IMG/VR virus record: IMGVR_UViG_3300046000_004988
Location: 1-62,356 of that record
Direction: 5' to 3' (one strand)
Source of the DNA: a virus
Taxonomy: Duplodnaviria > Caudoviricetes
DNA: 62,356 bases
In this document: positions 1-62,356 of the stretch, piece by piece
Layout of the letters: each line of letters begins with the position of its first letter
How positions within the stretch are numbered: position 1 is the stretch's first letter
Notes under the pieces: generated by a model
Database searches by the model: none
Seen by the model: only the letters and a program-made list of their open reading frames with translations
What the model was told of the DNA's origin: nothing
Made by a program: the position numbers and the translations under genes

Positions 1-127
1 TTCATGGACTGGAGTCGCTGAAATAAAGTGACGTGGTTTGTGCATCTCCCAGTCGTGAGATTGCAGGAGTCCTGGAGTCCTGAATCTGGTGCCGCATTTC
101 AAGCAGCAGTGGATCGGTTTCCGTGGC
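1..127. repeat. Terminal direct repeat, copy 1 (circular assembly overlap)
   Basis: Bases 1-127 are identical to 62230-62356; 127 nt is a common assembler k-mer size. Confidence 0.95.
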
Positions 128-144
128 TTTGGTTTTTGGTTCAT
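1..144 (-). CDS. 55-aa C2H2 zinc-finger protein spanning the contig junction (continues 62229->62206)
   Basis: Manual translation MNQKPKPRKPIHCCLKCGTRFRTPGLLQSHDWEMHKPRHFISATPVHEIMHLEKR fits C-x2-C-x3-F-x5-L-x2-H-x4-H; absent from the ORF track. Confidence 0.65.
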   Translation of the reverse strand, partial: MNQKPKPRKPIHCCLKCGTRFRTPGLLQSHDWEMHKPRHFISATPVHE

Positions 145-150
145 TGATTG

Positions 151-450
151 TTAGGCTTGAATTGGCACCGTCTTTTTGACTGGGGCGTATTTACGCATCT
201 TGCTGCGCTTGTGCATGAACTTTGACTCGCCCATCATTTCCTCGACTTGAGCTTTTCCTTCCTCAATGTCGTTGGCGTTTATCTCATCCTTGATCCGCTT
301 CCTAGCCTGCTTCATCTCGTCGAGTGAAGCCTCACCAGGGATGCCTTTTTCTGCTCGTTGAATATCACGCTCTGTTTCCCAGAGGTCGTGATTTAGAGAA
401 CCCTTCTTGTGAGGATTCGTGTTCTTTGCTGATTTGAATGGTGATGGCAT
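151..450 (-). CDS. Hypothetical protein
   Basis: 99-aa ORF in a tightly packed minus-strand operon, with an A/C-rich leader. Confidence 0.65.
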   Translation of the reverse strand: MPSPFKSAKNTNPHKKGSLNHDLWETERDIQRAEKGIPGEASLDEMKQARKRIKDEINANDIEEGKAQVEEMMGESKFMHKRSKMRKYAPVKKTVPIQA

Positions 451-468
451 GGTGGTGTGGTGGTGGTT

Positions 469-891
469 TTACTTTTGAGCTTTGAGGGCATCTTCTTCTG
501 CTTTGATTCTTGCTCGACGGTTATTTCCTCTGGACTCGTGGCGATCATAGGATCTCTTCAATTGATCTGCTGCTTTTTTGTCTGATGTCTGGGTGTGGTA
601 AAGTCGTCTCCATGAGGCTTGCTCGAAGAAAATGTCACGTTCATCCTGTCGATCCTGATCACCCTTGATCCTTTGTGATGTAGTGAATCCCTTGATGATC
701 TTTCTGCCTCTCCAGTTGTGGGTTGGACGGTCTTCTCCTCCGCTGTATTTTCCAGTCTTGTATGAGTTACTGATTGAGTCGAGTGGTGTCCTGTAGTCGA
801 TGGATGCATCACCAGGTTCCGCCTTAGCTTCAGCGAAGTGCTGTTCATTCTTCACTGCTTCAGCGTCTCTGATTGCTTGGAATGCGCCCAT
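469..891 (-). CDS. Hypothetical charged protein
   Basis: Probable start MGAFQAIRD at 891, immediately after the stop of the upstream gene. Confidence 0.6.
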   Translation of the reverse strand: MGAFQAIRDAEAVKNEQHFAEAKAEPGDASIDYRTPLDSISNSYKTGKYSGGEDRPTHNWRGRKIIKGFTTSQRIKGDQDRQDERDIFFEQASWRRLYHTQTSDKKAADQLKRSYDRHESRGNNRRARIKAEEDALKAQK

Positions 892-895
892 GGTG

Positions 896-1114
896 TTACA
901 GTTTAAAGGTTTTCTTGTAGAGCGTGTCCTGGCCTGCTGCTGCCCTGGATCGCATGGTTCCTTCACGCTTCACTCGTGGCTTGCGTTCGCGGGGTGCGTA
1001 TTCAAGATCGGGCATGCCGCCACCACCTCCGGAGTCCTGTTGCTGGTCCATGGGTGATGCCTGCTGCTTGCGTCCAGCCTGGGCTTGTGTGATGGCGGAG
1101 AATGCGGAGATCAT
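896..1114 (-). CDS. Hypothetical protein
   Basis: ATGA overlap with the upstream ORF 1111-1332. Confidence 0.5.
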   Translation of the reverse strand: MISAFSAITQAQAGRKQQASPMDQQQDSGGGGGMPDLEYAPRERKPRVKREGTMRSRAAAGQDTLYKKTFKL

Positions 1115-1332
1115 GCTTTTGAGTAGAGGTTACAGATTGCGTCCTTAACCATTGCGGCAGCGGCAACAGACTCGTGGATCTGCTGCTTGGACATTGCATT
1201 GCCGCCGATGATTGATGGAGTTTCCCAGAGTGCTGTATCTCCAGGAACCTGGACCCATCCATGGTCTTGCATTTGCTTGCGTACGATTGATCTGATGCGG
1301 AGGACCGCAAGGCGTGTGATGAATGCTTTCAT
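1111..1332 (-). CDS. Hypothetical protein
   Basis: ATGA overlaps at both ends. Confidence 0.55.
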   Translation of the reverse strand: MKAFITRLAVLRIRSIVRKQMQDHGWVQVPGDTALWETPSIIGGNAMSKQQIHESVAAAAMVKDAICNLYSKA

Positions 1333-1634
1333 TTGTTTCTTCTCTCTTCAAGAGGTCCGTATCTCACGGTGCCATCTTCGTTTTCAATTCTGACGATTTT
1401 TCCATCCTGATCTCGTCCAATTCTGTTGACGACTACATCACCTTGAATTTTCTTTTCCTCCTGGATGCTTCCGAGTGCTGACTTTTTACGCCTTTTCAGC
1501 TTTGCTCGTTTCTGGCGATAGGAATGGTTCTCTCTGACGGTCATGCTGGTCATGATCTTTTTACCAGCATTATCGAATGGGTCATAGGATGACGGTGCAT
1601 CCTTGAAGGGGTCTTCGTTTAATGGTTCAGCCAT
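1329..1634 (-). CDS. Hypothetical basic protein
   Basis: 101-aa ORF packed in the operon. Confidence 0.6.
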   Translation of the reverse strand: MAEPLNEDPFKDAPSSYDPFDNAGKKIMTSMTVRENHSYRQKRAKLKRRKKSALGSIQEEKKIQGDVVVNRIGRDQDGKIVRIENEDGTVRYGPLEERRNK

Positions 1635-1645
1635 AATGTTGCTGG

Positions 1646-2086
1646 TTATGCGACCATCCCAACCTCTCTCTTCACACGGTTCTTCGCGACCTGTGCTGCT
1701 TGGTCGAAGTATCCTGAAACATCCCTTGTTGCGGATGCAGTATTGGCGTTGTCCAGCAGTCCAATGCTGGAGAATGCGGACCCGCCCTTCTGGCGATGCA
1801 CTCGGCGATTCATTCCTCGAACTCCACCACCTTGCCGCCTGGCGGACTCGACCCGTGCTGCTGATAGGGCGGTATTGCTCGCGGTCTTCTGGTCCTTGAG
1901 GGCAATGAGTGCTTTGGTCTTTTCAAGGCCGAGTTGATCAGTTTGCTCGTTGGTCTTCAGTGCGACATAGTCATCCCTGGTTTTTTTGGTGACTGCCTGC
2001 CCCTCTGGCGAGTATGCGTCCACATTACGTCCGTCAGGCATTACATATTGAACGCCCGATCCTCCTGTTGATGCCCAAGTATTCAT
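1646..2086 (-). CDS. Hypothetical protein (possibly virion-associated)
   Basis: 146-aa Ala/Gly/Gln-rich ORF downstream of terL. Confidence 0.6.
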   Translation of the reverse strand: MNTWASTGGSGVQYVMPDGRNVDAYSPEGQAVTKKTRDDYVALKTNEQTDQLGLEKTKALIALKDQKTASNTALSAARVESARRQGGGVRGMNRRVHRQKGGSAFSSIGLLDNANTASATRDVSGYFDQAAQVAKNRVKREVGMVA

Positions 2087-2154
2087 AATGGTGTGAAGTG
2101 TGTTGCTAGATTACCCAGAAACACTCTGTCACATAATTCGTGGCGCAACTGTTT

Positions 2155-4398
2155 TTATCTCCCGAACTCCGAAGCCACATTGATCGTTAAGCAAGCAATG
2201 CCTGCCGTCTCGATCTGGGAACCTGAGTGTCCAGGCTCAGGTGCTGGTATTCCGTCAGGTGACACTGTGTATGTCAACGCCTGAGCGAAGATGTCTGAGT
2301 CCAAGAACTCGATCTTCTTATCTCGGACCATCCTAACCAACTCATCCATGGCGGCAATTCTGAGCGGTTCAGTGAGATCGAATCCTGGTTTCTTGAGTGG
2401 TCTGGATCTACCGACTGGTTTCTGAGCGTCTGACACGTCACGTCGGAAGATGTGGCATTCCATCTCGTATAGGCGTGTGATGATTCCATCCCTGGTGCCG
2501 ATGGTTGGGACCACAATGCAGTCACCGTAGAGTTTCGACATCATCGAAGCCCATTCAGCCAGGACGTCTTCGTCGTATCGCTTCTGTGGAATGATGCTCG
2601 CAACAAGAAGCATTGGTTTGTCTTTGCCATCCAGGTCCGTGTATGCTGCACGCCAAGTCTGGACGATGCCGTCATTGATGACCGTGAGATATGATCTGCC
2701 ATGTGCTGGATCTTCCCACTTTTTGAGCCATGGATTCTTTTCGTCCTTCACGAACATGACACGACCTCCATTCTTTGTGATCATGCCGATTGATGGTCGC
2801 TTGTTGACGGATTCGTGGGACATCTCCTTCAAGCGGTCTGGGTCTAACAATAGGTTTGTCATGGCTTCGTTTCCTTCCTCTCCGAGGTAATTGTAAATGA
2901 GTGCTGTTGCTAACTGCATGAGTGAATCAGCGATGTGTGATGTCCAGTCATGCTCGATCTCGTTGGTGAATTTCGAGTCGTCAAAGGGGTCTTGTCTGCG
3001 GCGATACATCGCCAGGGCATCGAGTGCTGGAGCGCATCGACCTGCGTCAAAGTCCATGAGAGTGAAGATCTGCTTCGTCTTGTCGATGGATAACCACTTT
3101 TGCGTGATCCTTGGGACCACAATGACTGAACCGTTGAGCCCAAGTTTGATCAGATCTTCCTGTGCCGTTGTTTTGTTTCTGAGATCTGTTTTGTTGCGCC
3201 CATCATGAGGCAGGTAGTGGTATCCAAACTTGTACGGCTTGCCATTCATGTGCCTGACACGCTCTGGGAACGTCAGGTCGATGCCGCTGATTTCATCCTT
3301 CTTGTTCTTCACGACGTCGATGTCGATGAATCTATATCTTCCGCCAATGATCTGGAAATACCAAACGATGGTGTTCTCTGCTGCGCCTATGTCCCAGAGT
3401 GTGTGGACTGGTCTTGTTGGATCATGGGTGAATGATGAAACGCGACCTTCAGTCCTGGCTTTGTCGACCTCTCTGGCGAAGATTGCTCCTTCAACGGGAG
3501 ACAGGAAGATCTCGTCGAGTTCGGACGGGTAGATGGAGTAGATCTTCTCACCAAATTTCGCCTTCTCTCTCTGATACCAGAGTCGTTGTCCTGGCGTGTA
3601 TGTCTTGCCGTTCTTTGCGGACAGTTTGCTGAAGTAGTCGTGGATCTCTGGGAGGATTTGCGCTGGATCTCCGTTGTGTGTGTAGCTGGGTTCGGAGTCC
3701 CACGAGAAGAAGATCACAAAGAAGTCCTTGTTGATGTCCTTCATGTCGTCAGGTGTCTCCAGGGCATCCTTGATGATCCTGTATAGCTGACCCTGCTTTC
3801 CTCCATGCCACGTTGTCTCGATGATGATGATGGCATTTTCGGCGGATGGAAGACCACCCTCGATTGTTTCTCTGGCACGCTCTGGCGCTCTGATCTGCGT
3901 CTCTCCGAGTTCTGAGAGGTGAATCATCTGGTTGGTTCCGCCACGGATTGCATCTCCTGCATACACGGCAGATTCATGCTCTTTGTCGGCACCCTTGCGC
4001 TTTACCCTGAACTCTCCGGTCTGCCTGTTGTTGACAACAATCTCCCACCCATCCTTCCACTCTTTCGGCAACCTCTGGAATGCGTAGATGATTTTTTCCT
4101 CAAGTTTCTTTTTGGCGTTTCCGCTAACAAAGTCTGAGATTGAAATCTGAACGCCAGATCCAAAGAGGATCGAATCGAGAATCATGATTGAGACGAGCGT
4201 GCTCATGCCCAACTGCCTGGCCTTTGGAATGAAGATCTTCTTTCTCTTCAGGATATAAACCTGCCTGAGCACCTCCTCCTGTTCAGGGGTCGGTGTGAAC
4301 TTTAACGGTTTACCTTCCCTGTCTCTGATCGTGTAGATGTTCCTGATTCTCCAGAGTGGAGAACTCATCTGAGACAGGTCTATCTCGTCTGTTGTCAT
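2155..4398 (-). CDS. terL: Terminase large subunit with C-terminal extension
   Basis: Walker A KARQLGMST, Walker B-like IHLSE, coupling motif ETT, RNase H-like LWDIG ... HDWTSHIADS. Confidence 0.93.
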   Translation of the reverse strand: MTTDEIDLSQMSSPLWRIRNIYTIRDREGKPLKFTPTPEQEEVLRQVYILKRKKIFIPKARQLGMSTLVSIMILDSILFGSGVQISISDFVSGNAKKKLEEKIIYAFQRLPKEWKDGWEIVVNNRQTGEFRVKRKGADKEHESAVYAGDAIRGGTNQMIHLSELGETQIRAPERARETIEGGLPSAENAIIIIETTWHGGKQGQLYRIIKDALETPDDMKDINKDFFVIFFSWDSEPSYTHNGDPAQILPEIHDYFSKLSAKNGKTYTPGQRLWYQREKAKFGEKIYSIYPSELDEIFLSPVEGAIFAREVDKARTEGRVSSFTHDPTRPVHTLWDIGAAENTIVWYFQIIGGRYRFIDIDVVKNKKDEISGIDLTFPERVRHMNGKPYKFGYHYLPHDGRNKTDLRNKTTAQEDLIKLGLNGSVIVVPRITQKWLSIDKTKQIFTLMDFDAGRCAPALDALAMYRRRQDPFDDSKFTNEIEHDWTSHIADSLMQLATALIYNYLGEEGNEAMTNLLLDPDRLKEMSHESVNKRPSIGMITKNGGRVMFVKDEKNPWLKKWEDPAHGRSYLTVINDGIVQTWRAAYTDLDGKDKPMLLVASIIPQKRYDEDVLAEWASMMSKLYGDCIVVPTIGTRDGIITRLYEMECHIFRRDVSDAQKPVGRSRPLKKPGFDLTEPLRIAAMDELVRMVRDKKIEFLDSDIFAQALTYTVSPDGIPAPEPGHSGSQIETAGIACLTINVASEFGR

Positions 4399-4637
4399 GC
4401 CTCTCCTTTTTCGGGTCCGAGTTCCGACCCGATGATTTCATCATAAACAACATTGAACCGCTTTTTCAAATTCCTGGTCGATGCGGACTCGTGCATGCTG
4501 CTCGATGACGTTATTTTCCGTGCCGTTCTCAGGAGCAATTCCATGTTTTTCATGCGCCACTTGATGTGCATGATTCGTAGCGAGTAAACTCCACACGCTA
4601 TTAGTATAACCACCAGTGATTCAATTTGATTTTCCAT
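4395..4637 (-). CDS. Small membrane-anchored hypothetical protein
   Basis: N-terminal hydrophobic stretch; ATGA overlap with terL. Confidence 0.6.
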   Translation of the reverse strand: MENQIESLVVILIACGVYSLRIMHIKWRMKNMELLLRTARKITSSSSMHESASTRNLKKRFNVVYDEIIGSELGPEKGEA

Positions 4638-4639
4638 CT

Positions 4640-5224
4640 TTATTTTGTGGGTGTGACGTCTCGCTCTGTTATTTCCTGAGGTATGCCTTGAATGATTATC
4701 TTCTGAAGAAGCACCTCGATTGAGGTTGAAGCACTAGACTGAGACTCCTTGTCGAACCCTTGGATCTGTGATGAGATCTTCATGGCTTCAAGTGGACTCA
4801 TCTTCTTTGTAGTCTTCTTAACTGTGCCGAATGGTGTTGTCTCTGTTTTGTATTCAATGCACAGTGGGTCATACTCGTCGATCTCGATGATCGGTGTCCT
4901 CACTGCTCTAGCGCAGACTCCCAGGATCTCCTCTCGGCTCAATGCCGCAGATTCGATCCTCTCTTTTGAGAACTTTATTCGCAAGTCGTTCGTTGCCTTT
5001 ATTACCCACGGTTGATTCGCCTTCTTGAAGGCATGTGCCTCTGCTGTGGATCTCTCAACGTCATACGCCTTTATGTATGCATTGACCTGCGAGTCATTCA
5101 TCGCCAGATGGAAACAAAATGTGAAGTCTGCCATGGTGGCAAGTGCCAATGGGTCTTCTACTTTGTTGAGAACTACGTTCTGACGCTTTTTAGGTGTCGC
5201 TCGTTTCGGTTTCTTTGGTGACAT
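4640..5224 (-). CDS. terS: Terminase small subunit
   Basis: F...SQVNAYIKAY HTH-like motif and LSREEIL segment typical of TerS; located upstream of terL. Confidence 0.7.
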   Translation of the reverse strand: MSPKKPKRATPKKRQNVVLNKVEDPLALATMADFTFCFHLAMNDSQVNAYIKAYDVERSTAEAHAFKKANQPWVIKATNDLRIKFSKERIESAALSREEILGVCARAVRTPIIEIDEYDPLCIEYKTETTPFGTVKKTTKKMSPLEAMKISSQIQGFDKESQSSASTSIEVLLQKIIIQGIPQEITERDVTPTK

Positions 5225-5405
5225 ATTTCAGCTTCCTTCCTGGCCCATTGGTGACCTTCCTTGATGCGCCACACCGTAGCCTCGATGTCAGTCTTGCAGA
5301 CAGACCGCATGCATAACAGAGAGATGCCCCGACCTCTGATTGGTTGGGGCATCTCGTGCAAAGTCCTTTTGCTTTGCGATCAAGTCTTCGTTCGGTCTGG
5401 TTCAT
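5190..5405 (-). CDS. Small Cys-rich zinc-binding protein
   Basis: KAKGLCTRC...LCYAC (two CxxC). Confidence 0.55.
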   Translation of the reverse strand: MNQTERRLDRKAKGLCTRCPNQSEVGASLCYACGLSARLTSRLRCGASRKVTNGPGRKLKYVTKETETSDT

Positions 5406-5698
5406 GCAGATCCATTTGCTCGCGCCCAACGCATCAGGTTGCGGCGTTTGCGTTGATTGGTGGTGCGGCAGAGAGACCGGATGGTGATGTCATCGTTGCG
5501 ACGACCAATGCCAGTGAGGGCACGCTTCAGGGCTTCGCTTTGATGATCAAGGAGACCCTTGATTTTGTCCGTCGATGCACTTGGCTGATGGATTCGGCCA
5601 AGGAAGATTGCGGACAGTTTGCTGAGGATGTTTCGGAGTAGGTTCATGAGTTTGGTGATGTGTGGGCTTGACGATATTGGACGGATGGTTTTTGTCAA
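5402..5698 (-). CDS. Hypothetical basic protein
   Basis: Overlapping start/stop junctions with both neighbours. Confidence 0.45.
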   Translation of the reverse strand: MTKTIRPISSSPHITKLMNLLRNILSKLSAIFLGRIHQPSASTDKIKGLLDHQSEALKRALTGIGRRNDDITIRSLCRTTNQRKRRNLMRWARANGSA

Positions 5699-6027
5699 AC
5701 TTCTTTTCTGAGTGCCTCAATGGCTTGCTTGATTTGTTGGCGTTGAGCAACTGCTGCTTTGGATCTTCCTTTGATGGTCGACTTTTCGCTCCTCATTTTC
5801 GCCACCATCTCTTTGATTGATTTTCTCTTCCCATCAACCGCAACCCTGAGTTGCTCAACCTCATGGATTCGACTCACTCTTTCCAAGAATTTTCTCCTGG
5901 AGGACTCGTCTTGAAGATCTGCCGCGCATCCGGAAACCTTTGGCAGTTTTGGTTTACGCTTCGGGATGTGACCGAATAAGTCAAACGCGACTATGCTTGA
6001 TTCTGTTTGGATACTTTGCGTGCTCAT
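5695..6027 (-). CDS. Hypothetical coiled-coil protein
   Basis: 110-aa ORF packed in the operon. Confidence 0.55.
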   Translation of the reverse strand: MSTQSIQTESSIVAFDLFGHIPKRKPKLPKVSGCAADLQDESSRRKFLERVSRIHEVEQLRVAVDGKRKSIKEMVAKMRSEKSTIKGRSKAAVAQRQQIKQAIEALRKEV

Positions 6028-7609
6028 TTATTATTTGGGTTGCGTTGTTTCTTGTTAGACCTTGGGTTTCGATTCCAAGATCCTTGAGTCTTCCAAGTTG
6101 CAGGATTGATGGCAGTCCATTCCTGTATGCTCTGCTGATGAGATTGATGACCTGTTGTGCGTGACCCCTGGTTGTCACTGTTGTTGGATCAACGCCTCTG
6201 GCTACCAGGAATTCTTTTTGCTCAGGCATGACCTCAAGAGATGCCCATGACCCATGCGATTCTGGATCGTAATCAACCAGAGCGTGATCTGCATACATGG
6301 CGGCGATGTATTTGACGTCATACACTTTCTTGCGCCCATACTTTCTGGCTTTTTGCAGGTCTCTGATGAGTGCTTGCTCGCGTTCGGTGGCTGCAATAAT
6401 GGCGATGTCATTCAGGTCTAGCACACCTTGCTTCTGGAGTAGGGCACGCTTGACTGCCTTGACCTGATCCGGCGAGTCTGAGCATAGGTCCGCTGGGGTC
6501 ATGACGCTCAGTTCTGGGAACGAGCCAAACACATCGAGCAGAAGTAGGTCTTTCTTTTTGTCGGCACACTGGCAGGCGTTGTAATCACGGCATCCCTTGC
6601 CGCAGAATAGACGAGTGCCTCTGCCGACTGATTGCTGATACTGGACCTTTGATTTGATTGCTCGAAGAATGACAACACAGGAGATCTCTGGGTCATCGTA
6701 TCCAGTGGTCAATAGGACTGCGTTGTTGAGGTTTTGGAACTTGTTCCTGGCAAACTCCTCAATGACCTCTGTCCGGTCCTTACTGACGCCACTGACGTGC
6801 CGTGATGAGTATCCACGCTCAATCAGGCGTTCGCTGAATTTCTTGGATGCCTCAATGGTCGTGTGGAACCATAGGGTCTTCCTGTCTTTTGCAGTCGCTG
6901 CCCATTCGTCAATGATCTTGTCCCAGAGTGGTTGCATGGCGATTGAGAGTTCAACCTGCTCCTCGCAGTCCGTCTCGATCTTCTCCAAGTCGATGTCGAT
7001 CTCTACCTGATGCACGCTGATAGGAGTCACGAGTCCAGCCTTAATGCCGTCGAACAGGTTCATCTCGTATGCTATGCCATTCCAGAACTTCATCAGGTCA
7101 CGCCTGTCGCCTCGTGCTGGCGTTGCTGTGACTCCAACCATATTGGCTGAATCAAACCTCTTCAGCACCCTCTGCCAGCCTGCCGCGAGTGAAACGTGAG
7201 CTTCATCAGCAATCACAATTTTGAAGTGGTCTGCTGGGAACCTGGATAGCCTGTCTGGATCTTGCAGTGACTGGACCGATGCAATGACCACCTCAGCCTC
7301 AAGGGATGCTCTGTCTGACGCCTTTTCGATGTCTGCAACGATGCCTGTTGCTGCGTATAACTTCTTCTGTGTCTGCGTGACCAGTTCGTCTCGGTCAACG
7401 ATGAAGAGGCACTTGTATCCGGCGCTCTGTGCTCTCCACATCAGGCGGCAACACACGATTGTTTTTCCGAATGCGGTGCATGCGACAATCATCACCTTCT
7501 TCATCACTCCTGATCCAGACTCCAGCTTGCCTGTCCATGCCTTGATGGTGTTGGCTACGGCAGTCGTTTGGTGCGGCGATAGTTTGAAATCTGGACTCCA
7601 GTCTGGCAT
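5981..7609 (-). CDS. SF2 DEAH-box helicase (ResIII/RadD/Irc3-like)
   Basis: Motif I TAFGKT, motif II DEAH, motif III TAT, LLTTGYDDP, motif VI QSVGRGTR; likely start MPDWSP. Confidence 0.92.
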   Translation of the reverse strand: MPDWSPDFKLSPHQTTAVANTIKAWTGKLESGSGVMKKVMIVACTAFGKTIVCCRLMWRAQSAGYKCLFIVDRDELVTQTQKKLYAATGIVADIEKASDRASLEAEVVIASVQSLQDPDRLSRFPADHFKIVIADEAHVSLAAGWQRVLKRFDSANMVGVTATPARGDRRDLMKFWNGIAYEMNLFDGIKAGLVTPISVHQVEIDIDLEKIETDCEEQVELSIAMQPLWDKIIDEWAATAKDRKTLWFHTTIEASKKFSERLIERGYSSRHVSGVSKDRTEVIEEFARNKFQNLNNAVLLTTGYDDPEISCVVILRAIKSKVQYQQSVGRGTRLFCGKGCRDYNACQCADKKKDLLLLDVFGSFPELSVMTPADLCSDSPDQVKAVKRALLQKQGVLDLNDIAIIAATEREQALIRDLQKARKYGRKKVYDVKYIAAMYADHALVDYDPESHGSWASLEVMPEQKEFLVARGVDPTTVTTRGHAQQVINLISRAYRNGLPSILQLGRLKDLGIETQGLTRNNATQIINEHAKYPNRIKHSRV

Positions 7610-7635
7610 GTTTTTGGTATTTGGTTTGAGGAAAT

Positions 7636-7703
7636 TGGATGGGCAGTTGTCTCCGAAACAACGTCTCAGGCTAACGCCTGTGTTTTGCACTAAACTATGC
7701 CCA
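7636..7703 (-). ncRNA. tRNA-like RNA lacking a canonical anticodon loop
   Basis: TGGGCA-TA-GTTT(AGTGCA)AAAC-A-CAGGC(GTTA)GCCTG-AGAC-GTTGT(TTCGGAG)ACAAC-TGCCCA-T-CCA; all four stems pair. Confidence 0.6.
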
Positions 7704-7783
7704 ATTGAGCCTCCACTTACAGGGCAGGTTGCTCATTCTCCTGAGTGCCCGTCGTTGCAGTGACGGAGCCGAGGCTGAATTCT

Positions 7784-8803
7784 TCACTTCTTGAGCTTGG
7801 AGACGGTCTCCTTGCCTGGGGTGATTGTGATCGACCAGGAGGACTCGCCTTTGCCAATCTTGAACTCATAGGTCGCCTTCTTGGCACCGACACCATTGAC
7901 GATAGCGAAGTTGATTGCGTCAGTGATTGTGCTGTCGGCGGACGGTTCGGACGAAGAGATCCGGATGGCATCTTTGATGGACATCTTCTGGATGATGAGA
8001 GGCGCGAGTTTGATCTTCTCGGCTTTGGGAAGCTCGGTGAACATCAGCAACTCTTTGTGCTTCTCCGGACCAGCCAGAATGGAACCACGCTTGATCGCAG
8101 TGAGGATTCCAGAGTCCTCACCAAGATCCTTGGCGATAGACACCAAGGCTTCAGCGCGTTCGGCTTTGCGCTTCGATGCATCCTTTCCTGCTTTGTCGGC
8201 ATCACGGATGCGACGAGCCTCTTCGTATGCCGCATTGAGCGAGATCTCCTTACTCTCGACTTTGGCGGCGAGTTCAGGGTACTGGGCGATGAGTTGGCTT
8301 TTCTTGACGTTGTCGACAGAGGTTCCAGTGACCTTTGCCGCCTCTTCCCGTGCTGCATGAGAGGCACGCTTCTGTGGGGTCTCTGGGATGGTGGTGCCAT
8401 TGCCATTGCCTTTGTCTGGCTTCGCCTCTTCAGAGACGTTCGCCTTCAGCTTAGCGACGATTTCCTTGGTGATGCTGGCGGCGAGCAAACCGAGGTGACC
8501 CTCAGTTAGATTGCGGCGGGCGAGGTTTTCGCGCAGCACGAATGCGAGGAGGTCATCGCCATCAGATGGGTCAGAACCGAATTCGCGGAAAGGAATGCTC
8601 TCCTTGTTGATTCCAGCCTCGTTGCCAAGGATGAGACGATTGCGTCCATCAGCAACCTTGCCCCTGTAGAGGACGACGGGTTTTTTGATGCCATCACGCT
8701 GGATGCTATCAAGCGTGACCTTGCGTGCGTTGCCTTCCATGAGTGGAAGTTTGTCTGCGAACTCGTGCGCGACGAATCCGAATGGTAGTTTGGTGGTGCT
8801 CAT
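7784..8803 (-). CDS. ParB/Srx-like N-terminal domain protein with HTH
   Basis: SIQRDGIKKPVVLYRGKVADGRNR and ENLARRNLT motifs; AREEAAKVTGTSVDNVKK is HTH-like. Confidence 0.8.
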   Translation of the reverse strand: MSTTKLPFGFVAHEFADKLPLMEGNARKVTLDSIQRDGIKKPVVLYRGKVADGRNRLILGNEAGINKESIPFREFGSDPSDGDDLLAFVLRENLARRNLTEGHLGLLAASITKEIVAKLKANVSEEAKPDKGNGNGTTIPETPQKRASHAAREEAAKVTGTSVDNVKKSQLIAQYPELAAKVESKEISLNAAYEEARRIRDADKAGKDASKRKAERAEALVSIAKDLGEDSGILTAIKRGSILAGPEKHKELLMFTELPKAEKIKLAPLIIQKMSIKDAIRISSSEPSADSTITDAINFAIVNGVGAKKATYEFKIGKGESSWSITITPGKETVSKLKK

Positions 8804-8876
8804 TGTCAGTTTGGGTTTTTGGGTTTGGTCAGCTTTTGCTGAAGTGTTTTTATCAAAGACCAGAGACGTGGTCCGG

Positions 8877-9299
8877 TCAATTCTTTTTTGAGGAAACTAC
8901 TCTCCATCCATCTTTCGAGTCCTGGGCAAACCTGAATTCGATTTCTGGGAAATCGTGAATCGCACGCTTGAACGCAGTCACAGATCTTCCTTGAGATCCA
9001 AGTTTGAAACTGCCTTTGCACTCGACTGCCAGGACAACCTCAGAACCCTTCCAGACGATCCAGTCAGGTGTGTATTTTGTGCCATCCTTCAATCGCAGCG
9101 TGATCTCTTCATAACCAATTCTGTATCCAGATGATTCCTTGAATTCACACTGCAACACATGCCCATATCTCTCTTCGGTTTTATTCGCCGCTGATGGTTT
9201 CGGGAGACGGATTGGTGGTGGTGATGCGGGTCTGACATCAGACCCAGGTCTAATGCTTCCGTAACGCTTCTGGTATTCCTCTGATGACATCCTTTCCAT
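8877..9299 (-). CDS. PD-(D/E)xK nuclease (DUF1064-like)
   Basis: KYTPDWIV...AVECKG motif. Confidence 0.75.
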   Translation of the reverse strand: MERMSSEEYQKRYGSIRPGSDVRPASPPPIRLPKPSAANKTEERYGHVLQCEFKESSGYRIGYEEITLRLKDGTKYTPDWIVWKGSEVVLAVECKGSFKLGSQGRSVTAFKRAIHDFPEIEFRFAQDSKDGWRVVSSKKN

Positions 9300-9307
9300 A
9301 TCTTGAA

Positions 9308-9610
9308 TTACCTCCTTTTGAATGATCCGGATTTGATCTTTGTGAGTAGTGCCCTAACAAAGTCTCTGCCTGCATGGACATACGCTCTTTGGATGTGCTT
9401 GCAGTGCTGCCTAACTGGCTTGATGCTCGCATCCCTCATTGGCTTAATCCTGTTCAGGTAGTCTTGACAGGTGCATGAACCCTCTCCGTCATAGTCGAAG
9501 AGATCAACCATGTAGAATGTGCCTGGGTTTGCTTCTGATTCGATGCTGTACTCACCAATTGTTTCAAGTGGTGTAATTTCAGGCTCGTATGATGAATCTA
9601 ATTTTGACAT
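9308..9610 (-). CDS. SWIM-type zinc finger protein
   Basis: CTCQD...CKH motif. Confidence 0.75.
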   Translation of the reverse strand: MSKLDSSYEPEITPLETIGEYSIESEANPGTFYMVDLFDYDGEGSCTCQDYLNRIKPMRDASIKPVRQHCKHIQRAYVHAGRDFVRALLTKIKSGSFKRR

Positions 9611-9634
9611 TTGGTTATTGGTTAGACTGGTGAT

Positions 9635-10096
9635 TCAATCCCAGATGATTTCGGCGTATCGACTCTGTGCTCTGCCGATGCTGAAGAAGACATTGGTGGC
9701 ATCATTCTGGATCGACTTCTTGAGACTGTCGCCGCCTTCGATGAGGATCTTGTTATTCTCTTGGGCTGCATTTGCAGCACCTCCGAATACGAGAACAAGC
9801 CACGGAATCAATGCATCCATGGCGCATGATGTTGCTACTGGATTGATTGGAGTGGTTTCATCTGGGTCTTCCAGGATGACCTCGATCTCTGGGTCAATTG
9901 CCGCCATCAGCGACTTTATTGACTTCAGGGTTGCGGCACCTCCACCAAGGATTCGACCTTGGTTCCTGGACACCGTGGTGATCTTCAGAATGTACTTGCC
10001 GTCAGATCCTTCTGAGGATTCGACTGAGAATCGGCGTTCGCGCAAAAGGCCGGAAATGATTTTTGAGAGGACTTCCTCTGGAGTGATTGGTTTCAT
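9635..10096 (-). CDS. KH-domain RNA-binding protein (KhpA/YlqC-like)
   Basis: LKITTVSRNQGRILGGGAATLKSIKSLM resembles the KhpA GxxIGxxGxTxxAI loop. Confidence 0.6.
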   Translation of the reverse strand: MKPITPEEVLSKIISGLLRERRFSVESSEGSDGKYILKITTVSRNQGRILGGGAATLKSIKSLMAAIDPEIEVILEDPDETTPINPVATSCAMDALIPWLVLVFGGAANAAQENNKILIEGGDSLKKSIQNDATNVFFSIGRAQSRYAEIIWD

Positions 10097-10146
10097 GAAA
10101 TGGTTTTGTTTTGGGTTTGTTACTCTCTGGTGCTTTGTTTTGTGGG

Positions 10147-11583
10147 TCAAGCGTAAACTCGCTCGAAGCGATACTCTGCTCCGATGAGCGCCACCTTCAT
10201 GCTCCACATTGGTTCTCCATCACGGTTCTTGTCGCAGAAGATGTTTCTCTCCCTGCTCTGTTCCTCGTCATCATTGCTCGATGATTTTTTGTAACTCTCG
10301 TAGCCTGACTTTTTCTTTTTCTTGTCCTCGATCTTCTCGATCTTCAACATGACGTCGCAGTCGTTCTTGATGTCCTCGGCTTCGCGTGCATCACCGTCTT
10401 TGTTGACCTGTGACGGCAGAATGATGTCGATGTCTTCAGTCTTTGTGACTCGTGCAAGTTTTGATGTGATCTTTGCAATCTCCTGCTGCCTGCGCTCTGA
10501 CTTTTCTTCGGTCTGGAGCAACTGGACGTAGTCGATCACAACGACCATCCTTTGACCCTTTGCCAGAGTTCGGCGGCGACGACGAATGTCCCGAATGACC
10601 CACTCGATTTTGCGACCAGAGATGTTGATGATGCGGAGATCGAATGACCTGATTTTCTTTGTGACTTTCACAAACTTCTCCTGGTCTGCACGGTTCATCT
10701 TTCCGAACTTCATGTCCTGAGAATTGATGCGTCCGATTGATGAGATCATTCGAGCGACCTCTGCCTTTGGCTGCATTTCGCATGTGTAGATGATTCCTCT
10801 GTTGTAGACCTCAGGATTCGTCTTTGTCGGTGAGTCAACCACTGCTTCAATGAACTGCCTCGAAAGGGTTGATTTGCCGTCGCTTGATTCACCTGTGACG
10901 ATCCAGAGGCGACCTCCGTAGAATCCACCAGTCTTGTCGTCGATCATCTGGAATCCAGTTGGGATTCCTGGGATTGCTCCTGGGTTGTCCATGCGTGCAG
11001 TGATGTCGTCGATGACCTCACCAACCAATGATGACATCGACTTGTCGTCCTCGTCTTCGGATTGATCCACAAGCTCAATGCTGGTTGCTGATTCACGCAT
11101 TGCTTCAACTGGATCGAACGTCTCGTTGGGGTGAACTGTCTGGAGTCTGTTGATGATCTCGGCGCATGCAAGTATCCCTGCGCGTTGCTGCATCTTCTCG
11201 CGGACAATTTTGCAGTAATTCGGGAAGTATGCTGGTGACGGAATGAACGTGTAGATCTCGGACAGGGCTGATGGTCCACCGACTCGGTCCAGCAGATTCT
11301 TTTCCCTTAGTCTCTTCGTTATCAGGATCATGTCGTCGAACGGAAGTCGAAGTTCGTTCATTTCGACAAGTTCAGCAAAGATGGTCCTGTGCGCTTCGAC
11401 GTAGAAGGCAGATGTTCCAAAGTCGATAGTTTCAATCCGGTCCTGGCTTTGGAGAATTGATGCGATGACTCCTTTCTCGGCACCCTCATCATGAGGCATT
11501 GGCTTGTTGATTGTGGCGAGCAGTTCCTCTGCGGATGCTGCTTCGTTGCGGGTTCTCCCGAATGGATTTGCTTGTGGTTTCAT
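10147..11583 (-). CDS. dnaB: Replicative DNA helicase
   Basis: PHDEGAEKGVI N-terminus, GIPTGF, Walker A GESSDGKST, VVIDYVQL, SQVN, DKNRDG. Confidence 0.95.
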   Translation of the reverse strand: MKPQANPFGRTRNEAASAEELLATINKPMPHDEGAEKGVIASILQSQDRIETIDFGTSAFYVEAHRTIFAELVEMNELRLPFDDMILITKRLREKNLLDRVGGPSALSEIYTFIPSPAYFPNYCKIVREKMQQRAGILACAEIINRLQTVHPNETFDPVEAMRESATSIELVDQSEDEDDKSMSSLVGEVIDDITARMDNPGAIPGIPTGFQMIDDKTGGFYGGRLWIVTGESSDGKSTLSRQFIEAVVDSPTKTNPEVYNRGIIYTCEMQPKAEVARMISSIGRINSQDMKFGKMNRADQEKFVKVTKKIRSFDLRIINISGRKIEWVIRDIRRRRRTLAKGQRMVVVIDYVQLLQTEEKSERRQQEIAKITSKLARVTKTEDIDIILPSQVNKDGDAREAEDIKNDCDVMLKIEKIEDKKKKKSGYESYKKSSSNDDEEQSRERNIFCDKNRDGEPMWSMKVALIGAEYRFERVYA

Positions 11584-11606
11584 TTTTGGTTTTTGGTCCT
11601 GACGTT

Positions 11607-12311
11607 TTATTCGATGTGCTTTACCACTCCGCGCTCATCTGGAACTCCCCAGGTGCGCTTGCGATTCTTGGCGAACTTATTTTCGACTTCCATCATGAGA
11701 TTGACTCCTGCACGCTCTGCGAGATTGAAGAGCAGAATGGCGCAGTCAGCAAGCTCTTCTCCATCGTTTGGGTTCTCGCGGACTTCCTGAACCTCATCGG
11801 CTAAGTGGTCGATCTTTGCAGATGTGGTCTGGTTAGGGAATGTCTCCTCAGACCACTGGGAAATGCGATGTTGTATCGTCGCTGCATTCTTTACGAGGGT
11901 GAGTTGACAGTTGAACAATTCTGATAGTCCTTTATAGGTTTTTCCGGCAGATTCTCTGCGCCATATCGCTGCCGATATTTGTAGGTCAATCCATGTTTTT
12001 GTTTTGAATCTACCAGTGTTATAGCATTCGATGCATATTGGAATATCACCAACTTTCCTGAGTGTTTGAGTTTCGCAGGAGACGCATTTGCATTTATCTG
12101 GGTCGGAACTCGGACCCGAATTTTGTTTTGAATCTAAGTGATTCTTTTCTATCCAATCAGCTAATCTTCCGGATGCGTAGCAATTAAAGCATGTTGTTAT
12201 TTCGCCATAATTGCCGAGATCTTTTGGGGTTCCGCAGCATTCGCAGTATGTTTTTTGCATTTGTTCTTGGTCCATGGCTTTAGTCTTCGCGGTAAACTTT
12301 TGCTTTGTCAA
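11607..12311 (-). CDS. Zn-ribbon plus MazG-like (DUF550-type) dNTP pyrophosphohydrolase
   Basis: WSEETFP...HLADEVQE...EELADCAIL...KNRKRTW; two N-terminal CxxC...CxxC repeats. Confidence 0.75.
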   Translation of the reverse strand: MTKQKFTAKTKAMDQEQMQKTYCECCGTPKDLGNYGEITTCFNCYASGRLADWIEKNHLDSKQNSGPSSDPDKCKCVSCETQTLRKVGDIPICIECYNTGRFKTKTWIDLQISAAIWRRESAGKTYKGLSELFNCQLTLVKNAATIQHRISQWSEETFPNQTTSAKIDHLADEVQEVRENPNDGEELADCAILLFNLAERAGVNLMMEVENKFAKNRKRTWGVPDERGVVKHIE

Positions 12312-13026
12312 TCTCGGCGGGCCAGTTGTTCATGAGGGTCACTGGTTCTCTCCTGAGATACTCACACTGGGTTTTTGTGTAATACCATTCGAGGATGTCG
12401 AGATCTTCATTGAGGTCTGACTGGTCGCAGTCGGCATAGGACATCGCCAGGATCTTGAGGGCAGTGAGTTCTTTCTTGGACCACTTGGTTGATGGTCGAC
12501 GATTGAACCACGAATGAATTCTTGAATGAAGTTCTTGAGAAACTGGATTCATCTTTGTCTTTGGTTCATCAATCTTTACATCCTCCGACTTGTCGGAGAT
12601 TGGTATCTCCTTATCTGGATTACCTTCATGGATTACCTTTGGGTGTCTGTCAGACAGGGGTGGGGTGTCTGTCAGACAGGGGTCCGGTTCCTGTGAGACA
12701 GGGGTGTCTGTCAGACAGGGGTTCCAGGATGACGGTGGAGTTAGGAAATAGACGTTGGATTTTGTGCCTCCTGTAGTCCTCCTAACCTCCATGAAATGAC
12801 GGTCCTCAAGCTCTTTGATTGCACGCCTCACCTGACTCTCTGAGATACCGCACACGGTCCCGATGCTTTGGATGCCAGGAAAGGCACTCCCTGTTCGATT
12901 GGCACGCCTTGCAATGTGGCAATACACCCTGAACGCATAAACGCTCAATCCTGCATCATCGAGTGATGAATGGACAAAGATGACATTCATCTCTGACTGA
13001 TCTTGGAATACTTTCTTCTCGCTCAT
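12280..13026 (-). CDS. Replication initiator with N-terminal HTH (lambda O-like)
   Basis: AFPGIQSIGTVCGISESQVRRAIKELE HTH, SNVYFL, internal iterons; located upstream of dnaB; start uncertain. Confidence 0.8.
   Translation of the reverse strand: MSEKKVFQDQSEMNVIFVHSSLDDAGLSVYAFRVYCHIARRANRTGSAFPGIQSIGTVCGISESQVRRAIKELEDRHFMEVRRTTGGTKSNVYFLTPPSSWNPCLTDTPVSQEPDPCLTDTPPLSDRHPKVIHEGNPDKEIPISDKSEDVKIDEPKTKMNPVSQELHSRIHSWFNRRPSTKWSKKELTALKILAMSYADCDQSDLNEDLDILEWYYTKTQCEYLRREPVTLMNNWPAEIDKAKVYRED
12641..12721. repeat. Iteron cluster / probable replication origin
   Basis: GGGTGTCTGTCAGACAGGGG at 12641, 12663 and 12702 plus a variant near 12690; each has the dyad TGTCTG-T-CAGACA. Confidence 0.8.
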
Positions 13027-13346
13027 TGGTCTTTTGGTTGAGTGTGTTGCAGTGCTCTCTGCGCTAGTTCTAGTTGAATCTTGAGAATGGCGACCTGACG
13101 AGTCTTTCTGGCCTTGAATGAGGTCCACGCTTCGTCACGAGTCGGGTGCGCTAAACGCTTCTTCGAGGTCTTGCTAACCCACTTCCGTTCACCATATCTT
13201 TCGACATGGTATCCGCACGGAGTCTCGCTGATGACCGTGTAAGTTTGGAGGCGAATGTCGACTCTGACACAAGTAACGGTCTCAAATTCGTCCAGTTCTC
13301 CGTATGGATGGTCAGTGTAGCGATAGAGGTGTGTTGGTGTGCTCAT
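13023..13346 (-). CDS. Hypothetical phage protein
   Basis: 107-aa ORF; VISETPCGY...KWVSK...AHPT. Confidence 0.7.
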   Translation of the reverse strand: MSTPTHLYRYTDHPYGELDEFETVTCVRVDIRLQTYTVISETPCGYHVERYGERKWVSKTSKKRLAHPTRDEAWTSFKARKTRQVAILKIQLELAQRALQHTQPKDQ

Positions 13347-13349
13347 GTG

Positions 13350-13745
13350 TTACAGTCCTGCGTATGGGTTTTGTTTTGACCTATCTTTGATTCCAAGGAT
13401 TCGATTGAGCCTCCTGATCTCGTTTAGCATCTCAACCTGCTTTGCCAGCATCCCTTGGGTGCGGTCGATGAGTCGTTCGTTGAGTTCAGTGATGTCGCGC
13501 TCAAGATCACTGATCCTGTCCTCGTAATTCTGCTCTTTGATCTCCTGTGCCTTTTCGGGATTGCATCTCTCGCATCCGTCTCCGACGAGTCGGGTTGCCA
13601 AGGAACACTGGCATAGCTCACTCTTTGCCTTCGCGGCATTAAGCTCGCGTTCGAGGGTGCGGGCGAGTGTCGCAAGATTGCGGATCAATGAACTGTCGCC
13701 TGTGTCGTCGGCTAAGATTGCGTCTGTTCGTGGTGTTAGTGTCAT
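13350..13745 (-). CDS. TPRTDA-family small coiled-coil protein
   Basis: MTLTPRTDA...LARTLERELN. Confidence 0.65.
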   Translation of the reverse strand: MTLTPRTDAILADDTGDSSLIRNLATLARTLERELNAAKAKSELCQCSLATRLVGDGCERCNPEKAQEIKEQNYEDRISDLERDITELNERLIDRTQGMLAKQVEMLNEIRRLNRILGIKDRSKQNPYAGL

Positions 13746-14092
13746 AGAATTTCCTCTGGCCATGCGGCAATGATTGCGGCAACTAATCGAGCATTAGCGG
13801 TAAGCATCATTTCAGTTGTGATATTCTGAATATAAATAGGAAGCGATGAATCCACGTTTAAGCAGTCGTCAATCGCTGCGATGGTCGAGAGCCAGCCCGC
13901 TTCGGCGGCACCCGCGCAGGCTGCGATGAAGTCAGGGTTCCAACCGTCACAGTCAGCAACTTTTTCGTTACCATCCCAGTCCCAAACTGTATCTGACCCA
14001 CACTTCCACCTTCCTGCAGTTCGCTTTTCAGCAATAGCTAGGAGTTCTTGGCATTTGGCTTTGATTCGTTGTAGGTGTTCGGTGTCGGTCAT
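13742..14092 (-). CDS. Ead/Ea22-like hypothetical protein
   Basis: AEKRTAGRW...DFIAAC motif. Confidence 0.55.
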   Translation of the reverse strand: MTDTEHLQRIKAKCQELLAIAEKRTAGRWKCGSDTVWDWDGNEKVADCDGWNPDFIAACAGAAEAGWLSTIAAIDDCLNVDSSLPIYIQNITTEMMLTANARLVAAIIAAWPEEIL

Positions 14093-14220
14093 GGGGTAAC
14101 AAGTTTCCCATTGGTTAGGGTGTAGATGATGGCGTCTGCGATGTCTGGCGTTCCATCAAACAGTATGATTAGGAGGGTTATGCAGATTAGTAACACTGAA
14201 TCGGAGTCGATGAAGGTCAT
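14089..14220 (-). CDS. 43-aa membrane peptide
   Basis: Manual translation MTFIDSDSVLLICITLLIILFDG...; ATGA overlaps on both sides. Confidence 0.55.
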   Translation of the reverse strand: MTFIDSDSVLLICITLLIILFDGTPDIADAIIYTLTNGKLVTP

Positions 14221-14465
14221 GGTTTTCCTTTCACTTTAGCGATAGCTGCTTTAGCTTTCATCAACGCTGCATTTTGGTTACGGGCTTCTATTGTCGGCAT
14301 TACAGCTACACCGCCGTTTGCTGCCACCATTGATTCCAAAGCCTCCAGCAACTCAGCGTTTTCGCGTTCAAGTTGGCGGGCGAAGTCTGGAGCGATGCAA
14401 GGATCACCTTCTTTACAGGTGATACTTTCGTTTGCGTCTGTTCGTGGTGTTGGTGTTGGTGTCAT
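14217..14465 (-). CDS. TPRTDA-family small protein
   Basis: MTPTPTPRTDA...DFARQLERENAELL. Confidence 0.7.
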   Translation of the reverse strand: MTPTPTPRTDANESITCKEGDPCIAPDFARQLERENAELLEALESMVAANGGVAVMPTIEARNQNAALMKAKAAIAKVKGKP

Positions 14466-14701
14466 GGTTGAACTCCTTTCGCTTTGGTTATCACTGCAAG
14501 AGCGGGTTTCCAAGGTACCTTTGTGTCGCCTTCAATATACGGCAGGATGCTTTCCAATACCCCTAACATCTCAGCATTTTCGCGCTCAAGTTGGCGGGCG
14601 AAGTCTGCGGAGACTTCTTCAACCCAACGATACACGCTAGAGTTCTGGCCGGATGTGTCGCGTTTCTTTGCTACTGCATTTGTTCGTGGTGTTGGTGTCA
14701 T
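14462..14701 (-). CDS. TPRTDA-family small protein
   Basis: MTPTPRTNA...DFARQLERENAEML. Confidence 0.7.
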   Translation of the reverse strand: MTPTPRTNAVAKKRDTSGQNSSVYRWVEEVSADFARQLERENAEMLGVLESILPYIEGDTKVPWKPALAVITKAKGVQP

Positions 14702-14862
14702 TTTGTTAGATTGGTTTGATAAATAATTCGCCCGCCAATGTGGACCCCACTTTCCTGAGATTGTGGCACTGGCGGGCTGAAAGTTGTTTGGAGATCACCT
14801 CTGGGTCCAGCAGGGGTGTGGTTGATGTGTTGCTCAGGGTTGTGTGCTCGTCAACACTGTTT

Positions 14863-16092
14863 TTACAGTCCAGCCTCCTTTGCCAGTTCTGACATTTCCT
14901 CACCGATGACGATGACTTTGTTTTTTGCCCTGGTGATGGCGACGTAGAACAGTCTGCGTTCTTCCTCTGTAACAATCCTTGGGTTCCAGTCGATGATGAT
15001 GACCGTGTCCCACTCAAGACCTTTGGCACTGTGGATGGTGCCGATGTGGAAGTCTGGATCTGGTTCTTCATCCGTGGCAGTTATGTTGATCCCTTCAGGG
15101 TCTAGCCTGAAATGTTTCTTGAGGTCATTGGGTGTTACCTGCCTAGCGAATGACGAGTTGTATCTGCAAAGTACTGCAATGCTCTTGCAGCTTTTTGCGG
15201 CTTTGGCGATTGTTAGGCAGATGGTGCTCGTGTCGAAACAGTGAAGGTATTTTACGCCCGAATCATTGGCGTTCTCCTGGCGTGAACTGATCATCTCCTT
15301 CTTTGTCCTATTCTCATTGTTCTTGATGACACTGTTTGCCGAGGAGATGATTTGTGGTGTCGACCTGTAGTTCTCCGTCAGGACCATTCTGTCGCCTTCC
15401 ATTGAAGTCAGTGTTGTTGGGTCCGCTCCTCTCCATTCGTAGATGCATTGGTCCTCGTCACCTACGATGATTTTACGACCAGCCCAGATCTCATCAATGA
15501 TTCTCCATTCGTTTATTGAGAAGTCCTGTGACTCATCAAGGTAGAGTCCTTCGATAGCTGGAAGTTGTGGTGCCAAACTCAGCATGTCAGTGAGCATCAT
15601 GTCGAATGTGGCGAGACCTTTTGCTCGAAGTGTCGACATGACTCGTTTGGCGACGGCGCGGTGTAGGGTTGTGACTGACTCAAGTTTTCCAGCTATGATG
15701 TTGAATACCTTGTTAGGCGAATCCTTTCCAGCACCGACATTTGTCATGATCTCTTTGATCATTGGAATGACCTCGTCATCGGGCACTTGCTTGACCTCTC
15801 CTCTGTATCCAAGTGAATAGCCGTGCTGGTTGAGAATCTGGAGAGCATAGGAGTGCATTGTTCCGGCAAAGTTGATCTCGACACCCATTCCTTGAAGGCG
15901 TTCTTTGAATGCCTTTGCTCCAGCCTCTGTGAAGGTGATACAGACGATTCCTCCTCCTCCGTATAACTCGACGTCTCGCTTGATCCTGTGAGCAAGAGCG
16001 TGGGTCTTGCCTGATCCAGGGCATGCCGACAGAATGATCTTGCTTGAGTCCGATTCGACGAACTTCTTTTGCAGTGGGTTTAGTGTGTTCAT
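14863..16092 (-). CDS. UvrD/Rep-like SF1 helicase (compact)
   Basis: LNPLQ, ACPGSGKT, DESQD, VGDEDQCIYEWRGA, NYRST, TIHSAKGLEW, EERRLFYVAITRAK. Confidence 0.93.
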   Translation of the reverse strand: MNTLNPLQKKFVESDSSKIILSACPGSGKTHALAHRIKRDVELYGGGGIVCITFTEAGAKAFKERLQGMGVEINFAGTMHSYALQILNQHGYSLGYRGEVKQVPDDEVIPMIKEIMTNVGAGKDSPNKVFNIIAGKLESVTTLHRAVAKRVMSTLRAKGLATFDMMLTDMLSLAPQLPAIEGLYLDESQDFSINEWRIIDEIWAGRKIIVGDEDQCIYEWRGADPTTLTSMEGDRMVLTENYRSTPQIISSANSVIKNNENRTKKEMISSRQENANDSGVKYLHCFDTSTICLTIAKAAKSCKSIAVLCRYNSSFARQVTPNDLKKHFRLDPEGINITATDEEPDPDFHIGTIHSAKGLEWDTVIIIDWNPRIVTEEERRLFYVAITRAKNKVIVIGEEMSELAKEAGL

Positions 16093-16118
16093 TTTGAATG
16101 ACGCTTTTACATGAAAAT

Positions 16119-16142
16119 GGGGTCGAGGTTTCCCCCGACCCC
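16119..16142 (-). terminator. Intrinsic terminator-like hairpin
   Basis: GGGGTCGGGG-GAAA-CCTCGACCCC followed by ATTTT on the minus strand, after the ATPase gene. Confidence 0.55.
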
Positions 16143-16155
16143 TGGTTTTTGTTGA

Positions 16156-17859
16156 TTAGAGTCTGATGACTCCAGTGAGTTCAGTCTCTTCGACCTGGAA
16201 TCCGGTCCCAGCGATGAACACTTGATCCAGAATCTTTTTCTCGATCATGACCTCAATGTTTTGAAGCAACTTCTGGAAGGTATCCTGATCGAGCATTCCA
16301 GCCTCATCCATGATTGCCACCTTGAACTTCTCCTGTGACGCAAGACCTGCTGTGAAGCCGATGAGTGCAGCCTCTGTTTCAGATCCTGAGAACCCTTCAA
16401 TGGGAACCCAAACGCCCTGTGGCGTGTTATATCCAAGAGCGAAGCCGCGATGCGTCAAGGGGAATGGCAGAATGCCCGACAGGACTGCATTTGCGGTGCC
16501 CATGACTGGACCAAGGACGTCTGCTGCTGATTGAGCGAGTTTGGCATCAAGTGCTTTCTTCGCCGCCTCAAACGCCAGGAGGTTTTTTGCCGATGATTCA
16601 CGACATGAAATCACGGATTTCTCATCTTCGCGCTCCTTCATGAAGGTTTTATAGGCGAAATGGTCTTCCTCGTGCTGGTCCAGTTTCAGCGCCAGTTCAT
16701 TGATAGCAGACGAATCCGGAAGGAGTAGAAGTTGCTCGTCCTTTTGAGAGAGCAATGAATCGTGTCGAGCTTCGAGTTCACCGAGGTTTGATTCAACTGA
16801 TGCCTTTGCGATGGACATCATGATCTCTTCGAGTTCCGAGTCCAACTCTTCATGCTTGGATTCAAGCTCCCTGATTTCCATCTGCGATTCGATGAAGTCA
16901 TCGTCAGCAATTTCGATCTTCTTTTTTGACCCACATGTTGGGCAAACTTCGGACTCTGATTCTTCAGCTTTGTGTAGGTGCTCACGTTTATGAGCGAGGT
17001 CCGCACTCAGCTTGTTGATCTCAGCGCAGATCTCCTGCTGCCTTTTTTTGAGACCTGGGAGTTGTCCAGCCACGCCTTCAGCCCTGGCTTTTTCTTTGGC
17101 GATAGCCTTTTCAGTCTCCGGTATCTGAGCATCGAGCATGTTGAGATATGCCTCACACTTGTTCCTTGTTGTGACGAGTTTATCGTATTCTGCCTGATCA
17201 CTGCGATGATCATCATTCCGGTATTCCGGAGGGGTGTCACTGCTCTCCAAGGAGGTGATGTAAGCACCCTGGTATTGGTCGATGGCAGACTTCGTGTCAG
17301 CAATCTTGACGTTGATCGCTTTCCTTGATTCGGTGGCAAATTCGGACGCATCTGCCGAGAATAGGTTGTGCCTCCACCCTTGAATGCCCCCAGCTTCGCC
17401 TCCTGCTGCGTCATACGCCGCTTTTGCAGCCTCCCATGTGCTTTGACGCACATCGACCTTCTGCGTGGCTCCCAGCGAGTTTTGGATGATGGCAATCCTG
17501 TCGGTTGATCCTGAGTTCAGGAACAGGCGAGCATCAAAGCATGACTTGCTGATGTGGTCCTGGTCCAAAGACTGTTTTTTACTGAACCCATCAGCCTCGT
17601 TGCCCATCAGGCGGAATGCCGACTGCTTGTCGTTATCCAGGGTTGCTGTTATCGAGGCTGAACCGTTCCAGCCGATGATCGGCGCGAGTTTGGCGTTGAT
17701 CTTGCCAAGACGAGGAATGAATCCCGCAATGATAAGAGTGATTGCGTCCAGGATGGATGTCTTGCCGGATCTGTTTGGACCAACAATGACGGTGACTGGT
17801 TTGCTGAATTCAAGGTCGCGTTGAATGGACCTGATATTGGATGTGATTTTTTTGATCAT
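16156..17859 (-). CDS. Rad50/SbcC/SMC-like coiled-coil ABC ATPase
   Basis: Walker A GPNRSGKT, central CPTCG zinc hook within a coiled coil, signature FSGSE, Walker B IMDEAGMLD. Confidence 0.85.
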   Translation of the reverse strand: MIKKITSNIRSIQRDLEFSKPVTVIVGPNRSGKTSILDAITLIIAGFIPRLGKINAKLAPIIGWNGSASITATLDNDKQSAFRLMGNEADGFSKKQSLDQDHISKSCFDARLFLNSGSTDRIAIIQNSLGATQKVDVRQSTWEAAKAAYDAAGGEAGGIQGWRHNLFSADASEFATESRKAINVKIADTKSAIDQYQGAYITSLESSDTPPEYRNDDHRSDQAEYDKLVTTRNKCEAYLNMLDAQIPETEKAIAKEKARAEGVAGQLPGLKKRQQEICAEINKLSADLAHKREHLHKAEESESEVCPTCGSKKKIEIADDDFIESQMEIRELESKHEELDSELEEIMMSIAKASVESNLGELEARHDSLLSQKDEQLLLLPDSSAINELALKLDQHEEDHFAYKTFMKEREDEKSVISCRESSAKNLLAFEAAKKALDAKLAQSAADVLGPVMGTANAVLSGILPFPLTHRGFALGYNTPQGVWVPIEGFSGSETEAALIGFTAGLASQEKFKVAIMDEAGMLDQDTFQKLLQNIEVMIEKKILDQVFIAGTGFQVEETELTGVIRL

Positions 17860-17892
17860 AATATTTGGATTTGATGTTTGATTTTGATTTGA

Positions 17893-17967
17893 TGGTATCC
17901 CGTGAGGGAATCGAACCCCCATCAGAGGGGTAGAATCCCTCTACTCTATCCATTAAGCTAACGGGAC
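17893..17967 (-). tRNA. tRNA-Arg(UCU)
   Basis: GTCCCGT/ACGGGAT acceptor, D-loop containing GGATA, anticodon stem GAGGG/CCCTC with loop ATTCTAC, TTCGA T-loop, encoded CCA. Confidence 0.88.
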
Positions 17968-17973
17968 TTTTTG

Positions 17974-18462
17974 TTATTTCGCTGCGTTTTCTTGGAATCT
18001 CTTGAGCCTGCGTTGTCTGTTTACTTCTCTGTGGTGTTCGGAGTGGTTCTCTGCACACAACCAGCGTACATCGAGTGGCTTGCTGTAGTCGTCGTGGTGG
18101 GCTTGAGATTCTGTATTCCCGCACACTTCGCATGGAGCTTTTTGGATCTTGCCGTTCGCTATGGCGATGGACACTTTCTTGTGAGCTGAACTTTTTTCGG
18201 GGTTTCTTTTGCGCCAGTTAGAGCGGACATGTCCAGAGTTCTTGCCTCCACCTGCTGCCCTATGCCTTGCGGCCTTGATGCGGTGCCTCTCAAGTTCAGA
18301 TTCATACCAATCCAGGTTTGTTGATTTGAGTCTGTTCTCTCTTTCCGCGACATCTGCCTTGGCGCAGGTTTTGCATTTGTTCAGGTGTCCGTCCAACATC
18401 TGCTTGTGGGCATAGAACTCGGACAGCGGTTTTTCCGTGTGGCATTTGAAGCAAGTTTTCAT
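17974..18462 (-). CDS. Zn-finger/HNH-like endonuclease
   Basis: MKTCFKC...CKTC...PCEVCG...AHHDDYSKPLDVRWLCAENH. Confidence 0.8.
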   Translation of the reverse strand: MKTCFKCHTEKPLSEFYAHKQMLDGHLNKCKTCAKADVAERENRLKSTNLDWYESELERHRIKAARHRAAGGGKNSGHVRSNWRKRNPEKSSAHKKVSIAIANGKIQKAPCEVCGNTESQAHHDDYSKPLDVRWLCAENHSEHHREVNRQRRLKRFQENAAK

Positions 18463-18514
18463 GGTTGGATAGGTAGCTCGGCGCGAGAACTGTTGCAACC
18501 TAAAAAGTTCCATT

Positions 18515-19384
18515 TTAGAACGGTATATCGTCGGAATCCGCAAGGTCGGTGATTGGACCTTCACCAAAATCCTGATTGCCTTCATCCTGAGTTGGAGGTG
18601 GTGCTCGATCTGGGGTGCGCTGCGGTGGTGCGCTGCGGTCCTGCTGCTGTTGACGAGGTGCCTGGTTTTGGACGCGATCCTTCACACGATCAGCAAGTTG
18701 ATTCGACTCAAGCAGTTGACTGATGCGGATGATGTCACTGGCGATCCGGTGGAGGTCTCGGCTGAACTCAGGGGTGTTGAGGAATTCAGCCAGATCTTCC
18801 GGAGGTGTGGAGTTGCTGATGAATGTGCAAGCCTCCTTGATTGCCATGCCGACAGTGATTCCAAGAATGGTCTTTGGTGGTTGACTGCGTGAACCCTGTG
18901 AGCCCTGCTGCGACTGCTGGTGGCGAGGTGCCTGCTGCTGATACCCTCCCTGATTTCCCGATGGGTGGCGTTGCTGCTGCGGTTGCTGCTGCGGTTGCTG
19001 CTGCGGTTGCTGCTGACGTGGTGCCTGATTTTGACCTCCGTCGATCCACGAGATTGAGCAGTTCTCACTGATGGAGAGTTGGATGTTCTGACGGTTGTCT
19101 TCCGTGATCTCAAGACCACGGACCTTGCCTTTGGATTCCGAGGCTTCAACTTCGATCTGATGACCGATGAGGTTCTTGATCTCGCCAATGTCACGATTCC
19201 AGAATTTGACTTCACAACGGAATCCATTGTCCTCGACGGAGCAAATATGGGCATGCCACACCTTTGGACTGTCAGGTTTAGAATTGAACGTCTTGACGAT
19301 GCTCCGGATGATGAAGCGAGTGGCTGCAATTTGGCATCCGACTCCAAGTTGAGTGATGCTTGATAGGGGTGTTGGTGTTCTCAT
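18515..19384 (-). CDS. ssb: Single-stranded DNA-binding protein-like
   Basis: OB-fold-like N-terminus, Gln-rich linker, acidic DSDDIPF C-terminal tail. Confidence 0.7.
   Translation of the reverse strand: MRTPTPLSSITQLGVGCQIAATRFIIRSIVKTFNSKPDSPKVWHAHICSVEDNGFRCEVKFWNRDIGEIKNLIGHQIEVEASESKGKVRGLEITEDNRQNIQLSISENCSISWIDGGQNQAPRQQQPQQQPQQQPQQQRHPSGNQGGYQQQAPRHQQSQQGSQGSRSQPPKTILGITVGMAIKEACTFISNSTPPEDLAEFLNTPEFSRDLHRIASDIIRISQLLESNQLADRVKDRVQNQAPRQQQQDRSAPPQRTPDRAPPPTQDEGNQDFGEGPITDLADSDDIPF
18970..19015. repeat. 12-bp coding tandem repeat (QQQP)n
   Basis: GTTGCTGCTGCG repeated about 3.8 times. Confidence 0.85.
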
Positions 19385-19392
19385 GGTATCTG

Positions 19393-19743
19393 TTAGTTCG
19401 TTGGTTTTGTTCTTGGTTCCCAGACAGTTGCCGCCTGGGTCAGTGGACCTGTCCTGCTAAATTCGATTCTGGCAAGTGCTTTGTTTGTCATTTTATCGAC
19501 GTAGTAAATTGTGGTTTCACCATCCCCATCCTCGACCACCACCTTCGATATACACCATCTGACGTAGTGGACCCAGAATGCCTCATCCATCCAAGTCATG
19601 CTTGATGCATTGAAGACAATCCGCGCTGAATCAAGAGACCTGTCCATGAGGCTTTTTATCGTCTTCCTGTCGGTGACGTTTCTTGGGGTCAGTGGAACCC
19701 AGTCGCAGTGACCGAGTTCAATTATCACTAAGGGGTCATTCAT
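19393..19743 (-). CDS. Hypothetical protein
   Basis: 116-aa ORF directly preceded by a palindrome copy at 19745. Confidence 0.6.
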   Translation of the reverse strand: MNDPLVIIELGHCDWVPLTPRNVTDRKTIKSLMDRSLDSARIVFNASSMTWMDEAFWVHYVRWCISKVVVEDGDGETTIYYVDKMTNKALARIEFSRTGPLTQAATVWEPRTKPTN

Positions 19744-19767
19744 TGGGTCGGATGTCGGACCCGTTTG

Positions 19768-22698
19768 TTATTCGTAAAGGAGGGTCAGATCCCTTATGAT
19801 ACACTGAAGGTTATCCCCAGATGTTATCTTCAGTTTGATTTTTGCAGCGGTGTCACGGATTGACATGGACACACGATGTGGTCTCTGGCGATCCTTTCCA
19901 CCAATCTCTCCGTAATCGACGGTGACTGTCCTGCCGTCAAGACCAATCAGTGATGCCTCAACATACCCTCTTGATCCTGACACCGATCTGAATTCCACAC
20001 CCCTGAATGTTATCGGTTTTCCTCCACCACCAAGGATGGATGAGTCGATGAATCCTGTCTCAAGGATGCTCTCGTTTGAGCGCCACAATTTCTTCGATAC
20101 GCCACCAACTGTGATCGTTGATGCGTTGTATCCAGCATGACTCGTTGGAAGAGGTGTTGATGTGTCGTGGAGCGTAATTGCAGCCTGCGACGATAGATCG
20201 TTCACTCTGCCTGAATTCAACTGTGTAGATGTATTCCACACGAATAGGTTCCCTGTGTCATCACCGAGAATGTAGACCCCTCGACCTCCTTCGAGTGAGC
20301 AAACATGAGTTGGGGCGCATGGCTGATAGTATGGTCCGTAGACTCCTCCGTTTGTATCATCAAGCGCAAAGCCAATGATGCCAGTGTCTGTTGGCATCCA
20401 GAAGAAGATCATTTGAGTCTTCGTGTCATGCAAGAGATTGCACTTGTATGTGGATCTCTCCATCTGATCTACGGAAACGTATGACCTGATGTACGCGATA
20501 GCGTTGTTGGTTAGGGATTCTCCAGCCCTGGTGCCGTATCTTGCTCCGTTGAACGAGTAGATGTTCTGGTCATTTGCCAGGAACATAATCTTGTTACCTC
20601 GACCTGTTGTGCAGCATGATCCATTTGCCATTCCCGCCTGAATTGGTGGCTCGTGCTGGACGTTTGTGTCACCAGGATCGACTATGACGATTCCGTCATT
20701 GTAGTGAACATGCAGGCTGATCTTGTCGGAATACAATCCACTGACGGCATCGGATGCTGTGCCAAACGATTTTGCGATGGTGTCGTAATCCGTCAAGGAT
20801 ACCCCCTCTGGGTGAACCTCGTCAAACGCCTGTGTCTTTGATGAGTAGACTCTCGATTCATCATTTGGCACGCCAGCGCACCACACGCTATTTCCAGCCA
20901 TTGATGCGTACCTGTGGGCTGGTGGTCTATTCTGGTCAGCACTCATTAAATCACCAGGCTCAATCTGTGAGCCGATGACGAAATAAACAGCATCAACGTG
21001 GGCAACACCGATTAGACTGTCTGTGGTCGTAAGATCTATCGCGGCGGCACCTCTTGTGGCTGAGATCTTGACCGTATAGGATGTGGCATCTCTGACGATA
21101 TAGTCAGTTGCCAAGCTGATCCCATTTGGATTTGTTGTGAATCTAATGATGTCCCCGTTGCTCCACCCGTGATCGCAAGATCTTGACACCCTGTGCCCGC
21201 TCGACGTGACTGCTCCAGGGTATACGATTGGAGTTCCGCCTGGGGTTGCAGACAGTTTGAAGAAATAAGCACTGCCATTGTGTGGAGTCGCGTAGTATTT
21301 AGTGAATTCTGTGAATGGCGCGATGGTTGCAGACAGGAACACTGCATCACCATCTGAGAATGTATGGGGTGCTGGAGATTCCCAGATGTCCGACAGACCA
21401 CTTACCGAGCATCCGGTTAAAACTTTATTAGCAGACCAAAGCCTATCTCCAGCCCCATCCTTGATCACGATTGCTTCCTTTGGGGATGCAGTGATTGGTG
21501 TGTCGTTCATCAGGTTCCACACTGGGTCAACGTCACCGTGTTGCTTGTAGACCCTGATGCCGCTTCCTGGTGTGGCAAATCTGCCGCTTTCAACTTCGGA
21601 TTGAGTCACTGGGATTCGCACCAGAATGTCTTTGTTTGATGCCGCATCAATCACCAGGGTATTTGACACAAGAGACGACGGTCCCTCGTATCCGCAGTTG
21701 TTATGCCCTGCATCAAAGTATCTCAGATAAACCGTGATCACTTCACTTGTTAGACCAGCAGATGTCCCAGTCCCTGATCCATCAGCAAGATAACCAATTG
21801 TCCATGCAGAAATTGCTGTTCCTCCGACTGTGGTTGATGCGGTGAGAACTGGGACTGCGTTTGTGTCTCCGTTCACGAATGACACTATCTGAGCGTGTGT
21901 CGTTCCAGTTGGTGCTGTGATGGTGTAGATATACGGAATGCCAACGACTCCATCTCCAGTAATTGTCGATGTTAGTGTTGCGTATCCTCCAACATTTATC
22001 ACCACCTGGATCTTATCATTCCCTGATGCTCCTGGAAAGTTTTCTGCGCTGGCGGTGAATGTCAGGGTCGTCCCGTTGTTCCTGAACGCCTGGACGTTTT
22101 CTGAAGACTCAGGAGTGATTGCGCTGATTACTGCCGCCCCTGGAACTTCATTTGTCCCTCGCTTCCTCCATTTGCCAGGTGCCTTAGTTCTGGCAAGCTG
22201 GACGCACACAGGAACGTCAACGCCGTTTTGGATGAAGAGTTCCCCGTAACTCATCTCTCCGTACCATCTGGCATCAGAGTCGAGCCCAACAGCAAGAGCG
22301 TTGAAGTATGGAGAACCACCGTTTGCCCCAACTGTGAATGACACATCTCCGGTGTATGTACCGTCATCGCCCATGTAGAACAAGCCTCTGAGCTTCCTCC
22401 CTGTCATGTCGTAAAGCATGAGGATGTTCTTGCCGTGCTGGTAGATCCTGACGGCAACTGTCTTGTCTGCCGATGTGAGGTATCCGGATCCTGATGGATG
22501 CGCTACACCTAGAAGCGTGTTGTGGATGGTTGCTGACTCACCGAGTTGCCATAGTCGCTCAAGAATCGGTTGACCGCTGAATGCCTCAAGTGGTCGAGGG
22601 ATAATACCCTTGCCGACAAGGAGGTTGTTTCCAAGCTGGGTTGAGTCGGTCAATGAGACGACTGGACCAATTTTCGGTATCGGTAGTCTCTTGATCAT
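19768..22698 (-). CDS. Tail nozzle / DNA stabilization protein (P22 gp10-like position)
   Basis: ~976-aa beta-rich protein following the adaptor; ends LKITS...IIRDLTLLYE; internal HTFSDGDAV / HGWSNGDII repeats. Confidence 0.65.
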   Translation of the reverse strand: MIKRLPIPKIGPVVSLTDSTQLGNNLLVGKGIIPRPLEAFSGQPILERLWQLGESATIHNTLLGVAHPSGSGYLTSADKTVAVRIYQHGKNILMLYDMTGRKLRGLFYMGDDGTYTGDVSFTVGANGGSPYFNALAVGLDSDARWYGEMSYGELFIQNGVDVPVCVQLARTKAPGKWRKRGTNEVPGAAVISAITPESSENVQAFRNNGTTLTFTASAENFPGASGNDKIQVVINVGGYATLTSTITGDGVVGIPYIYTITAPTGTTHAQIVSFVNGDTNAVPVLTASTTVGGTAISAWTIGYLADGSGTGTSAGLTSEVITVYLRYFDAGHNNCGYEGPSSLVSNTLVIDAASNKDILVRIPVTQSEVESGRFATPGSGIRVYKQHGDVDPVWNLMNDTPITASPKEAIVIKDGAGDRLWSANKVLTGCSVSGLSDIWESPAPHTFSDGDAVFLSATIAPFTEFTKYYATPHNGSAYFFKLSATPGGTPIVYPGAVTSSGHRVSRSCDHGWSNGDIIRFTTNPNGISLATDYIVRDATSYTVKISATRGAAAIDLTTTDSLIGVAHVDAVYFVIGSQIEPGDLMSADQNRPPAHRYASMAGNSVWCAGVPNDESRVYSSKTQAFDEVHPEGVSLTDYDTIAKSFGTASDAVSGLYSDKISLHVHYNDGIVIVDPGDTNVQHEPPIQAGMANGSCCTTGRGNKIMFLANDQNIYSFNGARYGTRAGESLTNNAIAYIRSYVSVDQMERSTYKCNLLHDTKTQMIFFWMPTDTGIIGFALDDTNGGVYGPYYQPCAPTHVCSLEGGRGVYILGDDTGNLFVWNTSTQLNSGRVNDLSSQAAITLHDTSTPLPTSHAGYNASTITVGGVSKKLWRSNESILETGFIDSSILGGGGKPITFRGVEFRSVSGSRGYVEASLIGLDGRTVTVDYGEIGGKDRQRPHRVSMSIRDTAAKIKLKITSGDNLQCIIRDLTLLYE

Positions 22699-22699
22699 C

Positions 22700-23593
22700 T
22701 CAGTATAGTTCGTTGACGAGTTTTCCTGGAGCAGTTGATCCCTCTGTGTCACCGAGGTCAGCAAGGGTCTGCATTGCGGCAGCGTATGCGGCGGAGTTTC
22801 CAGGGATTCGAGAATCGGAAACCAATGTGCTGAACTCGCTCAACTTCTGAATGACAACAGGAATGAGGATGCTGTCAACGTATCCCATGGGAACGAGGTC
22901 TTGCCTGTCTTCATCAAATGCCGCGACATCCAGGGGTCTTGCGTAGTACTCGATGTAAATCCTGGATGCTGATGTCGGAAGCGTGTCGAGCTTCAAGTGT
23001 GGTCTGCGGGCACCGGATGAGTTGTATCTGGACACCAGCCTAACGTATGATGGTTCACCAAATATAACGTCACCAACAGTCTGGTCGCCCTGTCCGAGTT
23101 GATCATTCGATCCGGCGATGATCAGTCTTTCTTTGCCGATGATCGCGACATCACCCTTCATGCGAATGAAGTCATCAGGAGTCTCGATGATGTCGTTGTA
23201 GATCGTGGCGTTGTTTGATGCCGTTGACCCAAGGTATGGAAGCATGAGTTGCGTGCTTGACACACCACGACGCTGGAGTCGGTTGATCGCAGTGTCTCCA
23301 TCAATGATGATCGCGTTGTTGAGCGCCCAAAGGTTTGAAGAGAGTGAAGCCCAGGCGAACGTCTTTGCTCCCAGTGCCATTCCAGTCAGTGCTGCTGCTG
23401 TTGGACTTCTCAGATACCCAGTCCACTCATCGGTTCGGTGCCAGGATGACGGAGAGTAGGTCGAGATGATCTGGATGGCAGCATTGACTGCACGAAGCAT
23501 GGTTGCCTGCTGGTTCGTGTCTGCGTCAGTAATATCCGACAGACCGCATGCGTCCAGGATTGCTGATTTAATTGAGGCTACCTGGGATGCCAT
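22700..23593 (-). CDS. Head-tail adaptor protein
   Basis: Position, plus TPDDF...GEPSY...LDTLPTS motifs typical of podovirus adaptors. Confidence 0.6.
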   Translation of the reverse strand: MASQVASIKSAILDACGLSDITDADTNQQATMLRAVNAAIQIISTYSPSSWHRTDEWTGYLRSPTAAALTGMALGAKTFAWASLSSNLWALNNAIIIDGDTAINRLQRRGVSSTQLMLPYLGSTASNNATIYNDIIETPDDFIRMKGDVAIIGKERLIIAGSNDQLGQGDQTVGDVIFGEPSYVRLVSRYNSSGARRPHLKLDTLPTSASRIYIEYYARPLDVAAFDEDRQDLVPMGYVDSILIPVVIQKLSEFSTLVSDSRIPGNSAAYAAAMQTLADLGDTEGSTAPGKLVNELY

Positions 23594-23599
23594 GGTATT

Positions 23600-24139
23600 T
23601 TATGCGGTGAAGATTTTGGCTGATGCGCCCTTGCCTTTGATGACGAGTTTGTCAGACTTCTTCGCGCAGTCCAAGATGAAAGACACATCTGCGACCAAGT
23701 TCTTCGCGAGTGATGCGGCTGAGACACCAGGGAAGTCTTTGAGAATAGCAATGATGTCTCGTGTGACCTCCTCGACTGCGAGTGAGTGGGAGTTCTCAAC
23801 GATTGGTTCGGTTTTTGGTGCTTCGACTGGCTTGTCTTTCTCGATACTTTGGACGGTGGAGGTTGGCAATTCTTTGTCCAGGTCGAGCACCTGAAGATCT
23901 CGTTCGCCCCTTGCATTCACTGTGTCTAATTCGAGCATGAACATTGGCAGCGACGGGTTCAGTGATCTGGATCTGCCAAAGATCGTGGAGAACACGTCCT
24001 TTTTGTTAGCCTCAGTGACCCTGAAGACCTGACGCTTTAGAATTGGACAGTAATGACTGTGTCCGATTGTCCTCCCTTGGAGGTTTGCGACAGAAACTTT
24101 TTGCCCGTTGGGCCAAGTGGCGAAGAGTGCGATTCTCAT
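23600..24139 (-). CDS. Hypothetical protein with possible C-terminal winged helix
   Basis: IIAILKDFPGVSAASLAKNL; has its own promoter-like element directly upstream. Confidence 0.55.
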   Translation of the reverse strand: MRIALFATWPNGQKVSVANLQGRTIGHSHYCPILKRQVFRVTEANKKDVFSTIFGRSRSLNPSLPMFMLELDTVNARGERDLQVLDLDKELPTSTVQSIEKDKPVEAPKTEPIVENSHSLAVEEVTRDIIAILKDFPGVSAASLAKNLVADVSFILDCAKKSDKLVIKGKGASAKIFTA

Positions 24140-24146
24140 GACACGA

Positions 24147-24175
24147 AGCCTAACGGGCAAAGATTGTTCCTGCAA
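24147..24175 (-). promoter_or_regulatory. sigma70-like promoter, probably leaderless
   Basis: TTGCAG-N17-TAGGCT, 7 nt upstream of ATG 24139. Confidence 0.5.
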
Positions 24176-24186
24176 GCAGGTTTTGA

Positions 24187-24693
24187 TTATGCGGCAGCAC
24201 CTTTGATCACTGCAAAGTTGATCACCATCGCGGCGTTCAGCGCATTGGTAGCGTGAACATTGGTGATGACGATCTTGCAAGATCCAGCAGCAACGCCTTT
24301 GACGGAAAGCATTGGTGTCCCTGCTCCAGCGTAAGTCGTGGATAGGGCAATGATGTCCGTTGCGGCAATCTTGCTGTTTGTTAGGGTGAACTCCTCTTCA
24401 GCGGCAGCGGCAGTTGTTAGAGCAACCGTTGTTACCTGACCTCTGAGTTTGTTCAGAGTTACTGCTGTGGCAGATGTTGGAGTGTCGTATGATGCCTGAC
24501 TGATGGTTCCGCCAATTCCCGTTGGAGTAAGTCCGAAGACGAACAAGAGGAACTGAAGGATGGAGAACTGGCGGATGCGACGACGGTGTCCTTGTGGGAA
24601 TGCACTGTCGATGACTTTGAGCAACCAACTGCTGTCACCTGTGGTTGGTGATTCGGAGGTCGTGTTTTGGAGATAGTCGAAATCAGTGTTCAT
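24187..24693 (-). CDS. Capsid decoration/cement-like protein
   Basis: Directly follows the major capsid gene; TAVTLN...FTLTNSKIAATD...VINFAVIK. Confidence 0.6.
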   Translation of the reverse strand: MNTDFDYLQNTTSESPTTGDSSWLLKVIDSAFPQGHRRRIRQFSILQFLLFVFGLTPTGIGGTISQASYDTPTSATAVTLNKLRGQVTTVALTTAAAAEEEFTLTNSKIAATDIIALSTTYAGAGTPMLSVKGVAAGSCKIVITNVHATNALNAAMVINFAVIKGAAA

Positions 24694-24712
24694 GTGGATG
24701 TGGTATGGGATG

Positions 24713-24738
24713 AAGGGGGTCGGAAGTCCGACCCCCTT
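24713..24738. terminator. Hairpin after the capsid gene, built around a GGGTC-N8-GACCC site
   Basis: AAGGGGGTCGGA-AG-TCCGACCCCCTT. Confidence 0.45.
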
Positions 24739-24752
24739 GTGTTTCGCTAATC

Positions 24753-26393
24753 TTAGACGATAGCGTCGAAATAGCCCTGCGGTGTGTAGGCTCCCTGAAC
24801 CACAACGAAACCGTTCTTGGTGCCGTTGGTGTCTTCGTTCGCTTTGCAACCCCAGACCATTTCCATGCCGATGGCGATGTCCTTGCCGTGCTCCTGCTTC
24901 TCTTCAGTGCGGCGACCAAAAGCGGTCTTGCCGTCCAAAGATCCGTAGCCGCACATCATGAACCCGTCAGAGATGCCGTAGCCATAGCTGAGGATGGTTC
25001 CCTTGACGTTGCACTGGTAGACTTCGGCACCGATGGCAATTTCAGCCTCAGTGAGCTTGGTCGTATCAGCGAGACCACCAACACCCCACTGGGCAGCGTC
25101 GGACTTGACCGCAATATCAGCGATGGAACTGCGATTGATGCCGTTGGTTGCCGTTGCGTCTGTGCTGGTTCCTCCTGAGGCTGAGAGAGCACGAGTGAGC
25201 ACCATTTTGTTGCCATCGCACATCTTGTAAGCGAAGAGTCTCCACTTGCCTGCATTGGCACCGCTGCGGGCGCGGACAGCAATGTACTTCTCTGGGGAAG
25301 TGCCTTCAGTTAGGGTGGTGAACTTCTCGCCTTCAAAGCCGACGTATGGGGCGTTGTGGAAGTTCTGGACGTAGTCCACATCCGTCTTGAGGGCAGCAGC
25401 AGCAGAACCACCAAACGTCAGGACAAAGCCAAGGGCATTGATCGGGATCGTGGCGGAGCCATTGTTGGTGGCAGCAGCAGTTGCTGTTGGGTTTGCGGGG
25501 ATTGCGACACCAGTGGTTGCGAACGGAATCAGACGGGCACCCTGGGTGGCGTCATAATCGTTGGCTTCGATCATCCACTCGTTGAGAATGGTGTTGTCGA
25601 TGATTGGCTTGCCGCCAGCCAGGAGGGACTGCGAAGGACCACGGTTTTCGGCCATGGCGACGAGTTCCTTGAACGTGCTGTTGCGGTTCAGGTCAGCAAA
25701 CAGGAACTGAGTGCCCTGGATGTAGTAGCGTGGGATGCGCTGATTGTTTGGACCGTTGCTGATCATCAGTGCTTTCGCATTGAGGGCAAGCAGGGAGTCT
25801 CGAACATCAGTGATGGTCGAGAGGGAGAAGACGTCGGCAGAACCGAGGGAGTCTTCAGATCCAACTGCATTCGGGCGAACGATGTTGCGACCACTCGTGA
25901 GAGCAGCACCATCAGTCGTTGCTTCGAGACGTGCAGCGCGGAAGATTTCAGCTTCCACATCCATGTGTTGACGTGCTGCTGCCCACTCGGAGAGGAGCGA
26001 CTGAACGTCTTTATCCCATTCGCTGCCCATAGCGGTCTGCGCTGAGGCAATGCGGGACTGCGAGGAACCGTGCCACATCGCACCGACCTTGGCGCGGAAG
26101 TAGCGGTCCTTCACTTTTTCTTCATAGCCGACACGAGCGGAATCGCCCTGACGACCACGAGCACCGAAGCCAGCCTTGCGTTTGGCGACGATTTCCTGAC
26201 CTGCAAGTCGACGGAAATCCGCGACTTCAATGATGGGCTTGCCGCCACCGAGCCCGCCGAACCATCCGGCGATTGGGTTGTAGAGACGACTCTGCATGAT
26301 CACAGATGCCATCCATGCGACCTCTTGCGAGTTCGCGGAGTCGGCGGCGATGATTTCTGCCAGGGTCCGTTTGTTTACTGCTGAGTATGCCAT
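24753..26393 (-). CDS. Major capsid protein (N4 gp56 / DUF4043-like)
   Basis: Follows the scaffold gene; strongly biased codon usage; RVGYEEKV and EEKQEHGKDIAIGMEMVWG motifs; AAAGGAA RBS. Confidence 0.8.
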   Translation of the reverse strand: MAYSAVNKRTLAEIIAADSANSQEVAWMASVIMQSRLYNPIAGWFGGLGGGKPIIEVADFRRLAGQEIVAKRKAGFGARGRQGDSARVGYEEKVKDRYFRAKVGAMWHGSSQSRIASAQTAMGSEWDKDVQSLLSEWAAARQHMDVEAEIFRAARLEATTDGAALTSGRNIVRPNAVGSEDSLGSADVFSLSTITDVRDSLLALNAKALMISNGPNNQRIPRYYIQGTQFLFADLNRNSTFKELVAMAENRGPSQSLLAGGKPIIDNTILNEWMIEANDYDATQGARLIPFATTGVAIPANPTATAAATNNGSATIPINALGFVLTFGGSAAAALKTDVDYVQNFHNAPYVGFEGEKFTTLTEGTSPEKYIAVRARSGANAGKWRLFAYKMCDGNKMVLTRALSASGGTSTDATATNGINRSSIADIAVKSDAAQWGVGGLADTTKLTEAEIAIGAEVYQCNVKGTILSYGYGISDGFMMCGYGSLDGKTAFGRRTEEKQEHGKDIAIGMEMVWGCKANEDTNGTKNGFVVVQGAYTPQGYFDAIV

Positions 26394-26562
26394 ATCGGTG
26401 TTCCTTTATGTGTGTGGGTGTTGTTGTTGTTGCGCGGAACACCCACACACAAACATGCACTCGCACGTCTACGGTTGGTGAACCGAGATTGTGTTGACTC
26501 GTCCAGGGATTTCCCCCTGAGTCAGAAAGTGACGTGTATGAAACCCTTCGTGGGGTCTCTTT

Positions 26563-27741
26563 TTAGACAAGGTGGAACCTGGATGGTCGCACTCCTTCAC
26601 TCCTTGCTGGTGCTCCACCTGTGGTTTTGTTTCCACGGATGATTCCAGAAAGGGATGCAAGGAAGTCAGCATCGCTGGAGTCTGGGTCCAATTGAACCCT
26701 TTCTTCCTGGATGATGCCTGCGGCACTCCTGTTCGTTACTTGGCTAAGGCTAGCTGACGATGGCACCCCACCGATTTTCTCGGTAGTTTGTGACCGTTGC
26801 TCTGCTCCGTTCGCGTTGGGCTTCGCCTCTAACGCAGATTTTTGTGGAGTCCCTTCAAGGCGACTCTTTGCCTCGACCACAATGCGCCGAAGCGCGGCTG
26901 GGTCGGTTGGATTATACCAGTCTGGCGCTCTCCCCTGCTTGGAGAGTTCGACAAGTTGACGGGTTTTGGCATCGACCAAGTAGTAGAGATCACTCTCGAC
27001 ATTGGCGACGTCCGGAAATTCCTGGATGATTTGAGCCTCAGCAGACTCGAAACTCTTGTTCCAATCATTCGACTTGGCCTGCTCCTGGGCAGCGTCATGT
27101 CGGTTGATGGCAATGCTGGCATGCAGATCATTGCGCTTGCGTGAGAGGTCTTCCCACTCTTCGTCGCGAAGACCAATACGGTCCTTCTCGATGAGTTGGT
27201 CCTCGATGTCCTTCAGGTCTGCCTGATCGACTTCCAGCTTTGCGGATGCTGGGAGATCTTCGTATGCGACAGTGCCGTCATCTGCCTCAGACTCAGCAAT
27301 GCCAAGGGCTTTTCGAGCCATGACTTCAGCGTCCGCAAACGAGAGTGCTGGATATGCGGCAGCGAGCTTCATTGTCTCGGCCTTGAGTGGGTCGAGATGA
27401 CCAAGGTATGCCCTGTCTCGACCTTCCTTGGGTCCGGATTCCGACCCAGGATTTTCTTCGGTGGATTTCTCCTCAGTCTTCGACTCAGCTTTCACTTCAG
27501 CGACCTTCTGAGTTGCCTGAGGCTTTGTGACCTTCGTTTCGTCAAGATCAGTGTCGAAGTCTTCACCGTGACCGATGACAAGATCTGCATCACTGATGTT
27601 GTCTTCGGACTTCACCTCTTTGACACCGTTCGCCTTGTCTTTGAGAGACTGAAGGAACTGCGCGTCAGTGAACCCCTCGTTCCCATCCAATGCGTTGGAT
27701 TCGAGTTCTGGAGTTTCGGCTGAGATGATTTCTTCGTCCAT
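26563..27741 (-). CDS. Capsid scaffolding protein
   Basis: Acidic coiled-coil 392-aa protein immediately upstream of the MCP gene. Confidence 0.7.
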   Translation of the reverse strand: MDEEIISAETPELESNALDGNEGFTDAQFLQSLKDKANGVKEVKSEDNISDADLVIGHGEDFDTDLDETKVTKPQATQKVAEVKAESKTEEKSTEENPGSESGPKEGRDRAYLGHLDPLKAETMKLAAAYPALSFADAEVMARKALGIAESEADDGTVAYEDLPASAKLEVDQADLKDIEDQLIEKDRIGLRDEEWEDLSRKRNDLHASIAINRHDAAQEQAKSNDWNKSFESAEAQIIQEFPDVANVESDLYYLVDAKTRQLVELSKQGRAPDWYNPTDPAALRRIVVEAKSRLEGTPQKSALEAKPNANGAEQRSQTTEKIGGVPSSASLSQVTNRSAAGIIQEERVQLDPDSSDADFLASLSGIIRGNKTTGGAPARSEGVRPSRFHLV

Positions 27742-27750
27742 TGTGATAAA

Positions 27751-27778
27751 AAGCTATGGTCTGGTTTTTGGCATGCAA
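27751..27778 (-). promoter_or_regulatory. Putative late promoter
   Basis: TTGCAT-N16-TAGCTT; shares GCTTG...GACCATAGCTTT with the element at 54148-54175. Confidence 0.5.
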
Positions 27779-27788
27779 GCGGAAATGT

Positions 27789-28466
27789 TTATTTCATGTA
27801 ACTGCGGTACTCATCTCCTGCCCACGTCTTGCACATCCATGGTCTTGGGTGGCTTGCCCAACATACAATTCTTGTGCCCTCCCTGGAGGTTGCGTGGAGT
27901 GGGTGTGACGCAGGAACGTAGTGGGCTTTGATTCCTGGAATAAGGTCATCCAAGTAACGCCGATCAATGCCTAAATTAACCATCTCTGTCGCAGAAAAAT
28001 CCATGACTCCCCAGATTGTTTTATGATCGGCTGGTCTTTGGACGCTGCGCTCTTGATCGAAACATTCAGCCACTACTCGATGGTCTCCATTCCAGATGCA
28101 AACACCATCAGACCACTTTGGGCGGAGAAAGTCGTGAATTCCGTAAATTGCGTTGGGTTCGCACGACATTGCTAAATCAGTGAATGGTTTCAGCGAGTCG
28201 CAAATAAGTGTATCAAGTCCAACAAGTATTGTTGGACCACAGAATCTGTACGCCTCAAGAACTGACCACCATCCGGTCCACTTTGTCCTCATGGGAACGT
28301 GCCAGTCTTCTGATGGCGTATCGGTGATGCAGTAGAACTTGAATCGAGCGTCTCTATTGTGAGCGTAGAACTGTCGGCGCAAGCACTCGGCGTGCTTTAT
28401 GTTGTAGTCTCCGCCTGAGCGGCAGACGACGACGAACGATGGATCTGATGTGGCGAGGTCAAGCAT
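27789..28466 (-). CDS. Glycosyltransferase-like protein (GT-A fold)
   Basis: FYCITD, GWWSVLEAY, ILVGLDT, HPRPW motifs seen in phage GT8-like proteins. Confidence 0.65.
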   Translation of the reverse strand: MLDLATSDPSFVVVCRSGGDYNIKHAECLRRQFYAHNRDARFKFYCITDTPSEDWHVPMRTKWTGWWSVLEAYRFCGPTILVGLDTLICDSLKPFTDLAMSCEPNAIYGIHDFLRPKWSDGVCIWNGDHRVVAECFDQERSVQRPADHKTIWGVMDFSATEMVNLGIDRRYLDDLIPGIKAHYVPASHPLHATSREGTRIVCWASHPRPWMCKTWAGDEYRSYMK

Positions 28467-28971
28467 CTCTTGCAATCAAGGTTAGTTCGTTTCTCACTAC
28501 CGAGCACCTGTCAACATCCTTTGTTACAGTCATGCCAGCCGCAATGGTTGACTTGTCTCCAATTACGACTCCTGGCAGAATTACCGCTCCTGCCCCGATG
28601 CATACATCATCACCAACTCTTGGCGGGTTGGCGATATAAGGCATTCCAGGACGAGGAAATTTATCGTCGCAGAATGTAACATTGGGACCAATGAATACAT
28701 TATTTCCGATGATCATGTTTGGCGCTGTGATGGTTCCATGACCAATCCTAACATTGTCACCCATTTTTGTGCCTCGTGAGATTTCTGCGTTTGATCCTAT
28801 TGAGCAATCTGAGCCAATCACGACGTCGTCCTGAATAGCTGCAAAGTGCCAGATCTTTGATCGTGCTCCAATGCGTGATCTCGGTGACACAAAGTTTACC
28901 GTGGATGGGGGCTCGATTTGAGATCGACTTTCTCCATGGAATTCGTTAGGCGGATTTATTTCTTGTTCCAT
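28459..28971 (-). CDS. Hexapeptide-repeat (LbH) acetyltransferase, WbpD/WxcM-like
   Basis: IGARSKIWHF, IGNNVFIGPNVTFCDDKFP, IGAGAVILPGVVIG. Confidence 0.85.
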   Translation of the reverse strand: MEQEINPPNEFHGESRSQIEPPSTVNFVSPRSRIGARSKIWHFAAIQDDVVIGSDCSIGSNAEISRGTKMGDNVRIGHGTITAPNMIIGNNVFIGPNVTFCDDKFPRPGMPYIANPPRVGDDVCIGAGAVILPGVVIGDKSTIAAGMTVTKDVDRCSVVRNELTLIARDA

Positions 28972-29686
28972 TTTTGTTCCTCCATTTATTGTACGATCTC
29001 GTCGCTTCTTTGATTCTCGGATACGACTCGCCTCCAAACACAAGACTGTAGGCATTGAGGTGGTCCGCTTTGTTCTGAACTCCGCTGATTCCTGCCGCAT
29101 GCACACCAATGATGTTGCTTGGCACTTCTGGGATTGATCCGTGATGGAACGAGTATGGGTAGAAGTTCCACCTTGGGTGCATGTGGATCAATTTTGATCC
29201 AGACCTGATGATTCCTGCATTGAGCATGCTCTGCTCCGTGACATCGTCGATCTTGAGTGTGCCATTCTTTCTGTCCTCAAGAAGTTGGCTTGCAATAGAG
29301 AATGCTTTCCTGTGCCTCCAGTTGGTGAAGTTGATGATGAAGAATCCAGTGTTGATGTATTTTGACTTTGGAATCCTTAGGTTTTTGCAGTCCGGATTTG
29401 GGAATGCATGGATGTCGTATGCGGCACCATCATGGACTCCATAAATAGCCTCAGAATCGTCGAACTCATCGAATGATACTGGTCTCAACAGTCGGTAGTC
29501 AGCATCAAAGAAAACGACCCTCGTGCTCCTGAACACATTTGGCAGATCCAGCTTTGCGGCATAACCATCCTGACCGTCTCCGATGAGCATAACTGTTGTC
29601 TTCAGTCCTGAGTTCTTCCTGAAGTGGAACGCCTGCTCGTTTGCGAGGTTTGCGTAATCTGGTGTTGCGATAGTTACAGCGATCAT
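28946..29686 (-). CDS. Glycosyltransferase family 8-like
   Basis: FFDAD (DxD), YINTGFF, TEQSMLN, WNF, VHAAG. Confidence 0.8.
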   Translation of the reverse strand: MIAVTIATPDYANLANEQAFHFRKNSGLKTTVMLIGDGQDGYAAKLDLPNVFRSTRVVFFDADYRLLRPVSFDEFDDSEAIYGVHDGAAYDIHAFPNPDCKNLRIPKSKYINTGFFIINFTNWRHRKAFSIASQLLEDRKNGTLKIDDVTEQSMLNAGIIRSGSKLIHMHPRWNFYPYSFHHGSIPEVPSNIIGVHAAGISGVQNKADHLNAYSLVFGGESYPRIKEATRSYNKWRNKNGTRNKSA

Positions 29687-30345
29687 TTCGATTTAACTTT
29701 CTGGATGCATCTTCCCCACGGAGTATTGATGTGATTTGTGATATGTTTGTTTGCCCATTCCAGGTCGTGTATCATTCCTGATCCGTATGCCCCAGATTCC
29801 CTGTATGTCATAACCAAGTGGTGAAGCGTAGGGATCTCGGAAAACATCTCAACGAATCGCAATGAGTTGGCTACCCAGTCGAATGAACCCATCACTGACT
29901 TCCACCTTTCGATTGCTGTCCAAGCTATTCCGCCAGCCTCAAGATGCCTGCCTTGGGATAGCATTCTCTCAGCCTGAATAGACTCCAGTCTGATGTGGTT
30001 CTTGATTGAGTCTGGGTGCTCCTCGATTGGTCCAAGATCCCACATCGCCGCCCTATTGAACTCAGCCAATTCAACTCTGCCGTGAAGTGTATTCATGAAG
30101 AATGCCGAAGCATTGATTGATGAGCACCACCTGACTCTATTTTTTAGAGAGCGCGGGATGACGACTCGATCTATTTTGTTATCCCAATCTTCAAGTTTTA
30201 TCTCTCCATCAATCGCTCTGTATGTAAGCCAGCATTTGGAGTGCGCTCTCGTGTCGGCATCTGCATGAATATCCAGAAGGTCATGCCATGCTTTTTTATA
30301 CTTCTCTTCCCTGGTGGCGTTTGATGTTGGAAATAGAATGCTCAT
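29683..30345 (-). CDS. Hypothetical protein in the glycosylation cluster
   Basis: 220-aa ORF coupled to its neighbours. Confidence 0.6.
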   Translation of the reverse strand: MSILFPTSNATREEKYKKAWHDLLDIHADADTRAHSKCWLTYRAIDGEIKLEDWDNKIDRVVIPRSLKNRVRWCSSINASAFFMNTLHGRVELAEFNRAAMWDLGPIEEHPDSIKNHIRLESIQAERMLSQGRHLEAGGIAWTAIERWKSVMGSFDWVANSLRFVEMFSEIPTLHHLVMTYRESGAYGSGMIHDLEWANKHITNHINTPWGRCIQKVKSK

Positions 30346-30824
30346 TACTTTTCGAGTTCTTTGATAGCCTCTTCAATACAGTGCTTTGCCTTCTTGAGAT
30401 CTCCAATGAGGTCTTCTTTGATGCGGAAGCAGTACTCGATTGCGTCGGTTCTCCTGGCGTCAACAAAGACGTTGCCTGATGTCTTCATGCACCGCTCAAG
30501 ATCCCAAGGAGTGACTGATCCTGCGTAGTGCCGTGGGGTTGACACTGGAATCACGATGCCGCCCAGGATTGCTTGCTCATCCGGCCCAAATTCAACAGCA
30601 CTATGAAAAGCCTCAGACAAAGATTGTCCTGTTTCCACTCTCATTGGGCATGATCCTGGTGGTGCTAATTGCGCTTGAACCTCGGATAAAGTTCGTTGGC
30701 ATCGCTTTTGAACTTTGTTGTATGAAGGGCAGTGTCCGCACACGATTGGGACTGTGGGTGTAGAAGGGTCCATGCTCTGATGATGTTCTCTGTTGAGTGA
30801 CTGTTTGCGTCGTGGATTGAGCAT
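30345..30824 (-). CDS. DUF3310-like protein
   Basis: PRHY...AIEYCFR...DLKKAKHCIE. Confidence 0.6.
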   Translation of the reverse strand: MLNPRRKQSLNREHHQSMDPSTPTVPIVCGHCPSYNKVQKRCQRTLSEVQAQLAPPGSCPMRVETGQSLSEAFHSAVEFGPDEQAILGGIVIPVSTPRHYAGSVTPWDLERCMKTSGNVFVDARRTDAIEYCFRIKEDLIGDLKKAKHCIEEAIKELEK

Positions 30825-30930
30825 GGGCAGTCAAGACAACAGGCAATGACGTGGATTCCAGTGTATTGGAGTCTCGGTTTCTTGCCTGTTGTTTGACATA
30901 CCTGCTGCGATGAGTTGAACTCCTCCGTGG

Positions 30931-31494
30931 TCATGGAGTGGTGATAGCGTCAGCAATTGCCGTGCATGCCGCCTTGCGCTTCACTGGGTCAAGGAATGCA
31001 TCACGATCACTCTTGTTATCCATGAAGCCAAGCTCGATCAAGAAGCATGGCTGGAATGACATGACGGCAAGAGAGGTGTGCTGCGACTGACTCTCCAACT
31101 TGATGCCGCGACTCTTGGTGCCTAGTGAGATGCAGACTGCGTTGTTGAGGCGTTTCGCCATGGCTGCATTTGCTGAACCACGGTAGAACGTCTCTGTGCC
31201 CATTGCCTTGCCAGTTCCAGAGTCATTGCAATGGAGACTGATCATGATGTCACCGTGGAACCTTTTTGCGACTGCTGATCTCTGACCAATTGGTGCTGGG
31301 TCTTTGGCGTCAGTCCTTGTTCTGACAACCCTGATGCCTCGATCCAGGAGGATCTGGCGAAGTGTGTTGGCATAGTCCATGGCGACTGTTGCCTCCTGGA
31401 CTCCTGCGCTCTCTGTGCCGGAATCGTAGACTCCTGCTTTTCGATTACTCATACCGTGACCTGGGTCGATGATGACTACCTTTGGGATGTTCAT
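30931..31494 (-). CDS. N-acetylmuramoyl-L-alanine amidase (Amidase_3) endolysin
   Basis: IIDPGHG, catalytic E, ISLHCN, LIELGFMDN. Confidence 0.92.
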   Translation of the reverse strand: MNIPKVVIIDPGHGMSNRKAGVYDSGTESAGVQEATVAMDYANTLRQILLDRGIRVVRTRTDAKDPAPIGQRSAVAKRFHGDIMISLHCNDSGTGKAMGTETFYRGSANAAMAKRLNNAVCISLGTKSRGIKLESQSQHTSLAVMSFQPCFLIELGFMDNKSDRDAFLDPVKRKAACTAIADAITTP

Positions 31495-31542
31495 TGTCGT
31501 ATTGTGGGTGTGTTGTTATTGGGTCGGACTTCCGACCCGTGA

Positions 31543-31848
31543 TTACATCTTCAGTCCGTCTGCTGTTGGCTCAACGACTGTGCTTGTTGGATCTTTCGAG
31601 TTCGGATACGGGTTCGGGGTGCCGATGTATTTCAAAGCCATACCTTGACGCATGATGCATGATTCGAGATCTCGGATGGATAGGACGTGATTGGCGATGA
31701 CTTCGCTGCCATCAATAAGATTGTCGTATTCACTGCTTGTCCGAACATACGCACTGAGGCTTCGGGCGTGGTCTTTCATGCGTTGCAGCAGTTCGTCCGC
31801 ATCTTTGCGGAATGTTTTAGCGGCAATGATAGCTTGGTCTTTTGTCAT
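31543..31848 (-). CDS. Helical-hairpin protein, possibly Acb2/Tad1-like
   Basis: LSIRDLESCIMRQGMALK...PNPYPNS...EPTADGLK. Confidence 0.5.
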   Translation of the reverse strand: MTKDQAIIAAKTFRKDADELLQRMKDHARSLSAYVRTSSEYDNLIDGSEVIANHVLSIRDLESCIMRQGMALKYIGTPNPYPNSKDPTSTVVEPTADGLKM

Positions 31849-31870
31849 GGTGTTGGTGTTGGCGGTGTTT

Positions 31871-32143
31871 TTACTCTTCGTCTTTGCGAACGAAATACTC
31901 CTTCTCGGTGGCAAGCGTCCTGCGACCAGACTCTTCAGCGGACACCCTGGATAATGAATCATCATCACCAAGGTTCTTGTGCAGGATAGCCGAGTCTGCT
32001 GTTGCCGAGATTGCGGACATGGTCTGCTCGATGTTGAACATATTGACTCTGCATGTCCTGCCGACTGTGTATCCAATCCAGAACGCCAGGATTGCGAGGA
32101 TTGAGATGATAAACTGGATGTTGCGTATTTGGGTCTTTGTCAT
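31871..32143 (-). CDS. Membrane-anchored hypothetical protein
   Basis: IQFIISILAILAFWIGY transmembrane segment. Confidence 0.5.
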   Translation of the reverse strand: MTKTQIRNIQFIISILAILAFWIGYTVGRTCRVNMFNIEQTMSAISATADSAILHKNLGDDDSLSRVSAEESGRRTLATEKEYFVRKDEE

Positions 32144-32199
32144 GGGTTTGGGTGATTGGTCTGAATCAAATGCCAGTTTGGTTTTGGTCAAGCATTTGA

Positions 32200-32429
32200 T
32201 CACTCAATTTTTGCAATCGTCACAAGAGTGACTGCCGTCACGACGATGATGAAGATGAGTTGAGCTACCGTCTTACAGGTTATTGCTGCTGCTGCGATGA
32301 TCATGAGTTGGGCTTGAATTGTTGGTATAACCAGAAGGAGATTGCCGATATTACAACAAGGATGATGACTGCCGTAAGTGCTGCTGCAACCTTTGTGTAA
32401 TTGATCGCCGTTTGGATGAGTGCAATCAT
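32200..32429 (-). CDS. Two tandem tiny transmembrane ORFs (32301-32429, 42 aa; 32200-32304, 34 aa)
   Basis: Manual translation; hydrophobic, ATGA-coupled, inside the lysis region. Confidence 0.45.
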
Positions 32430-32650
32430 GGGCGAAGTGCCTCTCTTACTCTGCGCTGATATTCAGCATCTGAATGCCAGACCTCATCAACCTGAGCCGT
32501 GTAGCATCCATCAAGCGTTTGGACCTGGGTTCCTGCTCCCAGTCGGATTCTGGTTGGCGAGTATAACGTCATGGAGTCTGCGACGATAGAGGAGCGCGAT
32601 ACGCAACTCATCAGCGATGCGAGAATCAGTAGGTGTATTGAGTGCTTCAT
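32426..32650 (-). CDS. Lipoprotein, o-spanin-like
   Basis: Signal peptide ending LASLMSC; overlaps the 3' half of 32511-32777. Confidence 0.55.
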   Translation of the reverse strand: MKHSIHLLILASLMSCVSRSSIVADSMTLYSPTRIRLGAGTQVQTLDGCYTAQVDEVWHSDAEYQRRVREALRP

Positions 32651-32777
32651 GTTTGATTATTTGTTGGGTTATCGCCTCCACCTCTGAGTTTACCTTCCAC
32701 GCTAAAAGCATCGGGAGTGCTTTCATTGCCGCAGTGGCAGCACGGAGGAACTCAAGGATGGAGGCGAAGAGCGTCAC
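32511..32777 (-). CDS. i-spanin-like protein
   Basis: Hydrophobic N-terminus; overlaps the lipoprotein gene. Confidence 0.45.
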   Translation of the reverse strand: MTLFASILEFLRAATAAMKALPMLLAWKVNSEVEAITQQIIKHEALNTPTDSRIADELRIALLYRRRLHDVILANQNPTGSRNPGPNA

Positions 32778-32944
32778 TTGACGACGAGTCCGAGATGTTT
32801 GAAGAAGTTGACGACCTTCTCCAGGGCAGTGTCGTCTCGTGGAGTCGGAGTGATCTTGACGATCAGTCTGGCTGCAAGGACGACGGCACCAACGGCAGCG
32901 ACGATGTCGCTCCAGTGGGATGTGATGTAGTTAATGGCGTTCAT
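32774..32944 (-). CDS. Holin-like 56-aa membrane protein
   Basis: Manual translation MNAINYITSHWSDIVAAVGAVVLAARLIVKITPTPRDDTALEKVVNFFKHLGLVVK. Confidence 0.65.
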   Translation of the reverse strand: MNAINYITSHWSDIVAAVGAVVLAARLIVKITPTPRDDTALEKVVNFFKHLGLVVK

Positions 32945-33213
32945 TGGGCTTGAGGTTTGTTGTTGTCTGTTTCGTCAGACCTTGAGACAAGATTCAATCT
33001 GCCCCAAATGACTGACACTTTTTCCGAGGTCTTCTTTTCGGAGACTTCGGTCGATGAAATTCTACGCTCATGATCTGCTGCTGTCCACTCCGTCCTGGCG
33101 ATAAATAAGACTCCAGCACAAACGGTCATTAGAACCCATCTTGTTAGGCTAAGTGTTCTCTCCTGCTTCTTGAGGAGCAACTCCAGTGCTTTTAGCGTTT
33201 CGTCGACTGCCAT
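32941..33213 (-). CDS. Single-pass membrane protein
   Basis: WVLMTVCAGVLFIA transmembrane segment followed by coiled coil. Confidence 0.6.
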   Translation of the reverse strand: MAVDETLKALELLLKKQERTLSLTRWVLMTVCAGVLFIARTEWTAADHERRISSTEVSEKKTSEKVSVIWGRLNLVSRSDETDNNKPQAQ

Positions 33214-33221
33214 GGAATTTG

Positions 33222-33464
33222 TTATGCTAGGATTTCAGTTTTGCGAGCAGGCGTGAGGATTCCAGTTTGGATCAGCAAGTCGAGTCCTTGTGACAACTCC
33301 ACCGAGTCGTCACGGACACGATCTGCGCCTAACCCGATCATCCGCCAGTAAACAACTTGCGGCGAGGTGGATAAGCCGATTGCAATCACCTCCTCCGGTG
33401 TGAGTTTCTGTTGCAGAAATTCTTTTGGCGAGAGTTGCCATTTGAAGGTAAATGAAGAGGTCAT
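33222..33464 (-). CDS. Tail fibre assembly-like small protein
   Basis: Follows the tail fibre gene; GLDLLIQTGILTPARKTEIL. Confidence 0.55.
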   Translation of the reverse strand: MTSSFTFKWQLSPKEFLQQKLTPEEVIAIGLSTSPQVVYWRMIGLGADRVRDDSVELSQGLDLLIQTGILTPARKTEILA

Positions 33465-33468
33465 AATG

Positions 33469-34710
33469 TTAGTATGCCGCGCAAGCTAGAACTGTGGTTG
33501 GCGTGATGTCGGTAGCAGTGTAGGAGCATCGTCCCCATGTGCCGGAGTTGGAGACACCTGTGTAAGTACACGCGACGAGATTGCACCCATCAGCGTAGTC
33601 GATAGCTCCGTTGGCACCGTTGGCACCTCCCATACCACCACCAGAACCACCAGATAGGTTGATTTGAGTGACACGAATTTGGCCTGATGGTCTGACTGTG
33701 CCTCCGCCACCACCGTTGTTATCAGCGGAACTACCACCTGCACTAAAGACGCTCAGTTTACTGTTGCTGCCTTCAATCGTATGAAGACCCCCTTGTCCAC
33801 CGTCCTGCATCGTATCGGTTGCAGCACCACCGTTAGCGGTAATGGTTAGGTCTAAGTTCTGGATGTTTAGAGTTGTGTTATATCCCGATGTTCCAGTGAG
33901 GCCAGAGGCGGGGGTGCCAGTAATGGACAGGGTGGTTAAATCCTGTCCAACACCGATAGCCTGCTTAAAATACGCTGATATGTCCGCAGTGATCGCGATC
34001 ACATGGCTATCTGCTCCAAACTTAATTACAAATGGGCTAAAAGCTGCATTGCCTGCGTCGTAAGCGGTCGTGCCTGAAGCGTATGGCTTCGAGGGATCTC
34101 CAACCGCTCCAGTGGCGTCATTGCCTCCGTTGGCTGTCGTCTCCACATAGAAAACTTTTGGGGTGGAGATCGTGCCACCAGCACTCGGTGTTGCCCAAGA
34201 CGGCAGTCCTGAAGCCAGCGTCAGAACCTGACCATTTGTTCCTTTTGCTAGTCGCGTTCCCGCTCCTGCCGTGCCGCCATAGATAATGTCGCCGCTTGCG
34301 GACATCGGATTGGTGAACGTCGAGTAGAGCGTGTCGAAGTAGGCTTTGAGGGTTTCCTTGATTTTTTCCCAGGTGACCTTCTTGAGGACGTTGGACGCAG
34401 CGGAGTCGATCAACGGCATCGTGTCTGCATTGACTGGAGTCGTCTTTGGAGTTGCGCCGTGGATGGTTGATCCAACATTCCCAGCGTCTGTGACATCAGC
34501 GCTTTCCTCGATAGTCGCGAGTTTATCGAACATCACCTTGGTCATCACGCCTGCATTACTCGTGTCTGCGGCTGGAATGGTGGCATCTGTTCCCGTGTCG
34601 GAGGTGACGACAACCTGCGTTGCTGAAAGGGTTCTGCCAAGGTTTGTTGCGCCTCCGCCACCACCTCCTGGAGACCCTGCTGGGAATGCGTTTGTAAATT
34701 GCTTACTCAT
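33469..34710 (-). CDS. Tail fibre / receptor-binding protein
   Basis: AGVMTK...KL, GDIIYGG...RLAKGTNGQVLT, GNDATG...KPY; Gly-rich C-terminus. Confidence 0.8.
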   Translation of the reverse strand: MSKQFTNAFPAGSPGGGGGGATNLGRTLSATQVVVTSDTGTDATIPAADTSNAGVMTKVMFDKLATIEESADVTDAGNVGSTIHGATPKTTPVNADTMPLIDSAASNVLKKVTWEKIKETLKAYFDTLYSTFTNPMSASGDIIYGGTAGAGTRLAKGTNGQVLTLASGLPSWATPSAGGTISTPKVFYVETTANGGNDATGAVGDPSKPYASGTTAYDAGNAAFSPFVIKFGADSHVIAITADISAYFKQAIGVGQDLTTLSITGTPASGLTGTSGYNTTLNIQNLDLTITANGGAATDTMQDGGQGGLHTIEGSNSKLSVFSAGGSSADNNGGGGGTVRPSGQIRVTQINLSGGSGGGMGGANGANGAIDYADGCNLVACTYTGVSNSGTWGRCSYTATDITPTTVLACAAY

Positions 34711-34975
34711 GTGACCATTGGGTTACAATTTTGACTCCCGTAGTTCCGACATCGGCTTTGATTTCAATGTCTGCGGATGACCTTAGAACTAGCATTCCAA
34801 CGGATGATCCGGTTGGTATTGTGAGTTGATCATCAGGTGCTGTCCTGTCCGCTTTACGGATGAGAAGATCAGCGCCAGTGTCGTTTTTGATCGACACATG
34901 ATCCGCTTTGCGGGTCGGAAGTGCGACCCAATTTGTTGTTACCGAGACGTCGAATGCATCAGATCCTGATTTCAT
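34703..34975 (-). CDS. Small virion structural protein (putative)
   Basis: Beta-rich 90-aa ORF upstream of the tail fibre gene. Confidence 0.55.
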   Translation of the reverse strand: MKSGSDAFDVSVTTNWVALPTRKADHVSIKNDTGADLLIRKADRTAPDDQLTIPTGSSVGMLVLRSSADIEIKADVGTTGVKIVTQWSHE

Positions 34976-34979
34976 ATAA

Positions 34980-35288
34980 TTAACCCTCTGCTAACCCTTT
35001 GATGTGTGCAACGAAAACATGCAGTATTTCGCACCCAGAAGAGCACTGGTTTTTGTCATACCTGCTTGATGGATTAACCAACTCTGAAATCAGAGTTCTC
35101 TGGTATCCGCCGATGAGCGACGTGGCATCACCAAAGTCTGATCCTTCCCCAACGAGAAGGAGCATGATGTCGTCATCCATGAGGATGCGCTTTGCTGCTG
35201 CTTTTGCCCTAACTAACTGCTCCTCATTCCACTGGGGGATTGGTAGCGGTGGTGTCGGTTGCTGCTTGCTGTCCAGGTTGCTGCTCAT
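34980..35288 (-). CDS. Hypothetical protein downstream of the portal
   Basis: 102-aa ORF overlapping the portal 3' end. Confidence 0.55.
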   Translation of the reverse strand: MSSNLDSKQQPTPPLPIPQWNEEQLVRAKAAAKRILMDDDIMLLLVGEGSDFGDATSLIGGYQRTLISELVNPSSRYDKNQCSSGCEILHVFVAHIKGLAEG

Positions 35289-37332
35289 TGGGTTGCTGTG
35301 GTTGTGGTTGGCTTGCTGCCATGATTTCGTTTGTCGTTACCAGGAGTGATTCTGGGTCTTCGCAGTCAAGGTCTCTCAGCATCTTGATGAAGATGGTCTT
35401 GTGGATTGCTTGATATGCTGGGGGCCATTGCATCCACTGCATCAGGATCTGGATGATCTGCGAGTTCTTCGCCAGGGTCTGCGTGTCTGAGATGGATGAC
35501 AAAACGACCTCAATCGCATTGGTGTATTGAGCTTTGTTTTCCTCTACCCATGCCAGGACCAATTGTGCATCCACTTCACCGAGTTGAGCTAGGAGGTCAT
35601 CTGTGTCGATGTTGTCGAGTTCAATCTTCATGAAGTCAGACACGCACTGGTCGATGCCCTTGCCGAGTTCCTTGATCATTGATTCGACATGCTGGTTGGC
35701 ATTGTCCTCAAGGATCTGCTGACCAGTTGCCGTCTCTGTTCCTGGCAGTGCCTGTGTGACAGTCTGGCCTGCGCCGGATAGACCGAACTTTGACTGAGCC
35801 CGTTGCAAAGCAAGATTGAGACTGTCCTCAAGCTCTTTGATCTGCGGCGTGATCTCCTCGACGTGGATTGCCTCACGAGGATCAGCGCCCCTCTCGACCT
35901 CGTTTGGTGTCGATGAGTTGAGTCGAATCTGTTTGTTATTCTTGTAGTCCTTGATGATGGCGCTGTTGACGAATACGGCATTGCCCGCTGAGGCGCATGC
36001 CACGGAGATCTGGTTGAGCCTGGAGTCGATGGTGTTGAGGTCGTCCCACATCGTTTCGTAGAGTGACACTCCATACCATCTGTCAGATGTCTCGATTGCC
36101 CTGATGACTCGGTATGGATGACCACGGTCTGGATCAACATCGAGCACGTCCTCAGCGAGTGAGTAGATGATTGGTTGGTTGAGTTCGACGTCCATGATGC
36201 ACCAGATGTTCTGCCGTGCCCCCACTCCCAGGATGTCAGCTTTGAGGAAGTACTGCCTCATGCGAATGCGCGGCTGCATCTCTGGGCTCGTGGAACTTGA
36301 TCCTGCCCCTGCCCCTGTGTTCAGGTCTGTGTCGACTTCTCCACGAGATGGTTTTGCTCGTGATTTTGCATCAAGATATGCTGAGCCTGTTTGAGTACTC
36401 GTCTTGTATTCTTCCAGGTTGCCTGGAATGATCTGACCTGAGTTCGAGAGGAATGCCCTGAGTTCGTCAAAGGTCCACGAGAATTCATTGCCGATGAGAT
36501 CCGCTTCATCGAGGCTGGTCCATCGTGTATCGACGATCAGATCCATGTAGTGGACCAGGTTGAAGTCTGCGCCACTCTTCACCACTCTTGGCTGGAGGAT
36601 CTTTGCTGGTCTTGTCGAGAGTGCCACTTCAGATCCTGCGCTCTTACTGATGGAGGGGTCTTTCTTCAGAACGTCTCTTCCGTCCGGTCCTGGCACCCAT
36701 TCATCATCTTCCATGACGAGTGATTTTGTCGCCGCTGAAATGATTGGGAACCCCTTGTCATCCATGGCGACTTTCTTCTGTATCGGCGTGTATCGGATGA
36801 CCTTCTTGTATGATGGTATGCAGACGCTTTCGCCGCAAAGCAATGACTTGAAGATGCACGACTCCATTGAGTCTCTGAATCCTGACACCTTGGACCTATG
36901 GCGAAGCCTGCGCTGAATGGCTGGAATGGCTGGATGAGCAGCATCCTCTGGACCCTCCGCCTTGTGACCAAAGAACCTGTGATCCTTCAGGAGAGCACCT
37001 GAGATCTTCGACTTCAGTTGCCTGAGGTGATCCTGCGGCGTGTTCATGGATTGGTTGCTCTTCGTGAACACCTTCATGCCTTCAACACCCTGGTCAATCT
37101 TTCCCCTCGGCGGAAGTCCTGGTCTCCATGAGAAGTCGTTGTCGTATGCCCGTTCAGCAATCCACCTCCACCATAACCACGAGTATGGAATCGGTTCATC
37201 ACCTGGCTTTGCTGTGTCAGTAAGACCTTGTGATCTGCGTGCGTGCTTTGCTCCGTCCTCAGCTACGCGAATGAGTGTCGTTTCTTGATCCTCGGTGAGG
37301 ACGAGGCTTGTGATGGCGAGTGCTTTGATCAT
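35224..37332 (-). CDS. Portal protein
   Basis: 702 aa; DRWYGVSL, TETATGQQIL and a Gln-rich tail typical of P22-like portals. Confidence 0.8.
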   Translation of the reverse strand: MIKALAITSLVLTEDQETTLIRVAEDGAKHARRSQGLTDTAKPGDEPIPYSWLWWRWIAERAYDNDFSWRPGLPPRGKIDQGVEGMKVFTKSNQSMNTPQDHLRQLKSKISGALLKDHRFFGHKAEGPEDAAHPAIPAIQRRLRHRSKVSGFRDSMESCIFKSLLCGESVCIPSYKKVIRYTPIQKKVAMDDKGFPIISAATKSLVMEDDEWVPGPDGRDVLKKDPSISKSAGSEVALSTRPAKILQPRVVKSGADFNLVHYMDLIVDTRWTSLDEADLIGNEFSWTFDELRAFLSNSGQIIPGNLEEYKTSTQTGSAYLDAKSRAKPSRGEVDTDLNTGAGAGSSSTSPEMQPRIRMRQYFLKADILGVGARQNIWCIMDVELNQPIIYSLAEDVLDVDPDRGHPYRVIRAIETSDRWYGVSLYETMWDDLNTIDSRLNQISVACASAGNAVFVNSAIIKDYKNNKQIRLNSSTPNEVERGADPREAIHVEEITPQIKELEDSLNLALQRAQSKFGLSGAGQTVTQALPGTETATGQQILEDNANQHVESMIKELGKGIDQCVSDFMKIELDNIDTDDLLAQLGEVDAQLVLAWVEENKAQYTNAIEVVLSSISDTQTLAKNSQIIQILMQWMQWPPAYQAIHKTIFIKMLRDLDCEDPESLLVTTNEIMAASQPQPQQPNEQQPGQQAATDTTATNPPVE

Positions 37333-37336
37333 CTTG

Positions 37337-40300
37337 TTAGTCTATGGTGTTTCTTGCCGAAGCAAAGGGTGATTTAAGGAACCGAGTTCTTACTGCCTTT
37401 TTAGCCTCTGAAGCCAAGTTGGTTAGCTTGTTCTTGAGGTCTACATTGTTGTCTTTGCCGCTGATGATTTTGCCGCTCGTGGATTTCTTCAGTCCGGACA
37501 CATAGTTGTTGTGCATCCTGAGGATCTCCTGACCAACTGCTTTCTCGAATGTGGTCTTGACCGAGTTGTCGGTGATCATCCGGCGTTCGCCCTTTGGTCC
37601 GTAGACCCAGTAGTCGTTGGCGCGAAGATCTGTTGGCTGGAACTTGTCGTCTGGGTGCAGGTTGTTCCACTCAGTGATCCACTCTTCTGCTGGTTCTCTG
37701 GTGGTCGCTTTGTTGCCTGCGCGAATAAAGATTCGAGACACGGGACTTCCGCCCTTCTCAACCTCTCTGCCATAGTAGTCAACGACTGGACCAGCCCAGA
37801 TTCCAAGTGGCAGTGCCGAGTAAAGCAGTTCTGCCTTATCTTTGCTGTCCCTAACAAGAGGGTCTGCATTTCTGAGTGGTTGACGGAGGAGATTCGGGAC
37901 AACTCCAGAGATGATCTGCTTCAGGAACCCATAAGCCAAATCTGAAGGTGCGTCTCCTGCTCTGCGGAGTGAGTCCACCGTCTTCACCATGTTTGAGTAT
38001 CCCTGGAAGAACGACTTGTCTTCAGTCTGACTCATGAGGCTACCAATGATGTTTGTGGTGGCATTCATTGCACTCCCGCCATCAAGTCCAAGTGAGCGCA
38101 TCTTATGCATCCGCTTGATCTCAATGATTGAGTCAACTGTGGTGCCAAGCACCGTGGCAATTGGGTCATATCTACCGAATGGCACACGGGTCTCTTTGCC
38201 GTTGTTGTGACGGTAGATGATCATGTAGGTGCCACCGTAGTTGCGGTAGGCTTCATTGCGGCTCCCTGGTGATGTGGTGCCGGATGGTCTGCCTCCAACA
38301 ATGATCAGTTTCTTGTCGTCATCATCGTCGTCACCTTCAGTCATCGAGAACACCGTGGCGAATGTGAGCCATGCCTGGGTTTGCTCTGCCATGAGTGTCA
38401 CGATTGTGGCACGGTCCTGGTTTGCCCAGAACCTCTTCTTGTTCTTGATGTTTGTTGCGCCCTTCCCGAACGCCGTCATGACGTGTGCTGCCAGGCTGAT
38501 TGCTCCAATTGGCGACTTCCTGATGCCGATGCGAAGAATGTTCGTTGGGGTGCGAACGAATGGGAAGATGAATCTCATTGCATGCTCGATGAACATCATG
38601 GCGTTTGCCGCCCGACGCATGTCGTGCATCTTCTTGATGTTCCCTGCTGCTGCCGCATCAAGTGCCTTCTTCTGGTATTGGTCCGCACCAAGGTTCGGTT
38701 GGGCGAATGCGCGAGCAACTGCGCTCATCCATGTCTCACTTTGGAATGCAAGTTCAGTGGCAACATCAATCGCCAGTTCCCAGGACTTCGATCCTGGTGT
38801 CGATACCTCAGCCTTGATGAATGACTCGATGTCTGCGGCGGATTTGCCTATGAGTCCTGCCTTTTGGGCTTGCTTGCCGAGTCTGTATGCCTGAGCGCCG
38901 ACTTCGATGTTGCCCATGAGTGCCTTCATGAATGAGTCAACCATCATGAGTGACCTTCCTGGAAGTCTGAAGATGCGACCCTTTGCTCCAGCGATGGATG
39001 GTCCACGGTACCTGCCAACCTTATCGAGTTGACCCGCCTTATCGAACGTCATCTCAAGAGGTTCATCCATGTATCTGTGACCGATTGGATCTGCTTCAGA
39101 ATCGAACGCGAGTGCAGCCATGGCAAAGGCATCCCTGATCCCTGGCATGATGCCGCGCATGATATGCTTCCACTCTCCCATCTGTGCAGAATTTGGGTCT
39201 TGGAAGATGATGTTCCAAAGTGTCTCAAGTGGTTTCTGCGCGAGGATGTGAATGCCTGAACTCAGGATGTTGCCGATCACGTTCACCACGTTTGTTTCTG
39301 GACCACTCAGGAGGTTCATGATCCAGTATTCGTACATCTTGTCGTATGCCGATGACTGAGAGATGCTGATTGCTCTGGCGACTCTGTATGTAGCCCTGAA
39401 GTCAGTTGGGGAATACGGCACCTTGATTGTGACCTGCTGTCCGTTCTTCTTGGTGTCCACAATCTCAACAATCATCTTGCCACTGTTGACCTGCTTGGCA
39501 GTAGGGCAGAGGACATTGAGTTGCCGCTCGATCTCGACTTCGGCGTTGATGAGTTTGTTGTTGATGGCAGTGTTGTACGGCATCGGTGCAGCCATGGACT
39601 GACCAGTGATGTATTTGATGCCGCTCTGGATCGTGTCGAACAGTGTGTTGCCCCTCTTGACCCACTTGGCGATTGTGCCTCTCAGCGACTTCTGGCGGAA
39701 GTCTTGATGGATGGTGTTGATGACGTCTCTTGGAAGTCCAGTCATCACCGCAACGTCAGCATGACTGTAGCCGCGCATGATGTATCTGATGGCATCCTGG
39801 TGCTCCTGTGGGTGCATCCCCATAGCTTCGCGAACTGGGACAGAGTCGTGGGAATTTACCCGCTCTTCTGGAGTGACGAAGATGTCTTCTTCCGAGATGC
39901 CCTGTGCAGCCAGAGCGTCCATGACGGACTTGTGTCGAGCTTCGGTGTATTCTTCAATGAGGGTCTTGCGGTCCTTCTCTTCGGACTGCGTCTTGATCTC
40001 CTCAGAGAGTGCCTTGGTCTGCTTGATGAGATCATCGTGGGTCTTACCTCGGACCCGTGATTTCTCACTCTCAGCAAGAAGTGCTTTCACTTCCTCCAGC
40101 TTTGCCTTCAGCTTGGCAATCTGCTTCTGCTTGGCGAATGGTGAAGGTGCCGCTGCGATCTCGATCCTCTCTCTGATGGATGGAGTCGTGATGAGTTTGG
40201 CGATGTACTCCATATTGCGCTCATGTGGCGACTTGTGAGGGTCTGCCATTGCCCGCATTGCTCGTGCCGTCTGTGAGCGTCCTGCGCCATCAGCGTATGC

Positions 40301-43300
40301 CATGGCGTGGGCTTCGCGCATCTGTGCTGGATCTCCACTCTGAAGTGCTCTGCGGAACTGCCTGGCGGTGACAATGGCTGAGGCAAACACGAGTTCAGGA
40401 GAATCGAATCCTCCACCCTCGAAGTAGGACGACATGACCTGATTCATGACATCGTCTTCGTTGCGTGCCATCTTGCGCCCCTGGTCGATCCAGTCCTGGA
40501 CTTTCTCTGGGGATACGTCACCAGATCTGATCTGTTGCGAGACCTCGTATTCGACACGGATCTTTTCGTTCTTCGAGATGTTCGCTTTGTCTGGATCTCC
40601 GATGGTCTTCTCTCCTGGTTTCTGGCTCAGTGCCATTTGGCGCAGGGCTTCGAGTTCGGCTTCAGATGGGAGTTCACCCATCATCTGCTCCAGGAACGAT
40701 TCTGCTGCATCTGGTGACTCGTGGCGAGGTCCAGCCATGAATAGGGGTTGCCCCTTGTCTTTGATCGACTCGCGCATCTCTGGCGTGATCTTGACCTTCC
40801 AGATTGAAATCTTGATCTTCTCTCTGTCTCCGTTCACGATCCAATCTTCGGCATCCTTCTTGGTGTCGAATGATATTGGATTGCCACCGTCTTCTCCAAC
40901 TCCATCAAGGACGAGCCTCCTGAGGTTGAAGTCCCAAACTCCAAACTTTCCAGTGCCGTTTATGTTGTTCTTGATGCTGAAGTTTGAGACGTTGAGGATG
41001 TTCAGTCGGTGACTGAGAGTTGTTCCTGATGTTGATGTGATCTCACTTGGCTCAGCTTTCACTCCCCACTGCTTCAAATACTCGTTGACCTCAGTTGGAA
41101 CGATCTTGTCGTACAAGTCGGTCATTCCCTTGCCGCCGACTTTAATGTCAAGACCTTTGAGTTTCTTGAACGTCTCTTCAGTGACCGATCCATTAGCCTG
41201 CTCCACCTTTCCAGTGGTCCATTCCATGGCGTTCATCTTTTGAGCCAATTCATTGCCTATTTTGTTAGGCAACTCTTCAGGCTTTATGATTGTGTCGATG
41301 ACCCTCTTGAAGTTGTGGTCGTAGGCAGTCAGGTAGTATCGTCCGTCACGACCACCGAATGCCTTCGTCATCTTCACTTCTGAAAGTCTGTTTTCGAGTC
41401 CGGATCTCTTGTTCTGAACTTCCCCTGATGTCCAACCAATCCACCCCTTGCCGTCAGCAACAGCATCCCTGAGGGCACGCTTGAATAGTTGCATGGACCA
41501 TTGCGCGGATCTTCTGAATGGAGCGTCTGGAACTCCGCTCAACTTTCCGTTATGCTTGCTCATGATGTCTGCCCACTCCTTCTTCTCTTCCGGAGTGGCG
41601 GACATGCCTTTGTTCTCGATCTCCACTCTGCGTTTGTCGGCAGCGACTTGTTCTTCGAGCAATCCCTTTTTGCGGGTCTCTTTCTCTCTGTCGCTCTGAA
41701 GTTCGTCGATGAGGAGTCCATCGTCGATGTCCTGGATTCGCATGTGGGCAATGTAGTTTGGCACTTCTGGATAGTGACTCGATGCAAATTGCTGCTGGTT
41801 CTCAGCGGCAAGCATGTCGTCGCTTCTGGCGTAACCAACGACTGCATCTCTCGTCTCTTTTCCGACTGCGAGAACCCACCCTGGACCATCACCCTTTGTG
41901 GATGAATCCCAGATGTTCCATCTACCTGAATCCATCTGCTTGATTTCGAGACCCTTCTTCAGAGTCACTTCACTTTGGCCGGATGTGGTGACGATGACTT
42001 CGCGGTAGTTTCTGCCACCGATTGTTCTCAGCTTTTCCTGCGGGTATCCAATTTCACCATCACCAGGGGGATTGATCTCATCAATGTCCAGGTCGGTGAT
42101 CATTTGAAGGTACTTGATGCTCTCTGGATCTCCTTTTGACATCCATGTATCAAGACGCTCTTCGATGAACTTCTTGTCCTCCTCGAACTTGCTGTAGTTG
42201 CCAGCGAGACTCATGCGATCATTGATGATGTCCATGTAGTCTCTGAACGATCTTGATCTCTCTGTGAGTTTCCGTTCAACGAAGCGTGTGCTGCCCTCTG
42301 TCTTGAGGTAGTCCAGCACCTCTTCCTTGGTGACTGATTCCTTGGTGAACAACCATGGGATGATACCTGACCACTTGATCTCCTCACTCGTGACTTCCGC
42401 CTTCTCCATGATCTCCTTGACCTGGGAGGCTACGGTTTGTGCAGGATACACCTTGTCGGGTTCCTGGCCTGCTCTGATGACCTTCAGGATTTTGCCGTCC
42501 TTGCCAGTGATAGTCCTCTCAGCAATCGGTCTGCCCTTCACTGTCTTCCCTGGCTTTGTGGCAAGCGTGTCTGGCAACTGCACAGAGATGACGTTCTGGA
42601 GGTGACTGTAGAATCCAGGCTCAACGATGTTGTTCTGCTTTGGTGCAGCCATGTATTGGTTGGTCCATCCTCTGGCGTGATGCTCGTCCCATGATTCTGC
42701 ATCCCAATTTGCTGGCACAATCTCGTTTGGATTCAGTTCTTTCAGGACACGGATGTTCGAGAGGACTGGTTCCTCGTCAGATCCTTGGTCAATATCGTCT
42801 CCAGTGACCAGAAGGATCGACCTGTTAGCATCATCAATTATGCTCTCCTGAGTAGCACCACCGCTGCCATCGTCAACGATTGTCCATCTTCCGCCTTCCC
42901 AGCGGACGTTGTAAACGCTGATGCCATTCTCCTTGCGCCCTGTGTAGCCATTCGTTGATCTGCCGCCTTCTGGTAACTTTCCAAACCTTAGATAAACACC
43001 TTTGATTGGTTCATGTCGCGCCATAACGAGTTCCTCGTTCTTATCCATGGCGGAGCGTGCGCTATCCACTGCTTCGAGCTTAGCCGTGCGTTCTGGTGAC
43101 TTCTCTTTGTTATACCATGGACCTGCATCCTTGAGTGCTTGGTTCCAAGCAGACCTGATTGTATTCTTCTCGATGCTGGCGAGACGTGCTTTCTCTTGGA
43201 CTTCCTGCCATTCAGCGACTGCGCTTTCTACAAACTCAGCGTCAGACTCGTTTGTTATACCGCTGGATGGTGCAGCCATTGGCTGCATCTCTGCTACATC

Positions 43301-46300
43301 TCCTCGACTGGTTCCGTCACCGGACCCTTGCGTCGTGCCGACAGACTGATTGCCGCTAAACGCTGCACTTCTTCCTCCTCCGGATCGAGGTTTAATTCCA
43401 TCGCTATCCTCGTACAGGCTTGATGGAAGTCCTCGCTCCTTGATGTAGAGTCTGTTTGCTGCTGATCCGTAGTCTGGGGCGTCATCTTTTTGTCTGCTTC
43501 CGTGCTGTTGGTGAACGATCTTTTCATAGTACCATAGTAAAGCCTGCGCCTCGGCTGGAACAAGCGGAATCTTTGCCGTCCGGTTATACTTTTCGATGGC
43601 ATTGATCATGACTTTTCTGATCCATCGACGGTGGGTTCCATTCTTTGGGGCTTCAGCAAGAGTGAATCCATCAGCGATCTTGAACAGACCGTTCACAGCA
43701 AGGCGAATTGCATCGTCTTTTGGTGACAGGTTCTCTCTGTTTTCCTTCTTTTGGAAGTGCTTACCAAGAGTCTCAACGGTGAGCAGATCTGCCTTCTGAG
43801 GAATTCCAGCGATGGTGAATAGATCACCGTCATACTCTGCCAGGGCAGCATTGAGCCGAGACCAGGCTTTGGTTAGCGTGCCCTTGTCGACCCTAACTAA
43901 CTGTGTGCCCATCATCCTTCCAATGGTTCTCATGAACCACCTGTCCATGGTGATGGTGGAGAAGTCTCCGGACATGTTGTTGAAGAACGATCCCAGCTTT
44001 GGACCAAAGATCAGAGAGAATGGGACGATCTCGTCGATGAGTTCTCCAGTGGTGATGCCAAGGATTTCCTTCTTGTCCCAGAGGTGCATCTTCCGCAGTT
44101 CATTTCGCAGTTCTTTGACTGTTCCGGTCTTGTTGAGGAAGTCACCAAGGTTGCTGAATCCACCGAGATGTTCAGCCATTTTGTCTGCAAGTGCGAGATG
44201 CTCCTCAACCGCTTCTGCCCTGGTCGATCCACGTTTGGTTGCACCAGCCAGTTTCCCGCTCTTCTTCCAGTGCTTGTAGACTTCCCAGGCATCCACGGTC
44301 TGCGTGTTCACATCAGCGCCATTGCTTGATACAGCAAGCGTGATTAGCAGGGCTGCACGATTGTCGGGTTTAACCAAATCTGGGTCAAGCTGAGTGAAGA
44401 TATTCATTGCCATCTTCAGTCTGCTTTCATACCACGAAGCAAATTTCGGGAACTCGAATGATGCACGGTTCAAGACTTCGAGCATCCTGTCTCCTGCGTT
44501 GTTCACATTGCCGCCTGGACGAATGGACGTCTTGATGAGTTTGCGGTAAATCTGAGCAATGGTTCTGACCTTTCCTCCTTCGAGCCTCGACGTGATGACG
44601 GATGGCATCTTCTTTTTCAGGTCAAGAACCCTGTCGATCTCAGCAAGGGCTGGTGCTGTCTGGCTTGCTGGTGCCGCCATTGGCTGGATCTTGTTGTCCC
44701 AGTCCATGTTGACCGAGAAGATGATGTTTCCAGTCGGTGTCTTGACGATGGTGTAATTGTCGTCCGGTTTCTTGTCGAAGATCGTGACGTCCTGAGCGGG
44801 GTTGTATGACCCGTCAGGATATACGAGACCCTCGGTGGTCAAAACGCTCTCCTGGCCGTACTGCCGCGCCAATGCCGCCGCCTTCTGCACGGACATGCCC
44901 TGGTCGATCACGATGAATGGTTTCTCTGGGTAGCCATAGTGACCATCGACCTGCTTGTGGTCCAATGTGTCAGATTGCAGAGACTTCATCAGACCACGGT
45001 TGAGGATGGCATTACGGAGGTCTGACTCACGCTTCTTGTTGGGGTTCTCGGCAGTGAAGATTGCCCACCCTGGCTTGTTGATGATTTCCTTGATGCCTTC
45101 AGCTGTGTCGAAGTCACTCAGTGTTGCTGGGTCTGACATCGGACCCGCCATCGGTTGAACGATTCGTGGTGTGGCTTGTGTGGCAAACTCTGAGTCAGTG
45201 CTCTGGAGGTTGCTCGTGAACTTCGAGAGTGTGTCGGCACTGTCTGATGCGACATAGCCACGGAAGTTACCACTGCTCCAGAATTGAGTGACATGCTTGA
45301 AGTTAGACCTGAGGACGTCTTCCATCTCCCAATGGGCGACCTGAAGAGCTGTCATGCCCTCAACCTGATCTCCACCACTATTGAGAACAGCATCACGCTT
45401 TTGCTTTAGTTGCTCGACGGTGTAGTGACGTGACTTCCAGTCGAGATCCTTCTTGCTCTCGTTGGCATCGAACACGTCTTTGCGATCTCCGAACTTCTGC
45501 TCGAAGATGGCAATGCCTTCTGGCTTCATCAGTTCCTTCACACGCATCACCTGTGCGTTGCGAGCATTGGAGATGAATTGGAAGACCATCGCTTCATGGA
45601 CGACATCGAACTTGCGTCCTTTCGGATCGAAGAACTTGACGTCGGTACCATCGTCTTCCGTCCATGCTGTCTTGCCAGCATCTTCCTTGGACCCGAATGC
45701 AGACAGATCGAATTCGGCACCTTCAACTGAACCCTTCGATTTGAAGGTCTGTTCCATGGATGTGTTCGGGTCAATGCCGAGTGTCTTGATCTTTCCTTTG
45801 GAGAGTCCGGTGATTGCCTTGTTGAGGGCACCTTCTGAAGAACCGATGTCGAGCATGTCGGCACCACTATCTCCGAACGTCTTAACGATAGCTGATCCAA
45901 CGACTGCCTGGACCTCATCGTAGCCTGGGATGGATGTTGCAATGTGGTCATCAAAGTTTCCACGGAATCTGTATCTGGCGATCTGGAATGCCTTTGATGA
46001 TGGGTCGAGATCAATGGCTGGAACGTAGTCTCCAGTCGGCTTGAACTTATCCTCAGCACCCTGTGTGACTGATGCGAAGAACTTGGCAAAACTGCGACCA
46101 TCTCCCCTCAAATCTTTGGAACCAGTGACCTCTGTTCTTGTTCCTATCGCTTTGTCGATAAGAGATTGTGGGAAGAGGTACGTCTTGCGTGGAGCATAAC
46201 CACGTTTGCTGAGAGGAATGAAGTCCTTGTCGCCCTGCACTGGGAGAGATCCATCCTCACGACGGAGATGCTTGCCAGCATTGAACCATGCGTTGTATGC

Positions 46301-49300
46301 CAGAGTCTCAAGAGCGAGTGCTGGCATAGCTTCCTTGGAATACATGGCGGCATGGTCCTGGAATGCCTGGAACTCTCCATGTGTGGAGAATGACCTTCCG
46401 TTTGATCCATGACCGAATATGTCGTGAACTGCCCTGAACAGGTCATTGTAGATGATTGGCTTGCCGTTTATGACGATACCGGACTGCTCAAGCGGAGGAT
46501 AAGCCTCTGCCTCTTGTGTTGCATTGTCACCGAGTCCGTCACTTGTCTTGAAGTAGAATAACCTTTTGTTGTTACGAACGTCATCGACCATTTCTGCACT
46601 GTCCTTGTATGGAGCACCTTTCCCTTCCCATGGCTCAATGCGATAACCTGCTTTCACCAAGGCTTCATATTGCTCCCTGGTCTCACGGTTGAATGCATTG
46701 TACGAATCGCGTGTTGCTTGGTCGATTCCTGCTGGGGCTGAGTCATGGTAGTCTGCAATCTCCTTGGAGATCTCTTCATTGAGCTTGGACTTGATTGGGG
46801 TGTTGGTACGCAGGAATTGATTGCGAACATCTTGGACTCCTGGGCTCCCTGATGCTGGTGCAGCCATAGGTTGAATGGTGGAACCAAGATCCTTCGCTTC
46901 ACCCCGTGGGTCGATCCGGCGCAAGTCAGCAATGGCTACATCATAGACCTTCTTGGCCTGCTTGCCTGCCTGCGTGTTCTTGAACATCATTTTCTTCAGC
47001 GTGGACACTGCTGCTGAGAAGAGGGATGCGATTGCTTCGAGTGCAGCATTGCGTTTGGCTGGTGTCTTGTTTCCAGCCATGGCTTGCTCAGTCAGACCAT
47101 TGTAGTGCTCCTTCTGCATGACCATGCGGCGGAACTCTGAGCCGATGACATACTTCCGGTTGCCGTGGCTCGTGTAGATCGACTTCACATACTTGATCTG
47201 CTCTGGCGTCATCATGCCGTAGATGCCATCGAAGAAGTCAATGTGATACTGTCCGCTCTGGATGTATTTGTCGGTCATCTTGTGACCCTGCTTCATCATC
47301 TCAGCGATGAGTGCCTTGTCTTCGAGCGCATGGATCATTTCTTCGCGCATTGCGTCGATGATCTGACCAGGACTCCATTCAGCCATGACCATTGGGTTGT
47401 ACTCGATGTAACCACCACGACGCTTGCCACCTTCACTCACAACGTAGTGGGCAGAGACAGATGAGAAACTCGGCACAAGATCGACTCCGATCTCTTTGAG
47501 CATTGCTCCGAAGTTGTCGTTGACGTGCGCTTTCACCAGGCTGGATGAACCGATTGGCTTTGATCGTGCTTTGGCAACCTTTGCTGCCCTCTGTGCATCG
47601 ACGTCACCGCTCGTGATGTTCTGCTGTGATGCAACGAATGCTGCGTTGATCTCAGAGATCTTCTCTGCCATCCACTCTTTGTCCGCCTCATCAGAGATCG
47701 ACTCCATGATGTTGGTTAGGCGAGCAATGATTCTCTTGATGAGATCAACGGCACTGCGGAAGAACTTGGTGTTCAGGAACATCTCCTCAGATATGCCTTT
47801 GCCGTGCCTGTTCTCCAGGTATGCCCTGAGATATTCATTGCCCCACTGGCTATCTGATCCGAGCACGTCGGTCTTGCCTTGTGAGTATGCAGCCCTGAAC
47901 TCGTCCTGGGCTTGCTCCGTGAGACCACGCCAGAACTTTCCTGCCTCGGCTGGTGTCATGACAGTGTCGATGACTGTGTGGAGGTATTCATGGAAGAATC
48001 CACGGTCCACGAACTCCTGCATGTCCTTTGCTGGAAGTGCTGCGAGTGACTTGATGAATGTGCGTGGAGCGATGTAGAGTGTATTACCCTGGACATACAT
48101 GCCACCACCATCAACCTCTGTGTCGAGTACCACAATCTTGTCGAAACTCGCTTCGAGCGTTGGCATGTGCTTCTTCAGTGCCACGGCAATCATTGTGCCC
48201 AGGCTAGCGTAGAACTTGGCGTCATCCTTGTGCTTGCCCTTGATGAGGTTGGCGATGACCTCGTAGACCTGCTGCACGACTGTCTTGTCAGACCCAGACT
48301 CATCAGGTTGCGTGAGTGTCTGCGTCATCAGCATTTCTCCGCGCTCTGTCTGCTGTGCCAGTGCGTTGATTGCCTCCTGCTTATCCTTCGCCTGATCGGC
48401 TAGTATTGTCAGAGTCCTGCCCCTGGTGGTCCTGATCGTCCACTGTGGTGCTGCTTTCTTAGACTCTGGTGCAGGTCGCTTGCTCTGCTCATCTGCTGGT
48501 CCAGATTCGGGTCCGACATCCGACCCAGCGTTTGTGGCTGGTTGCTGCTCGTCTGGTTTGACGTCGTCTGTGGTAGTGGAATCCGTTTGACCAGTTCCAG
48601 GAGGATTTCCAGCTTGAGTTGTAGGGGCGTTTTCATTGGTTGGTGTTTGAGTTGGGCTGGTTGTGGTGGTTGCTCCATCGACAGTGGTGTCAAGCATTTC
48701 AGTTGCAGACTCTGACAGGTTTTTCAATGCAACGATTGCGGCAGGGCGGGCATCTGCAAGACTGACTCCGGTCCTCACGATGCTGCTAACGATTAGATCG
48801 ACAATTTTACGGATGGAAGACCTGGCTTTTGGGGTCCAGCGACCATTTGCGTATGCAGCCATTGCTTCGATCACCTTGGCTCGTGCTGAGAGTTTGGAGT
48901 AGCCTTTGTAGAACGACTCACCGTTGATGCCTTGAGCCTCTCTCTCTGCCTTGTTCAGCAGTTCCTGGTTTTCCTGAATAACCAAAAGTGCTGCGGCATG
49001 ATGCATCTCTTCGTTGACGAGAGCTTCTCTGGACTCTGGTGTCTTCTTGATCTTGGCGATGTTGTCAGAGATGAACACGACGACTGGCTTGCCGTCCTTG
49101 ATGGTTACAAGTGCTGACCTGCCCTTGTTCTTTAGAGCGGCACCGATGAAGTCTGCTGCCTCTTTGTCGTTCGTGACAGTGACTGTCTGAACTCCTCGTG
49201 AATTTAGGTTAGACTCACGAGCCTTGGCTTTGTCTGAGATGCCGTTGAAGACTGGATGAGCGAGTGCCGACTGAGTTGGTGCTGGTGCTGCTTCAGTCTT

Positions 49301-52300
49301 TGCTTTGGATTGTGGCGTTACGACCTGACCTTTGGAGTAGACCAACTCGTACTTGCCTTCACCCACATGCTTCCACACGTCGACGTTCTTCGCGTCTAAC
49401 GAAGTTTGATGATTGCCCGCTGCGTCCGTTGGGAACATCGTCTTGCCCTTCGAGTGCCTGCCGGATTTCGACGGTTGCAACGATGGGTCAGTTGTCGTGA
49501 TGATGTAGTGATTTGGGTTCTGCCTGGCATAGTGCATTGCTGCTGCACCTTTCGCAAAGGACGGGAATGCCGTTGGTCTCTCTTTGAGACGCTCTGCAAG
49601 TGTGACCCCACCCTTGCTGTTTCCATTCGTTCTCACAAGTCCGCTCTTCACGATGTCCTCGAATGCAGCATCTCCAGTGACGATGCGGTAGTTCTCGTCT
49701 GGGTTGGCGAAGTCTGCCTCTGTTCGAGTGGTGCCAGAACCAGGGCTTGAACCTGGACCTCCCGCTTCATCTACTGTTGGCGCAGACCCCGAAGACGGAA
49801 TCGAACCGTCACCTTCAGATTTGCCGTCTGACGAGTTGCCTGTTTCTCCATTCGGGCTTGTTGCCTCCGCTCCTGATGTCGGAGATGGGGCGGAATCTTG
49901 CTTGGCTTTGGCTTCAGCATCAGCCTTGGCCTGGGCTTCAGCCTGCGCCTTCTTGGCGGCACGATCTGCTTCCTGCTGCTCGACGTCACGAGGGAAGTAT
50001 GTCTGACGCAGTCCAGGGGTCGCCTGGGCTACTTGAGCGAGACCTTCTTTGGTCCATGTGACCTCTGACCCATCTTTGACAGCAAGTGGTGCTCCTGACG
50101 CATCTGTTGCTTCCATGGCGAGTTGGTCACGCTGAGTGAGCGGTTGACCCGTCAGCACCTTCATGGAGGCAGTGATGAAGTCCTTCATCTTCTGATCTCC
50201 AACTCCACCGAGTTCCGTGTGGGCTTCGTATGCCAACTGGATCGCTCTGTTGCGACGACCAATGGCTTCGATGAATGCAGCTTCAGTCTGTGGCGTTGCG
50301 ACTCCCTGGTCCTTTTCCGCGAAGTACTTCTGGGACAGTTCCATGATCTCCTTGTCGCTCTGCTGGCGCTCTGCCGGATTGATGAACGACATGATGCCGC
50401 GAACGTCGTCGAGTTCGATTGGAGTCTGTGGGTTCTGCTTGTTCCAAAAGTTCACGAAGCCGAGTTCACCTTTGCGGATAGCATCCTTCTGTTTGGCTGC
50501 ATCAAAGATGCTCGACACGATTGCTGCTGACCCACCGATGAATGAGGCGAACAGACCACCCATGCCTTCCGTGACTGCGTCATTCCAGATCTTCTCTGTT
50601 GATCTGGCTTCATTTAGCAATCCTGAGCCGACACCTTCCATGCCTTCTGTGACTGTGCCGACACCGAGACCTTTGACTGTCTGGACCGCTGCATTGCGGA
50701 CTGTTGATCCTGGGACTGTGCCTGCCTGCTTGGCAATGGTGCCGAGTTCGTCCATGCCCTTCATCACTGAGTCGATGATTTTGTTAGCCGAGTTTGCCGC
50801 ACGACCAACATTCTTCGCTAATTTGGCGCTCTTGCCTGCTGCTCTCAACACGACCTGGGATGATGTGAGACCTTTAAGAAGACCATAACCAACGATGTCG
50901 CCTGCTGCCTCAACCATGAACTCACCAGGGTTGACCGAGATGCCACGAGCGGACATTTCCAGGACTGCGTATGCATCCGAGTTCTTGATGGTGCCGTTGA
51001 CTGATGCGTAGCGTGCTGCCTTTGCCACGTTGTCCTGACCTTCTGGTGTCTGGTAGAATGCCTCACGCAGGAGCATGGCGATAGCCGGATCTCTGGTCTC
51101 GTGATATGCCACCATCAGTTGAGCAACAGGTGCCTGCTTGTTGCGGATGTCGTAGTACGAGAGTTTGCCAGACTTTTGGTTATCGTAGTGTGCCTTGATC
51201 TCAGCGTCCGTGAGTTTCGGATTGAGTTTCTTGAGTGCAGCGAGTGACTCAGTCTCACCCTCGGTGATCTTGTGCATCGAGCCTGCCTTCGACTTCAGCA
51301 GTTCAGCGAACTGGTCGATGGTGCCCTTGGTGAGATTCTCATCCTCGATGGCATCAATGAGTGCGTCGACGGTATAACCAACTGGTGAACTAGGAAGCAT
51401 GCGCTCAGACATGTATTTGTCCACCGCTGCCTTCTTCTCGGCTTCAGTCTGGAATCCACGCATGCCTCCACCACCGAATCCACCACCAGCAACCATGCCT
51501 GGAGCGACTGGACCAGTGATGTTGGTTTTGCGCGGGTCGGAATCCCGACCCATCCACAATCCGCTGAACAGGTTCTTGGCTTGCTGTATGCCAGTCTCGA
51601 CTGTGAGTTTGAGCGTCTCAGGCGTGAACACTGCCTGGAGTACGTTAGGTGCAGCCTTGCGACCCATGGCGAACTCATCCTGCCAGAGAATGATGAGATC
51701 CTCCTTTGTGAGTTTCTCGCCTGCCATCATTTTGGACTTTGCGTTGGCGATGTCAGCTTTGTCGAGCGGGTCTCCCAGGAACTCTTGCTTCACTGTGCCT
51801 TCCTCGAACACTCCAGCATCTTCTGCTGCCTGATTGAGGATAAATCCGATTGTGCGACCAGCAGCACCAACTGTGGTAGCCATGCCGAGCATCGAGCCTG
51901 TGACATTGCTGCCCGTCTCACTGACTCCAGACCAGAATCGTTGTGCCAGTGTGCTTTGACCTCCTGAGATCTTGTCTGCGGCGGCATTGAATGCATGAGG
52001 ATCGAAGTCGGGCTGATCCGAGTGACGGTTGCGGTACTCATTGCGCCATTCCGTGAAAAGTTCATCACGGGCAGCGACGAGCATTCTGTCAGTCACGTCT
52101 GCGGCTGGTGCTGCCTCATACTCCCTCAGACGCTTTGCTGCGTCGGTGTCTCCTGCCTTCCAGGCTTCGTAGGACGCATCCGGCGAGGGCAGGATGGGGT
52201 TACGCCCATAAACTGCCTGATCGAGCGTCCTGGCCTGCTGTAGGCTGATGACGCCCTGCTTGTACAGGAGGCGGGCATCTGGCATTTCCTTGTCCATCTC

Positions 52301-54142
52301 CTTGAGGACACCTGCCGACATGAGCTTCCGGCGCTCATACTCTCCTGCGCCCTTCCAGTTCTCCACCAGGGCGGAGAATTCATCCTCCTCCATGCGGCGA
52401 GACTTCCAGGTCTTGTCGATGGTGCTCGACACCATGGCTGGATCTTGCCCGTTCGGGTTCTTGTCTGCCGCTTCCTTGACCTGCTCAATCTGCTGGGCTG
52501 ATGGTTCGGCATACTCTGGCACACCGCTGAACGGGTTCTGACTGCGATACGATGGGGATGCCGTCATGCCGCCCGCTTTCTGCGACAGGATGACCTCAGG
52601 CAGTCCGAGATCATTGTGGACGACATTGCCGACCTGCTGTCCATCCACCCACACGCCACCTTTTTTGTCATCTTTTCCGAGTTCGGGCAATGTGACCTTC
52701 AGCGTCTCGTCAGTGTGGATGATATCGGTGCCAGTCGCCTTTGCCGCCTCCCGTGCTGCTGTAGCCTCAGGAGTCAACCAGGAGGCTGGTGTGGCATCAT
52801 CTGCCGCCTTCTGTGCTGGCGTGCGTCTGGTGGTCTTGTTCTCACCCTGCTCCTTGAATCCCCACTCGTCGGCTGGCGCATCTGTTCCGTCTTCGATGAA
52901 GTGCGTGTTGGTCGTGTTCTTGGCTACATGGAAGAATGCAGGCTTGATGTTGCCATGACGTGCCTCTCCGTAGCTTGGCAGGTTGAGTTCTGGAAGCTCA
53001 GGTGTGTCGAATACGCTGCCTCCTTCCTTCTTGTCTCCTGTGATGTGAGGGAATGGCGAATTGAAGCCAGACTGTGGTTGGGACAGGTTCTTGATGTCCG
53101 GTGCCTTGACGACTGCTTCAGCCTGCTTCACCGGACCAGTGGCTGGGAGTGCTGAGACTGGGGTCGATGGTTTGGGTGCTGGTTTCTCTGCGTCTGGTGC
53201 CGTCTTTGCGGCTGACGGCATCGTGAGTGCTGCTCGACGGGAAGTCGTCATCAGCTTTACCTGCTCCAGGTTCTGACCCATCACGACTTTCTGTGTGGCA
53301 CGCTTGAAGTCTTCCTCGATTCCCCTGGCTGAGATTGCTGAGGCGTTTGCGGAGAGCTTCTTGGCAACCTGCTTCTTGGCTTCGAGATCTGCTGATGCTG
53401 CATCGACTGCCAGTTGGTCCACGGCACCTGAGTCCTTGTCTGACTGCAATGCTTTGAGCTTTGCGGATGACTCTGTCACTGCCTTGGATGCTTCGTCTTC
53501 TTCCGCCTTGGCAATAGCCTCATCCTTCTTGGTGGCAATGGTCTTCAGTTGGTTGTCTGCGTCGATCTGAGAAACGATGTTGGTGACTCGCGCCAGGTTG
53601 TCGTCGATGACCGCTTTGGCGTTCTTGGCATCTTCCTTCGCCTTCGTTGCTTGAGCTTTCTGCTCCTCTTTTGTCGATGGGGCGTTCGGATTCCAGTCTG
53701 GGTCTTTGCCAATAGCTTTCTGGCGATAGCCTGGAGGGGCACTGTATATCACACCATCCTTCTTGATGGTTGGTGCCTTGTCGTAAATCGACGACGTGGT
53801 GCCATCTTCCGAGATTAGAACAGGATCTCCTGTCTTTGGGTCAACAGGATGCTTTTGGCCTGAATGTTTGAGCAGGTATCCGTCGCCGGATGGTGCCTTG
53901 ATCTTGATGAGGTTCCCATCGGGTCCACGAAAGTGAGTCACTCGTGTTGGGGCGATGATCTCACTTTTGCTGACGCCTTCGTTGCTCTGCTCTTCTGGGT
54001 CGGAAGTCCGACCCGAAAGATACGCCTCACGTTCTGCTCGTGCTGCTGGTCCAAGACCCGATGACGTTGTGTCCATCGGTGATTGGTAGCGACGTGACTG
54101 TTGGTTGTAACCTCTGCGTGCTTGATTGAATGGGCTGGGCAT
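37337..54142 (-). CDS. Giant (5,601 aa) polyvalent / internal virion (ejection) protein
   Basis: Uninterrupted ORF; zincin-like motifs (EEMHH, HEYLH, EEMIH); MTase, SAM-lyase-like and HhH-like modules; C-terminal PFVRTPTNI segment resembling podovirus internal virion proteins. Confidence 0.88.
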   Translation of the reverse strand: MPSPFNQARRGYNQQSRRYQSPMDTTSSGLGPAARAEREAYLSGRTSDPEEQSNEGVSKSEIIAPTRVTHFRGPDGNLIKIKAPSGDGYLLKHSGQKHPVDPKTGDPVLISEDGTTSSIYDKAPTIKKDGVIYSAPPGYRQKAIGKDPDWNPNAPSTKEEQKAQATKAKEDAKNAKAVIDDNLARVTNIVSQIDADNQLKTIATKKDEAIAKAEEDEASKAVTESSAKLKALQSDKDSGAVDQLAVDAASADLEAKKQVAKKLSANASAISARGIEEDFKRATQKVVMGQNLEQVKLMTTSRRAALTMPSAAKTAPDAEKPAPKPSTPVSALPATGPVKQAEAVVKAPDIKNLSQPQSGFNSPFPHITGDKKEGGSVFDTPELPELNLPSYGEARHGNIKPAFFHVAKNTTNTHFIEDGTDAPADEWGFKEQGENKTTRRTPAQKAADDATPASWLTPEATAAREAAKATGTDIIHTDETLKVTLPELGKDDKKGGVWVDGQQVGNVVHNDLGLPEVILSQKAGGMTASPSYRSQNPFSGVPEYAEPSAQQIEQVKEAADKNPNGQDPAMVSSTIDKTWKSRRMEEDEFSALVENWKGAGEYERRKLMSAGVLKEMDKEMPDARLLYKQGVISLQQARTLDQAVYGRNPILPSPDASYEAWKAGDTDAAKRLREYEAAPAADVTDRMLVAARDELFTEWRNEYRNRHSDQPDFDPHAFNAAADKISGGQSTLAQRFWSGVSETGSNVTGSMLGMATTVGAAGRTIGFILNQAAEDAGVFEEGTVKQEFLGDPLDKADIANAKSKMMAGEKLTKEDLIILWQDEFAMGRKAAPNVLQAVFTPETLKLTVETGIQQAKNLFSGLWMGRDSDPRKTNITGPVAPGMVAGGGFGGGGMRGFQTEAEKKAAVDKYMSERMLPSSPVGYTVDALIDAIEDENLTKGTIDQFAELLKSKAGSMHKITEGETESLAALKKLNPKLTDAEIKAHYDNQKSGKLSYYDIRNKQAPVAQLMVAYHETRDPAIAMLLREAFYQTPEGQDNVAKAARYASVNGTIKNSDAYAVLEMSARGISVNPGEFMVEAAGDIVGYGLLKGLTSSQVVLRAAGKSAKLAKNVGRAANSANKIIDSVMKGMDELGTIAKQAGTVPGSTVRNAAVQTVKGLGVGTVTEGMEGVGSGLLNEARSTEKIWNDAVTEGMGGLFASFIGGSAAIVSSIFDAAKQKDAIRKGELGFVNFWNKQNPQTPIELDDVRGIMSFINPAERQQSDKEIMELSQKYFAEKDQGVATPQTEAAFIEAIGRRNRAIQLAYEAHTELGGVGDQKMKDFITASMKVLTGQPLTQRDQLAMEATDASGAPLAVKDGSEVTWTKEGLAQVAQATPGLRQTYFPRDVEQQEADRAAKKAQAEAQAKADAEAKAKQDSAPSPTSGAEATSPNGETGNSSDGKSEGDGSIPSSGSAPTVDEAGGPGSSPGSGTTRTEADFANPDENYRIVTGDAAFEDIVKSGLVRTNGNSKGGVTLAERLKERPTAFPSFAKGAAAMHYARQNPNHYIITTTDPSLQPSKSGRHSKGKTMFPTDAAGNHQTSLDAKNVDVWKHVGEGKYELVYSKGQVVTPQSKAKTEAAPAPTQSALAHPVFNGISDKAKARESNLNSRGVQTVTVTNDKEAADFIGAALKNKGRSALVTIKDGKPVVVFISDNIAKIKKTPESREALVNEEMHHAAALLVIQENQELLNKAEREAQGINGESFYKGYSKLSARAKVIEAMAAYANGRWTPKARSSIRKIVDLIVSSIVRTGVSLADARPAAIVALKNLSESATEMLDTTVDGATTTTSPTQTPTNENAPTTQAGNPPGTGQTDSTTTDDVKPDEQQPATNAGSDVGPESGPADEQSKRPAPESKKAAPQWTIRTTRGRTLTILADQAKDKQEAINALAQQTERGEMLMTQTLTQPDESGSDKTVVQQVYEVIANLIKGKHKDDAKFYASLGTMIAVALKKHMPTLEASFDKIVVLDTEVDGGGMYVQGNTLYIAPRTFIKSLAALPAKDMQEFVDRGFFHEYLHTVIDTVMTPAEAGKFWRGLTEQAQDEFRAAYSQGKTDVLGSDSQWGNEYLRAYLENRHGKGISEEMFLNTKFFRSAVDLIKRIIARLTNIMESISDEADKEWMAEKISEINAAFVASQQNITSGDVDAQRAAKVAKARSKPIGSSSLVKAHVNDNFGAMLKEIGVDLVPSFSSVSAHYVVSEGGKRRGGYIEYNPMVMAEWSPGQIIDAMREEMIHALEDKALIAEMMKQGHKMTDKYIQSGQYHIDFFDGIYGMMTPEQIKYVKSIYTSHGNRKYVIGSEFRRMVMQKEHYNGLTEQAMAGNKTPAKRNAALEAIASLFSAAVSTLKKMMFKNTQAGKQAKKVYDVAIADLRRIDPRGEAKDLGSTIQPMAAPASGSPGVQDVRNQFLRTNTPIKSKLNEEISKEIADYHDSAPAGIDQATRDSYNAFNRETREQYEALVKAGYRIEPWEGKGAPYKDSAEMVDDVRNNKRLFYFKTSDGLGDNATQEAEAYPPLEQSGIVINGKPIIYNDLFRAVHDIFGHGSNGRSFSTHGEFQAFQDHAAMYSKEAMPALALETLAYNAWFNAGKHLRREDGSLPVQGDKDFIPLSKRGYAPRKTYLFPQSLIDKAIGTRTEVTGSKDLRGDGRSFAKFFASVTQGAEDKFKPTGDYVPAIDLDPSSKAFQIARYRFRGNFDDHIATSIPGYDEVQAVVGSAIVKTFGDSGADMLDIGSSEGALNKAITGLSKGKIKTLGIDPNTSMEQTFKSKGSVEGAEFDLSAFGSKEDAGKTAWTEDDGTDVKFFDPKGRKFDVVHEAMVFQFISNARNAQVMRVKELMKPEGIAIFEQKFGDRKDVFDANESKKDLDWKSRHYTVEQLKQKRDAVLNSGGDQVEGMTALQVAHWEMEDVLRSNFKHVTQFWSSGNFRGYVASDSADTLSKFTSNLQSTDSEFATQATPRIVQPMAGPMSDPATLSDFDTAEGIKEIINKPGWAIFTAENPNKKRESDLRNAILNRGLMKSLQSDTLDHKQVDGHYGYPEKPFIVIDQGMSVQKAAALARQYGQESVLTTEGLVYPDGSYNPAQDVTIFDKKPDDNYTIVKTPTGNIIFSVNMDWDNKIQPMAAPASQTAPALAEIDRVLDLKKKMPSVITSRLEGGKVRTIAQIYRKLIKTSIRPGGNVNNAGDRMLEVLNRASFEFPKFASWYESRLKMAMNIFTQLDPDLVKPDNRAALLITLAVSSNGADVNTQTVDAWEVYKHWKKSGKLAGATKRGSTRAEAVEEHLALADKMAEHLGGFSNLGDFLNKTGTVKELRNELRKMHLWDKKEILGITTGELIDEIVPFSLIFGPKLGSFFNNMSGDFSTITMDRWFMRTIGRMMGTQLVRVDKGTLTKAWSRLNAALAEYDGDLFTIAGIPQKADLLTVETLGKHFQKKENRENLSPKDDAIRLAVNGLFKIADGFTLAEAPKNGTHRRWIRKVMINAIEKYNRTAKIPLVPAEAQALLWYYEKIVHQQHGSRQKDDAPDYGSAANRLYIKERGLPSSLYEDSDGIKPRSGGGRSAAFSGNQSVGTTQGSGDGTSRGDVAEMQPMAAPSSGITNESDAEFVESAVAEWQEVQEKARLASIEKNTIRSAWNQALKDAGPWYNKEKSPERTAKLEAVDSARSAMDKNEELVMARHEPIKGVYLRFGKLPEGGRSTNGYTGRKENGISVYNVRWEGGRWTIVDDGSGGATQESIIDDANRSILLVTGDDIDQGSDEEPVLSNIRVLKELNPNEIVPANWDAESWDEHHARGWTNQYMAAPKQNNIVEPGFYSHLQNVISVQLPDTLATKPGKTVKGRPIAERTITGKDGKILKVIRAGQEPDKVYPAQTVASQVKEIMEKAEVTSEEIKWSGIIPWLFTKESVTKEEVLDYLKTEGSTRFVERKLTERSRSFRDYMDIINDRMSLAGNYSKFEEDKKFIEERLDTWMSKGDPESIKYLQMITDLDIDEINPPGDGEIGYPQEKLRTIGGRNYREVIVTTSGQSEVTLKKGLEIKQMDSGRWNIWDSSTKGDGPGWVLAVGKETRDAVVGYARSDDMLAAENQQQFASSHYPEVPNYIAHMRIQDIDDGLLIDELQSDREKETRKKGLLEEQVAADKRRVEIENKGMSATPEEKKEWADIMSKHNGKLSGVPDAPFRRSAQWSMQLFKRALRDAVADGKGWIGWTSGEVQNKRSGLENRLSEVKMTKAFGGRDGRYYLTAYDHNFKRVIDTIIKPEELPNKIGNELAQKMNAMEWTTGKVEQANGSVTEETFKKLKGLDIKVGGKGMTDLYDKIVPTEVNEYLKQWGVKAEPSEITSTSGTTLSHRLNILNVSNFSIKNNINGTGKFGVWDFNLRRLVLDGVGEDGGNPISFDTKKDAEDWIVNGDREKIKISIWKVKITPEMRESIKDKGQPLFMAGPRHESPDAAESFLEQMMGELPSEAELEALRQMALSQKPGEKTIGDPDKANISKNEKIRVEYEVSQQIRSGDVSPEKVQDWIDQGRKMARNEDDVMNQVMSSYFEGGGFDSPELVFASAIVTARQFRRALQSGDPAQMREAHAMAYADGAGRSQTARAMRAMADPHKSPHERNMEYIAKLITTPSIRERIEIAAAPSPFAKQKQIAKLKAKLEEVKALLAESEKSRVRGKTHDDLIKQTKALSEEIKTQSEEKDRKTLIEEYTEARHKSVMDALAAQGISEEDIFVTPEERVNSHDSVPVREAMGMHPQEHQDAIRYIMRGYSHADVAVMTGLPRDVINTIHQDFRQKSLRGTIAKWVKRGNTLFDTIQSGIKYITGQSMAAPMPYNTAINNKLINAEVEIERQLNVLCPTAKQVNSGKMIVEIVDTKKNGQQVTIKVPYSPTDFRATYRVARAISISQSSAYDKMYEYWIMNLLSGPETNVVNVIGNILSSGIHILAQKPLETLWNIIFQDPNSAQMGEWKHIMRGIMPGIRDAFAMAALAFDSEADPIGHRYMDEPLEMTFDKAGQLDKVGRYRGPSIAGAKGRIFRLPGRSLMMVDSFMKALMGNIEVGAQAYRLGKQAQKAGLIGKSAADIESFIKAEVSTPGSKSWELAIDVATELAFQSETWMSAVARAFAQPNLGADQYQKKALDAAAAGNIKKMHDMRRAANAMMFIEHAMRFIFPFVRTPTNILRIGIRKSPIGAISLAAHVMTAFGKGATNIKNKKRFWANQDRATIVTLMAEQTQAWLTFATVFSMTEGDDDDDDKKLIIVGGRPSGTTSPGSRNEAYRNYGGTYMIIYRHNNGKETRVPFGRYDPIATVLGTTVDSIIEIKRMHKMRSLGLDGGSAMNATTNIIGSLMSQTEDKSFFQGYSNMVKTVDSLRRAGDAPSDLAYGFLKQIISGVVPNLLRQPLRNADPLVRDSKDKAELLYSALPLGIWAGPVVDYYGREVEKGGSPVSRIFIRAGNKATTREPAEEWITEWNNLHPDDKFQPTDLRANDYWVYGPKGERRMITDNSVKTTFEKAVGQEILRMHNNYVSGLKKSTSGKIISGKDNNVDLKNKLTNLASEAKKAVRTRFLKSPFASARNTID

Positions 54143-54147
54143 TCAGA

Positions 54148-54175
54148 AAGCTATGGTCCATTCCTTGGGTATCAA
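54148..54175 (-). promoter_or_regulatory. Putative leaderless late promoter of the giant gene
   Basis: TTGATA-N16-TAGCTT, 5 nt upstream of the ATG. Confidence 0.5.
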
Positions 54176-54260
54176 GCAGATTTCAGGCTAATATCCTGAT
54201 ATGGTATTGCGACACGAATCGCCCGAACGTGCGATGCATCGAACGCTTTGCGTCGATGAT

Positions 54261-54539
54261 CTATTTGTTCGGCTCACCAATCAGACGCCGCAGAAATCCG
54301 ACACCAAAAGCGCCGGGTATAGCCTCGCTGAATACATTATGCACAGCGATAGCTGGCTCATGAGTCGAGGTCTTTGCTTTAGCCCACGGGTTGCATTGTG
54401 GGCATGGCGTGTTCATAACGTCATCATCGGGTTCGGTTCCGGGGAGCATCCCACATCCGCCACAAGCCGAACAACGGCACTGCACCACAACGCCTATGGC
54501 GTTGCTGTCCATCGTGTTTTCAATCTCTGATTTCGCCAT
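54261..54539 (-). CDS. Cassette 1 ORF, CxxC zinc-binding hypothetical protein
   Basis: CSACGGCG...CPQC; start lies within the attC2 loop. Confidence 0.65.
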   Translation of the reverse strand: MAKSEIENTMDSNAIGVVVQCRCSACGGCGMLPGTEPDDDVMNTPCPQCNPWAKAKTSTHEPAIAVHNVFSEAIPGAFGVGFLRRLIGEPNK

Positions 54540-54553
54540 AGTCGTGTGTGAGT

Positions 54554-54805
54554 TTAGACGTTCGCCAGATATTCAGCGAGTGCTTGCCCGATCATCTTTC
54601 GGTCCTCCGCGCTCACTGGTTCCGTGATTTCCGAGAGTGCCACCGCGTGCAAGATCGGGCGTCCGTTGACGCTCAGAATCCATGCCGGGACGGTCACACC
54701 TTCGATGTTCGAGTGGAGATTCGCGCCGTGCCATTCCACGCGACCAACAGGCGAACAAGACGCTGGAGAGGAACCGCTCTTAACGGCTTTGTTTCGGAGT
54801 TTCAT
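54554..54805 (-). CDS. Cassette 2 ORF, hypothetical protein
   Basis: Start within the attC3 loop; stop within the attC2 R'-side spacer. Confidence 0.65.
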   Translation of the reverse strand: MKLRNKAVKSGSSPASCSPVGRVEWHGANLHSNIEGVTVPAWILSVNGRPILHAVALSEITEPVSAEDRKMIGQALAEYLANV

Positions 54806-55134
54806 GGTAGTTTGAAAGGTTTATTGTGTGGCGGAGTGCCGCTCCCAGAGCGGTCCCTCAGCTCAGCGTTAGCTGAAATCATTCGTTCCACTGCCGCCCA
54901 TGTCTCGGGAGTGTATCCAGGTGGAGGGTTGTCCACCGACCACCATGCCTCAATGTATGCTTTGCACTCAGCTTGATCCTCAGTCAGCGGAATGCCCGCC
55001 GACTCCAAGGCCTCGCAGAGCGCAAGGCCACAGCTGACAAGTCGTGTGAGGCAACGCCGCTCAGCTAACAAGGCGCTGGTGCCGACCATCTGGGGCGGGC
55101 TGTCGGACTTCGGTGTTTGGCTGGTTTCGATCAT
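54802..55134 (-). CDS. Cassette 3 ORF, hypothetical protein
   Basis: Start MIETSQ within the attC4 loop; ATGA overlaps at both ends. Confidence 0.65.
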   Translation of the reverse strand: MIETSQTPKSDSPPQMVGTSALLAERRCLTRLVSCGLALCEALESAGIPLTEDQAECKAYIEAWWSVDNPPPGYTPETWAAVERMISANAELRDRSGSGTPPHNKPFKLP

Positions 55135-55796
55135 GATTTTTGGACGGTTGAGTTTTCTCCGGTTTCGGCCCCAGAGGTCGGCACAGCTTTTGCGTTCTGT
55201 GTCTGCGCGATGAACGCCTCCACTTCTGCGATGGCGTCCTCGTCTTCGTGCTTCATCCATAGGTAGTCACTGCCCCATTGAGCTTTGCGGTCCTCGTATG
55301 CAGCCCACAGCACAGAGAGCATCTTGTCTCTCGCTGCCAGTTGGCGAGCGATGTCGCTTTTCGCGTGTAGGGACTCCGATGTCATCGCGCAGATGTGGCG
55401 GATGTAGTGCTCTCCGAGGCTTTCGGAGTCTTGGGCCGGATACACAGAGGCATCGCATGCAGGCAACGGCTCGGAGGTGGTCTGTTGTGTTTTCATAGTT
55501 ATTTGCTCGCGTTCCTGATCCGAGACGTTCGGCAGTTCAACAACGTAGTCATTCCAAGTCAAAAGACCTGGATCAACTTTGATTTTATCAAAGATTCTTC
55601 CACCGATAGCATAAGCATCGTCGTGAGATTCAGCTTCGATGAAATGAGATTCAAACGAGAGTGACCCTGGTCCAAGTTGCTTGAACGATTCAGGCAGAGG
55701 TGCCCCTGTCACTTTCTTGATGATCGAGTTGACCAGGTTGTGGTCCTCCAGGGTGACTTGGTTGACTCTTCCAATGATGTAGAGATACTTTTTCAT
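55131..55796 (-). CDS. Fusion of upstream gene (MKKYLY) with cassette 4 ORF (internal start MKTQQ at 55496)
   Basis: Reads through attC5 without a stop; the C-terminal part contains HICAMTSESLHAKSDIA. Confidence 0.6.
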   Translation of the reverse strand: MKKYLYIIGRVNQVTLEDHNLVNSIIKKVTGAPLPESFKQLGPGSLSFESHFIEAESHDDAYAIGGRIFDKIKVDPGLLTWNDYVVELPNVSDQEREQITMKTQQTTSEPLPACDASVYPAQDSESLGEHYIRHICAMTSESLHAKSDIARQLAARDKMLSVLWAAYEDRKAQWGSDYLWMKHEDEDAIAEVEAFIAQTQNAKAVPTSGAETGENSTVQKS

Positions 55797-55800
55797 GGCG

Positions 55801-56079
55801 TTATTTCGGGACGACTTCGAGAGATGTGAGTAGGACTGCTGCGGCAGCATTTGAATCCTTCGCCCTTTTGGTTAGGAGTGTGGCTGAGTTGATAACGTTG
55901 CGAAGAGCGTCACGCAGGCTGAACGCTTTGCCGTGCGTGCCACAGAAGATGATCCTGGCTGGTGACGAGTGGTCACCGTATCCTGCTGTCTTGCAGCCGC
56001 ATGGATACACCGTCTGGGTGCGTCCATCATGCTGGACTGTGTGCGGGTCGTTTGCCCATGTTGTGGATTGATCGCTCAT
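55801..56079 (-). CDS. Hypothetical protein
   Basis: 92-aa ORF with YPCGC...FCGTH. Confidence 0.6.
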   Translation of the reverse strand: MSDQSTTWANDPHTVQHDGRTQTVYPCGCKTAGYGDHSSPARIIFCGTHGKAFSLRDALRNVINSATLLTKRAKDSNAAAAVLLTSLEVVPK

Positions 56080-56085
56080 GATGAT

Positions 56086-56421
56086 TTAGATGATTGCTGA
56101 GGTTCCGTAGATGTGCTGGACCAAGACGCATTCCTGGTTGAGCAGAAGTTTGATGATGTTGATGATGTCAGTGACCTTGTGCTCGATATTGGCAATGGGT
56201 GATGTGATTGCAACTTCGAGCGTGATGCTTGCCTCCTCGACGAGTTCATCAGTGCCTGTGTTGACCCATCCTCCGTGACCTGAAGTCTCAGTGTATCCGC
56301 CAAAGATTTTGGCGACCTCGCGACGAATGACCTGGATGGACTTCTCAGGAGTTGGTGCCGTGATGGATTTGCCGTCCTTGTCTTTCTCGATGCCGAATGT
56401 GAATTTGATGCTTGAGATCAT
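56086..56421 (-). CDS. SAM-lyase/DUF3574-like protein (putative anti-restriction)
   Basis: FGGYT...GGW...EEAS...LNQECVLV pattern. Confidence 0.5.
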   Translation of the reverse strand: MISSIKFTFGIEKDKDGKSITAPTPEKSIQVIRREVAKIFGGYTETSGHGGWVNTGTDELVEEASITLEVAITSPIANIEHKVTDIINIIKLLLNQECVLVQHIYGTSAII

Positions 56422-56483
56422 GATAGTAGTTGTTTGTGTTATTGAGTTGGATTTGCGCGTTACAGTCGCGCCCCTGGTTTTGA

Positions 56484-56633
56484 TTAGCTATGACGGTTGA
56501 TTTCGACCCGTGCATCTGGGTAGCAATCCTGAAACATTTTAGCCGTGGCGATCGCTCCATTAAAGTCGCGGTCATCGCTATTGAGGATAAATGATGGGGC
56601 GTTTGAAGGGCTGATTGTGAATGAGTATTTCAT
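56484..56633 (-). CDS. 49-aa hypothetical protein
   Basis: Manual translation MKYSFTISPSNAPSF...YPDARVEINRHS. Confidence 0.5.
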   Translation of the reverse strand: MKYSFTISPSNAPSFILNSDDRDFNGAIATAKMFQDCYPDARVEINRHS

Positions 56634-56662
56634 ATTCGTGTGGCGTGTGTGGTGGCTGAAAA

Positions 56663-56908
56663 TTAGTGACGTGGGTTTGGGAGGATGATTTCGAGCGATG
56701 TTGGGTTGTGACCCGAATCTGCAAGATTTTTTATTTCGCGTGCCAGGATCTTTTCGAGTGCCTCAGCCAGGTCTTCATCGACTTCGATGAATTCAATTTG
56801 GTTTGCCTGGAGTGTGTAACGCTCTGCGCCCTTCCAGATGCCATTGGCACCCTTGGTATAGGTAGTCTGGCGATTAGCTTCGTCGATTGGGAATGTGATG
56901 CTGGTCAT
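56663..56908 (-). CDS. Early hypothetical protein
   Basis: ATG at the end of the conserved promoter-leader repeat. Confidence 0.65.
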   Translation of the reverse strand: MTSITFPIDEANRQTTYTKGANGIWKGAERYTLQANQIEFIEVDEDLAEALEKILAREIKNLADSGHNPTSLEIILPNPRH

Positions 56909-56995
56909 ATTGGTATTTGGTCCGCACAGGGGTTTTGTCTGGCGTGAGGAGAGTATGGGGTCGGACTTCCGACCCGTCAAATAGTTTTTGTCAGA
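56903..56995 (-). promoter_or_regulatory. Early promoter-operator-leader unit, copy 1
   Basis: AAAAACTA-TTGACG-N17(palindrome)-CATACT ... GGACCAAATACCAATATG; identical to 58962-59053 except for one indel. Confidence 0.8.
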
Positions 56996-57393
56996 TTCGC
57001 TCTTTTCTTTTTGATCGTTCCCCTTGGGTCTGGGTTGATGCCAAACAATTTCCTGAGCTTCGCCACCGTGAGGCAGAGTCGCACCTTGTTCTTTGGGTCC
57101 AGGATCTCGATTGCTGAACTGATCTGGAAATCCTGGAGCGTTGGCTTTTTGAATGACCTTGGTCGTATCCGTGGCTTGAGGTCTTTCGCTTGCTGGTCCT
57201 CACTCCATTCGCCCATGACGAGGATGAGTGACGTGAGCGGTATCCAGGCGCATCTGCCCTCGCCTGTCACCTGTGCCTTGTATGACTCCCTGTTGAGTCC
57301 GGTGATGGTTCCTCGTGCTCCACCCCATCCGTGCCCGTTGACGGCAACACGGCATCCGAGAGAAAAGTCTTGGTCGTTGGTCCTGATGATCAT
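56977..57393 (-). CDS. KOW/SH3-like small protein with basic tail
   Basis: FSLGCRVAVNGHGW...RGTI...AWIPLTSL; paralog of 61267-61446. Confidence 0.6.
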   Translation of the reverse strand: MIIRTNDQDFSLGCRVAVNGHGWGGARGTITGLNRESYKAQVTGEGRCAWIPLTSLILVMGEWSEDQQAKDLKPRIRPRSFKKPTLQDFQISSAIEILDPKNKVRLCLTVAKLRKLFGINPDPRGTIKKKRANLTKTI

Positions 57394-57412
57394 TGGTTAT
57401 TCCTTCCTGGTT

Positions 57413-57670
57413 TTATCTAAATGCACGAGCCAGTTTCCAGCAGTCTTCTATCCTCGTGTCTGGATTGATGCGGTTCCTAAATGTTGAGCCTGGACTGATG
57501 TGGTAGGCAATGGCTGGATCTTCGCGATCAACTCCGAACTCGACTTCGATTCCGCACTCTGAAATTGCGTCGTTGAGATCTTCAATTTCTTCATCGGTGA
57601 GTTCTATGATTCTCTTTTGAGACTGGTCCATGTTGAGTGCTGCTGTTTGATTGATTGAGTCCGGTTTCAA
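57413..57670 (-). CDS. Hypothetical protein
   Basis: 85-aa ORF; start uncertain. Confidence 0.5.
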   Translation of the reverse strand: MKPDSINQTAALNMDQSQKRIIELTDEEIEDLNDAISECGIEVEFGVDREDPAIAYHISPGSTFRNRINPDTRIEDCWKLARAFR

Positions 57671-57749
57671 TTGTGCCCCGAAACCGGAAGAGGGTCGATG
57701 GTGTGGTGTTGGTTATTCTACTTCATGGTGGTGTCCTCCTGGTGGTGAA

Positions 57750-57824
57750 TGGGGTCAGAGGAGGGGATCGAACCCTCTATCTTCAGGATATGAGCCTGAC
57801 GACTTGCCACTTGTCCTCTCTGAC
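57750..57824 (-). tRNA. tRNA with CAU anticodon (Met/fMet-like, atypical)
   Basis: GTCAGAG/CTCTGAC acceptor, TCAGG-CTCATAT-CCTGA anticodon arm, GAGGG-TTCGATC-CCCTC T-arm, encoded CCA. Confidence 0.8.
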
Positions 57825-57832
57825 GAAATTGG

Positions 57833-58063
57833 TTAAGCGAAAGCTGGAGTGCGTCCAGATGCCTTCAGGAGATCGTTAGCCTTGGCAATGCGTGCCTTGG
57901 CGCTCTCGATGAATTTGGCGCGACTGGTGGCAGCACGGGATGCGCTCCGCTTTGCCTCTGGCGTGGATGCTGTATCTGCGCCGTATGTGCGGCGGAATGC
58001 AGCCTCCTGCTGGTCGCGACGTTTCTGATGGGCTTCGCCCTGGACTCCGAGTGGTGTGTTCAT
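57833..58063 (-). CDS. Small basic protein
   Basis: Probable start MNTPLG after an A/C-rich leader. Confidence 0.5.
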   Translation of the reverse strand: MNTPLGVQGEAHQKRRDQQEAAFRRTYGADTASTPEAKRSASRAATSRAKFIESAKARIAKANDLLKASGRTPAFA

Positions 58064-58143
58064 GTTCGTATGGGTGTTGTGGGTGTTTGTTTGGCTTTGC
58101 CAATTGGCAGAGAATGTGTGGTTTGTTTCGGGTTTTGCAAGTG

Positions 58144-58701
58144 CTACCACTCGCCCTGTTCAGCGTCGATGATCTCCTGGGAGGTTTCATTGTGCCAGCA
58201 ACCGATGATTTTGACGTCCTCGATTTTCTTCGTGATGCACTCAAGTGGTGCGCGATCACTGTCCGGATTCAGCAACTTTTCCTTTTCCGCTGGGGTGAGG
58301 TATTCCGAGACCTGCTCCTTGATGGAGGTGCCAAGGATTGCTGACTGAGGGACACCGTCCTTCAGGATCTCGTAACGGGTTGTGCAGTGCTGCGACTGGA
58401 CCGGATAGAGGCGGACGTATTCTGCGCCCTTGTGGGTGATTATCCAGGGAAACACTGCCCATTCACCCCATGGGAGCGATTGGACCTCGCCGCGCTCACC
58501 TGAAGCGATTGCAGCCAGGACTGATGCCTTGTGGGCATAGTCGATTCCGGTGCGGAAGATGCCCTCGACGTGCTTGATGACTTGGACGTCTTTGTGTGCG
58601 GCGGCGAGTTTGACGTTGGTTTTGTATTCGACACGGACGAATTGACCTTTGCAGGTCTTGACGGTGTCGATGAGGGACTGGGCGGATGGGCTGATTTGCA
58701 T
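58144..58701 (-). CDS. Conserved-looking phage hypothetical protein
   Basis: GIDY...LPWGEW...IITHKG.EYVRLYP; biased codon usage. Confidence 0.75.
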   Translation of the reverse strand: MQISPSAQSLIDTVKTCKGQFVRVEYKTNVKLAAAHKDVQVIKHVEGIFRTGIDYAHKASVLAAIASGERGEVQSLPWGEWAVFPWIITHKGAEYVRLYPVQSQHCTTRYEILKDGVPQSAILGTSIKEQVSEYLTPAEKEKLLNPDSDRAPLECITKKIEDVKIIGCWHNETSQEIIDAEQGEW

Positions 58702-58724
58702 ATTGGTTTTGGTTTTGGGTTGTG

Positions 58725-58967
58725 TTACTTTGAGGACAAAGTTGCGACTGGTTGACTTCCACCATGGGGAGCCGAGAAGCAGCAGTCATTCCGGTCAGAG
58801 TTCCAGGAGCACCAAGTGAAGCGGCGACCTTGGAAGTTGAGGACTTTATTAGTGAACCTTTTCACATCACTCCATCCGTTTGGGCACTGGACCGTGAGGA
58901 AGTCTTTACCCACATCTGGACGCTCGTGGAGTGTCACTGAGATTTCGTTGGTGATTGTAGCGGTCAT
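58725..58967 (-). CDS. Early hypothetical protein
   Basis: ATG at the end of promoter-leader repeat copy 2. Confidence 0.7.
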   Translation of the reverse strand: MTATITNEISVTLHERPDVGKDFLTVQCPNGWSDVKRFTNKVLNFQGRRFTWCSWNSDRNDCCFSAPHGGSQPVATLSSK

Positions 58968-59053
58968 ATTGGTATTTGGTCCGCACAGGGGTTTGTCTGG
59001 CGTGAGGAGAGTATGGGGTCGGACTTCCGACCCGTCAAATAGTTTTTGTCAGA
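58962..59053 (-). promoter_or_regulatory. Early promoter-operator-leader unit, copy 2
   Basis: Near-identical to 56903-56995. Confidence 0.8.
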
Positions 59054-59269
59054 ATTTACATTCTTCCTCATCCATCAGCCCCATCAGCCCTGTGTCGACA
59101 CGTCTTCCAGCCATGAGTCGTATCTTGATTCCGCACTGCTTGTTGTGCTCCTTTCTGATGTCCCTGTCGGTTCCTGAAGTACCGACTCTTGTGTTCATCA
59201 TATTCAGTCCACGACGCTTCAATGCGTCATCCAGTTTTGTTTGCTTCTTTGCCATGGTGTTTGTTATTC

Positions 59270-59659
59270 CTAGTTCTGGTCCCACATGGCATCCCATGCG
59301 TCTGGTTCGTTGTTCTCCTCTGGTGGTTCTCCAAAGAAGTTGTCTTCATCTGGATTGTAATTGCCCTCTTCTTCAGGTAGAAGGAAGTCGATACGCCTTC
59401 CCTCATACTCTGCTTTGATGCAGAATCCGAATCCCGACAATTTGGTTATACCGATTGCCTGGAGAGTTTGGAACAGACCGTCATAGTCGATGGTCTCGAT
59501 CTGCCTGATGCGGTAGAGGATGATGTCGCAATCTTTTCGTGGTCCGTCTTTGTAAAGCAAACCTCCTGTTAGACCAACGTGGCAACCATGCATTGGTGCT
59601 ACGTCTTCAATCTTTCTACAAAGCTCAATGGCTTCGCTTGTTGTCCATGTGTGAATCAT
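59270..59659 (-). CDS. Minimal Pol-beta-type nucleotidyltransferase-like protein
   Basis: VGLTGGLL...KDCDIIL...RIDFL (GG, DxD and third D). Confidence 0.6.
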   Translation of the reverse strand: MIHTWTTSEAIELCRKIEDVAPMHGCHVGLTGGLLYKDGPRKDCDIILYRIRQIETIDYDGLFQTLQAIGITKLSGFGFCIKAEYEGRRIDFLLPEEEGNYNPDEDNFFGEPPEENNEPDAWDAMWDQN

Positions 59660-59663
59660 ATTG

Positions 59664-60005
59664 CTAGAAGGATAACAGTCCGAGTTTTCTTGCTGCGTTT
59701 GGGTTTGCGTGAATCCAGTTGTGGCAGTCGCGGCAGCAGTATTTGTAGACCAGGATGTTCTCCTTGGATCTTCCGTGTGTGTGGTGACGATCAAATGAGT
59801 CTTTGGTGCCATAAGCCTTGCATGAGAAACATGTTTGCTGACGTGCGTCCTGCTCGACTTGGGCAAAGTATTTCTTTTCCCACTCAGACTTCTTTGCGCT
59901 CCTGGCTTTGATTGGGGCTCGTTTCTTTTTCTCGATGAGTCCAGCCTTGGCTTTTTCTACGTATGTGAGACGCTTCGATGGTTTTGCTTGGAATTCAGTA
60001 ATCAT
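59664..60005 (-). CDS. HNH/NinG-like zinc-binding nuclease
   Basis: CFSC...DRHH...GR...CRDCHNWIH. Confidence 0.75.
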   Translation of the reverse strand: MITEFQAKPSKRLTYVEKAKAGLIEKKKRAPIKARSAKKSEWEKKYFAQVEQDARQQTCFSCKAYGTKDSFDRHHTHGRSKENILVYKYCCRDCHNWIHANPNAARKLGLLSF

Positions 60006-60249
60006 GTGGACCCTCCTTGATGCTCCTGAATTCACTGATCTCTTTTCTCATTGAGTCGATGGATGCTTTGGTGATGAGTTCATCCACACTCGGAGGTGGT
60101 GGTGGCGAGAAGTGGAGGTGTGATTGCATGTCGTCATACAGACCGATCTCGATGCGTCCTGCGGCATTCCGGCATCGCTCAATGAGGTCATCGGCATCAC
60201 GCAGTTTACTCTTGAGCGCATCAACGTAGTTCTGTGGGTAATAGATCAT
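59995..60249 (-). CDS. Hypothetical protein
   Basis: Probable start MIYYPQ. Confidence 0.5.
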   Translation of the reverse strand: MIYYPQNYVDALKSKLRDADDLIERCRNAAGRIEIGLYDDMQSHLHFSPPPPPSVDELITKASIDSMRKEISEFRSIKEGPHDY

Positions 60250-60250
60250 G

Positions 60251-60559
60251 TTACCAGAGTTTGAATGTTCGGCCAAACGCCTCAGCCTTTTGACTGGCTT
60301 TGGCGTGAATGTCCACCTTGCTGAGGTGGTGCGTAAACACATGAGGACCACCAAGGACGACAATTCTGATGTTCTCGCGATACTGCGCCCAAGTGTAGTC
60401 TGGGATTGATGTCTCTGCCTGATACATGTCATTGAGGTCAGAGAAGTAATCTGGAATCCTGGCGAGTCTTCCATGCAATTGACCGTGCCAACTGATTTTG
60501 TTGATGTTTTTGTATCCTTTGAACTCGGCAATCTTGACCCGTTTGTTTGAGGTGTTCAT
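60251..60559 (-). CDS. Hypothetical phage protein
   Basis: IAEFKG...IPDYFSDLNDM...A.ASQKAEAF. Confidence 0.65.
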   Translation of the reverse strand: MNTSNKRVKIAEFKGYKNINKISWHGQLHGRLARIPDYFSDLNDMYQAETSIPDYTWAQYRENIRIVVLGGPHVFTHHLSKVDIHAKASQKAEAFGRTFKLW

Positions 60560-60756
60560 GACTTCTTTTTCTTAGGCTTGATTGGAGTTGCGACGAATAC
60601 GGCCTGGACCACTTCGATCTTCAGGATGCTGGCGTTTGGCGGAAGATCCTTGAAGTGCTCAAGGACTGAGAGTTGGATCTTTCTGATGATCTCTTTGGCC
60701 TTTTTGCTTGCTGGTGTTTGGATCACCATTCGGAATTGTTCTGGAGGTAGTTTCAT
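60556..60756 (-). CDS. Hypothetical protein
   Basis: ATGA-coupled to its neighbours. Confidence 0.55.
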   Translation of the reverse strand: MKLPPEQFRMVIQTPASKKAKEIIRKIQLSVLEHFKDLPPNASILKIEVVQAVFVATPIKPKKKKS

Positions 60757-60977
60757 GAGAATGAGAATGCGATGAAGATGATGATGAGGAGGATCACAGC
60801 AAGAGCGATTGCTGAGAATATGTCTTTGGTTAGGTTGCTCCCAATGTCTTCAATTTGCTCTGGCGCAGACTTGACGAAGTTTCTGTAGTGCGATTGGCGA
60901 TAGGTGCGCTTGAATGGCGGGTTCACTGTGGCGTCATAGACGTGGATCAGAACGCTTTTTCTGTCGTAGGATTTCAT
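60753..60977 (-). CDS. C-terminally membrane-anchored protein
   Basis: IFSAIALAVILLIIIFIAF. Confidence 0.55.
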   Translation of the reverse strand: MKSYDRKSVLIHVYDATVNPPFKRTYRQSHYRNFVKSAPEQIEDIGSNLTKDIFSAIALAVILLIIIFIAFSFS

Positions 60978-61261
60978 TCGATTGATGAGTTTGGTTGTTC
61001 GGCTGGTTGAAGTGAATTGACGTCTGTGATGCACAGACCTGTGGCTCGTGGATATGATAGCAGAACCGTGTGCCTGTCGCTCCTGATCTCAACGAGTTTG
61101 ACGAGGTCACCAGGGAAGATCCTGATGGTTGCCAGGATGTCGTGCGGGTAATCAATGTCACGCCCCTGGCATGACGTGTTGATGACTGGCAGACGCTCCC
61201 TGTCGCGTGTGATTGGCTGGAACGTGTAGTGCAGACCTGGTGTGAGTTCTTCAGCTTTCAT
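60974..61261 (-). CDS. Hypothetical protein
   Basis: 95-aa ORF packed in the operon. Confidence 0.55.
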   Translation of the reverse strand: MKAEELTPGLHYTFQPITRDRERLPVINTSCQGRDIDYPHDILATIRIFPGDLVKLVEIRSDRHTVLLSYPRATGLCITDVNSLQPAEQPNSSIE

Positions 61262-61266
61262 GATGG

Positions 61267-61446
61267 TTATACTAGCGTGAGCGATGTTGCTGGAATCCAG
61301 GCTGGGCTATTGCCGCCATTCCTGAGAACAAGAGCGCGGAAGCTCGACTGGTCGAGGTGCTGGATGATGCCCCTTGCATCGCACCATCCGTGCCCGCTAA
61401 CACGGACCTCGTCTCCGACTTTGAATGTTTGACCGTTTGTTTTCAT
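61267..61446 (-). CDS. 59-aa KOW/SH3-like protein
   Basis: Manual translation MKTNGQTFKVGDEVRVSGHGWCDARGII...AWIPATSLTLV. Confidence 0.65.
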   Translation of the reverse strand: MKTNGQTFKVGDEVRVSGHGWCDARGIIQHLDQSSFRALVLRNGGNSPAWIPATSLTLV

Positions 61447-61712
61447 GCTGCGTATTTGGAATAAAGTTTTTCGACTGTGGCGTTGATCTTCGTCTGGTTG
61501 CCCAACCGTGTCAATGCACGCAAATATCCGGCAGTCTTGCAGTAGATCTTGCTCTCCGCATGAATGTAAATCGTATCACGGTGGCGGGCGCTGTGGAGAA
61601 CAATGCCCTTCTTCCCAATGTGGAATGAGCAGTCCCTGGATTGAGACTTCGGTTGGAGTTGACGAGCGGATGCTCGATTATTGATGCTGGTGATGACTTC
61701 AAGGCAATACAT
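61443..61712 (-). CDS. Hypothetical protein
   Basis: Probable start MYCLEV after an A/C-rich leader. Confidence 0.55.
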   Translation of the reverse strand: MYCLEVITSINNRASARQLQPKSQSRDCSFHIGKKGIVLHSARHRDTIYIHAESKIYCKTAGYLRALTRLGNQTKINATVEKLYSKYAA

Positions 61713-61755
61713 ATTGGTTTTTTGTTTTGGGTTTGGATGAATTGAGATTAAAGTC

Positions 61756-62124
61756 CTAACTACAGCAAGAGCAACATGGGGCATCCTCGCAGCGACCACG
61801 CTTGTTTTGATACCACTCAGCGCCGGAAGAGAAGCGTGCGTAATTGGACTGGTATTCTGGCTTTTTCGATACTGCCTGGACCTTGGCTTCACAGGAGTCG
61901 CACCGGACTGGCGTGGCTGCACCGTATGGGCGGAACTTGCCATTCGGGTCTCCGCACTCCCAGCAGGCTGCGCGGACGTCCTGTGGACTCTCTGGAGCAG
62001 GGATTCCAGCGCATTTGAGGTGTTGGGCACCGGATGACTTGCTCCATGCGATGAGTTCACCTTTCGCGATTGGCTCAGAGCAGCACTTGCACTTTCCTGG
62101 GTATTTGGATTGGATGGTCTTCAT
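61756..62124 (-). CDS. Cys-rich early protein
   Basis: SKYPGKCKCC.EPIAKG, CWEC, GRCEDAPCCSCC; ATG at the end of promoter-leader copy 3. Confidence 0.75.
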   Translation of the reverse strand: MKTIQSKYPGKCKCCSEPIAKGELIAWSKSSGAQHLKCAGIPAPESPQDVRAACWECGDPNGKFRPYGAATPVRCDSCEAKVQAVSKKPEYQSNYARFSSGAEWYQNKRGRCEDAPCCSCCS

Positions 62125-62204
62125 GTTGGTATTTGGTCCGCTCAGTTGTTTTGCTGGCGTGAGATGACTATTGGGTCGGATGTCGGACCCGTCAAATAGT
62201 TTTT
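62122..62204 (-). promoter_or_regulatory. Early promoter-operator-leader unit, copy 3 (diverged)
   Basis: AAAAACTA-TTGACG-palindrome-AATAGT...CTCACGCCAG...GCGGACCAAATACCAACATG. Confidence 0.7.
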
Positions 62205-62229
62205 ATCATCTTTTTTCTAAGTGCATGAT

Positions 62230-62356
62230 TTCATGGACTGGAGTCGCTGAAATAAAGTGACGTGGTTTGTGCATCTCCCAGTCGTGAGATTGCAGGAGTC
62301 CTGGAGTCCTGAATCTGGTGCCGCATTTCAAGCAGCAGTGGATCGGTTTCCGTGGC
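62230..62356. repeat. Terminal direct repeat, copy 2
   Basis: Identical to 1-127. Confidence 0.95.

Follow-up and report, generated by a model that had tools for sequence, protein, structure and literature searches.

In the genome of a freshwater phage, an 18-bp palindrome of the form GGGTC-N8-GACCC recurs as single, dispersed copies which, to judge from comparison with relatives, are under selection. The sequence evidence supports the view that the palindrome is a dyad-symmetric signal that acts genome-wide at the level of the nucleic acid. Tentatively, the copies are best explained as sites that an orphan ParB/KorB-like protein, active over the whole genome, uses for loading and as operators, the candidate binder most likely being the product of 7784-8803. 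The window, i.e., the whole stretch of 62,356 nucleotides that was analyzed, is a complete 62-kb virus record from IMG/VR with a 127-bp terminal repeat, and its minus strand carries every gene. It is designated below as G000, and two relatives as G001 and L034. The copies are as follows (no strand is assigned to the palindromes themselves):

4413-4430: palindrome copy 1, in the gap between the TerS-like gene and TerL, 15 nt upstream of the TerL start; homologously placed sites in G001 (43699) and L034 (14319)
9228-9245: copy 2, in the 140-aa ORF 8877-9299; the aligned codons of the G001 orthologue lack a site
12100-12117: copy 3, in the 234-aa ORF 11607-12311, about 165 nt beyond the downstream end of the initiator gene
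19745-19762: copy 4, intergenic, directly after a 998-aa tail-fibre-like gene; a G001 site (28157) at the same place
24717-24734: copy 5, intergenic, after a conserved 546-aa gene
27430-27447: copy 6, in the 392-aa ORF 26563-27741; codon-by-codon alignment places it opposite G001 site 20327
31521-31538: copy 7, in the intergenic stretch upstream of endolysin gene 30931-31494
34912-34929: copy 8, in the 90-aa ORF 34703-34975, directly after the portal region
40039-40056: copy 9, in the giant ORF, in an alignment column shared with G001 site 7587; the residues differ (VRGKT vs. VGTQT)
45129-45146: copy 10, in the giant ORF, translated MAGPMSDP; the aligned G001 codons (MAAPQSEL) lack a site
48509-48526: copy 11, in the giant ORF, exact match
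51534-51551: copy 12, in the giant ORF, exact match
53997-54014: copy 13, 128 nt past the start of the giant ORF; in G001 the aligned place has site 57962 no more than about 3 codons away
56952-56980, minus strand: early promoter P3, TTGACG-17-CATACT, with palindrome copy 14 (56958-56975) as the spacer
59010-59038, minus strand: early promoter P2, TTGACG-17-CATACT, with copy 15 (59016-59033) as the spacer
62167-62195, minus strand: early promoter P1, TTGACG-17-AATAGT, with copy 16 (62173-62190) as the spacer, adjoining the terminal repeat

All 16 start positions listed in a preliminary description of this DNA proved to be exact matches, compared with 0.04 copies expected by chance (mean of 100 dinucleotide shuffles, the largest shuffle count being 1). 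The palindrome is sharply defined, since a search allowing one mismatch brings only a single extra copy (at 43310) against 2.06 expected by chance. Its consensus is a dyad of 16-20 bp, YR-GGTC-B-GA-NN-TC-V-GACC-YR, and the tally of the 32 half-sites in G000 (GGTCGGA 18 times, GGTCCGA 7 times, GGTCTGA 3 times, and four single variants) agrees with the inner consensus given earlier. No further over-represented motif was seen in k-mer scans. Nine of the 16 copies are located in well-supported ORFs, including five in the 5601-aa ORF, and five are clearly intergenic; the copy at 56958, a promoter, overlaps with nothing but the initial codons of an ORF starting at TTG, and the one at 4413, in the TerS-TerL gap, falls within a doubtful 80-aa ORF. 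The earlier division into ten coding and six intergenic copies is thus about right. Because the coding copies use all three reading frames and others stand between genes, the palindrome is not a peptide repeat.

G001, whose portal is 55% identical to that of G000, bears 17 copies (16 exact and one with a single mismatch), and L034 has six in 21 kb of sequence (five exact and one with a single mismatch). Five of the six L034 sites occupy places homologous to those in G001; at these sites the specified bases are identical in 60 of 60 cases, while the free bases differ in 8 of 20, the background identity being 80%. Between G000 and G001, two coding sites are preserved despite changed amino acids. 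As the site is kept in relatives where its surroundings, and even the encoded residues, change, it withstands the refutation test set in the preliminary description. Copy 6 (27430) and its G001 counterpart also share an identical T-to-C deviation in the right arm. About half of the sites in these two genomes are at non-homologous places, yet the number per region is kept, with five copies in each giant gene. The counterpart of copy 8 in G001 is displaced by about 50 codons into the neighboring gene, a case of site turnover. The lineages differ slightly in the motif itself, namely in the outer base (G vs. A) and in the preferred base 5 (G vs. C).

The gaps between copies measure 2.06-5.13 kb apart from one of 7.65 kb, in line with the 2-5 kb and single 7.6-kb gap described earlier. 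Their coefficient of variation is 0.35 in G000 and 0.33 in G001, and among 100,000 random placements so low a variation has a probability of about 4e-5 and 2e-5, respectively; in both genomes, then, the spacing is more even than chance would give.

Sigma-70-like early promoters with the palindrome as the -35/-10 spacer number three in G000 and five in G001, and the hexamer TTGAC[AG] abuts the palindrome three times in G000 and five times in G001, on the coding strand in every case. The G001 site 28157, at the place of copy 4, is itself located in a TTGACA/TATGAT promoter. In two of the three genomes, G001 and L034, one site-bearing promoter stands directly upstream of the ParB-like gene; the G000 gene has no site at its own promoter, the nearest copy being 425 bp upstream within another gene.

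It is argued from the sequence that the palindrome reads as a duplex site for a dimer rather than as a hairpin, because the variable pair 5/12 is often unpaired (it is complementary in 8 of 16 sites of G000 and 9 of 17 of G001) while each half-site keeps a non-A base: the variable base is G, C or T, never A, in the 61 of 66 half-sites of the two genomes that fit GGTC-N-GA. The center of the palindrome is free in G000 and occurs in G001 in both orientations, 8 vs. 8. A signal in a folded single strand, whether as an RNA hairpin with a role in processing, stability, termination, or antitermination or as a cruciform or hairpin in DNA like an N4-type promoter for a virion RNA polymerase within the giant protein, appears most improbable, even though the one-strand gene layout, several intergenic copies close behind stop codons, and the folding of perfect copies at -12 to -16 kcal/mol would suit it. 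Half of the copies have a stem mismatch, the stability over the set ranges from -4.5 to -16.1 kcal/mol, and it is sequence, not pairing, that is conserved, with no compensatory changes seen. An Rfam search at the sites gave no family match. As intrinsic terminators the palindromes were rejected: none of the 16 terminator-like elements in 44000-62356 coincides with a copy, and no copy is followed by a T-run in its flanks. N4 has early promoter sites near the genome end and a giant virion protein, and G000 likewise combines a giant virion-type protein with three early sites near its end; these sites, however, are within canonical -35/-10 promoters. N4-type hairpin promoters were rejected as well, given that pair 5/12 is complementary in only about half of the copies, and given the outcome of a crude polymerase test on the following ORF:

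37337-54142, minus strand: 5601-aa ORF with five palindromes (ORF call, domain searches)

Its only matches are to a methyltransferase, a lysozyme-like segment, and DUF3293, and searches of the giant protein gave no DNA-binding signature, no RNA-polymerase motif (by that crude test), and no PDB relative. Nothing indicates a DNA-binding domain in it, and the earlier proposal that a domain of the giant virion protein is the binder is not supported. The other protein proposed was the following:

7784-8803, minus strand: ParB-fold protein of 339 aa that bears an HTH and, by prediction, a C-terminal dimerization domain, the best candidate binder (AF2 model, Foldseek, family profile)

The AF2 model of this protein has a pLDDT of 94, and the best 11 Foldseek matches listed are all ParB, Spo0J, or KorB chains with a probability of 1.00, the matches spanning both the N-domain and the HTH. 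The family profile matches Spo0J (E 3.4e-10), Noc (3e-9), and Caulobacter ParB (2.3e-7), placing the LDGRNR and NLxRRHL stretches opposite the ParB box-like motifs GERRxRA and ENLQRE; the Spo0J HTH region appears as a second aligned stretch, weak when taken alone (i-E 0.69). Model, fold search, and profile thus confirm what had been called a ParB-HTH protein from the sequence. A Pfam search with the protein gave no match, and ParB_N was matched in only 2 of 61 family members. The homodimer model reaches an ipSAE of 0.57 against 0.13 for the best control, a mark that among proteins solved as pairs was attained by 20 of 30, and among those solved as single chains by 1 of 23; the interface involves residues 287-333, the runs share at least 97% of contacts, and the partner pLDDT is at least 79. 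The C-terminal dimer is accordingly a prediction that may reflect likeness to solved ParB dimers. The ParB-type fold is able to bind CTP, ATP, or GTP (PMC12704722, in the part of the paper available). Whether the phage protein would bind a nucleotide is uncertain, since its Box II reads DGRNR rather than GERR. Eleven close homologues all retain G53, R54, and R56 of this box. A scan of 58 of the 78 candidate ORFs (Pfam and/or PHROGs) gave no ParA-type match, and a ParABS partition system was rejected as an explanation. The same scan found neither an integrase nor a CI-like repressor, the latter in agreement with the preliminary description. A distant relative with a ParB-like gene, L160, has no recognizable dispersed palindrome in 10.8 kb, a test of low power.

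Another possible reader of the palindrome, one that the preliminary description had not proposed, is the replication initiator, which has its own repeats:

12280-13128, minus strand: O-like replication initiator of 282 aa (HTH_36), the competing candidate for the binder (Pfam HTH_36 E 1.4e-12; PHROG replication-initiation families)
12641-12722, no strand: iteron cluster in the linker of the initiator gene, the probable origin, with three exact 13-bp palindromes and one variant

The lambda origin has dyad iterons of about 18 bp that are read by a winged-helix initiator dimer; the iterons bound by lambda O dimers are of about 19 bp and lie within the O gene itself, while dimers of plasmid Rep proteins recognize operators with inverted repeats. 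By analogy with plasmid Rep, one form of the O-like initiator could occupy the origin iterons and its dimers the related inverted repeats, which would serve as early operators and as dispersed titration, secondary-origin, or helicase-loading sites. Such a binder seems rather unlikely, but several observations favor it. G001 and L034 have the palindrome in the initiator linker, about 70 bp after the iterons, and G000 retains a decayed copy there and an intact one (copy 3) past the gene. The iteron half-site of G000, TGTCTGA, agrees with the dispersed variant GGTCTGA at six of the seven positions, and the G001 iteron arms are GGTCA/TGACC. Furthermore, unrelated high-GC viruses have the identical palindrome in iteron-like clusters of 2-4 copies in the linker of an HTH_36-like gene, in the manner of the lambda origin and of the cluster 12641-12722, and a homologue of the G000 ParB-like family is absent from 5 of 5 of their records, so that an initiator-type winged helix may read exactly this palindrome. 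The Atlas look-alikes of the high-GC gene carry HTH_36 in 19% of members at score 0.94 and 76% at 0.91. Nevertheless, that family has no detectable sequence similarity to the G000 initiator (hhalign probability 0.06%), and its model is poor (pLDDT 57) with no significant fold match. The 13-bp iteron of G000 differs from the dispersed palindrome and occurs nowhere else in the genome, and G001 and L034 have another repeat at its place. Single sites every 3.8 kb would be unprecedented for this type of initiator; the closest two copies are 2058 bp apart, and no degenerate cluster appears at up to 3 mismatches. As lambda-type origin iterons the 16 palindromes were therefore rejected, being single, dispersed, and different in sequence from the iterons of a separate cluster. 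With the initiator as the binder, the ParB-like HTH protein would be left without a candidate site. The ParB-like protein accounts better for the motif because the initiator, the other recognizable sequence-specific HTH protein, owns iterons that are not the same in G000 and G001, in contrast to the unchanged palindrome.

A host protein, for instance a global regulator or nucleoid protein that the phage exploits, or else an unrecognized small early phage protein is an unlikely binder, more so than the initiator. The scan covered 58 of the 78 candidate ORFs, most early proteins have no family match, and the slight lineage differences in the motif could track different hosts. Among the matches listed from a scan of genome contigs for the palindrome, however, no bacterial genome stood out; these matches were single copies spread over many phyla. 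Isolated half-sites are rarer than expected in both phages (11 vs. 27.5 +/- 5.6 in G000, 18 vs. 30.5 +/- 4.8 in G001), a depletion that fits a factor to which the phage genome has adapted and does not indicate whose factor it is.

Sharply defined sites with a free central dinucleotide would also suit nicking, cutting, or recombination, as at T5-like nicks or serine-recombinase crossovers, with the ParB-like domain or the endonucleases 17974-18585 and 8877-9299 as the enzyme. Among the phage gene products are one resembling endonuclease VII/HNH and one with a weak likeness to AHJR, and indels in Cluster O mycobacteriophages are flanked by the repeats of those phages (PMC4351075, as far as the available part of it goes). 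Even so, this explanation is improbable: no recombinase was found, symmetric cuts would leave the genome in 16 pieces, the exact placement in promoter spacers would go unexplained, and in strain variants with early-region cassette replacements (contigs only) the joints listed are away from the sites.

Several known systems resemble the proposed ParB-like binder and its sites. Noc binds many dispersed 16-bp dyad sites (NBS) on one replicon. With Noc/NBS and ParB/parS the phage pair shares a 16-bp dyad and the domain order of ParB N-domain, HTH, and C-terminal dimer; it differs in its DGRNR Box II and in that the replicon is a virus, and a membrane-targeting or ParA-interaction role is not inferable. 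Another parallel is KorB of the IncP plasmid RK2, likewise a ParB-family HTH protein. In the accessible parts of the two reports, its palindromic OB sites number twelve over a replicon of about 60 kb, with both their sequence and their position conserved (PMC13768133), and by sliding it reaches promoters at distances of up to 1.5 kb (PMC11790492). There, as in the phage, about a dozen short palindromes are spread over about 60 kb and kept in a distant relative, with some at promoters and others remote from any; KorB acts at a distance as a sliding clamp (PMC13768133, PMC11790492), which is proposed here for the phage protein. Unlike KorB, the phage protein has no ParA/IncC partner or KorA-like protein identified. 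The phage site is longer than OB (16-20 vs. 13 bp), sits inside -35/-10 spacers, and is in coding sequence in more than half of the cases; its spacing is statistically even, and the regularity of OB is not stated in the available text of PMC13768133 and PMC11790492.

Cluster O mycobacteriophages such as Corndog bear more than 30 copies of an invariant 17-bp dyad repeat with a free center in a genome of about 70 kb, both between and inside genes, a few of them near promoters, with no function known, and they encode a ParB-like protein, gp90 (PMC4351075, in the part available). In that same part, the repeats have 7-bp arms, a 3-bp spacer, and a different sequence; they are twice as dense as the phage sites and concentrated in one operon, even spacing is not reported, the host and phage type differ, and no binder is known there either. 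The N-domain and HTH of Corndog gp90 align with the 7784-8803 family (hhalign probability 85%, E 6.8e-6).

Stoperators of Cluster A phages are many copies of one repressor site spread genome-wide, some away from promoters; they are asymmetric 13-bp sites oriented with transcription and are read by the immunity repressor of a temperate phage. Stoperator-like action, proposed in the preliminary description, is a poor formal match, because the palindromes are symmetric and no temperate functions (repressor or integrase) were found in the ORFs scanned.

With the ParB-like protein as the binder, infection might proceed as follows. The host sigma-70 RNA polymerase would start at the three early promoters beside the genome end; ParB-like dimers, once made, would sit on the palindrome in the -35/-10 spacer and turn these promoters off, and in the relatives they would also shut their own promoter. 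The roughly 16 sites would serve as loading points for a nucleotide-gated clamp, as for KorB, ParB, and Noc, and a coverage of about 1.9 kb on each side of a site would be needed to coat the whole chromosome. It is proposed that the spacing stays even despite site turnover because no stretch may remain uncovered. The full picture, that of a lytic-type phage with about 16 evenly spaced clamp-loading sites, a spacing tuned to the sliding range, a chromosome coated soon after early transcription, and sites doubling as early-promoter operators, is more doubtful than the tentative explanation of the sites given at the outset.

Coating by such a clamp has no demonstrated benefit in an apparently lytic phage.

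To our knowledge, dispersed palindromes in some phage genomes have been noted but never explained, and we know of no role for the orphan ParB-fold proteins that are common on phages. The present case unites a sharp site, an even spacing kept through turnover, an operator context at host-type early promoters, and few candidate binders, so that two purified proteins and a single oligonucleotide would suffice for a direct test of genome-wide DNA marking or silencing in a virus. Should the ParB-like protein bind, the phage would mark and control its entire chromosome by means that are unusual among viruses, and a spacing set by the sliding range of a clamp could be examined in a natural system. 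If the full picture is true, it would amount to a virus-wide "self-marking" for protection, organization, or packaging, for which no phage counterpart has been described, and the palindromes of Cluster O mycobacteriophages might be explained too.

The virus genome, a whole IMG/VR record of 62,356 bp with a direct terminal repeat of 127 bp and a G+C content of 51%, bears essentially all its long ORFs on the minus strand, which is markedly A-rich. On this strand, ~8 kb of small early genes are followed by an ORF of 5601 aa (the giant gene), an SU10-type portal gene, and a structural and lysis block; next come a recombination and replication block (SbcC-like ATPase, UvrD-like helicase, O-like initiator, DnaB, ParB-like protein, and ResIII/SNF2 helicase) and then TerS and TerL at the end of the map. 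A scan of 58 of the 78 candidate ORFs revealed no integrase, CI-like repressor, ParA, DNA polymerase, or RNA polymerase; as to the CI-like repressor, this agrees with the preliminary description. Neither the window DNA nor the portal has a match among GenBank phages by megablast and tblastn, and the ParB-like protein has six weak matches only. The features to be considered are as follows.

7784-8803, minus strand: ParB-like protein, 339 aa
12280-13128, minus strand: O-like initiator
12641-12722: iteron cluster inside the initiator gene
17893-17967: tRNA-Arg
27789-29686, minus strand: two glycosyltransferase-like genes inside the structural block (Glyco_transf_8, E 7.9e-8; PHROG 1962)
37337-54142, minus strand: giant gene
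49785-49857, minus strand: tRNA-Cys within the uninterrupted giant ORF (Rfam 48.6 bits; ARAGORN agrees)
56900-57000, minus strand: early promoter P3, with the palindrome copy at 56958
57750-57824: tRNA-Met
58960-59060, minus strand: early promoter P2, with the copy at 59016
62110-62200, minus strand: early promoter P1, with the copy at 62173

A similar placement of glycosyltransferases is described for Cluster O phages (PMC4351075).

The dispersed array of the 18-bp palindrome GGGTC-N8-GACCC is real, conserved, and strongly non-random. All sixteen copies claimed earlier are exact matches, and a chance origin is ruled out by this number, the expectation being 0.04. If a single mismatch is allowed, one extra place only is gained versus 2 expected; variants with two mismatches (1 versus 3.7) or three (18 versus 31.9) are at or below expectation, so the sites are either complete or absent. 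With its flanks, the motif reads YR-GGTC-B-GA-NN-TC-V-GACC-YR. Ten copies had been assigned to coding sequences and six to intergenic DNA; the division into coding and non-coding copies holds, with the numbers corrected to nine in solid ORFs, the giant ORF alone accounting for five, and five to seven in non-coding DNA, although ORFs make up 94% of the genome. A peptide repeat is ruled out as the source, since the coding copies use all three reading frames and several copies are non-coding. Within the giant protein, a MA[AG]P coding context, which recurs seven times, seems to seed sites. The full peptide, (Q)PMA[AG]P, has its seven copies between residues 2426 and 4850 and could mark module boundaries or processing sites; one copy in the window and two in the relative G001 (see below) have turned into palindrome sites (MAGPxSDP).

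Relatives were sought in IMG/VR with the portal, a 546-aa protein, the ParB-like protein, and TerL, which gave one syntenic genome of 63,983 bp (G001; identity 55% for the portal, 65% for TerL, and 50% for the ParB-like protein); a metagenome scan added a contig (L034), of which 21 kb was analysed, and a search of genome_contigs found no relative. G001 matches GGTC-N-GA-NN-TC-N-GACC exactly at 16 places and with a single mismatch at one more, and the 21 kb of L034 has five exact matches and one with a single mismatch. The two are 80% identical in DNA, and five of the six L034 sites lie opposite a G001 site; in these five pairs, 60 of 60 specified bases agree (0.8^60 ~1.5e-6, by our own arithmetic), while 8 of 20 free bases differ. 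Between the window and G001, sites correspond in position at each of the three early promoters, ahead of TerL, behind a tail-fibre-like gene, close to where the giant gene begins, and at two coding positions, at one of which the codons read VRGKT in one genome and VGTQT in the other, while at the second the same deviant base is found in both. The remaining sites are non-homologous and often face a decayed remnant, and yet five copies are kept in each giant gene. Selection thus acts on the site sequence and on the presence of one site per stretch, not on fixed positions. Lack of conservation in relatives had been named as what would speak against a functional motif; the site is, on the contrary, retained even where the codons differ.

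The G001 record is cut inside the giant gene, with one ORF open to the end (from 57827) and another open from the first base (to 10263); the reading frame does not continue from one piece to the other, so that either the record lacks a few bases or the pieces are joined imprecisely. The giant gene of G001 has no tRNA. Contigs of closer strains (four runs, ~3% diverged) show 637 differences from the window over 42400-62356, of which 40 were inspected. A 354-letter replacement and several indels adjoin the tRNA-Cys (49582-49772). In the early region, the segments 54244-55526, 56480-56640, and 61262-61443 are swapped for stretches of about the same length (1169, 250, and 193 letters, respectively) and unrelated sequence, a sign that early genes exchange cassettes.

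What is unusual about the array is its spacing, which is even and actively maintained. On the circular map, the gaps average 3.89 kb (range 2.06 to 7.65 kb), and their coefficient of variation is 0.35. Among 100,000 random placements, a coefficient so low was met at a frequency of 4e-5, as was a minimum gap so large, and the comparison with random placement that had been proposed earlier thus reveals a regularity beyond chance. In G001, the coefficient is 0.33 (frequency 2e-5).

The palindrome is a dyad site of predicted protein binding, with a probable operator role at early promoters. The copies at 56958, 59016, and 62173 are embedded in near-identical elements on the coding strand, in which the palindrome forms the 17-bp spacer between TTGACG and CATACT or AATAGT, with a conserved leader thereafter. 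A protein bound to the spacer of an optimally spaced promoter should exclude RNA polymerase, so these copies look like operators for early shut-off. P1–P3 also have in common an A-rich upstream stretch, their leader holds CACGCCAG and GCGGACCAAATAC, and P2 and P3 are near-identical across ~90 bp. In G001, five copies adjoin TTGACA and have a TAxxxT-like hexamer behind them. Three of these copies are early, another comes after the tail-fibre-like gene, and the fifth is found immediately upstream of the ParB-like gene, where L034 has a promoter copy as well. The copies at the ParB-like gene look like operators for autoregulation. The G001 promoters have a similar leader, placed ahead of start codons that have no Shine-Dalgarno sequence.

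That the signal works as a folded strand is the least probable of the explanations considered. The outer arms are invariant, and predicted hairpin stability varies from -4.5 to -16.1 kcal/mol among the copies. Positions 5 and 12 are complementary in just 8 of the 16 window copies and 9 of 17 in G001, and a T-run follows none of them. The half-site identity, meanwhile, is kept, position 5 being G, C, or T but never A. Such fixed half-sites, with neither consistent pairing nor a T-run, argue for a symmetric dimer reading duplex DNA and not for an obligatory fold. Isolated half-sites are scarce (11 versus 27.5 +/- 5.6 expected in the window, and 18 versus 30.5 +/- 4.8 in G001, with the expectation taken from a first-order shuffle that is not codon-aware), which lends weak support to selection against stray sites. 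It is highly improbable that the palindromes are cutting sites. Loose ends of strain contigs adjoin three sites, in a comparison of contigs that by their nature cannot show nicks or ends; rather than rearrangements, they seem to be contigs from other palindrome copies that align in part.

As to the binder, the ParB-like protein is our tentative choice. It has 6660 homologues in the library, and while its sequence has no match in Pfam, a profile of a 61-member family matches Spo0J (E 3.4e-10), Noc (3e-9), and ParB (2.3e-7), with an alignment that spans motifs like Boxes I–III and, more weakly, the HTH. The AF2 model (pLDDT 94) finds pNOB8 ParB, Spo0J, Caulobacter ParB, KorB, and Noc as its best PDB matches, so the ParB-HTH assignment made in the preliminary description is borne out at the level of the fold. 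A homodimer modelled via residues 287-333 scored 0.57 versus 0.13 for the best control. Of proteins solved as pairs, 20 of 30 attain that mark, as does 1 of 23 among those solved as single chains; at least 97% of contacts were common to the runs, and the partner pLDDT was at least 79. Since ParB dimers have already been solved, this score speaks for likeness, not for binding.

One more protein can be recognised as sequence-specific, namely the O-like initiator (HTH_36, E 1.4e-12); it is a serious rival, although it is doubtful that it reads the dispersed palindrome. The linker-coding part of its gene holds four dyad iterons found nowhere else in the genome (three exact and one variant copy of a ~20-bp unit with a 13-bp palindrome), followed by two GAAGGTAATCCA repeats; this is the probable replication origin. 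In G001 and L034, a different dyad iteron is present at the same place, with the arms GGTCA/TGACC and a 5-bp spacer. The initiator thus has iterons of its own, and k-mer scans of the genome gave no other over-represented motif, so the economical view is that the initiator would read the iterons, and the ParB-like protein the dispersed palindrome. In favour of the initiator, the iteron half-site resembles the dispersed one at 6 of 7 bases, and the identical 18-bp palindrome was met in six high-GC IMG/VR viruses (L006, L008, L010, L013, L015, and L017) and a Streptomyces contig (L113). There it forms clusters of 2–4 copies, 21–51 bp apart, plus degenerate copies, in a conserved gene of 410–529 aa whose linker is read as G-R-x-S-D-P repeats, an arrangement like the lambda 'origin inside the initiator gene', and hence an initiator-type protein may read exactly this palindrome. 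The repeats use the Gly codon GGT, and the proteins end in ...APF. Look-alikes of the gene in the Atlas include HTH_36 clusters; its protein model is poor and matches no fold significantly, and its best, weak matches are winged-helix proteins, with plasmid initiators at E 0.7–4. However, this family, which has no Pfam match, shows no hhalign similarity to the window initiator (nor to the ParB-like family), and the identity of the palindromes could be a coincidence because the scan selected for identity. In the five high-GC virus records examined, neither dispersed copies nor a ParB-like homologue of the window's family was found. Binding by some other protein is unlikely. A domain of the giant virion protein had been put forward, and no support was found for that protein as a binder or a polymerase.

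A motif scan of IMG/VR turned up 14 stretches, and in no other genome was the array dispersed. The promoter-plus-site pattern occurs in two further contigs, with one different-looking copy each, and a scan of genome_contigs for the motif in hosts gave scattered single copies among the matches listed. In L160 (10.8 kb), distantly related by its TerL, a ParB-like gene of the same family is present (E 6e-51), but a test of low power found no convincing repeated palindrome. Our literature search, which covered papers without their supplements, found none on evenly spaced palindromes together with a ParB-like protein in a phage, although one may exist.

The nearest system already worked out is that of KorB on plasmid RK2, with twelve palindromic sites over ~60 kb, conserved in sequence and place (PMC13768133). 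KorB is described as a clamp gated by CTP, able to slide as far as 1.5 kb to reach a promoter (PMC11790492); the mean half-gap between the window sites is ~1.9 kb. Among phages, orphan ParB-fold proteins are called common and unexplained (PMC12704722), and Cluster O mycobacteriophages are credited with more than 30 unexplained 17-bp palindromes and with the ParB-like gp90 (PMC4351075), which aligns remotely to the window's family. In the window, what has been demonstrated is the sites, with their conservation, spacing, and promoter context, and the fold of the ParB-like protein; we infer its binding, nucleotide use, and sliding, and a purpose for the coating of DNA. A dimer of this protein would bind the palindromes, repress the promoters whose spacer it occupies, and spread from all the sites across the genome, and a limit to how far it spreads would have left its mark as the even spacing.

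What the first reader, a model, noticed from the sequence alone, without database searches (positions are those of the whole stretch)
54222..55533. Phage-borne array of integron attC sites with no integrase in the complete genome
Seen: five imperfect hairpins on the + strand with R''(..AAC), spacer, L'' ... L', spacer, R'(GTT..) layout and an extra unpaired base in L''. One example is AGCTAAC-AAGGC-GCTGGTGCCGACC...GGTCGGCACAGC-TTTTGC-GTTCTGT. They lie at 54222-54273, 54466-54566, 54750-54874, 55063-55200 and 55444-55533. The R'' and R' of one site often mismatch, but the two ends of each intervening unit match: GTTCGGCT/AGCCGAAC, GTTCGCC/GGCGAAC, GTTAGCTGA/TCAGCTAAC and GTTCTGTGT/ACACAGA(GG). 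Established: this end complementarity is the scar expected when circular cassettes are inserted by IntI at G^TT. The cassettes are 293-333 bp, and I recognise no tyrosine recombinase in this circular genome. Inference: the phage uses a host IntI in trans to gain and shuffle accessory genes at the early/late boundary. As far as I know integron arrays are rarely reported in phages.
Basis: partly seen in the sequence, partly recalled or inferred. Interest (0 to 1): 0.92.

Follow-up and report, generated by a model that had tools for sequence, protein, structure and literature searches.

The report
Integron-type cassette array in lake phage
A virus of lake bacteria carries a row of four tiny swappable gene units bounded by the same kind of folded DNA sites that bacterial integrons use, and unusually its genes are read straight through those sites.

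Summary
The observation largely holds. Sites 1-4 (54222-54273, 54466-54566, 54750-54874, 55063-55200, + strand) have the full attC layout: 7-nt AAC box, 5-nt spacer, stem with bulged bases on the 5' arm, 5-6-nt spacer, GTT box. This is the geometry of real attC sites that I took from three integron-bearing phage records. Site 5 is degenerate.

A covariance model built only from class 1 and Shewanella attC sites found 16 of 16 held-out Vibrio attC sites. The other sites scored below threshold.

Each R' box matches the next site's R'' box (4 of 4), as in real arrays. Contigs from other lakes carry unit 54267-54560 in unlike flanks, with breaks at the G of GTT. A distant relative has a different array at the same locus.

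No tyrosine or serine recombinase was found in this record, and no tyrosine recombinase in five related records. Action of a host IntI is inferred, not shown.

Phage attC clusters without an integrase were published in 2023. New here: the ORFs lie on the attC bottom strand and run through the sites.

The parts
54222..54273 (+). attC-like site 1, 52 nt, the terminal site next to the giant gene. Layout: CCCGAAC, 5 nt, stem of 3 bp, bulged G, 6 bp, bulged A, then 6 nt and GTTCGGC.
   Evidence: Found by my rule scan. Arm alignment. Fold z -3.19. Homologous short sites in L002, L020 and L025 show compensating stem changes: CATCGA/TCGATG, CACCGA/TCGGTG and CAGCGA/TCGCTG.
54268..54560 (.). Cassette A (293 bp): the core of gene A plus its own attC (site 2).
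   Evidence: Present with unlike flanks in contigs of runs X6 (54266-54560, 0 differences) and X9 (54267-54564, 1 difference). Also in L025 (54267-54563, 85%).
54261..54539 (-). Gene A, 92 aa, Cys-rich. It ends ...GEPN|K* across the G^TT point.
   Evidence: ORF. Against L025, 30 of 44 differences fall at codon position 3. Family alignment.
54466..54566 (+). attC-like site 2, 101 nt. It holds the stop of B, the 5' leader, the ATG and the first 22-24 codons of A.
   Evidence: Arm alignment with three bulges. 96 of 98 positions are identical to L025, against 157 of 199 in the core. Present on its own in L016 and L017. Not hit by model R2.
54561..54868 (.). Cassette B (308 bp).
   Evidence: Ends GTTCGCC/GGCGAAC. 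Contig and locus breaks at 54559-54564.
54554..54805 (-). Gene B, 83 aa. It ends ...LAN|V*.
   Evidence: ORF. Relative L018 at 79% aa identity.
54750..54874 (+). attC-like site 3, 125 nt. The ATGA stop/start overlap of genes C and B lies in its loop.
   Evidence: The only R1 hit (19.2 bits) and the only R2 hit under default filters (18.8 bits, E 0.018) in the window, with these exact ends. Bulge pattern as in Shewanella site She5.
54869..55194 (.). Cassette C (326 bp).
   Evidence: Ends GTTAGCTGA/TCAGCTAAC, a perfect 9-bp pair. No relatives of protein C were found.
54802..55134 (-). Gene C, 110 aa. It ends ...SAN|AELRDRSGSGTPPHNKPFKLP*.
   Evidence: ORF and frame check.
55063..55200 (+). attC-like site 4, 138 nt: AGCTAAC-AAGGC-GCTG[G]TGCCGACC[A]TCTGGGGC ... 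GCCCCAGAGGTCGGCACAGC-TTTTGC-GTTCTGT. The ATGA overlap of genes D and C lies in its loop.
   Evidence: Best inverted repeat of the genome. Found by my rule scan. R2 gives 8.7 bits, E 8.7, with these exact ends when filters are off. The boxes resemble the cmlA1 and Shewanella attC sites.
55195..55527 (.). Cassette D (333 bp, or 317 bp if the right end is the GTT at 55511).
   Evidence: The left break lies at 55192-55198 in L002 and L005-L009, and at 55186 in L003 and L004, and at 55194 in an X3 contig. The right break lies at 55510 in L002, X3 and X1.
55131..55496 (-). Gene D, 121 aa from its own ATG. The upstream ORF runs into it in frame. It ends ...TQN|AKAVPTSGAETGENSTVQKS*.
   Evidence: ORF. 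20 relatives were found. The 85-aa forms are the core only, and the others carry varied leaders and tails after TQN.
55444..55533 (+). Site 5: a degenerate or doubtful attC. It has no AAC box, its spacers are too short and it folds poorly.
   Evidence: Fold z -0.17 and +0.91. Found by neither the rule scan nor the model. Relatives keep ACACAGAAC at this place.

Best explanation
The stretch is a cluster of integron-type attC sites without an integrase. It has four good sites and one decayed site on the + strand. They delimit four cassettes of about 300 bp, lying between the small early genes and the 5601-aa virion gene.

Shown:
- The sites have the attC build: R box, unpaired spacer, L box, and two or three bulged bases on the R''-L'' arm.
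- Each R' box is a hybrid that matches the next cassette's R'' box.
- At least cassette A occurs in other phage contexts, cut exactly at G^TT.
- The ORFs lie on the attC bottom strand. Each starts inside its own attC, reads out through the L'' and R'' arms into the cassette body, crosses the junction as an in-frame AAC (Asn) codon, and stops in the neighbour's attC. Twice this stop is an ATGA overlap in the loop.

Inferred:
- The folded bottom strand is cut and joined by an integron integrase supplied by the host.
- This lets virulent lake phages swap translationally coupled early genes.
For: Layout:
- A rule taken from class 1 attC sites finds 7 of 7 of them. In both strands of the window it finds only sites 1 and 4.
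- With the rule relaxed there are 21 hits in 169 kb of window plus loci, against 1-10 (mean 5.2) in 20 shuffles.

Model:
- R2 was built from 22 class 1 and Shewanella sites.
- It finds 16 of 16 held-out Vibrio sites at 27-44 bits, and nothing outside that array at E<=1 apart from the array's own wrapped end at positions 1-99.
- In 116 kb of relatives its one hit below E 0.1 lies 360-440 nt upstream of G001's giant gene, on the strand opposite to the genes as here.

Geometry:
- The pattern 3 bp, bulge, 6 bp, bulged A is seen in aadA1 and Vibrio sites.
- The same pattern is seen in window site 1 and in sites of L020, L010 and L025. Site 3 matches a Shewanella site.
- PMC2727003 (passages) defines these bulges. 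It also reports that changing the first bulged G cost at most 2.7-fold.

Array signature:
- R' matches the next R'' at 4 of 4 variable positions in 4 of 4 window junctions, against 3, 3, 2 and 1 for its own R''. The class 1 array behaves the same way.

Mobility.

Constraint: the attC part is 96/98 identical to L025, against 157/199 for the core.

No recombinase.
Against: - Only site 3 is significant with my home-made model. Site 4 scores 8.7 bits, and sites 1 (as a whole), 2 and 5 are not hit. Real held-out sites score 27-44 bits.
- The R boxes are mostly GAAC/GTTC, not the usual TAAC/GTTA.
- The first bulge is C on the bottom strand, not the G that PMC2727003 calls conserved. The cmlA1 and estX sites share this, however.
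- Older relatives break at the R'' end as well (L010, L016, L018) and inside core A. IntI crossovers do not explain that.
- In the X6 contig the letters after 54560 are not TT.
- No relative of protein D was found in 185,579 species genomes, and only a 27-aa piece of protein A. No link to a bacterial integron is therefore shown.
- I wrote the rule after seeing the sites.
Confidence: 0.6

Rival explanations
1. These are phage-own junction modules, not integrase substrates. Short conserved boxes (GSCGAAC / GTTCGSC) at gene borders serve as microhomology for general or relaxed homologous recombination between co-infecting phages. This would resemble the boundary motifs and the promoter/stem-loop cassettes of T4-type phages. 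The hairpins would serve the mRNA, by hiding start codons or coupling translation. The likeness to attC would be convergent.
For: - Breaks occur at both ends of the junctions and inside cores.
- Junction 2 moves on its own in L016 and L017.
- The motif GTTCGSC is enriched locally, with 5 of the record's 21 copies lying in 1.3 kb.
- Stop/start overlaps and start codons lie inside the stems or loops.
- No recombinase was found.
- No bacterial integron carries these genes.
Against: - An mRNA hairpin or a homology box predicts that R'' pairs with its own R'. Instead R' matches the next site's R'' in 4 of 4 window junctions, and in G001 by my reading.
- The fixed spacers of 5 and 5-6 nt, and bulges only on one arm at attC positions, are not needed for either role.
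- Identical 294-bp blocks end at the same base in unlike flanks that share at most about 8 letters.
Confidence: 0.22
2. The array is a relic. A piece of a host's chromosomal integron was picked up once by an ancestor, as in the Vibrio phages of PMC9892861, and is now only inherited and eroded. The sharing between phages would come from ordinary mosaic exchange of the whole region.
For: - Site 5 is decayed, and ORF E is fused in frame to gene D.
- L018 has GTA in place of GTT at the border of its core B.
- Model scores are low.
Against: - Single cassettes, not the whole region, are shared at 99.7-100% identity with unlike flanks.
- A relative with 37% identity in the giant protein has other cassettes at the same locus.
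- All ORFs are co-oriented with the phage genes and overlap them.
- The attC part is kept at 98% identity.
Confidence: 0.1
3. Chance inverted repeats in a GC-rich stretch of small genes, chosen by eye.
For: The hairpin statistics alone are modest: 3 of 40 and 1 of 40 shuffles reach the observed values. There are 38 GTT...AAC 7-mer pairs genome-wide.
Against:
- Independent contig breaks fall on the GTT points.
- The same build recurs in G001, L010, L002, L003 and L025.
Confidence: 0.03

Closest known systems
Clusters of attC sites lacking an integrase (CALINs) in virulent phages. Qi et al. 2023, PMC9892861: abstract, section 3.4 and passages read. Supplements were closed.
   Same: Arrays of two or more attC sites with small cassettes in phages that encode no integron integrase. 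In that work 5 of 6 tested phage sites were recombined by IntI1. Here too the sites are co-oriented and less than 4 kb apart.
   Different: - Here the ORFs lie on the attC bottom strand and run through the sites.
- The cassettes are only 293-333 bp.
- The R boxes are mostly GAAC/GTTC.
- The array sits at a conserved place before a giant virion gene.
- No recombination assay was done.
- I could not see their supplementary list of 17 arrays, so an overlap cannot be excluded.
Cassette arrays of class 1 and chromosomal integrons. Comparators were read from MH445380, MK672802 and MZ568829.
   Same: The R''-spacer-L'' ... L'-spacer-R' build, bulged bases on the R''-L'' arm, variable loops giving sites of 52-138 nt, and an R' box that matches the next cassette's R'' box.
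   Different: - No intI, attI or Pc promoter.
- In the comparator arrays most annotated ORFs run with the attC top strand, and the usual picture, recalled, is that they end before or at the attC. Here the start codons, leaders, tails and stops are inside the attC sites.
- The first bulge is C, not G, on the bottom strand.
Synthetic attC sites embedded in coding sequence. Nivina et al. 2020, PMC7439510: passages read.
   Same: attC hairpins that at the same time encode unstructured linker peptides and, in that work, still recombine. Here the leaders and tails encoded by the sites are Ser/Thr/Pro/Gly-rich and vary freely.
   Different: Those sites were designed and tested. These are natural and untested.
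Promoter-early stem-loop (PeSL) cassettes of T4-type phages. PMC2839356 and PMC4122927: only the search listing and the start of the abstracts were seen.
   Same: Small genes of unknown function in a plastic phage region, bounded by repeated stem-loop motifs thought to mediate shuffling.
   Different: As I recall them, PeSLs are similar copies of a promoter-plus-terminator motif lying between genes and acting through homology. Here the sites differ in sequence, share only attC-type boxes and geometry, and lie inside ORFs.

Membership tests
integron attC site | Inverse core R'' ending in AAC and core R' beginning with GTT, 7 nt each, at the two ends of a 45-200-nt imperfect palindrome. | tested here: met
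   Sites 1-4 meet this. Site 5 lacks AAC. The fourth base is mostly G/C rather than the usual T/A.
integron attC site | Unpaired central spacer of about 5 nt on each arm between the R and L boxes. | tested here: met
   Spacers are 5 nt on the R'' side and 5-6 nt on the R' side in sites 1-4, as in the class 1 comparators.
integron attC site | [quoted passage not shown] | tested here: met
   site 1 has 3 bp, G, 6 bp, A. Site 4 has G, 8 bp, A. Sites 2 and 3 have three bulges. All bulges are on the 5' arm of the + strand. On the bottom strand the first bulge reads C, not the G called conserved. The cmlA1 and estX sites show the same.
integron attC site | Recognised by an attC covariance model. | tested here: inconclusive
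   The models were home-made, not IntegronFinder's. Site 3 scores 18.8-19.2 bits, E 0.017-0.065. Site 4 scores 8.7 bits, E 8.7. The rest are not hit. Held-out Vibrio sites score 27-44 bits.
integron attC site | Bottom strand recombined by IntI at G^TT of R'. | not testable with these tools
   Indirect only: block ends at 54266/54267, 54559-54564 and 55194 in other contigs, and hybrid R' boxes.
CALIN (cluster of attC sites lacking an integrase) | Two or more co-oriented attC sites less than 4 kb apart, with no intI nearby. | tested here: met
   Four sites on the + strand within 1 kb. No PF00589 match at E<=1 in the whole record. Qualification: only one site passes my model's threshold.
complete integron | An intI gene with attI and a Pc promoter next to the array. 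| tested here: not met
   No tyrosine recombinase in six frames in this record, and none in 5 related records.
PeSL-type regulatory cassette | Repeated, mutually similar promoter plus stem-loop motif between genes (feature recalled from memory). | tested here: not met
   The five sites share only short boxes. They lie inside ORFs.

The most novel reading that the evidence does not exclude
A phage-adapted integron cassette format. The attC sites are written into coding sequence, so that each cassette brings its own start codon and leader, while the neighbour supplies the tail and the stop. An in-frame AAC sits at the joint in 5 of 5 window junctions. Any cassette could then be plugged into a translationally coupled early operon by a borrowed host integrase. 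A pool of such mini-cassettes would circulate among virulent lake phages only. This would be a natural counterpart of the engineered coding attC sites.
Probability: 0.35. Interest if true: 0.85.

Novelty: new variant of a known kind. Interest (0 to 1): 0.72.

Why it matters
If an integrase does act on these sites, virulent phages without any recombinase of their own would use a host enzyme to shuffle early genes, which are probably host take-over or counter-defence genes. Integron recombination sites would then be shown to live inside open reading frames in nature, something so far shown only by design (PMC7439510). It would also give a concrete mechanism for part of the gene-sized mosaicism of phage early regions, and a locus (before the giant virion gene) where cassette turnover can be followed in lake metagenomes.

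Tried and rejected
Searches that found nothing useful:
- Rfam on 53500-57000 gave only four chance-level matches, E 1.7-2, far below the gathering scores.
- blastn of 54000-57000 against 50,697 phage records gave no match.
- Relatives of the giant protein's first 500 aa and of protein C in IMG/VR: none.
- Protein D family in species genomes: none.
- Pfam and PHROGs gave no function for proteins A-E.

Ideas dropped:
- MITE-like elements, because the junctions are unlike each other inside.
- A shufflon or invertase system, because there is no recombinase and the blocks are not inverted.
- An intrinsic terminator for site 1, because no T run follows it on the gene strand.

Steps that failed or could not be done:
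- The MAFFT alignment of 16 phage sites (A9) misplaced the 5' ends, so I built no third model and ran no count of structure pairs. The covariation statements rest on pairwise arm alignments.
- The Verrucomicrobia MAG contig L028 shares only a 27-aa piece of protein A. Its best integron-integrase score is 109.8 bits against a cut-off of 265. This is no basis for naming a host.
They say nothing about expression or habitat.
- The contigs laid are assemblies. Their linkage across a shared 295-bp block could be chimeric, so I use only the places where they diverge from the window.
- The supplements of PMC9892861, which list the 17 phage arrays and the attC coordinates, were closed.
- One literature search for inverted or antisense cassettes listed no paper holding those two phrases. 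That is not proof of absence.
Full report
What is there

The window is an IMG/VR virus record of 62,356 bp with direct terminal repeats. CheckV's completeness estimate is 67. All long ORFs lie on the - strand. The stretch in question sits between small early-type ORFs and a 5601-aa ORF (37337-54142, -) that is followed by a portal gene.

On the - strand it holds four small ORFs:
- A: 54261-54539
- B: 54554-54805
- C: 54802-55134
- D: 55131-55496

B/C and C/D overlap as ATGA. An upstream ORF (E) runs in frame into D.

These are real genes by two lines of evidence. Against the relative L025, 30 of 44 differences in A fall on third codon positions. D has 20 relatives with protein-like conservation.

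The observation

The five stretches are as quoted. As single strands, sites 1, 3 and 4 fold better than shuffles (z about -3 on at least one strand), site 2 weakly, and site 5 not at all.

My inverted-repeat scan puts 55075-55187 first in the genome. However, 3 of 40 shuffled genomes reach that score, and 1 of 40 reaches six stems in 1.4 kb. Hairpins alone are therefore modest evidence.

The end pairs are real. Three consecutive units of 206, 197 and 202 bp are bounded by perfect GTT...AAC inverted repeats of 7-10 bp. Genome-wide there are 38 such pairs.

The motif GTTCGSC occurs 21 times in the record, against 13.5 expected. Five of those copies lie here.

No tyrosine or serine recombinase domain is found in six frames. 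No tyrosine recombinase is found in five related records either, one of them rated 100% complete.

Test against real attC sites

PMC9892861 names phage records that carry integrons. I fetched three of them and read out 25 attC sites: 7 class 1, 9 Shewanella and 9 Vibrio.

A simple rule encodes their layout: NNNNAAC, 5 nt, an L'' arm with one bulge pairing at least 8 nt with L', 5-6 nt, GTTNNNN. It finds 7 of 7 class 1 sites. In both strands of the window it finds only 54222-54273 and 55063-55200. I wrote this rule after seeing the sites. With the rule relaxed there are 21 hits in 169 kb of window plus loci, against 1-10 in 20 shuffles.

Covariance model R2 was built from 22 class 1 and Shewanella sites only.
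- It finds 16 of 16 Vibrio sites it had never seen, at 27-44 bits.
- In the window its single default-filter hit is 54750-54874 (+), 18.8 bits, E 0.018.
- With filters off, 7 hits reach E<=10. They include site 4 with its exact ends (8.7 bits) and part of site 1.

The model test is therefore positive for one site and below threshold for the others.

Arm-by-arm alignment shows why I still read sites 1-4 as attC-type. All have 5-nt and 5-6-nt spacers, and all bulges lie on the 5' arm.
- Site 1, and sites in L020, L010 and L025, show 3 bp, bulge, 6 bp, bulged A. This is the pattern of the aadA1 and Vibrio sites.
- Site 3 shows the three-bulge pattern of a Shewanella site.

PMC2727003 (passages) defines these bulges as lying on the R''-L'' arm. 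It reports that they set strand choice, and that changing the first G cost at most 2.7-fold. On the bottom strand the first bulge here is C, as in the cmlA1 and estX sites of my comparators.

Array signature

In real arrays R' is a hybrid: G from its own site and TTNNNN from the next cassette. It therefore matches the next R''.
- Class 1 array: next 4, 4, 4, 3, 4 of 4 variable positions; own 0, 2, 2, 1, 3.
- Window: next 4, 4, 4, 4; own 3, 3, 2, 1.
- G001's cassettes are likewise bounded by GTTAGCC/GGCTAAC, GTTCTCA/TGAGAAC and GTTCAGC/GCTGAAC, by my reading. One coordinate was off by one.

A hairpin kept for an mRNA role, or a homology box, would not give this pattern.

Mobility

Contigs of other lake-water runs were laid on 53900-55900.
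- An 823-nt contig of X6 matches 54266-54560 with 0 differences.
- A 4024-nt contig of X9 matches 54267-54564 with 1 difference.
- Both have unlike sequence on both sides.
- Further breaks lie at 54559, 54563, 55194 and 55510.
- Of 14 loose ends, 7 lie within 4 nt of the G of the R' boxes of sites 1, 2 and 4. Nine do if the GTT at 55511 is counted.

A metagenome contig (L025) at 85% identity carries the same block, 54267-54563, next to a different attC-like site. Between L025 and the window the attC part is 96/98 identical and the core 157/199.

G001 has a giant protein only 37% identical. It has a different set of three such units and a 48-nt terminal site directly before its giant gene. Its R2 hit of 17.7 bits lies on the strand opposite to the genes, as in the window.

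What does not fit

Older relatives break at the R'' end too:
- L010 keeps only core A.
- L016 and L017 keep only junction 2, read in another frame after a 1-nt indel.
- L018 keeps only core B.

Protein A is also mosaic inside its core. General recombination therefore acts here as well.

No relative of protein D, and only a 27-aa piece of protein A, was found in 185,579 species genomes. No host and no IntI is identified.

The unusual part

With + as the top strand, the ORFs are on the bottom strand.
- Each cassette carries its own 5' leader, ATG and a 15-24-codon leader inside its attC.
- The complement of GTT is read as an in-frame Asn codon at 5 of 5 window junctions.
- The tail and the stop come from the neighbouring attC.
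- This explains the varied tails after PN and TQN in the families and the E-D fusion.

Designed attC sites can encode linkers and still recombine (PMC7439510, passages).

Known or new

Clusters of attC sites without an integrase in virulent phages, recombined by IntI1, are published (PMC9892861). I rate this a new variant of that kind. Its features are coding, bottom-strand cassettes of about 300 bp at a conserved locus in lake phages. My confidence that these are attC-type sites bounding mobile cassettes and served by a host integrase is 0.6.

Noticed in passing
window 13300-14800: Direct repeats of 56 nt (14334-14389 and 14552-14607, 86% identical) and of 35 nt in three copies. Pieces of L002 and L010 match 13462-14609 at 85-98%. 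This is a second repeat and mosaic region shared with other lake phage contigs.
   Followed up: partly
window 55131-55796 (-): ORF E (MKKYLY...) runs in frame into gene D without a stop. In L002 the same 5' leader holds a TAA for an upstream ORF in another frame.
   Followed up: partly
L020 6838-7822 (G001:C1:56837-57821): A distant relative has three units bounded by perfect 7-bp GTT...AAC repeats and a 48-nt terminal hairpin site just before its giant gene. The cargo differs from the window's.
   Followed up: yes
L028 4842-5129: A contig of a Verrucomicrobia MAG encodes the C-terminal sub-module of protein A (81% identity over 27 aa) beside an excisionase-like ORF. The MAG's best integron-integrase score is 109.8 bits against a cut-off of 265.
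   Followed up: partly
window 54100-55500 (-): No Shine-Dalgarno-like purine run precedes the ATGs of genes A-D. The 5' leaders are A/C-rich.
   Followed up: no
window 56089-56421 (-): An early ORF has a weak S-adenosylmethionine lyase Pfam match (E 2.8e-4, 21.3 bits, below the cut-off of 28) and a PHROG of unknown function.
   Followed up: no
window 37337-54142 (-): A single 5601-aa ORF takes up 27% of the record. G001 has a counterpart at 37% identity over residues 41-1435.
   Followed up: no

Follow-up and report, generated by a model that had tools for sequence, protein, structure and literature searches.

A candidate integrase-less, integron-type array of inverted and translated mini-cassettes in a lytic lake-water phage

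Integrons are bacterial gene-capture devices, and their recombination sites are usually regarded as non-coding spacers that come after each gene. The bottom strand of an attC site carries a conserved AAC in R' and extrahelical bases near L'' (PMC5027507), attC clusters without an integrase (CALINs) have been reported from virulent phages (Qi et al. 2023, PMC9892861), and T4-type phages carry PeSLs, which are intergenic promoter-plus-terminator units (PMC2839356). Inverted, translated, frame-keeping cassettes are not described in the open-access literature that we searched. Here, we have analyzed a 62,356-nt virus record (Duplodnaviria, Caudoviricetes; IMG/VR IMGVR_UViG_3300046000_004988), the whole of which is referred to as the window, and which comes from a lytic lake-water phage. 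Directly upstream of a 5601-aa ORF, five hairpin sites lie on the coding (minus) strand within 54222-55533. We read this stretch, with a probability of about 0.68, as an integrase-less, integron-type array of four cassettes (A-D) and a fused fifth gene (E). Its features are as follows, each site being named after the genes that it separates.

54222-54273, minus strand: terminal attC-like site after ORF A, with a 6-bp R box (CCGAAC/GTTCGG); z -3.06
54261-54539, minus strand: ORF A, 92 aa, with CxxC pairs
54268-54560, minus strand: cassette A as delimited in a preliminary description of the window (plus-strand TT..G), comprising the B/A site and the A body
54466-54566, minus strand: B/A site, from GGCGAAC to GTTCGGC
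54554-54805, minus strand: ORF B, 83 aa
54750-54874, minus strand: C/B site, from AGCTAAC to GTTCGCC; z -2.75 and -2.98
54802-55134, minus strand: ORF C, 110 aa counted from the ATG at 55134
55063-55200, minus strand: D/C site, from ACAGAAC to GTTAGCT; z -3.0
55131-55496, minus strand: ORF D, 121 aa, in frame inside the 221-aa ORF E that starts at 55796
55465-55533, minus strand: degenerate E/D site, from GCCGAAC to ..GCCGTT; z +0.45 and -0.97
55497-55796, minus strand: E portion of the 221-aa E-D frame, whose relatives match residues 97-208 only

The sites generally enclose the stop of the preceding gene, followed by the start and about 13-23 codons of the following gene. In the B/A site, B terminates (stop at 54554-54556) and A begins (ATG at 54539), with codons 1-22 of A included. 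The C/B site holds the stop and 21-codon tail of C, an ATGA at 54802-54805 and codons 1-16 of B, and the D/C site the 20-codon tail of D, an ATGA at 55131-55134 and codons 1-21 of C. At the two ends of the array, the terminal site contains the stop and final codons of A, while the E/D site contains the ATG of D (55496). E runs into D because a 2-nt difference from the version found in the related loci L001 and L028, an indel that was read by eye from alignments with both, puts a TAA out of frame at the E/D site. Five plus-strand GTTs (at 54267, 54560, 54868, 55194 and 55527) each correspond to an in-frame AAC, encoding Asn, on the minus strand, in the contexts EPNK-stop, LANV-stop, SANAEL.., TQNAKA.. 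and LPNVSD.. respectively. The body of A extends from the GTT at 54472-54470 to the AAC at 54269-54267, and that of C is bracketed by a private 9-nt inverted repeat, GTTAGCTGA/TCAGCTAAC. The four ATGs, both minus-strand ATGA overlaps, the five in-frame AACs and the read-through of the fifth ORF are all found where the preliminary description had placed them. It had also put every ATG in the loop of an attC site, but that of A sits in a stem arm. Similarly, its proposal that the sites supply stops and translational coupling holds for the stops, which do lie inside the sites, but only in part for the coupling, since an ATGA is present at only two of the four stop/start junctions.

As for the genes themselves, mismatches with homologues are concentrated at the third codon position, with counts for positions 1/2/3 of 7/3/23 in D, 9/5/30 in A (against the homologue in L010) and 7/5/25 in B (against that in L009), and the minus-strand ORFs are therefore the selected ones. 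Searches of Pfam and PHROGs with ORFs A-E and three neighbours returned no informative family: the sole family match of A is a weak one to a Q-like PHROG (E 0.018), and D matches PHROG 34533, of unknown function. D has 20 protein relatives, and it lies on eight viral and four metagenome loci in otherwise unrelated contexts; a search of viral contigs with the D alignment gave these eight loci again. No relatives were found for C among viral contigs, for the E part (55497-55796), or, in the search for related loci, for the N-terminal 500 aa of the 5601-aa ORF, and nothing matched when 54100-57500 was compared by blastn with 50,697 phage records.

One coding-strand architecture is common to 16 junction elements, namely the five window sites and 11 sites in six loci, most of which derive from only about seven independent contigs. 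An R box of 4-7 bp with AAC/GTT is followed by an internal loop of ~5/4 nt (clean in six cases), a helix of 3-4 bp, a bulged base and a helix of 6-8 bp, beyond which come a second bulge and a variable interior of 1-94 nt. This architecture is strongly asymmetric, with 22 single-base bulges on the GTT arm of the coding strand versus 3 on the AAC arm, or 20 versus 3 if L016, a homologue of the window B/A site, is left out. In 8/16 elements the first bulge is a C, the energy of the fold in which AAC:GTT pairing is enforced equals that of the free fold in 11/16, and z-scores at real gene junctions range from +0.45 (E/D) to -5.1. The terminal site, for example, displays a 5/4-nt unpaired spacer, a 12-bp stem with one bulged C and one bulged T in its GTT arm, and a loop of 3 nt, and its stem shows a compensatory change in the L001 homologue (CATCGA/TCGATG versus CACCGA/TCGGTG). 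The D/C site has the same 5/4 spacer and bulged C and T on the GTT arm, with a 20-bp stem, and its homologues in L002 and L028 keep the architecture with different stem sequences. As a control, we folded with the same script 13 of the 15 attC repeats of a Vibrio integron present in phage record MK672802. The GTT-arm bulge asymmetry is there on the bottom strand, as it is on the coding strand of the window. The window genes are thus inverted relative to ordinary cassettes, which bears out the earlier claims that the junctions are attC-like and that the ORFs are antisense to the attC top strand.

Sequence conservation does not extend as far as the fold. The 7-nt consensus RYYYAAC/GTTRRRY is fully matched on either box in none of the five window sites, whose R boxes read GCCGAAC, ACAGAAC, AGCTAAC, GGCGAAC and GCCGAAC, with only the triplets constant; canonical GTTATGT and GTTAGGC are present on related bodies in other contigs. 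Since no integrase is present and this consensus is unmatched, we call the sites attC-like rather than strict integron attC sites. A scan for the strict architecture on both strands of the whole window gave eight hits, of which four (three distinct sites) fall inside 54226-55196. A cruder test was negative. Among perfect stems of at least 8 bp with symmetric trinucleotide/complement flanks, AAC ranks only 21st of 64, and inverted repeats of at least 8 nt with GTT in an arm number 4 versus 2.2 expected in the early region, which is no clear global excess; inverted repeats of that length occur at about 1.5 times the shuffled expectation throughout these genomes.

Homology with other phage contigs stops at the predicted AAC triplets, ending or beginning at those at 54267, 54560 and 55194. 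The D body is common to the window, L001, L002/3, L004, L005, L006-8 and L028/9, in surroundings that are otherwise unrelated, and the homology ends exactly at ..ACACAGAAC, with the end at ..CAGAAC in the window, L001, L002, L004 and L028. For B and its relative in L009, homology ends at GCGAAC plus one base, and for L016/17 it begins at GAAC; the B/A site itself is 90% identical to L016/L017, where the flanks are unrelated, and a search for an exact 28-nt pattern from it matched two contigs only. Loose contig ends in four lake metagenomes fall at 54266/7, 54559/60/64, 54753 (within the C/B site), 55194, 55451/2 and 55510, and five of these six places are at most 2 nt from a predicted triplet. 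Homology breaks and contig ends thus agree with the crossover at the in-frame AAC that had been put forward beforehand. An alternative crossover for D at the out-of-frame AAC 55513-55511, where the blastn match with L001 starts, was rejected on inspection by eye, as a weak match, interrupted by a 2-nt indel, extends as far as 55529. The sCGAAC motifs near the ORF ends at ~60999 and ~60269 were also excluded as sites, being out of frame and without a GTTCG partner.

Cassette A (54267-54560) moves as one unit. It recurs in two other lake metagenomes, in an 823-nt contig of run X7 (0 mismatches, 100%) and in a 4024-nt contig of run X10 (1 mismatch, 99.7%), with different flanks on both sides in each (segments matched in X7 and X10: 54266-54560 and 54267-54564). 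Moreover, when both ends of a single gene body are compared, they agree past the triplet over a mean run of 5.1 nt (5.09; n=11), versus 1.6 nt (1.62; n=13) for the neighbouring ends across one site, and the matching sequences are specific to each body (AGCTGA, CGCCCT and CGGGGTG, for example). The two cassette ends are therefore complementary, and the R box would be restored on circularisation. The standard polarity, in which a gene is followed by its own site, was rejected since cassette A travels with its upstream site, since one leader-plus-D combination is joined to five different tails, and since the frame rule applies at AAC, not at GTT. Tails vary widely: 14 different ones are found in the D family behind an invariant TQN, and two tail families recur behind unrelated genes with the frame unchanged, in keeping with the swappable C-terminal tails suggested in the preliminary description. 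Breaks on the GTT side are found as well, at 54470-72, 54753, 55451/2 and in L010 and L016, and bodies that are 98% alike in L001 and L005 have different leaders; such breaks are unpredicted by a single-crossover integron model.

At the folded sites, the AAC is in frame 0 in 10 of 11 distinct upstream genes, compared with a baseline of 46% (528 of the 1158 AACs in the 43 long ORFs of the window), for which a binomial estimate gives p of about 0.003. The wider tabulation that had been called for therefore comes out above chance. The probability of 1 in 81 originally attached to five matching frames is nevertheless wrong, because AAC is itself a codon, and one already in frame 0 in 46% of cases (as are 17 of the 35 GTTs inside the array ORFs), and because the sites had moreover been picked by eye. 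A stop in the AAC frame follows within 2-22 codons at 14/16 sites, the two without one being the window E to D junction and positions 818-932 of L028. Similarly, frame-0 [CG]CGAAC motifs are followed by a stop within three codons in 8/38 cases, versus 3/84 in the other two frames and 3/67 on the opposite strand. On the GTT side of 12 ORFs, at least two frames are used (eight in one, three in another and one ambiguous), and cassette C of the window appears from its sequence to use the third (TTG-TTA). Hence the statement that any rearrangement preserves frame and coupling was too strong: 2/16 sites lack the stop, 1/11 AACs is out of frame, and both the GTT-side frames and the GTT-side breaks count against a universal rule.

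These observations suggest the following mechanism. A cassette consists of an attC-like folded site and then a gene body, the site preceding the gene, which is the reverse of bacterial integron cassettes. The interior of the site carries the stop of the preceding gene, followed by the start and first 13-23 codons of the cassette's own gene. Exchange would take place where the coding-strand hairpin has its 5' foot, inside the AAC, between AA and C (between G and TT on the plus strand), probably by a tyrosine recombinase that acts on folded single strands and would be provided in trans, either by the host or by a co-infecting phage. Since bodies nearly all end in an Asn AAC and sites nearly all stop that frame, a new upstream gene would be correctly terminated, often overlapping the next start. 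Leaders and tails would be translated, and the array may form one transcript. More broadly, and at slightly less than even odds, we propose that lytic freshwater phages share a pool of such mini-cassettes, exchanged by integron-type, structure-specific recombination at sites within coding sequence, with an in-frame Asn crossover ending every body. Any cassette placed behind any other would then yield a terminated upstream gene, a coupled start and new combinations of N-terminal leader and C-terminal tail, with the recombinase acting in trans from host or co-infecting phage.

The record, which has terminal repeats, encodes no tyrosine or serine recombinase and no IntI, as TIGR02249, PF00589 and PF00239 are all unmatched over its 62,356 bp, PF00589 is likewise unmatched in the records of five relatives (two of them rated 100% complete), and no intI, attI and Pc, the marks of a complete integron, are found beside the array. 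As regards the transcription from phage early promoters suggested in the preliminary description, a consensus scan places one promoter-like site upstream of the array, at 56980-56952 on the minus strand. Between 54143 and 55850, the same scan, in which counts are not above those in shuffles, reveals no minus-strand promoter-like or terminator-like site; since there is none inside the array, the sites are not PeSLs.

The lack of an encoded recombinase fits another explanation, in which the hairpins are mRNA elements involved in processing, stability or translational coupling, and shuffling occurs by ordinary or micro-homology recombination at their conserved feet, in a PeSL-like manner. Stems and bulges are indeed on the mRNA-sense strand, stop and start codons lie inside the stems (in two cases as ATGA), the feet (sCGAAC and TTGTTCGsC) are the only sequence common to different sites, breaks occur at both feet, and PeSL-mediated shuffling with mini-circles is published (PMC2839356). 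We nevertheless consider this unlikely. A role at the RNA level would not lead one to expect a better match between the ends of one body than between the feet of one hairpin, pairing in the D/C and C/B R boxes spans only about 4 bp within the array, the breaks are precise to 0-2 nt at the triplet, fold and strand asymmetry are those of a real integron bottom strand, and Rfam has no match in the array.

The integron resemblance could also mean an ordinary CALIN, that is, bacterial cassettes with canonical attC sites that were captured by a phage and are recombined by a host IntI. Precedent exists, with 17 CALINs in phages and 5/6 phage attC sites recombined by IntI1 in an assay (Qi et al. 2023, PMC9892861), and in other lake contigs the bodies attached to the D leader open with canonical GTTATGT and TTGTTAGGC. 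However, the window genes are on the bottom strand and, to judge from the sequence, are translated through the sites, the R boxes are off consensus, and the D family is found only on viral and metagenome contigs, with 0 hits in genome contigs across 185,579 species (one genome each). This makes an ordinary CALIN decidedly improbable. Finally, ordinary phage mosaicism with inverted repeats and in-frame AACs arising by chance, which could draw on AAC being a common codon (46-49% of ORF AACs are in frame 0), on the general excess of inverted repeats and on the negative flank test, is hardly credible, as it conflicts with the way in which break points, fold and self-matching ends coincide, with the frame bias and the [CG]CGAAC stop bias, and with the clustering of strict-architecture hits in the array.

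In the integron-type reading, the window would present an integron-like folded site ahead of a gene in a lytic phage, encoding the end of one protein together with the beginning of its neighbour and being cut at a codon that preserves the frame. If this is correct, recombination sites and reading frames have co-evolved, and phage accessory genes may be exchanged ready-to-express between unrelated phages, as cassette A might be, which is found in three contexts across lake metagenomes (0-1 mismatches). It would explain in concrete terms how phage early regions come to be mosaics of orphan genes, would set a natural precedent for coding sequence with attC sites inside it, and would amount to a natural system for the combinatorial assembly of operons and protein ends.

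How the array compares with known systems can be set out as follows. Like the phage CALINs (PMC9892861), it is a row of small, same-strand, promoterless genes that folded AAC...GTT sites separate, in a lytic phage that has no integron integrase, and a DNA methyltransferase is among the cargo, here in the related array L028. It is set apart from that published description by a site that precedes the gene, by a coding strand that is the analogue of the bottom strand, by genes that would be translated through the site and across the crossover, and by R boxes of the form sCGAAC/GTTCGs, not RYYYAAC/GTTRRRY. With the attC sites of a sedentary chromosomal integron (the Vibrio anguillarum fragment in MK672802) the window sites share the AAC/GTT R box, a spacer, a helix with two bulges on the GTT arm and a variable interior, as well as, with features defined as in PMC5027507, a crossover at the AAC of the bulged strand and mutually complementary cassette ends. 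In contrast to the Vibrio sites, their spacer is ~5/4 nt versus 2/2, the bulges are C and T and 6-8 bp versus 3 bp apart, the sites differ from one another in sequence, there is no intI or attI, and gene orientation is reversed. The PeSL cassettes of T4-type phages (Arbiol et al. 2010, PMC2839356) likewise involve a plastic region of a lytic phage, in which small accessory genes are shuffled at short conserved structured motifs, and a circular intermediate is plausible. Unlike PeSLs, the window sites overlap coding sequence, show the attC-type asymmetry and have exact triplet crossovers. Last, Nivina et al. reportedly embedded synthetic attC sites in arbitrary sequence in 2020. Common to those synthetic sites and the array is the idea that an attC fold, being recognised by its structure, can be written into other, even coding, sequence. 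The synthetic sites are engineered, while the array would exemplify the same thing in nature and would add a convention of reading frame at the point of crossover.

The array at 54222-55533 consists of minus-strand cassette genes (A-D) and an upstream frame (E) fused to D:

54261-54539, minus strand, ORF A, cassette gene
54554-54805, minus strand, ORF B, cassette gene
54802-55134, minus strand, ORF C, cassette gene
55131-55496, minus strand, ORF D, cassette gene
55796 (start), minus strand, frame E, no stop before D, reads into D

A preliminary description had read these genes as inverted cassettes in which attC-like hairpins at the gene junctions (sites) provide start and stop codons and lock the frame at an Asn crossover codon. 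This interpretation is correct in its main lines, with the universality of the frame-lock overstated. Every fact reported is present in the sequence, including both ATGA overlaps and five plus-strand GTTs (54267, 54560, 54868, 55194, and 55527) that are in-frame Asn codons. Its estimate of how often matching frames arise by chance is invalid, since 17 of the 35 GTTs inside these ORFs are in frame 0, and so are 46% of the AACs when 43 long window ORFs are counted. D has 20 related proteins (E 1e-26 to 1e-59), and mismatches to relatives at codon positions 1/2/3 number 7/3/23 in D, 9/5/30 in A, and 7/5/25 in B. Judged by this concentration of differences in third positions, the minus-strand genes are real, which removes the possibility that plus-strand ORFs are the ones expressed.

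The window is an entire virus record, 62,356 bp long and ending in direct terminal repeats, in which the minus strand carries all large ORFs. These include one of 5601 aa (37337-54142), which the array adjoins on the upstream side, among small genes, and whose sole Pfam match is DUF3293 (E 3.2e-6, residues 230-300 of its second half). A consensus scan found no promoter-like or terminator-like sites inside the array. A tRNA gene lies among the early genes (57753-57824, minus strand; Rfam RF00005, 56 bits), besides which an Rfam search of the window returned nothing. A 111-aa ORF (56086-56421, minus strand) matches PHROG 3543 and, weakly and under the cut-off, the S-adenosylmethionine lyase family PF23780 (E 2.8e-4). 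Contigs of two lake-water metagenomes contain 97-99% of the window's sampled words, those of many other metagenomes 10-16%.

Sites were folded with DNA parameters, and stability was scored against dinucleotide shuffles, which elements at real gene junctions exceeded. In the window, z was -3.0 for the site between D and C (D/C), -2.9 for C/B, -1.9 for B/A, and -3.1 for the terminal site after A, with values down to -5.1 in related loci; the degenerate E/D site was unstable (+0.45 and -0.97). On the coding strand, helix diagrams of 16 elements reveal one common architecture. The hairpin foot is an R box, (s)CGAAC(G)/(T)GTTCG(s) with s being C or G, which pairs over 4-7 bp and opens into an internal loop of ~5/4 nt. 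Beyond the loop, two bulged bases on the GTT arm interrupt the stem, a C between a 3-4 bp helix and one of 6-8 bp, and a T after the latter; additional helix and then a variable interior complete the element. Clean examples are the D/C and terminal sites, L028 1073-1153, and L002 5349-5462 (L numbers denote related viral or metagenome loci), whose stem sequences are unrelated; six other elements show the architecture in part. Over the 16 elements, the GTT arm carries 22 single-base bulges and the AAC arm 3. A strict scan of the whole window for attC-like architecture passed four further places, which may be due to chance:

13737-13604, minus strand, attC-like architecture
9180-9044, minus strand, attC-like architecture
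20552-20595, plus strand, attC-like architecture
60223-60269, plus strand, attC-like architecture

As a control, we ran the same folding script on 13 of the 15 attC repeats of the integron in Vibrio phage record MK672802 (integrase at 27091-28053; cassette genes mostly top-strand), where bulges lie in the 5' arm on the top strand and in the 3' arm on the bottom strand. The attC bottom strand is described as having the conserved AAC in R' and extrahelical bases near L'' (Nivina et al. 2016, PMC5027507). By this definition and the bulge side in the control, the array coding strand behaves as an attC bottom strand, with the AAC crossover opposite the bulge arm as in integrons. The shared fold and the control thus bear out the sites as attC-like, and the bulge side supports the cassettes as inverted.

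A further comparison concerned the ends of the bodies, the gene parts between GTT and AAC. Past GTT/AAC, the two ends of one body are complementary over a mean run of 5.1 nt (11 bodies) in body-specific sequences, while for the two feet of one site within an array the matching run averages only 1.6 nt (13 sites). Such self-matching ends would not be expected if the sites were RNA hairpins or if exchange relied on micro-homology. In integron cassettes, the R box is restored on circularisation, so the ends of a cassette are complementary, which is the same feature as found here.

Most break points lie at or near these triplets. The D body (~250-317 nt) is the only sequence common to the window and L001, L002/3, L004, L005, L006-8, and L028/9, and D homology ends at ..ACACAGAAC in the window, L001, L002, L004, and L028, followed by five different sequences. 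Homology between B and L009 extends through GCGAAC plus one base; 100 nt at the B/A junction have 90% identity with L016/17 beginning at GAAC, with unrelated flanks; and L010 has the A body in common with the window, starting at TTGTTCGGC. In an independent test, contigs of four lake metagenomes placed on the window had loose ends at 54266/7, 54559/60/64, 54753, 55194, 55451/2, and 55510. Segment 54266/7-54560/4, which is exactly the cassette A proposed earlier (B/A site plus A body, plus-strand GTT to next GTT), is embedded in two contigs, one of 823 nt with 0 mismatches and the other of 4024 nt with 1 mismatch, both flanks differing and new tails following the same Asn. GTT-side breaks were also found (54753, 55451/2, L010, and L016), and bodies 98% alike carry different leaders, the site-encoded N-terminal codons. 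D leaders and tails reassort in all combinations, which we cannot account for by one crossover per site; the opposite strand may occasionally recombine as well. A perfect 12-nt inverted repeat is also present in the D body (55202-55213/55382-55393, 168 nt apart).

Among the genes upstream of folded sites, 11 are distinct; 10 of these read AAC in frame 0 and one, at L010 316, in frame 1. A stop follows within 2-22 codons at 14 of 16 sites, after a single codon at seven. Across 13 sequences, sCGAAC was followed by a stop within three codons in 8 of 38 cases in frame and 3 of 84 in other frames. TQN followed by 14 different tails occurs in all 11 extended database D proteins and in the forms from the window, L001, L002, and L004, in support of swappable tails. 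Two tail families, N-VPALAQS.. and N-TDYPHPKCD, reappear after genes that are unrelated, with the frame unchanged. TTGTTCGs occurs 13-23 codons past ATG in 12 ORFs, in two frames (8, 3, and 1 ambiguous); cassette C of the window (GTTAGCT, outside this motif scan) shows the third frame, TTG-TTA, by inspection. Since a site and its own gene travel together, an AA|C crossover predicts a fixed frame at AAC and none at GTT. In-frame crossover and site-encoded starts and stops stand in their main lines, but not as a universal rule. At two sites (window E to D; L028 818-932) the AAC frame has no stop and neighbours are fused, the E-D fusion accompanying a 2-nt difference from the L001/L028 site version that shifts TAA out of frame (by eye). 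L005 D is an exception in the D family, having a leader but ending ..TQKA with no Asn; nine minimal D forms likewise lack Asn at the end.

Minimal D, a gene of 85 or 81 aa (L006 4998-5243; proteins P0012-P0020), lacks the leader and tail as well as GTT and AAC; it may represent a cassette gene that either has not yet been captured or has become fixed. In L006 it has ATGA overlaps on both sides, and two genes upstream is a 564-aa ORF (3020-4714) read as a portal gene. L028 1-150, identical to L029, folds into a closed multi-helix region upstream of D, with three hairpins, each capped GCGAAGC, within a long closing stem GCGGAACTTCA...TGAAGTTCCGC; its appearance suggests a non-coding element with a defined structure. 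The last unit of the 2-kb L028 array (1699-2037) is a DNA methyltransferase with a DPPY motif, whose first 24 codons lie within an attC-like site; methyltransferases are likewise named as cargo of published phage CALINs, attC clusters without integrase (PMC9892861).

The window record encodes neither IntI nor a tyrosine or serine recombinase, and PF00589 had no match in the records of five relatives, from which we infer that exchange must use a function supplied in trans. The open-access literature searched yielded no published description of inverted, translated cassettes. The nearest non-integron model is provided by the PeSLs of T4-type phages (PMC2839356). Within integrons, virulent phages are reported to carry CALINs, and IntI1 recombined five of six phage sites (PMC9892861).
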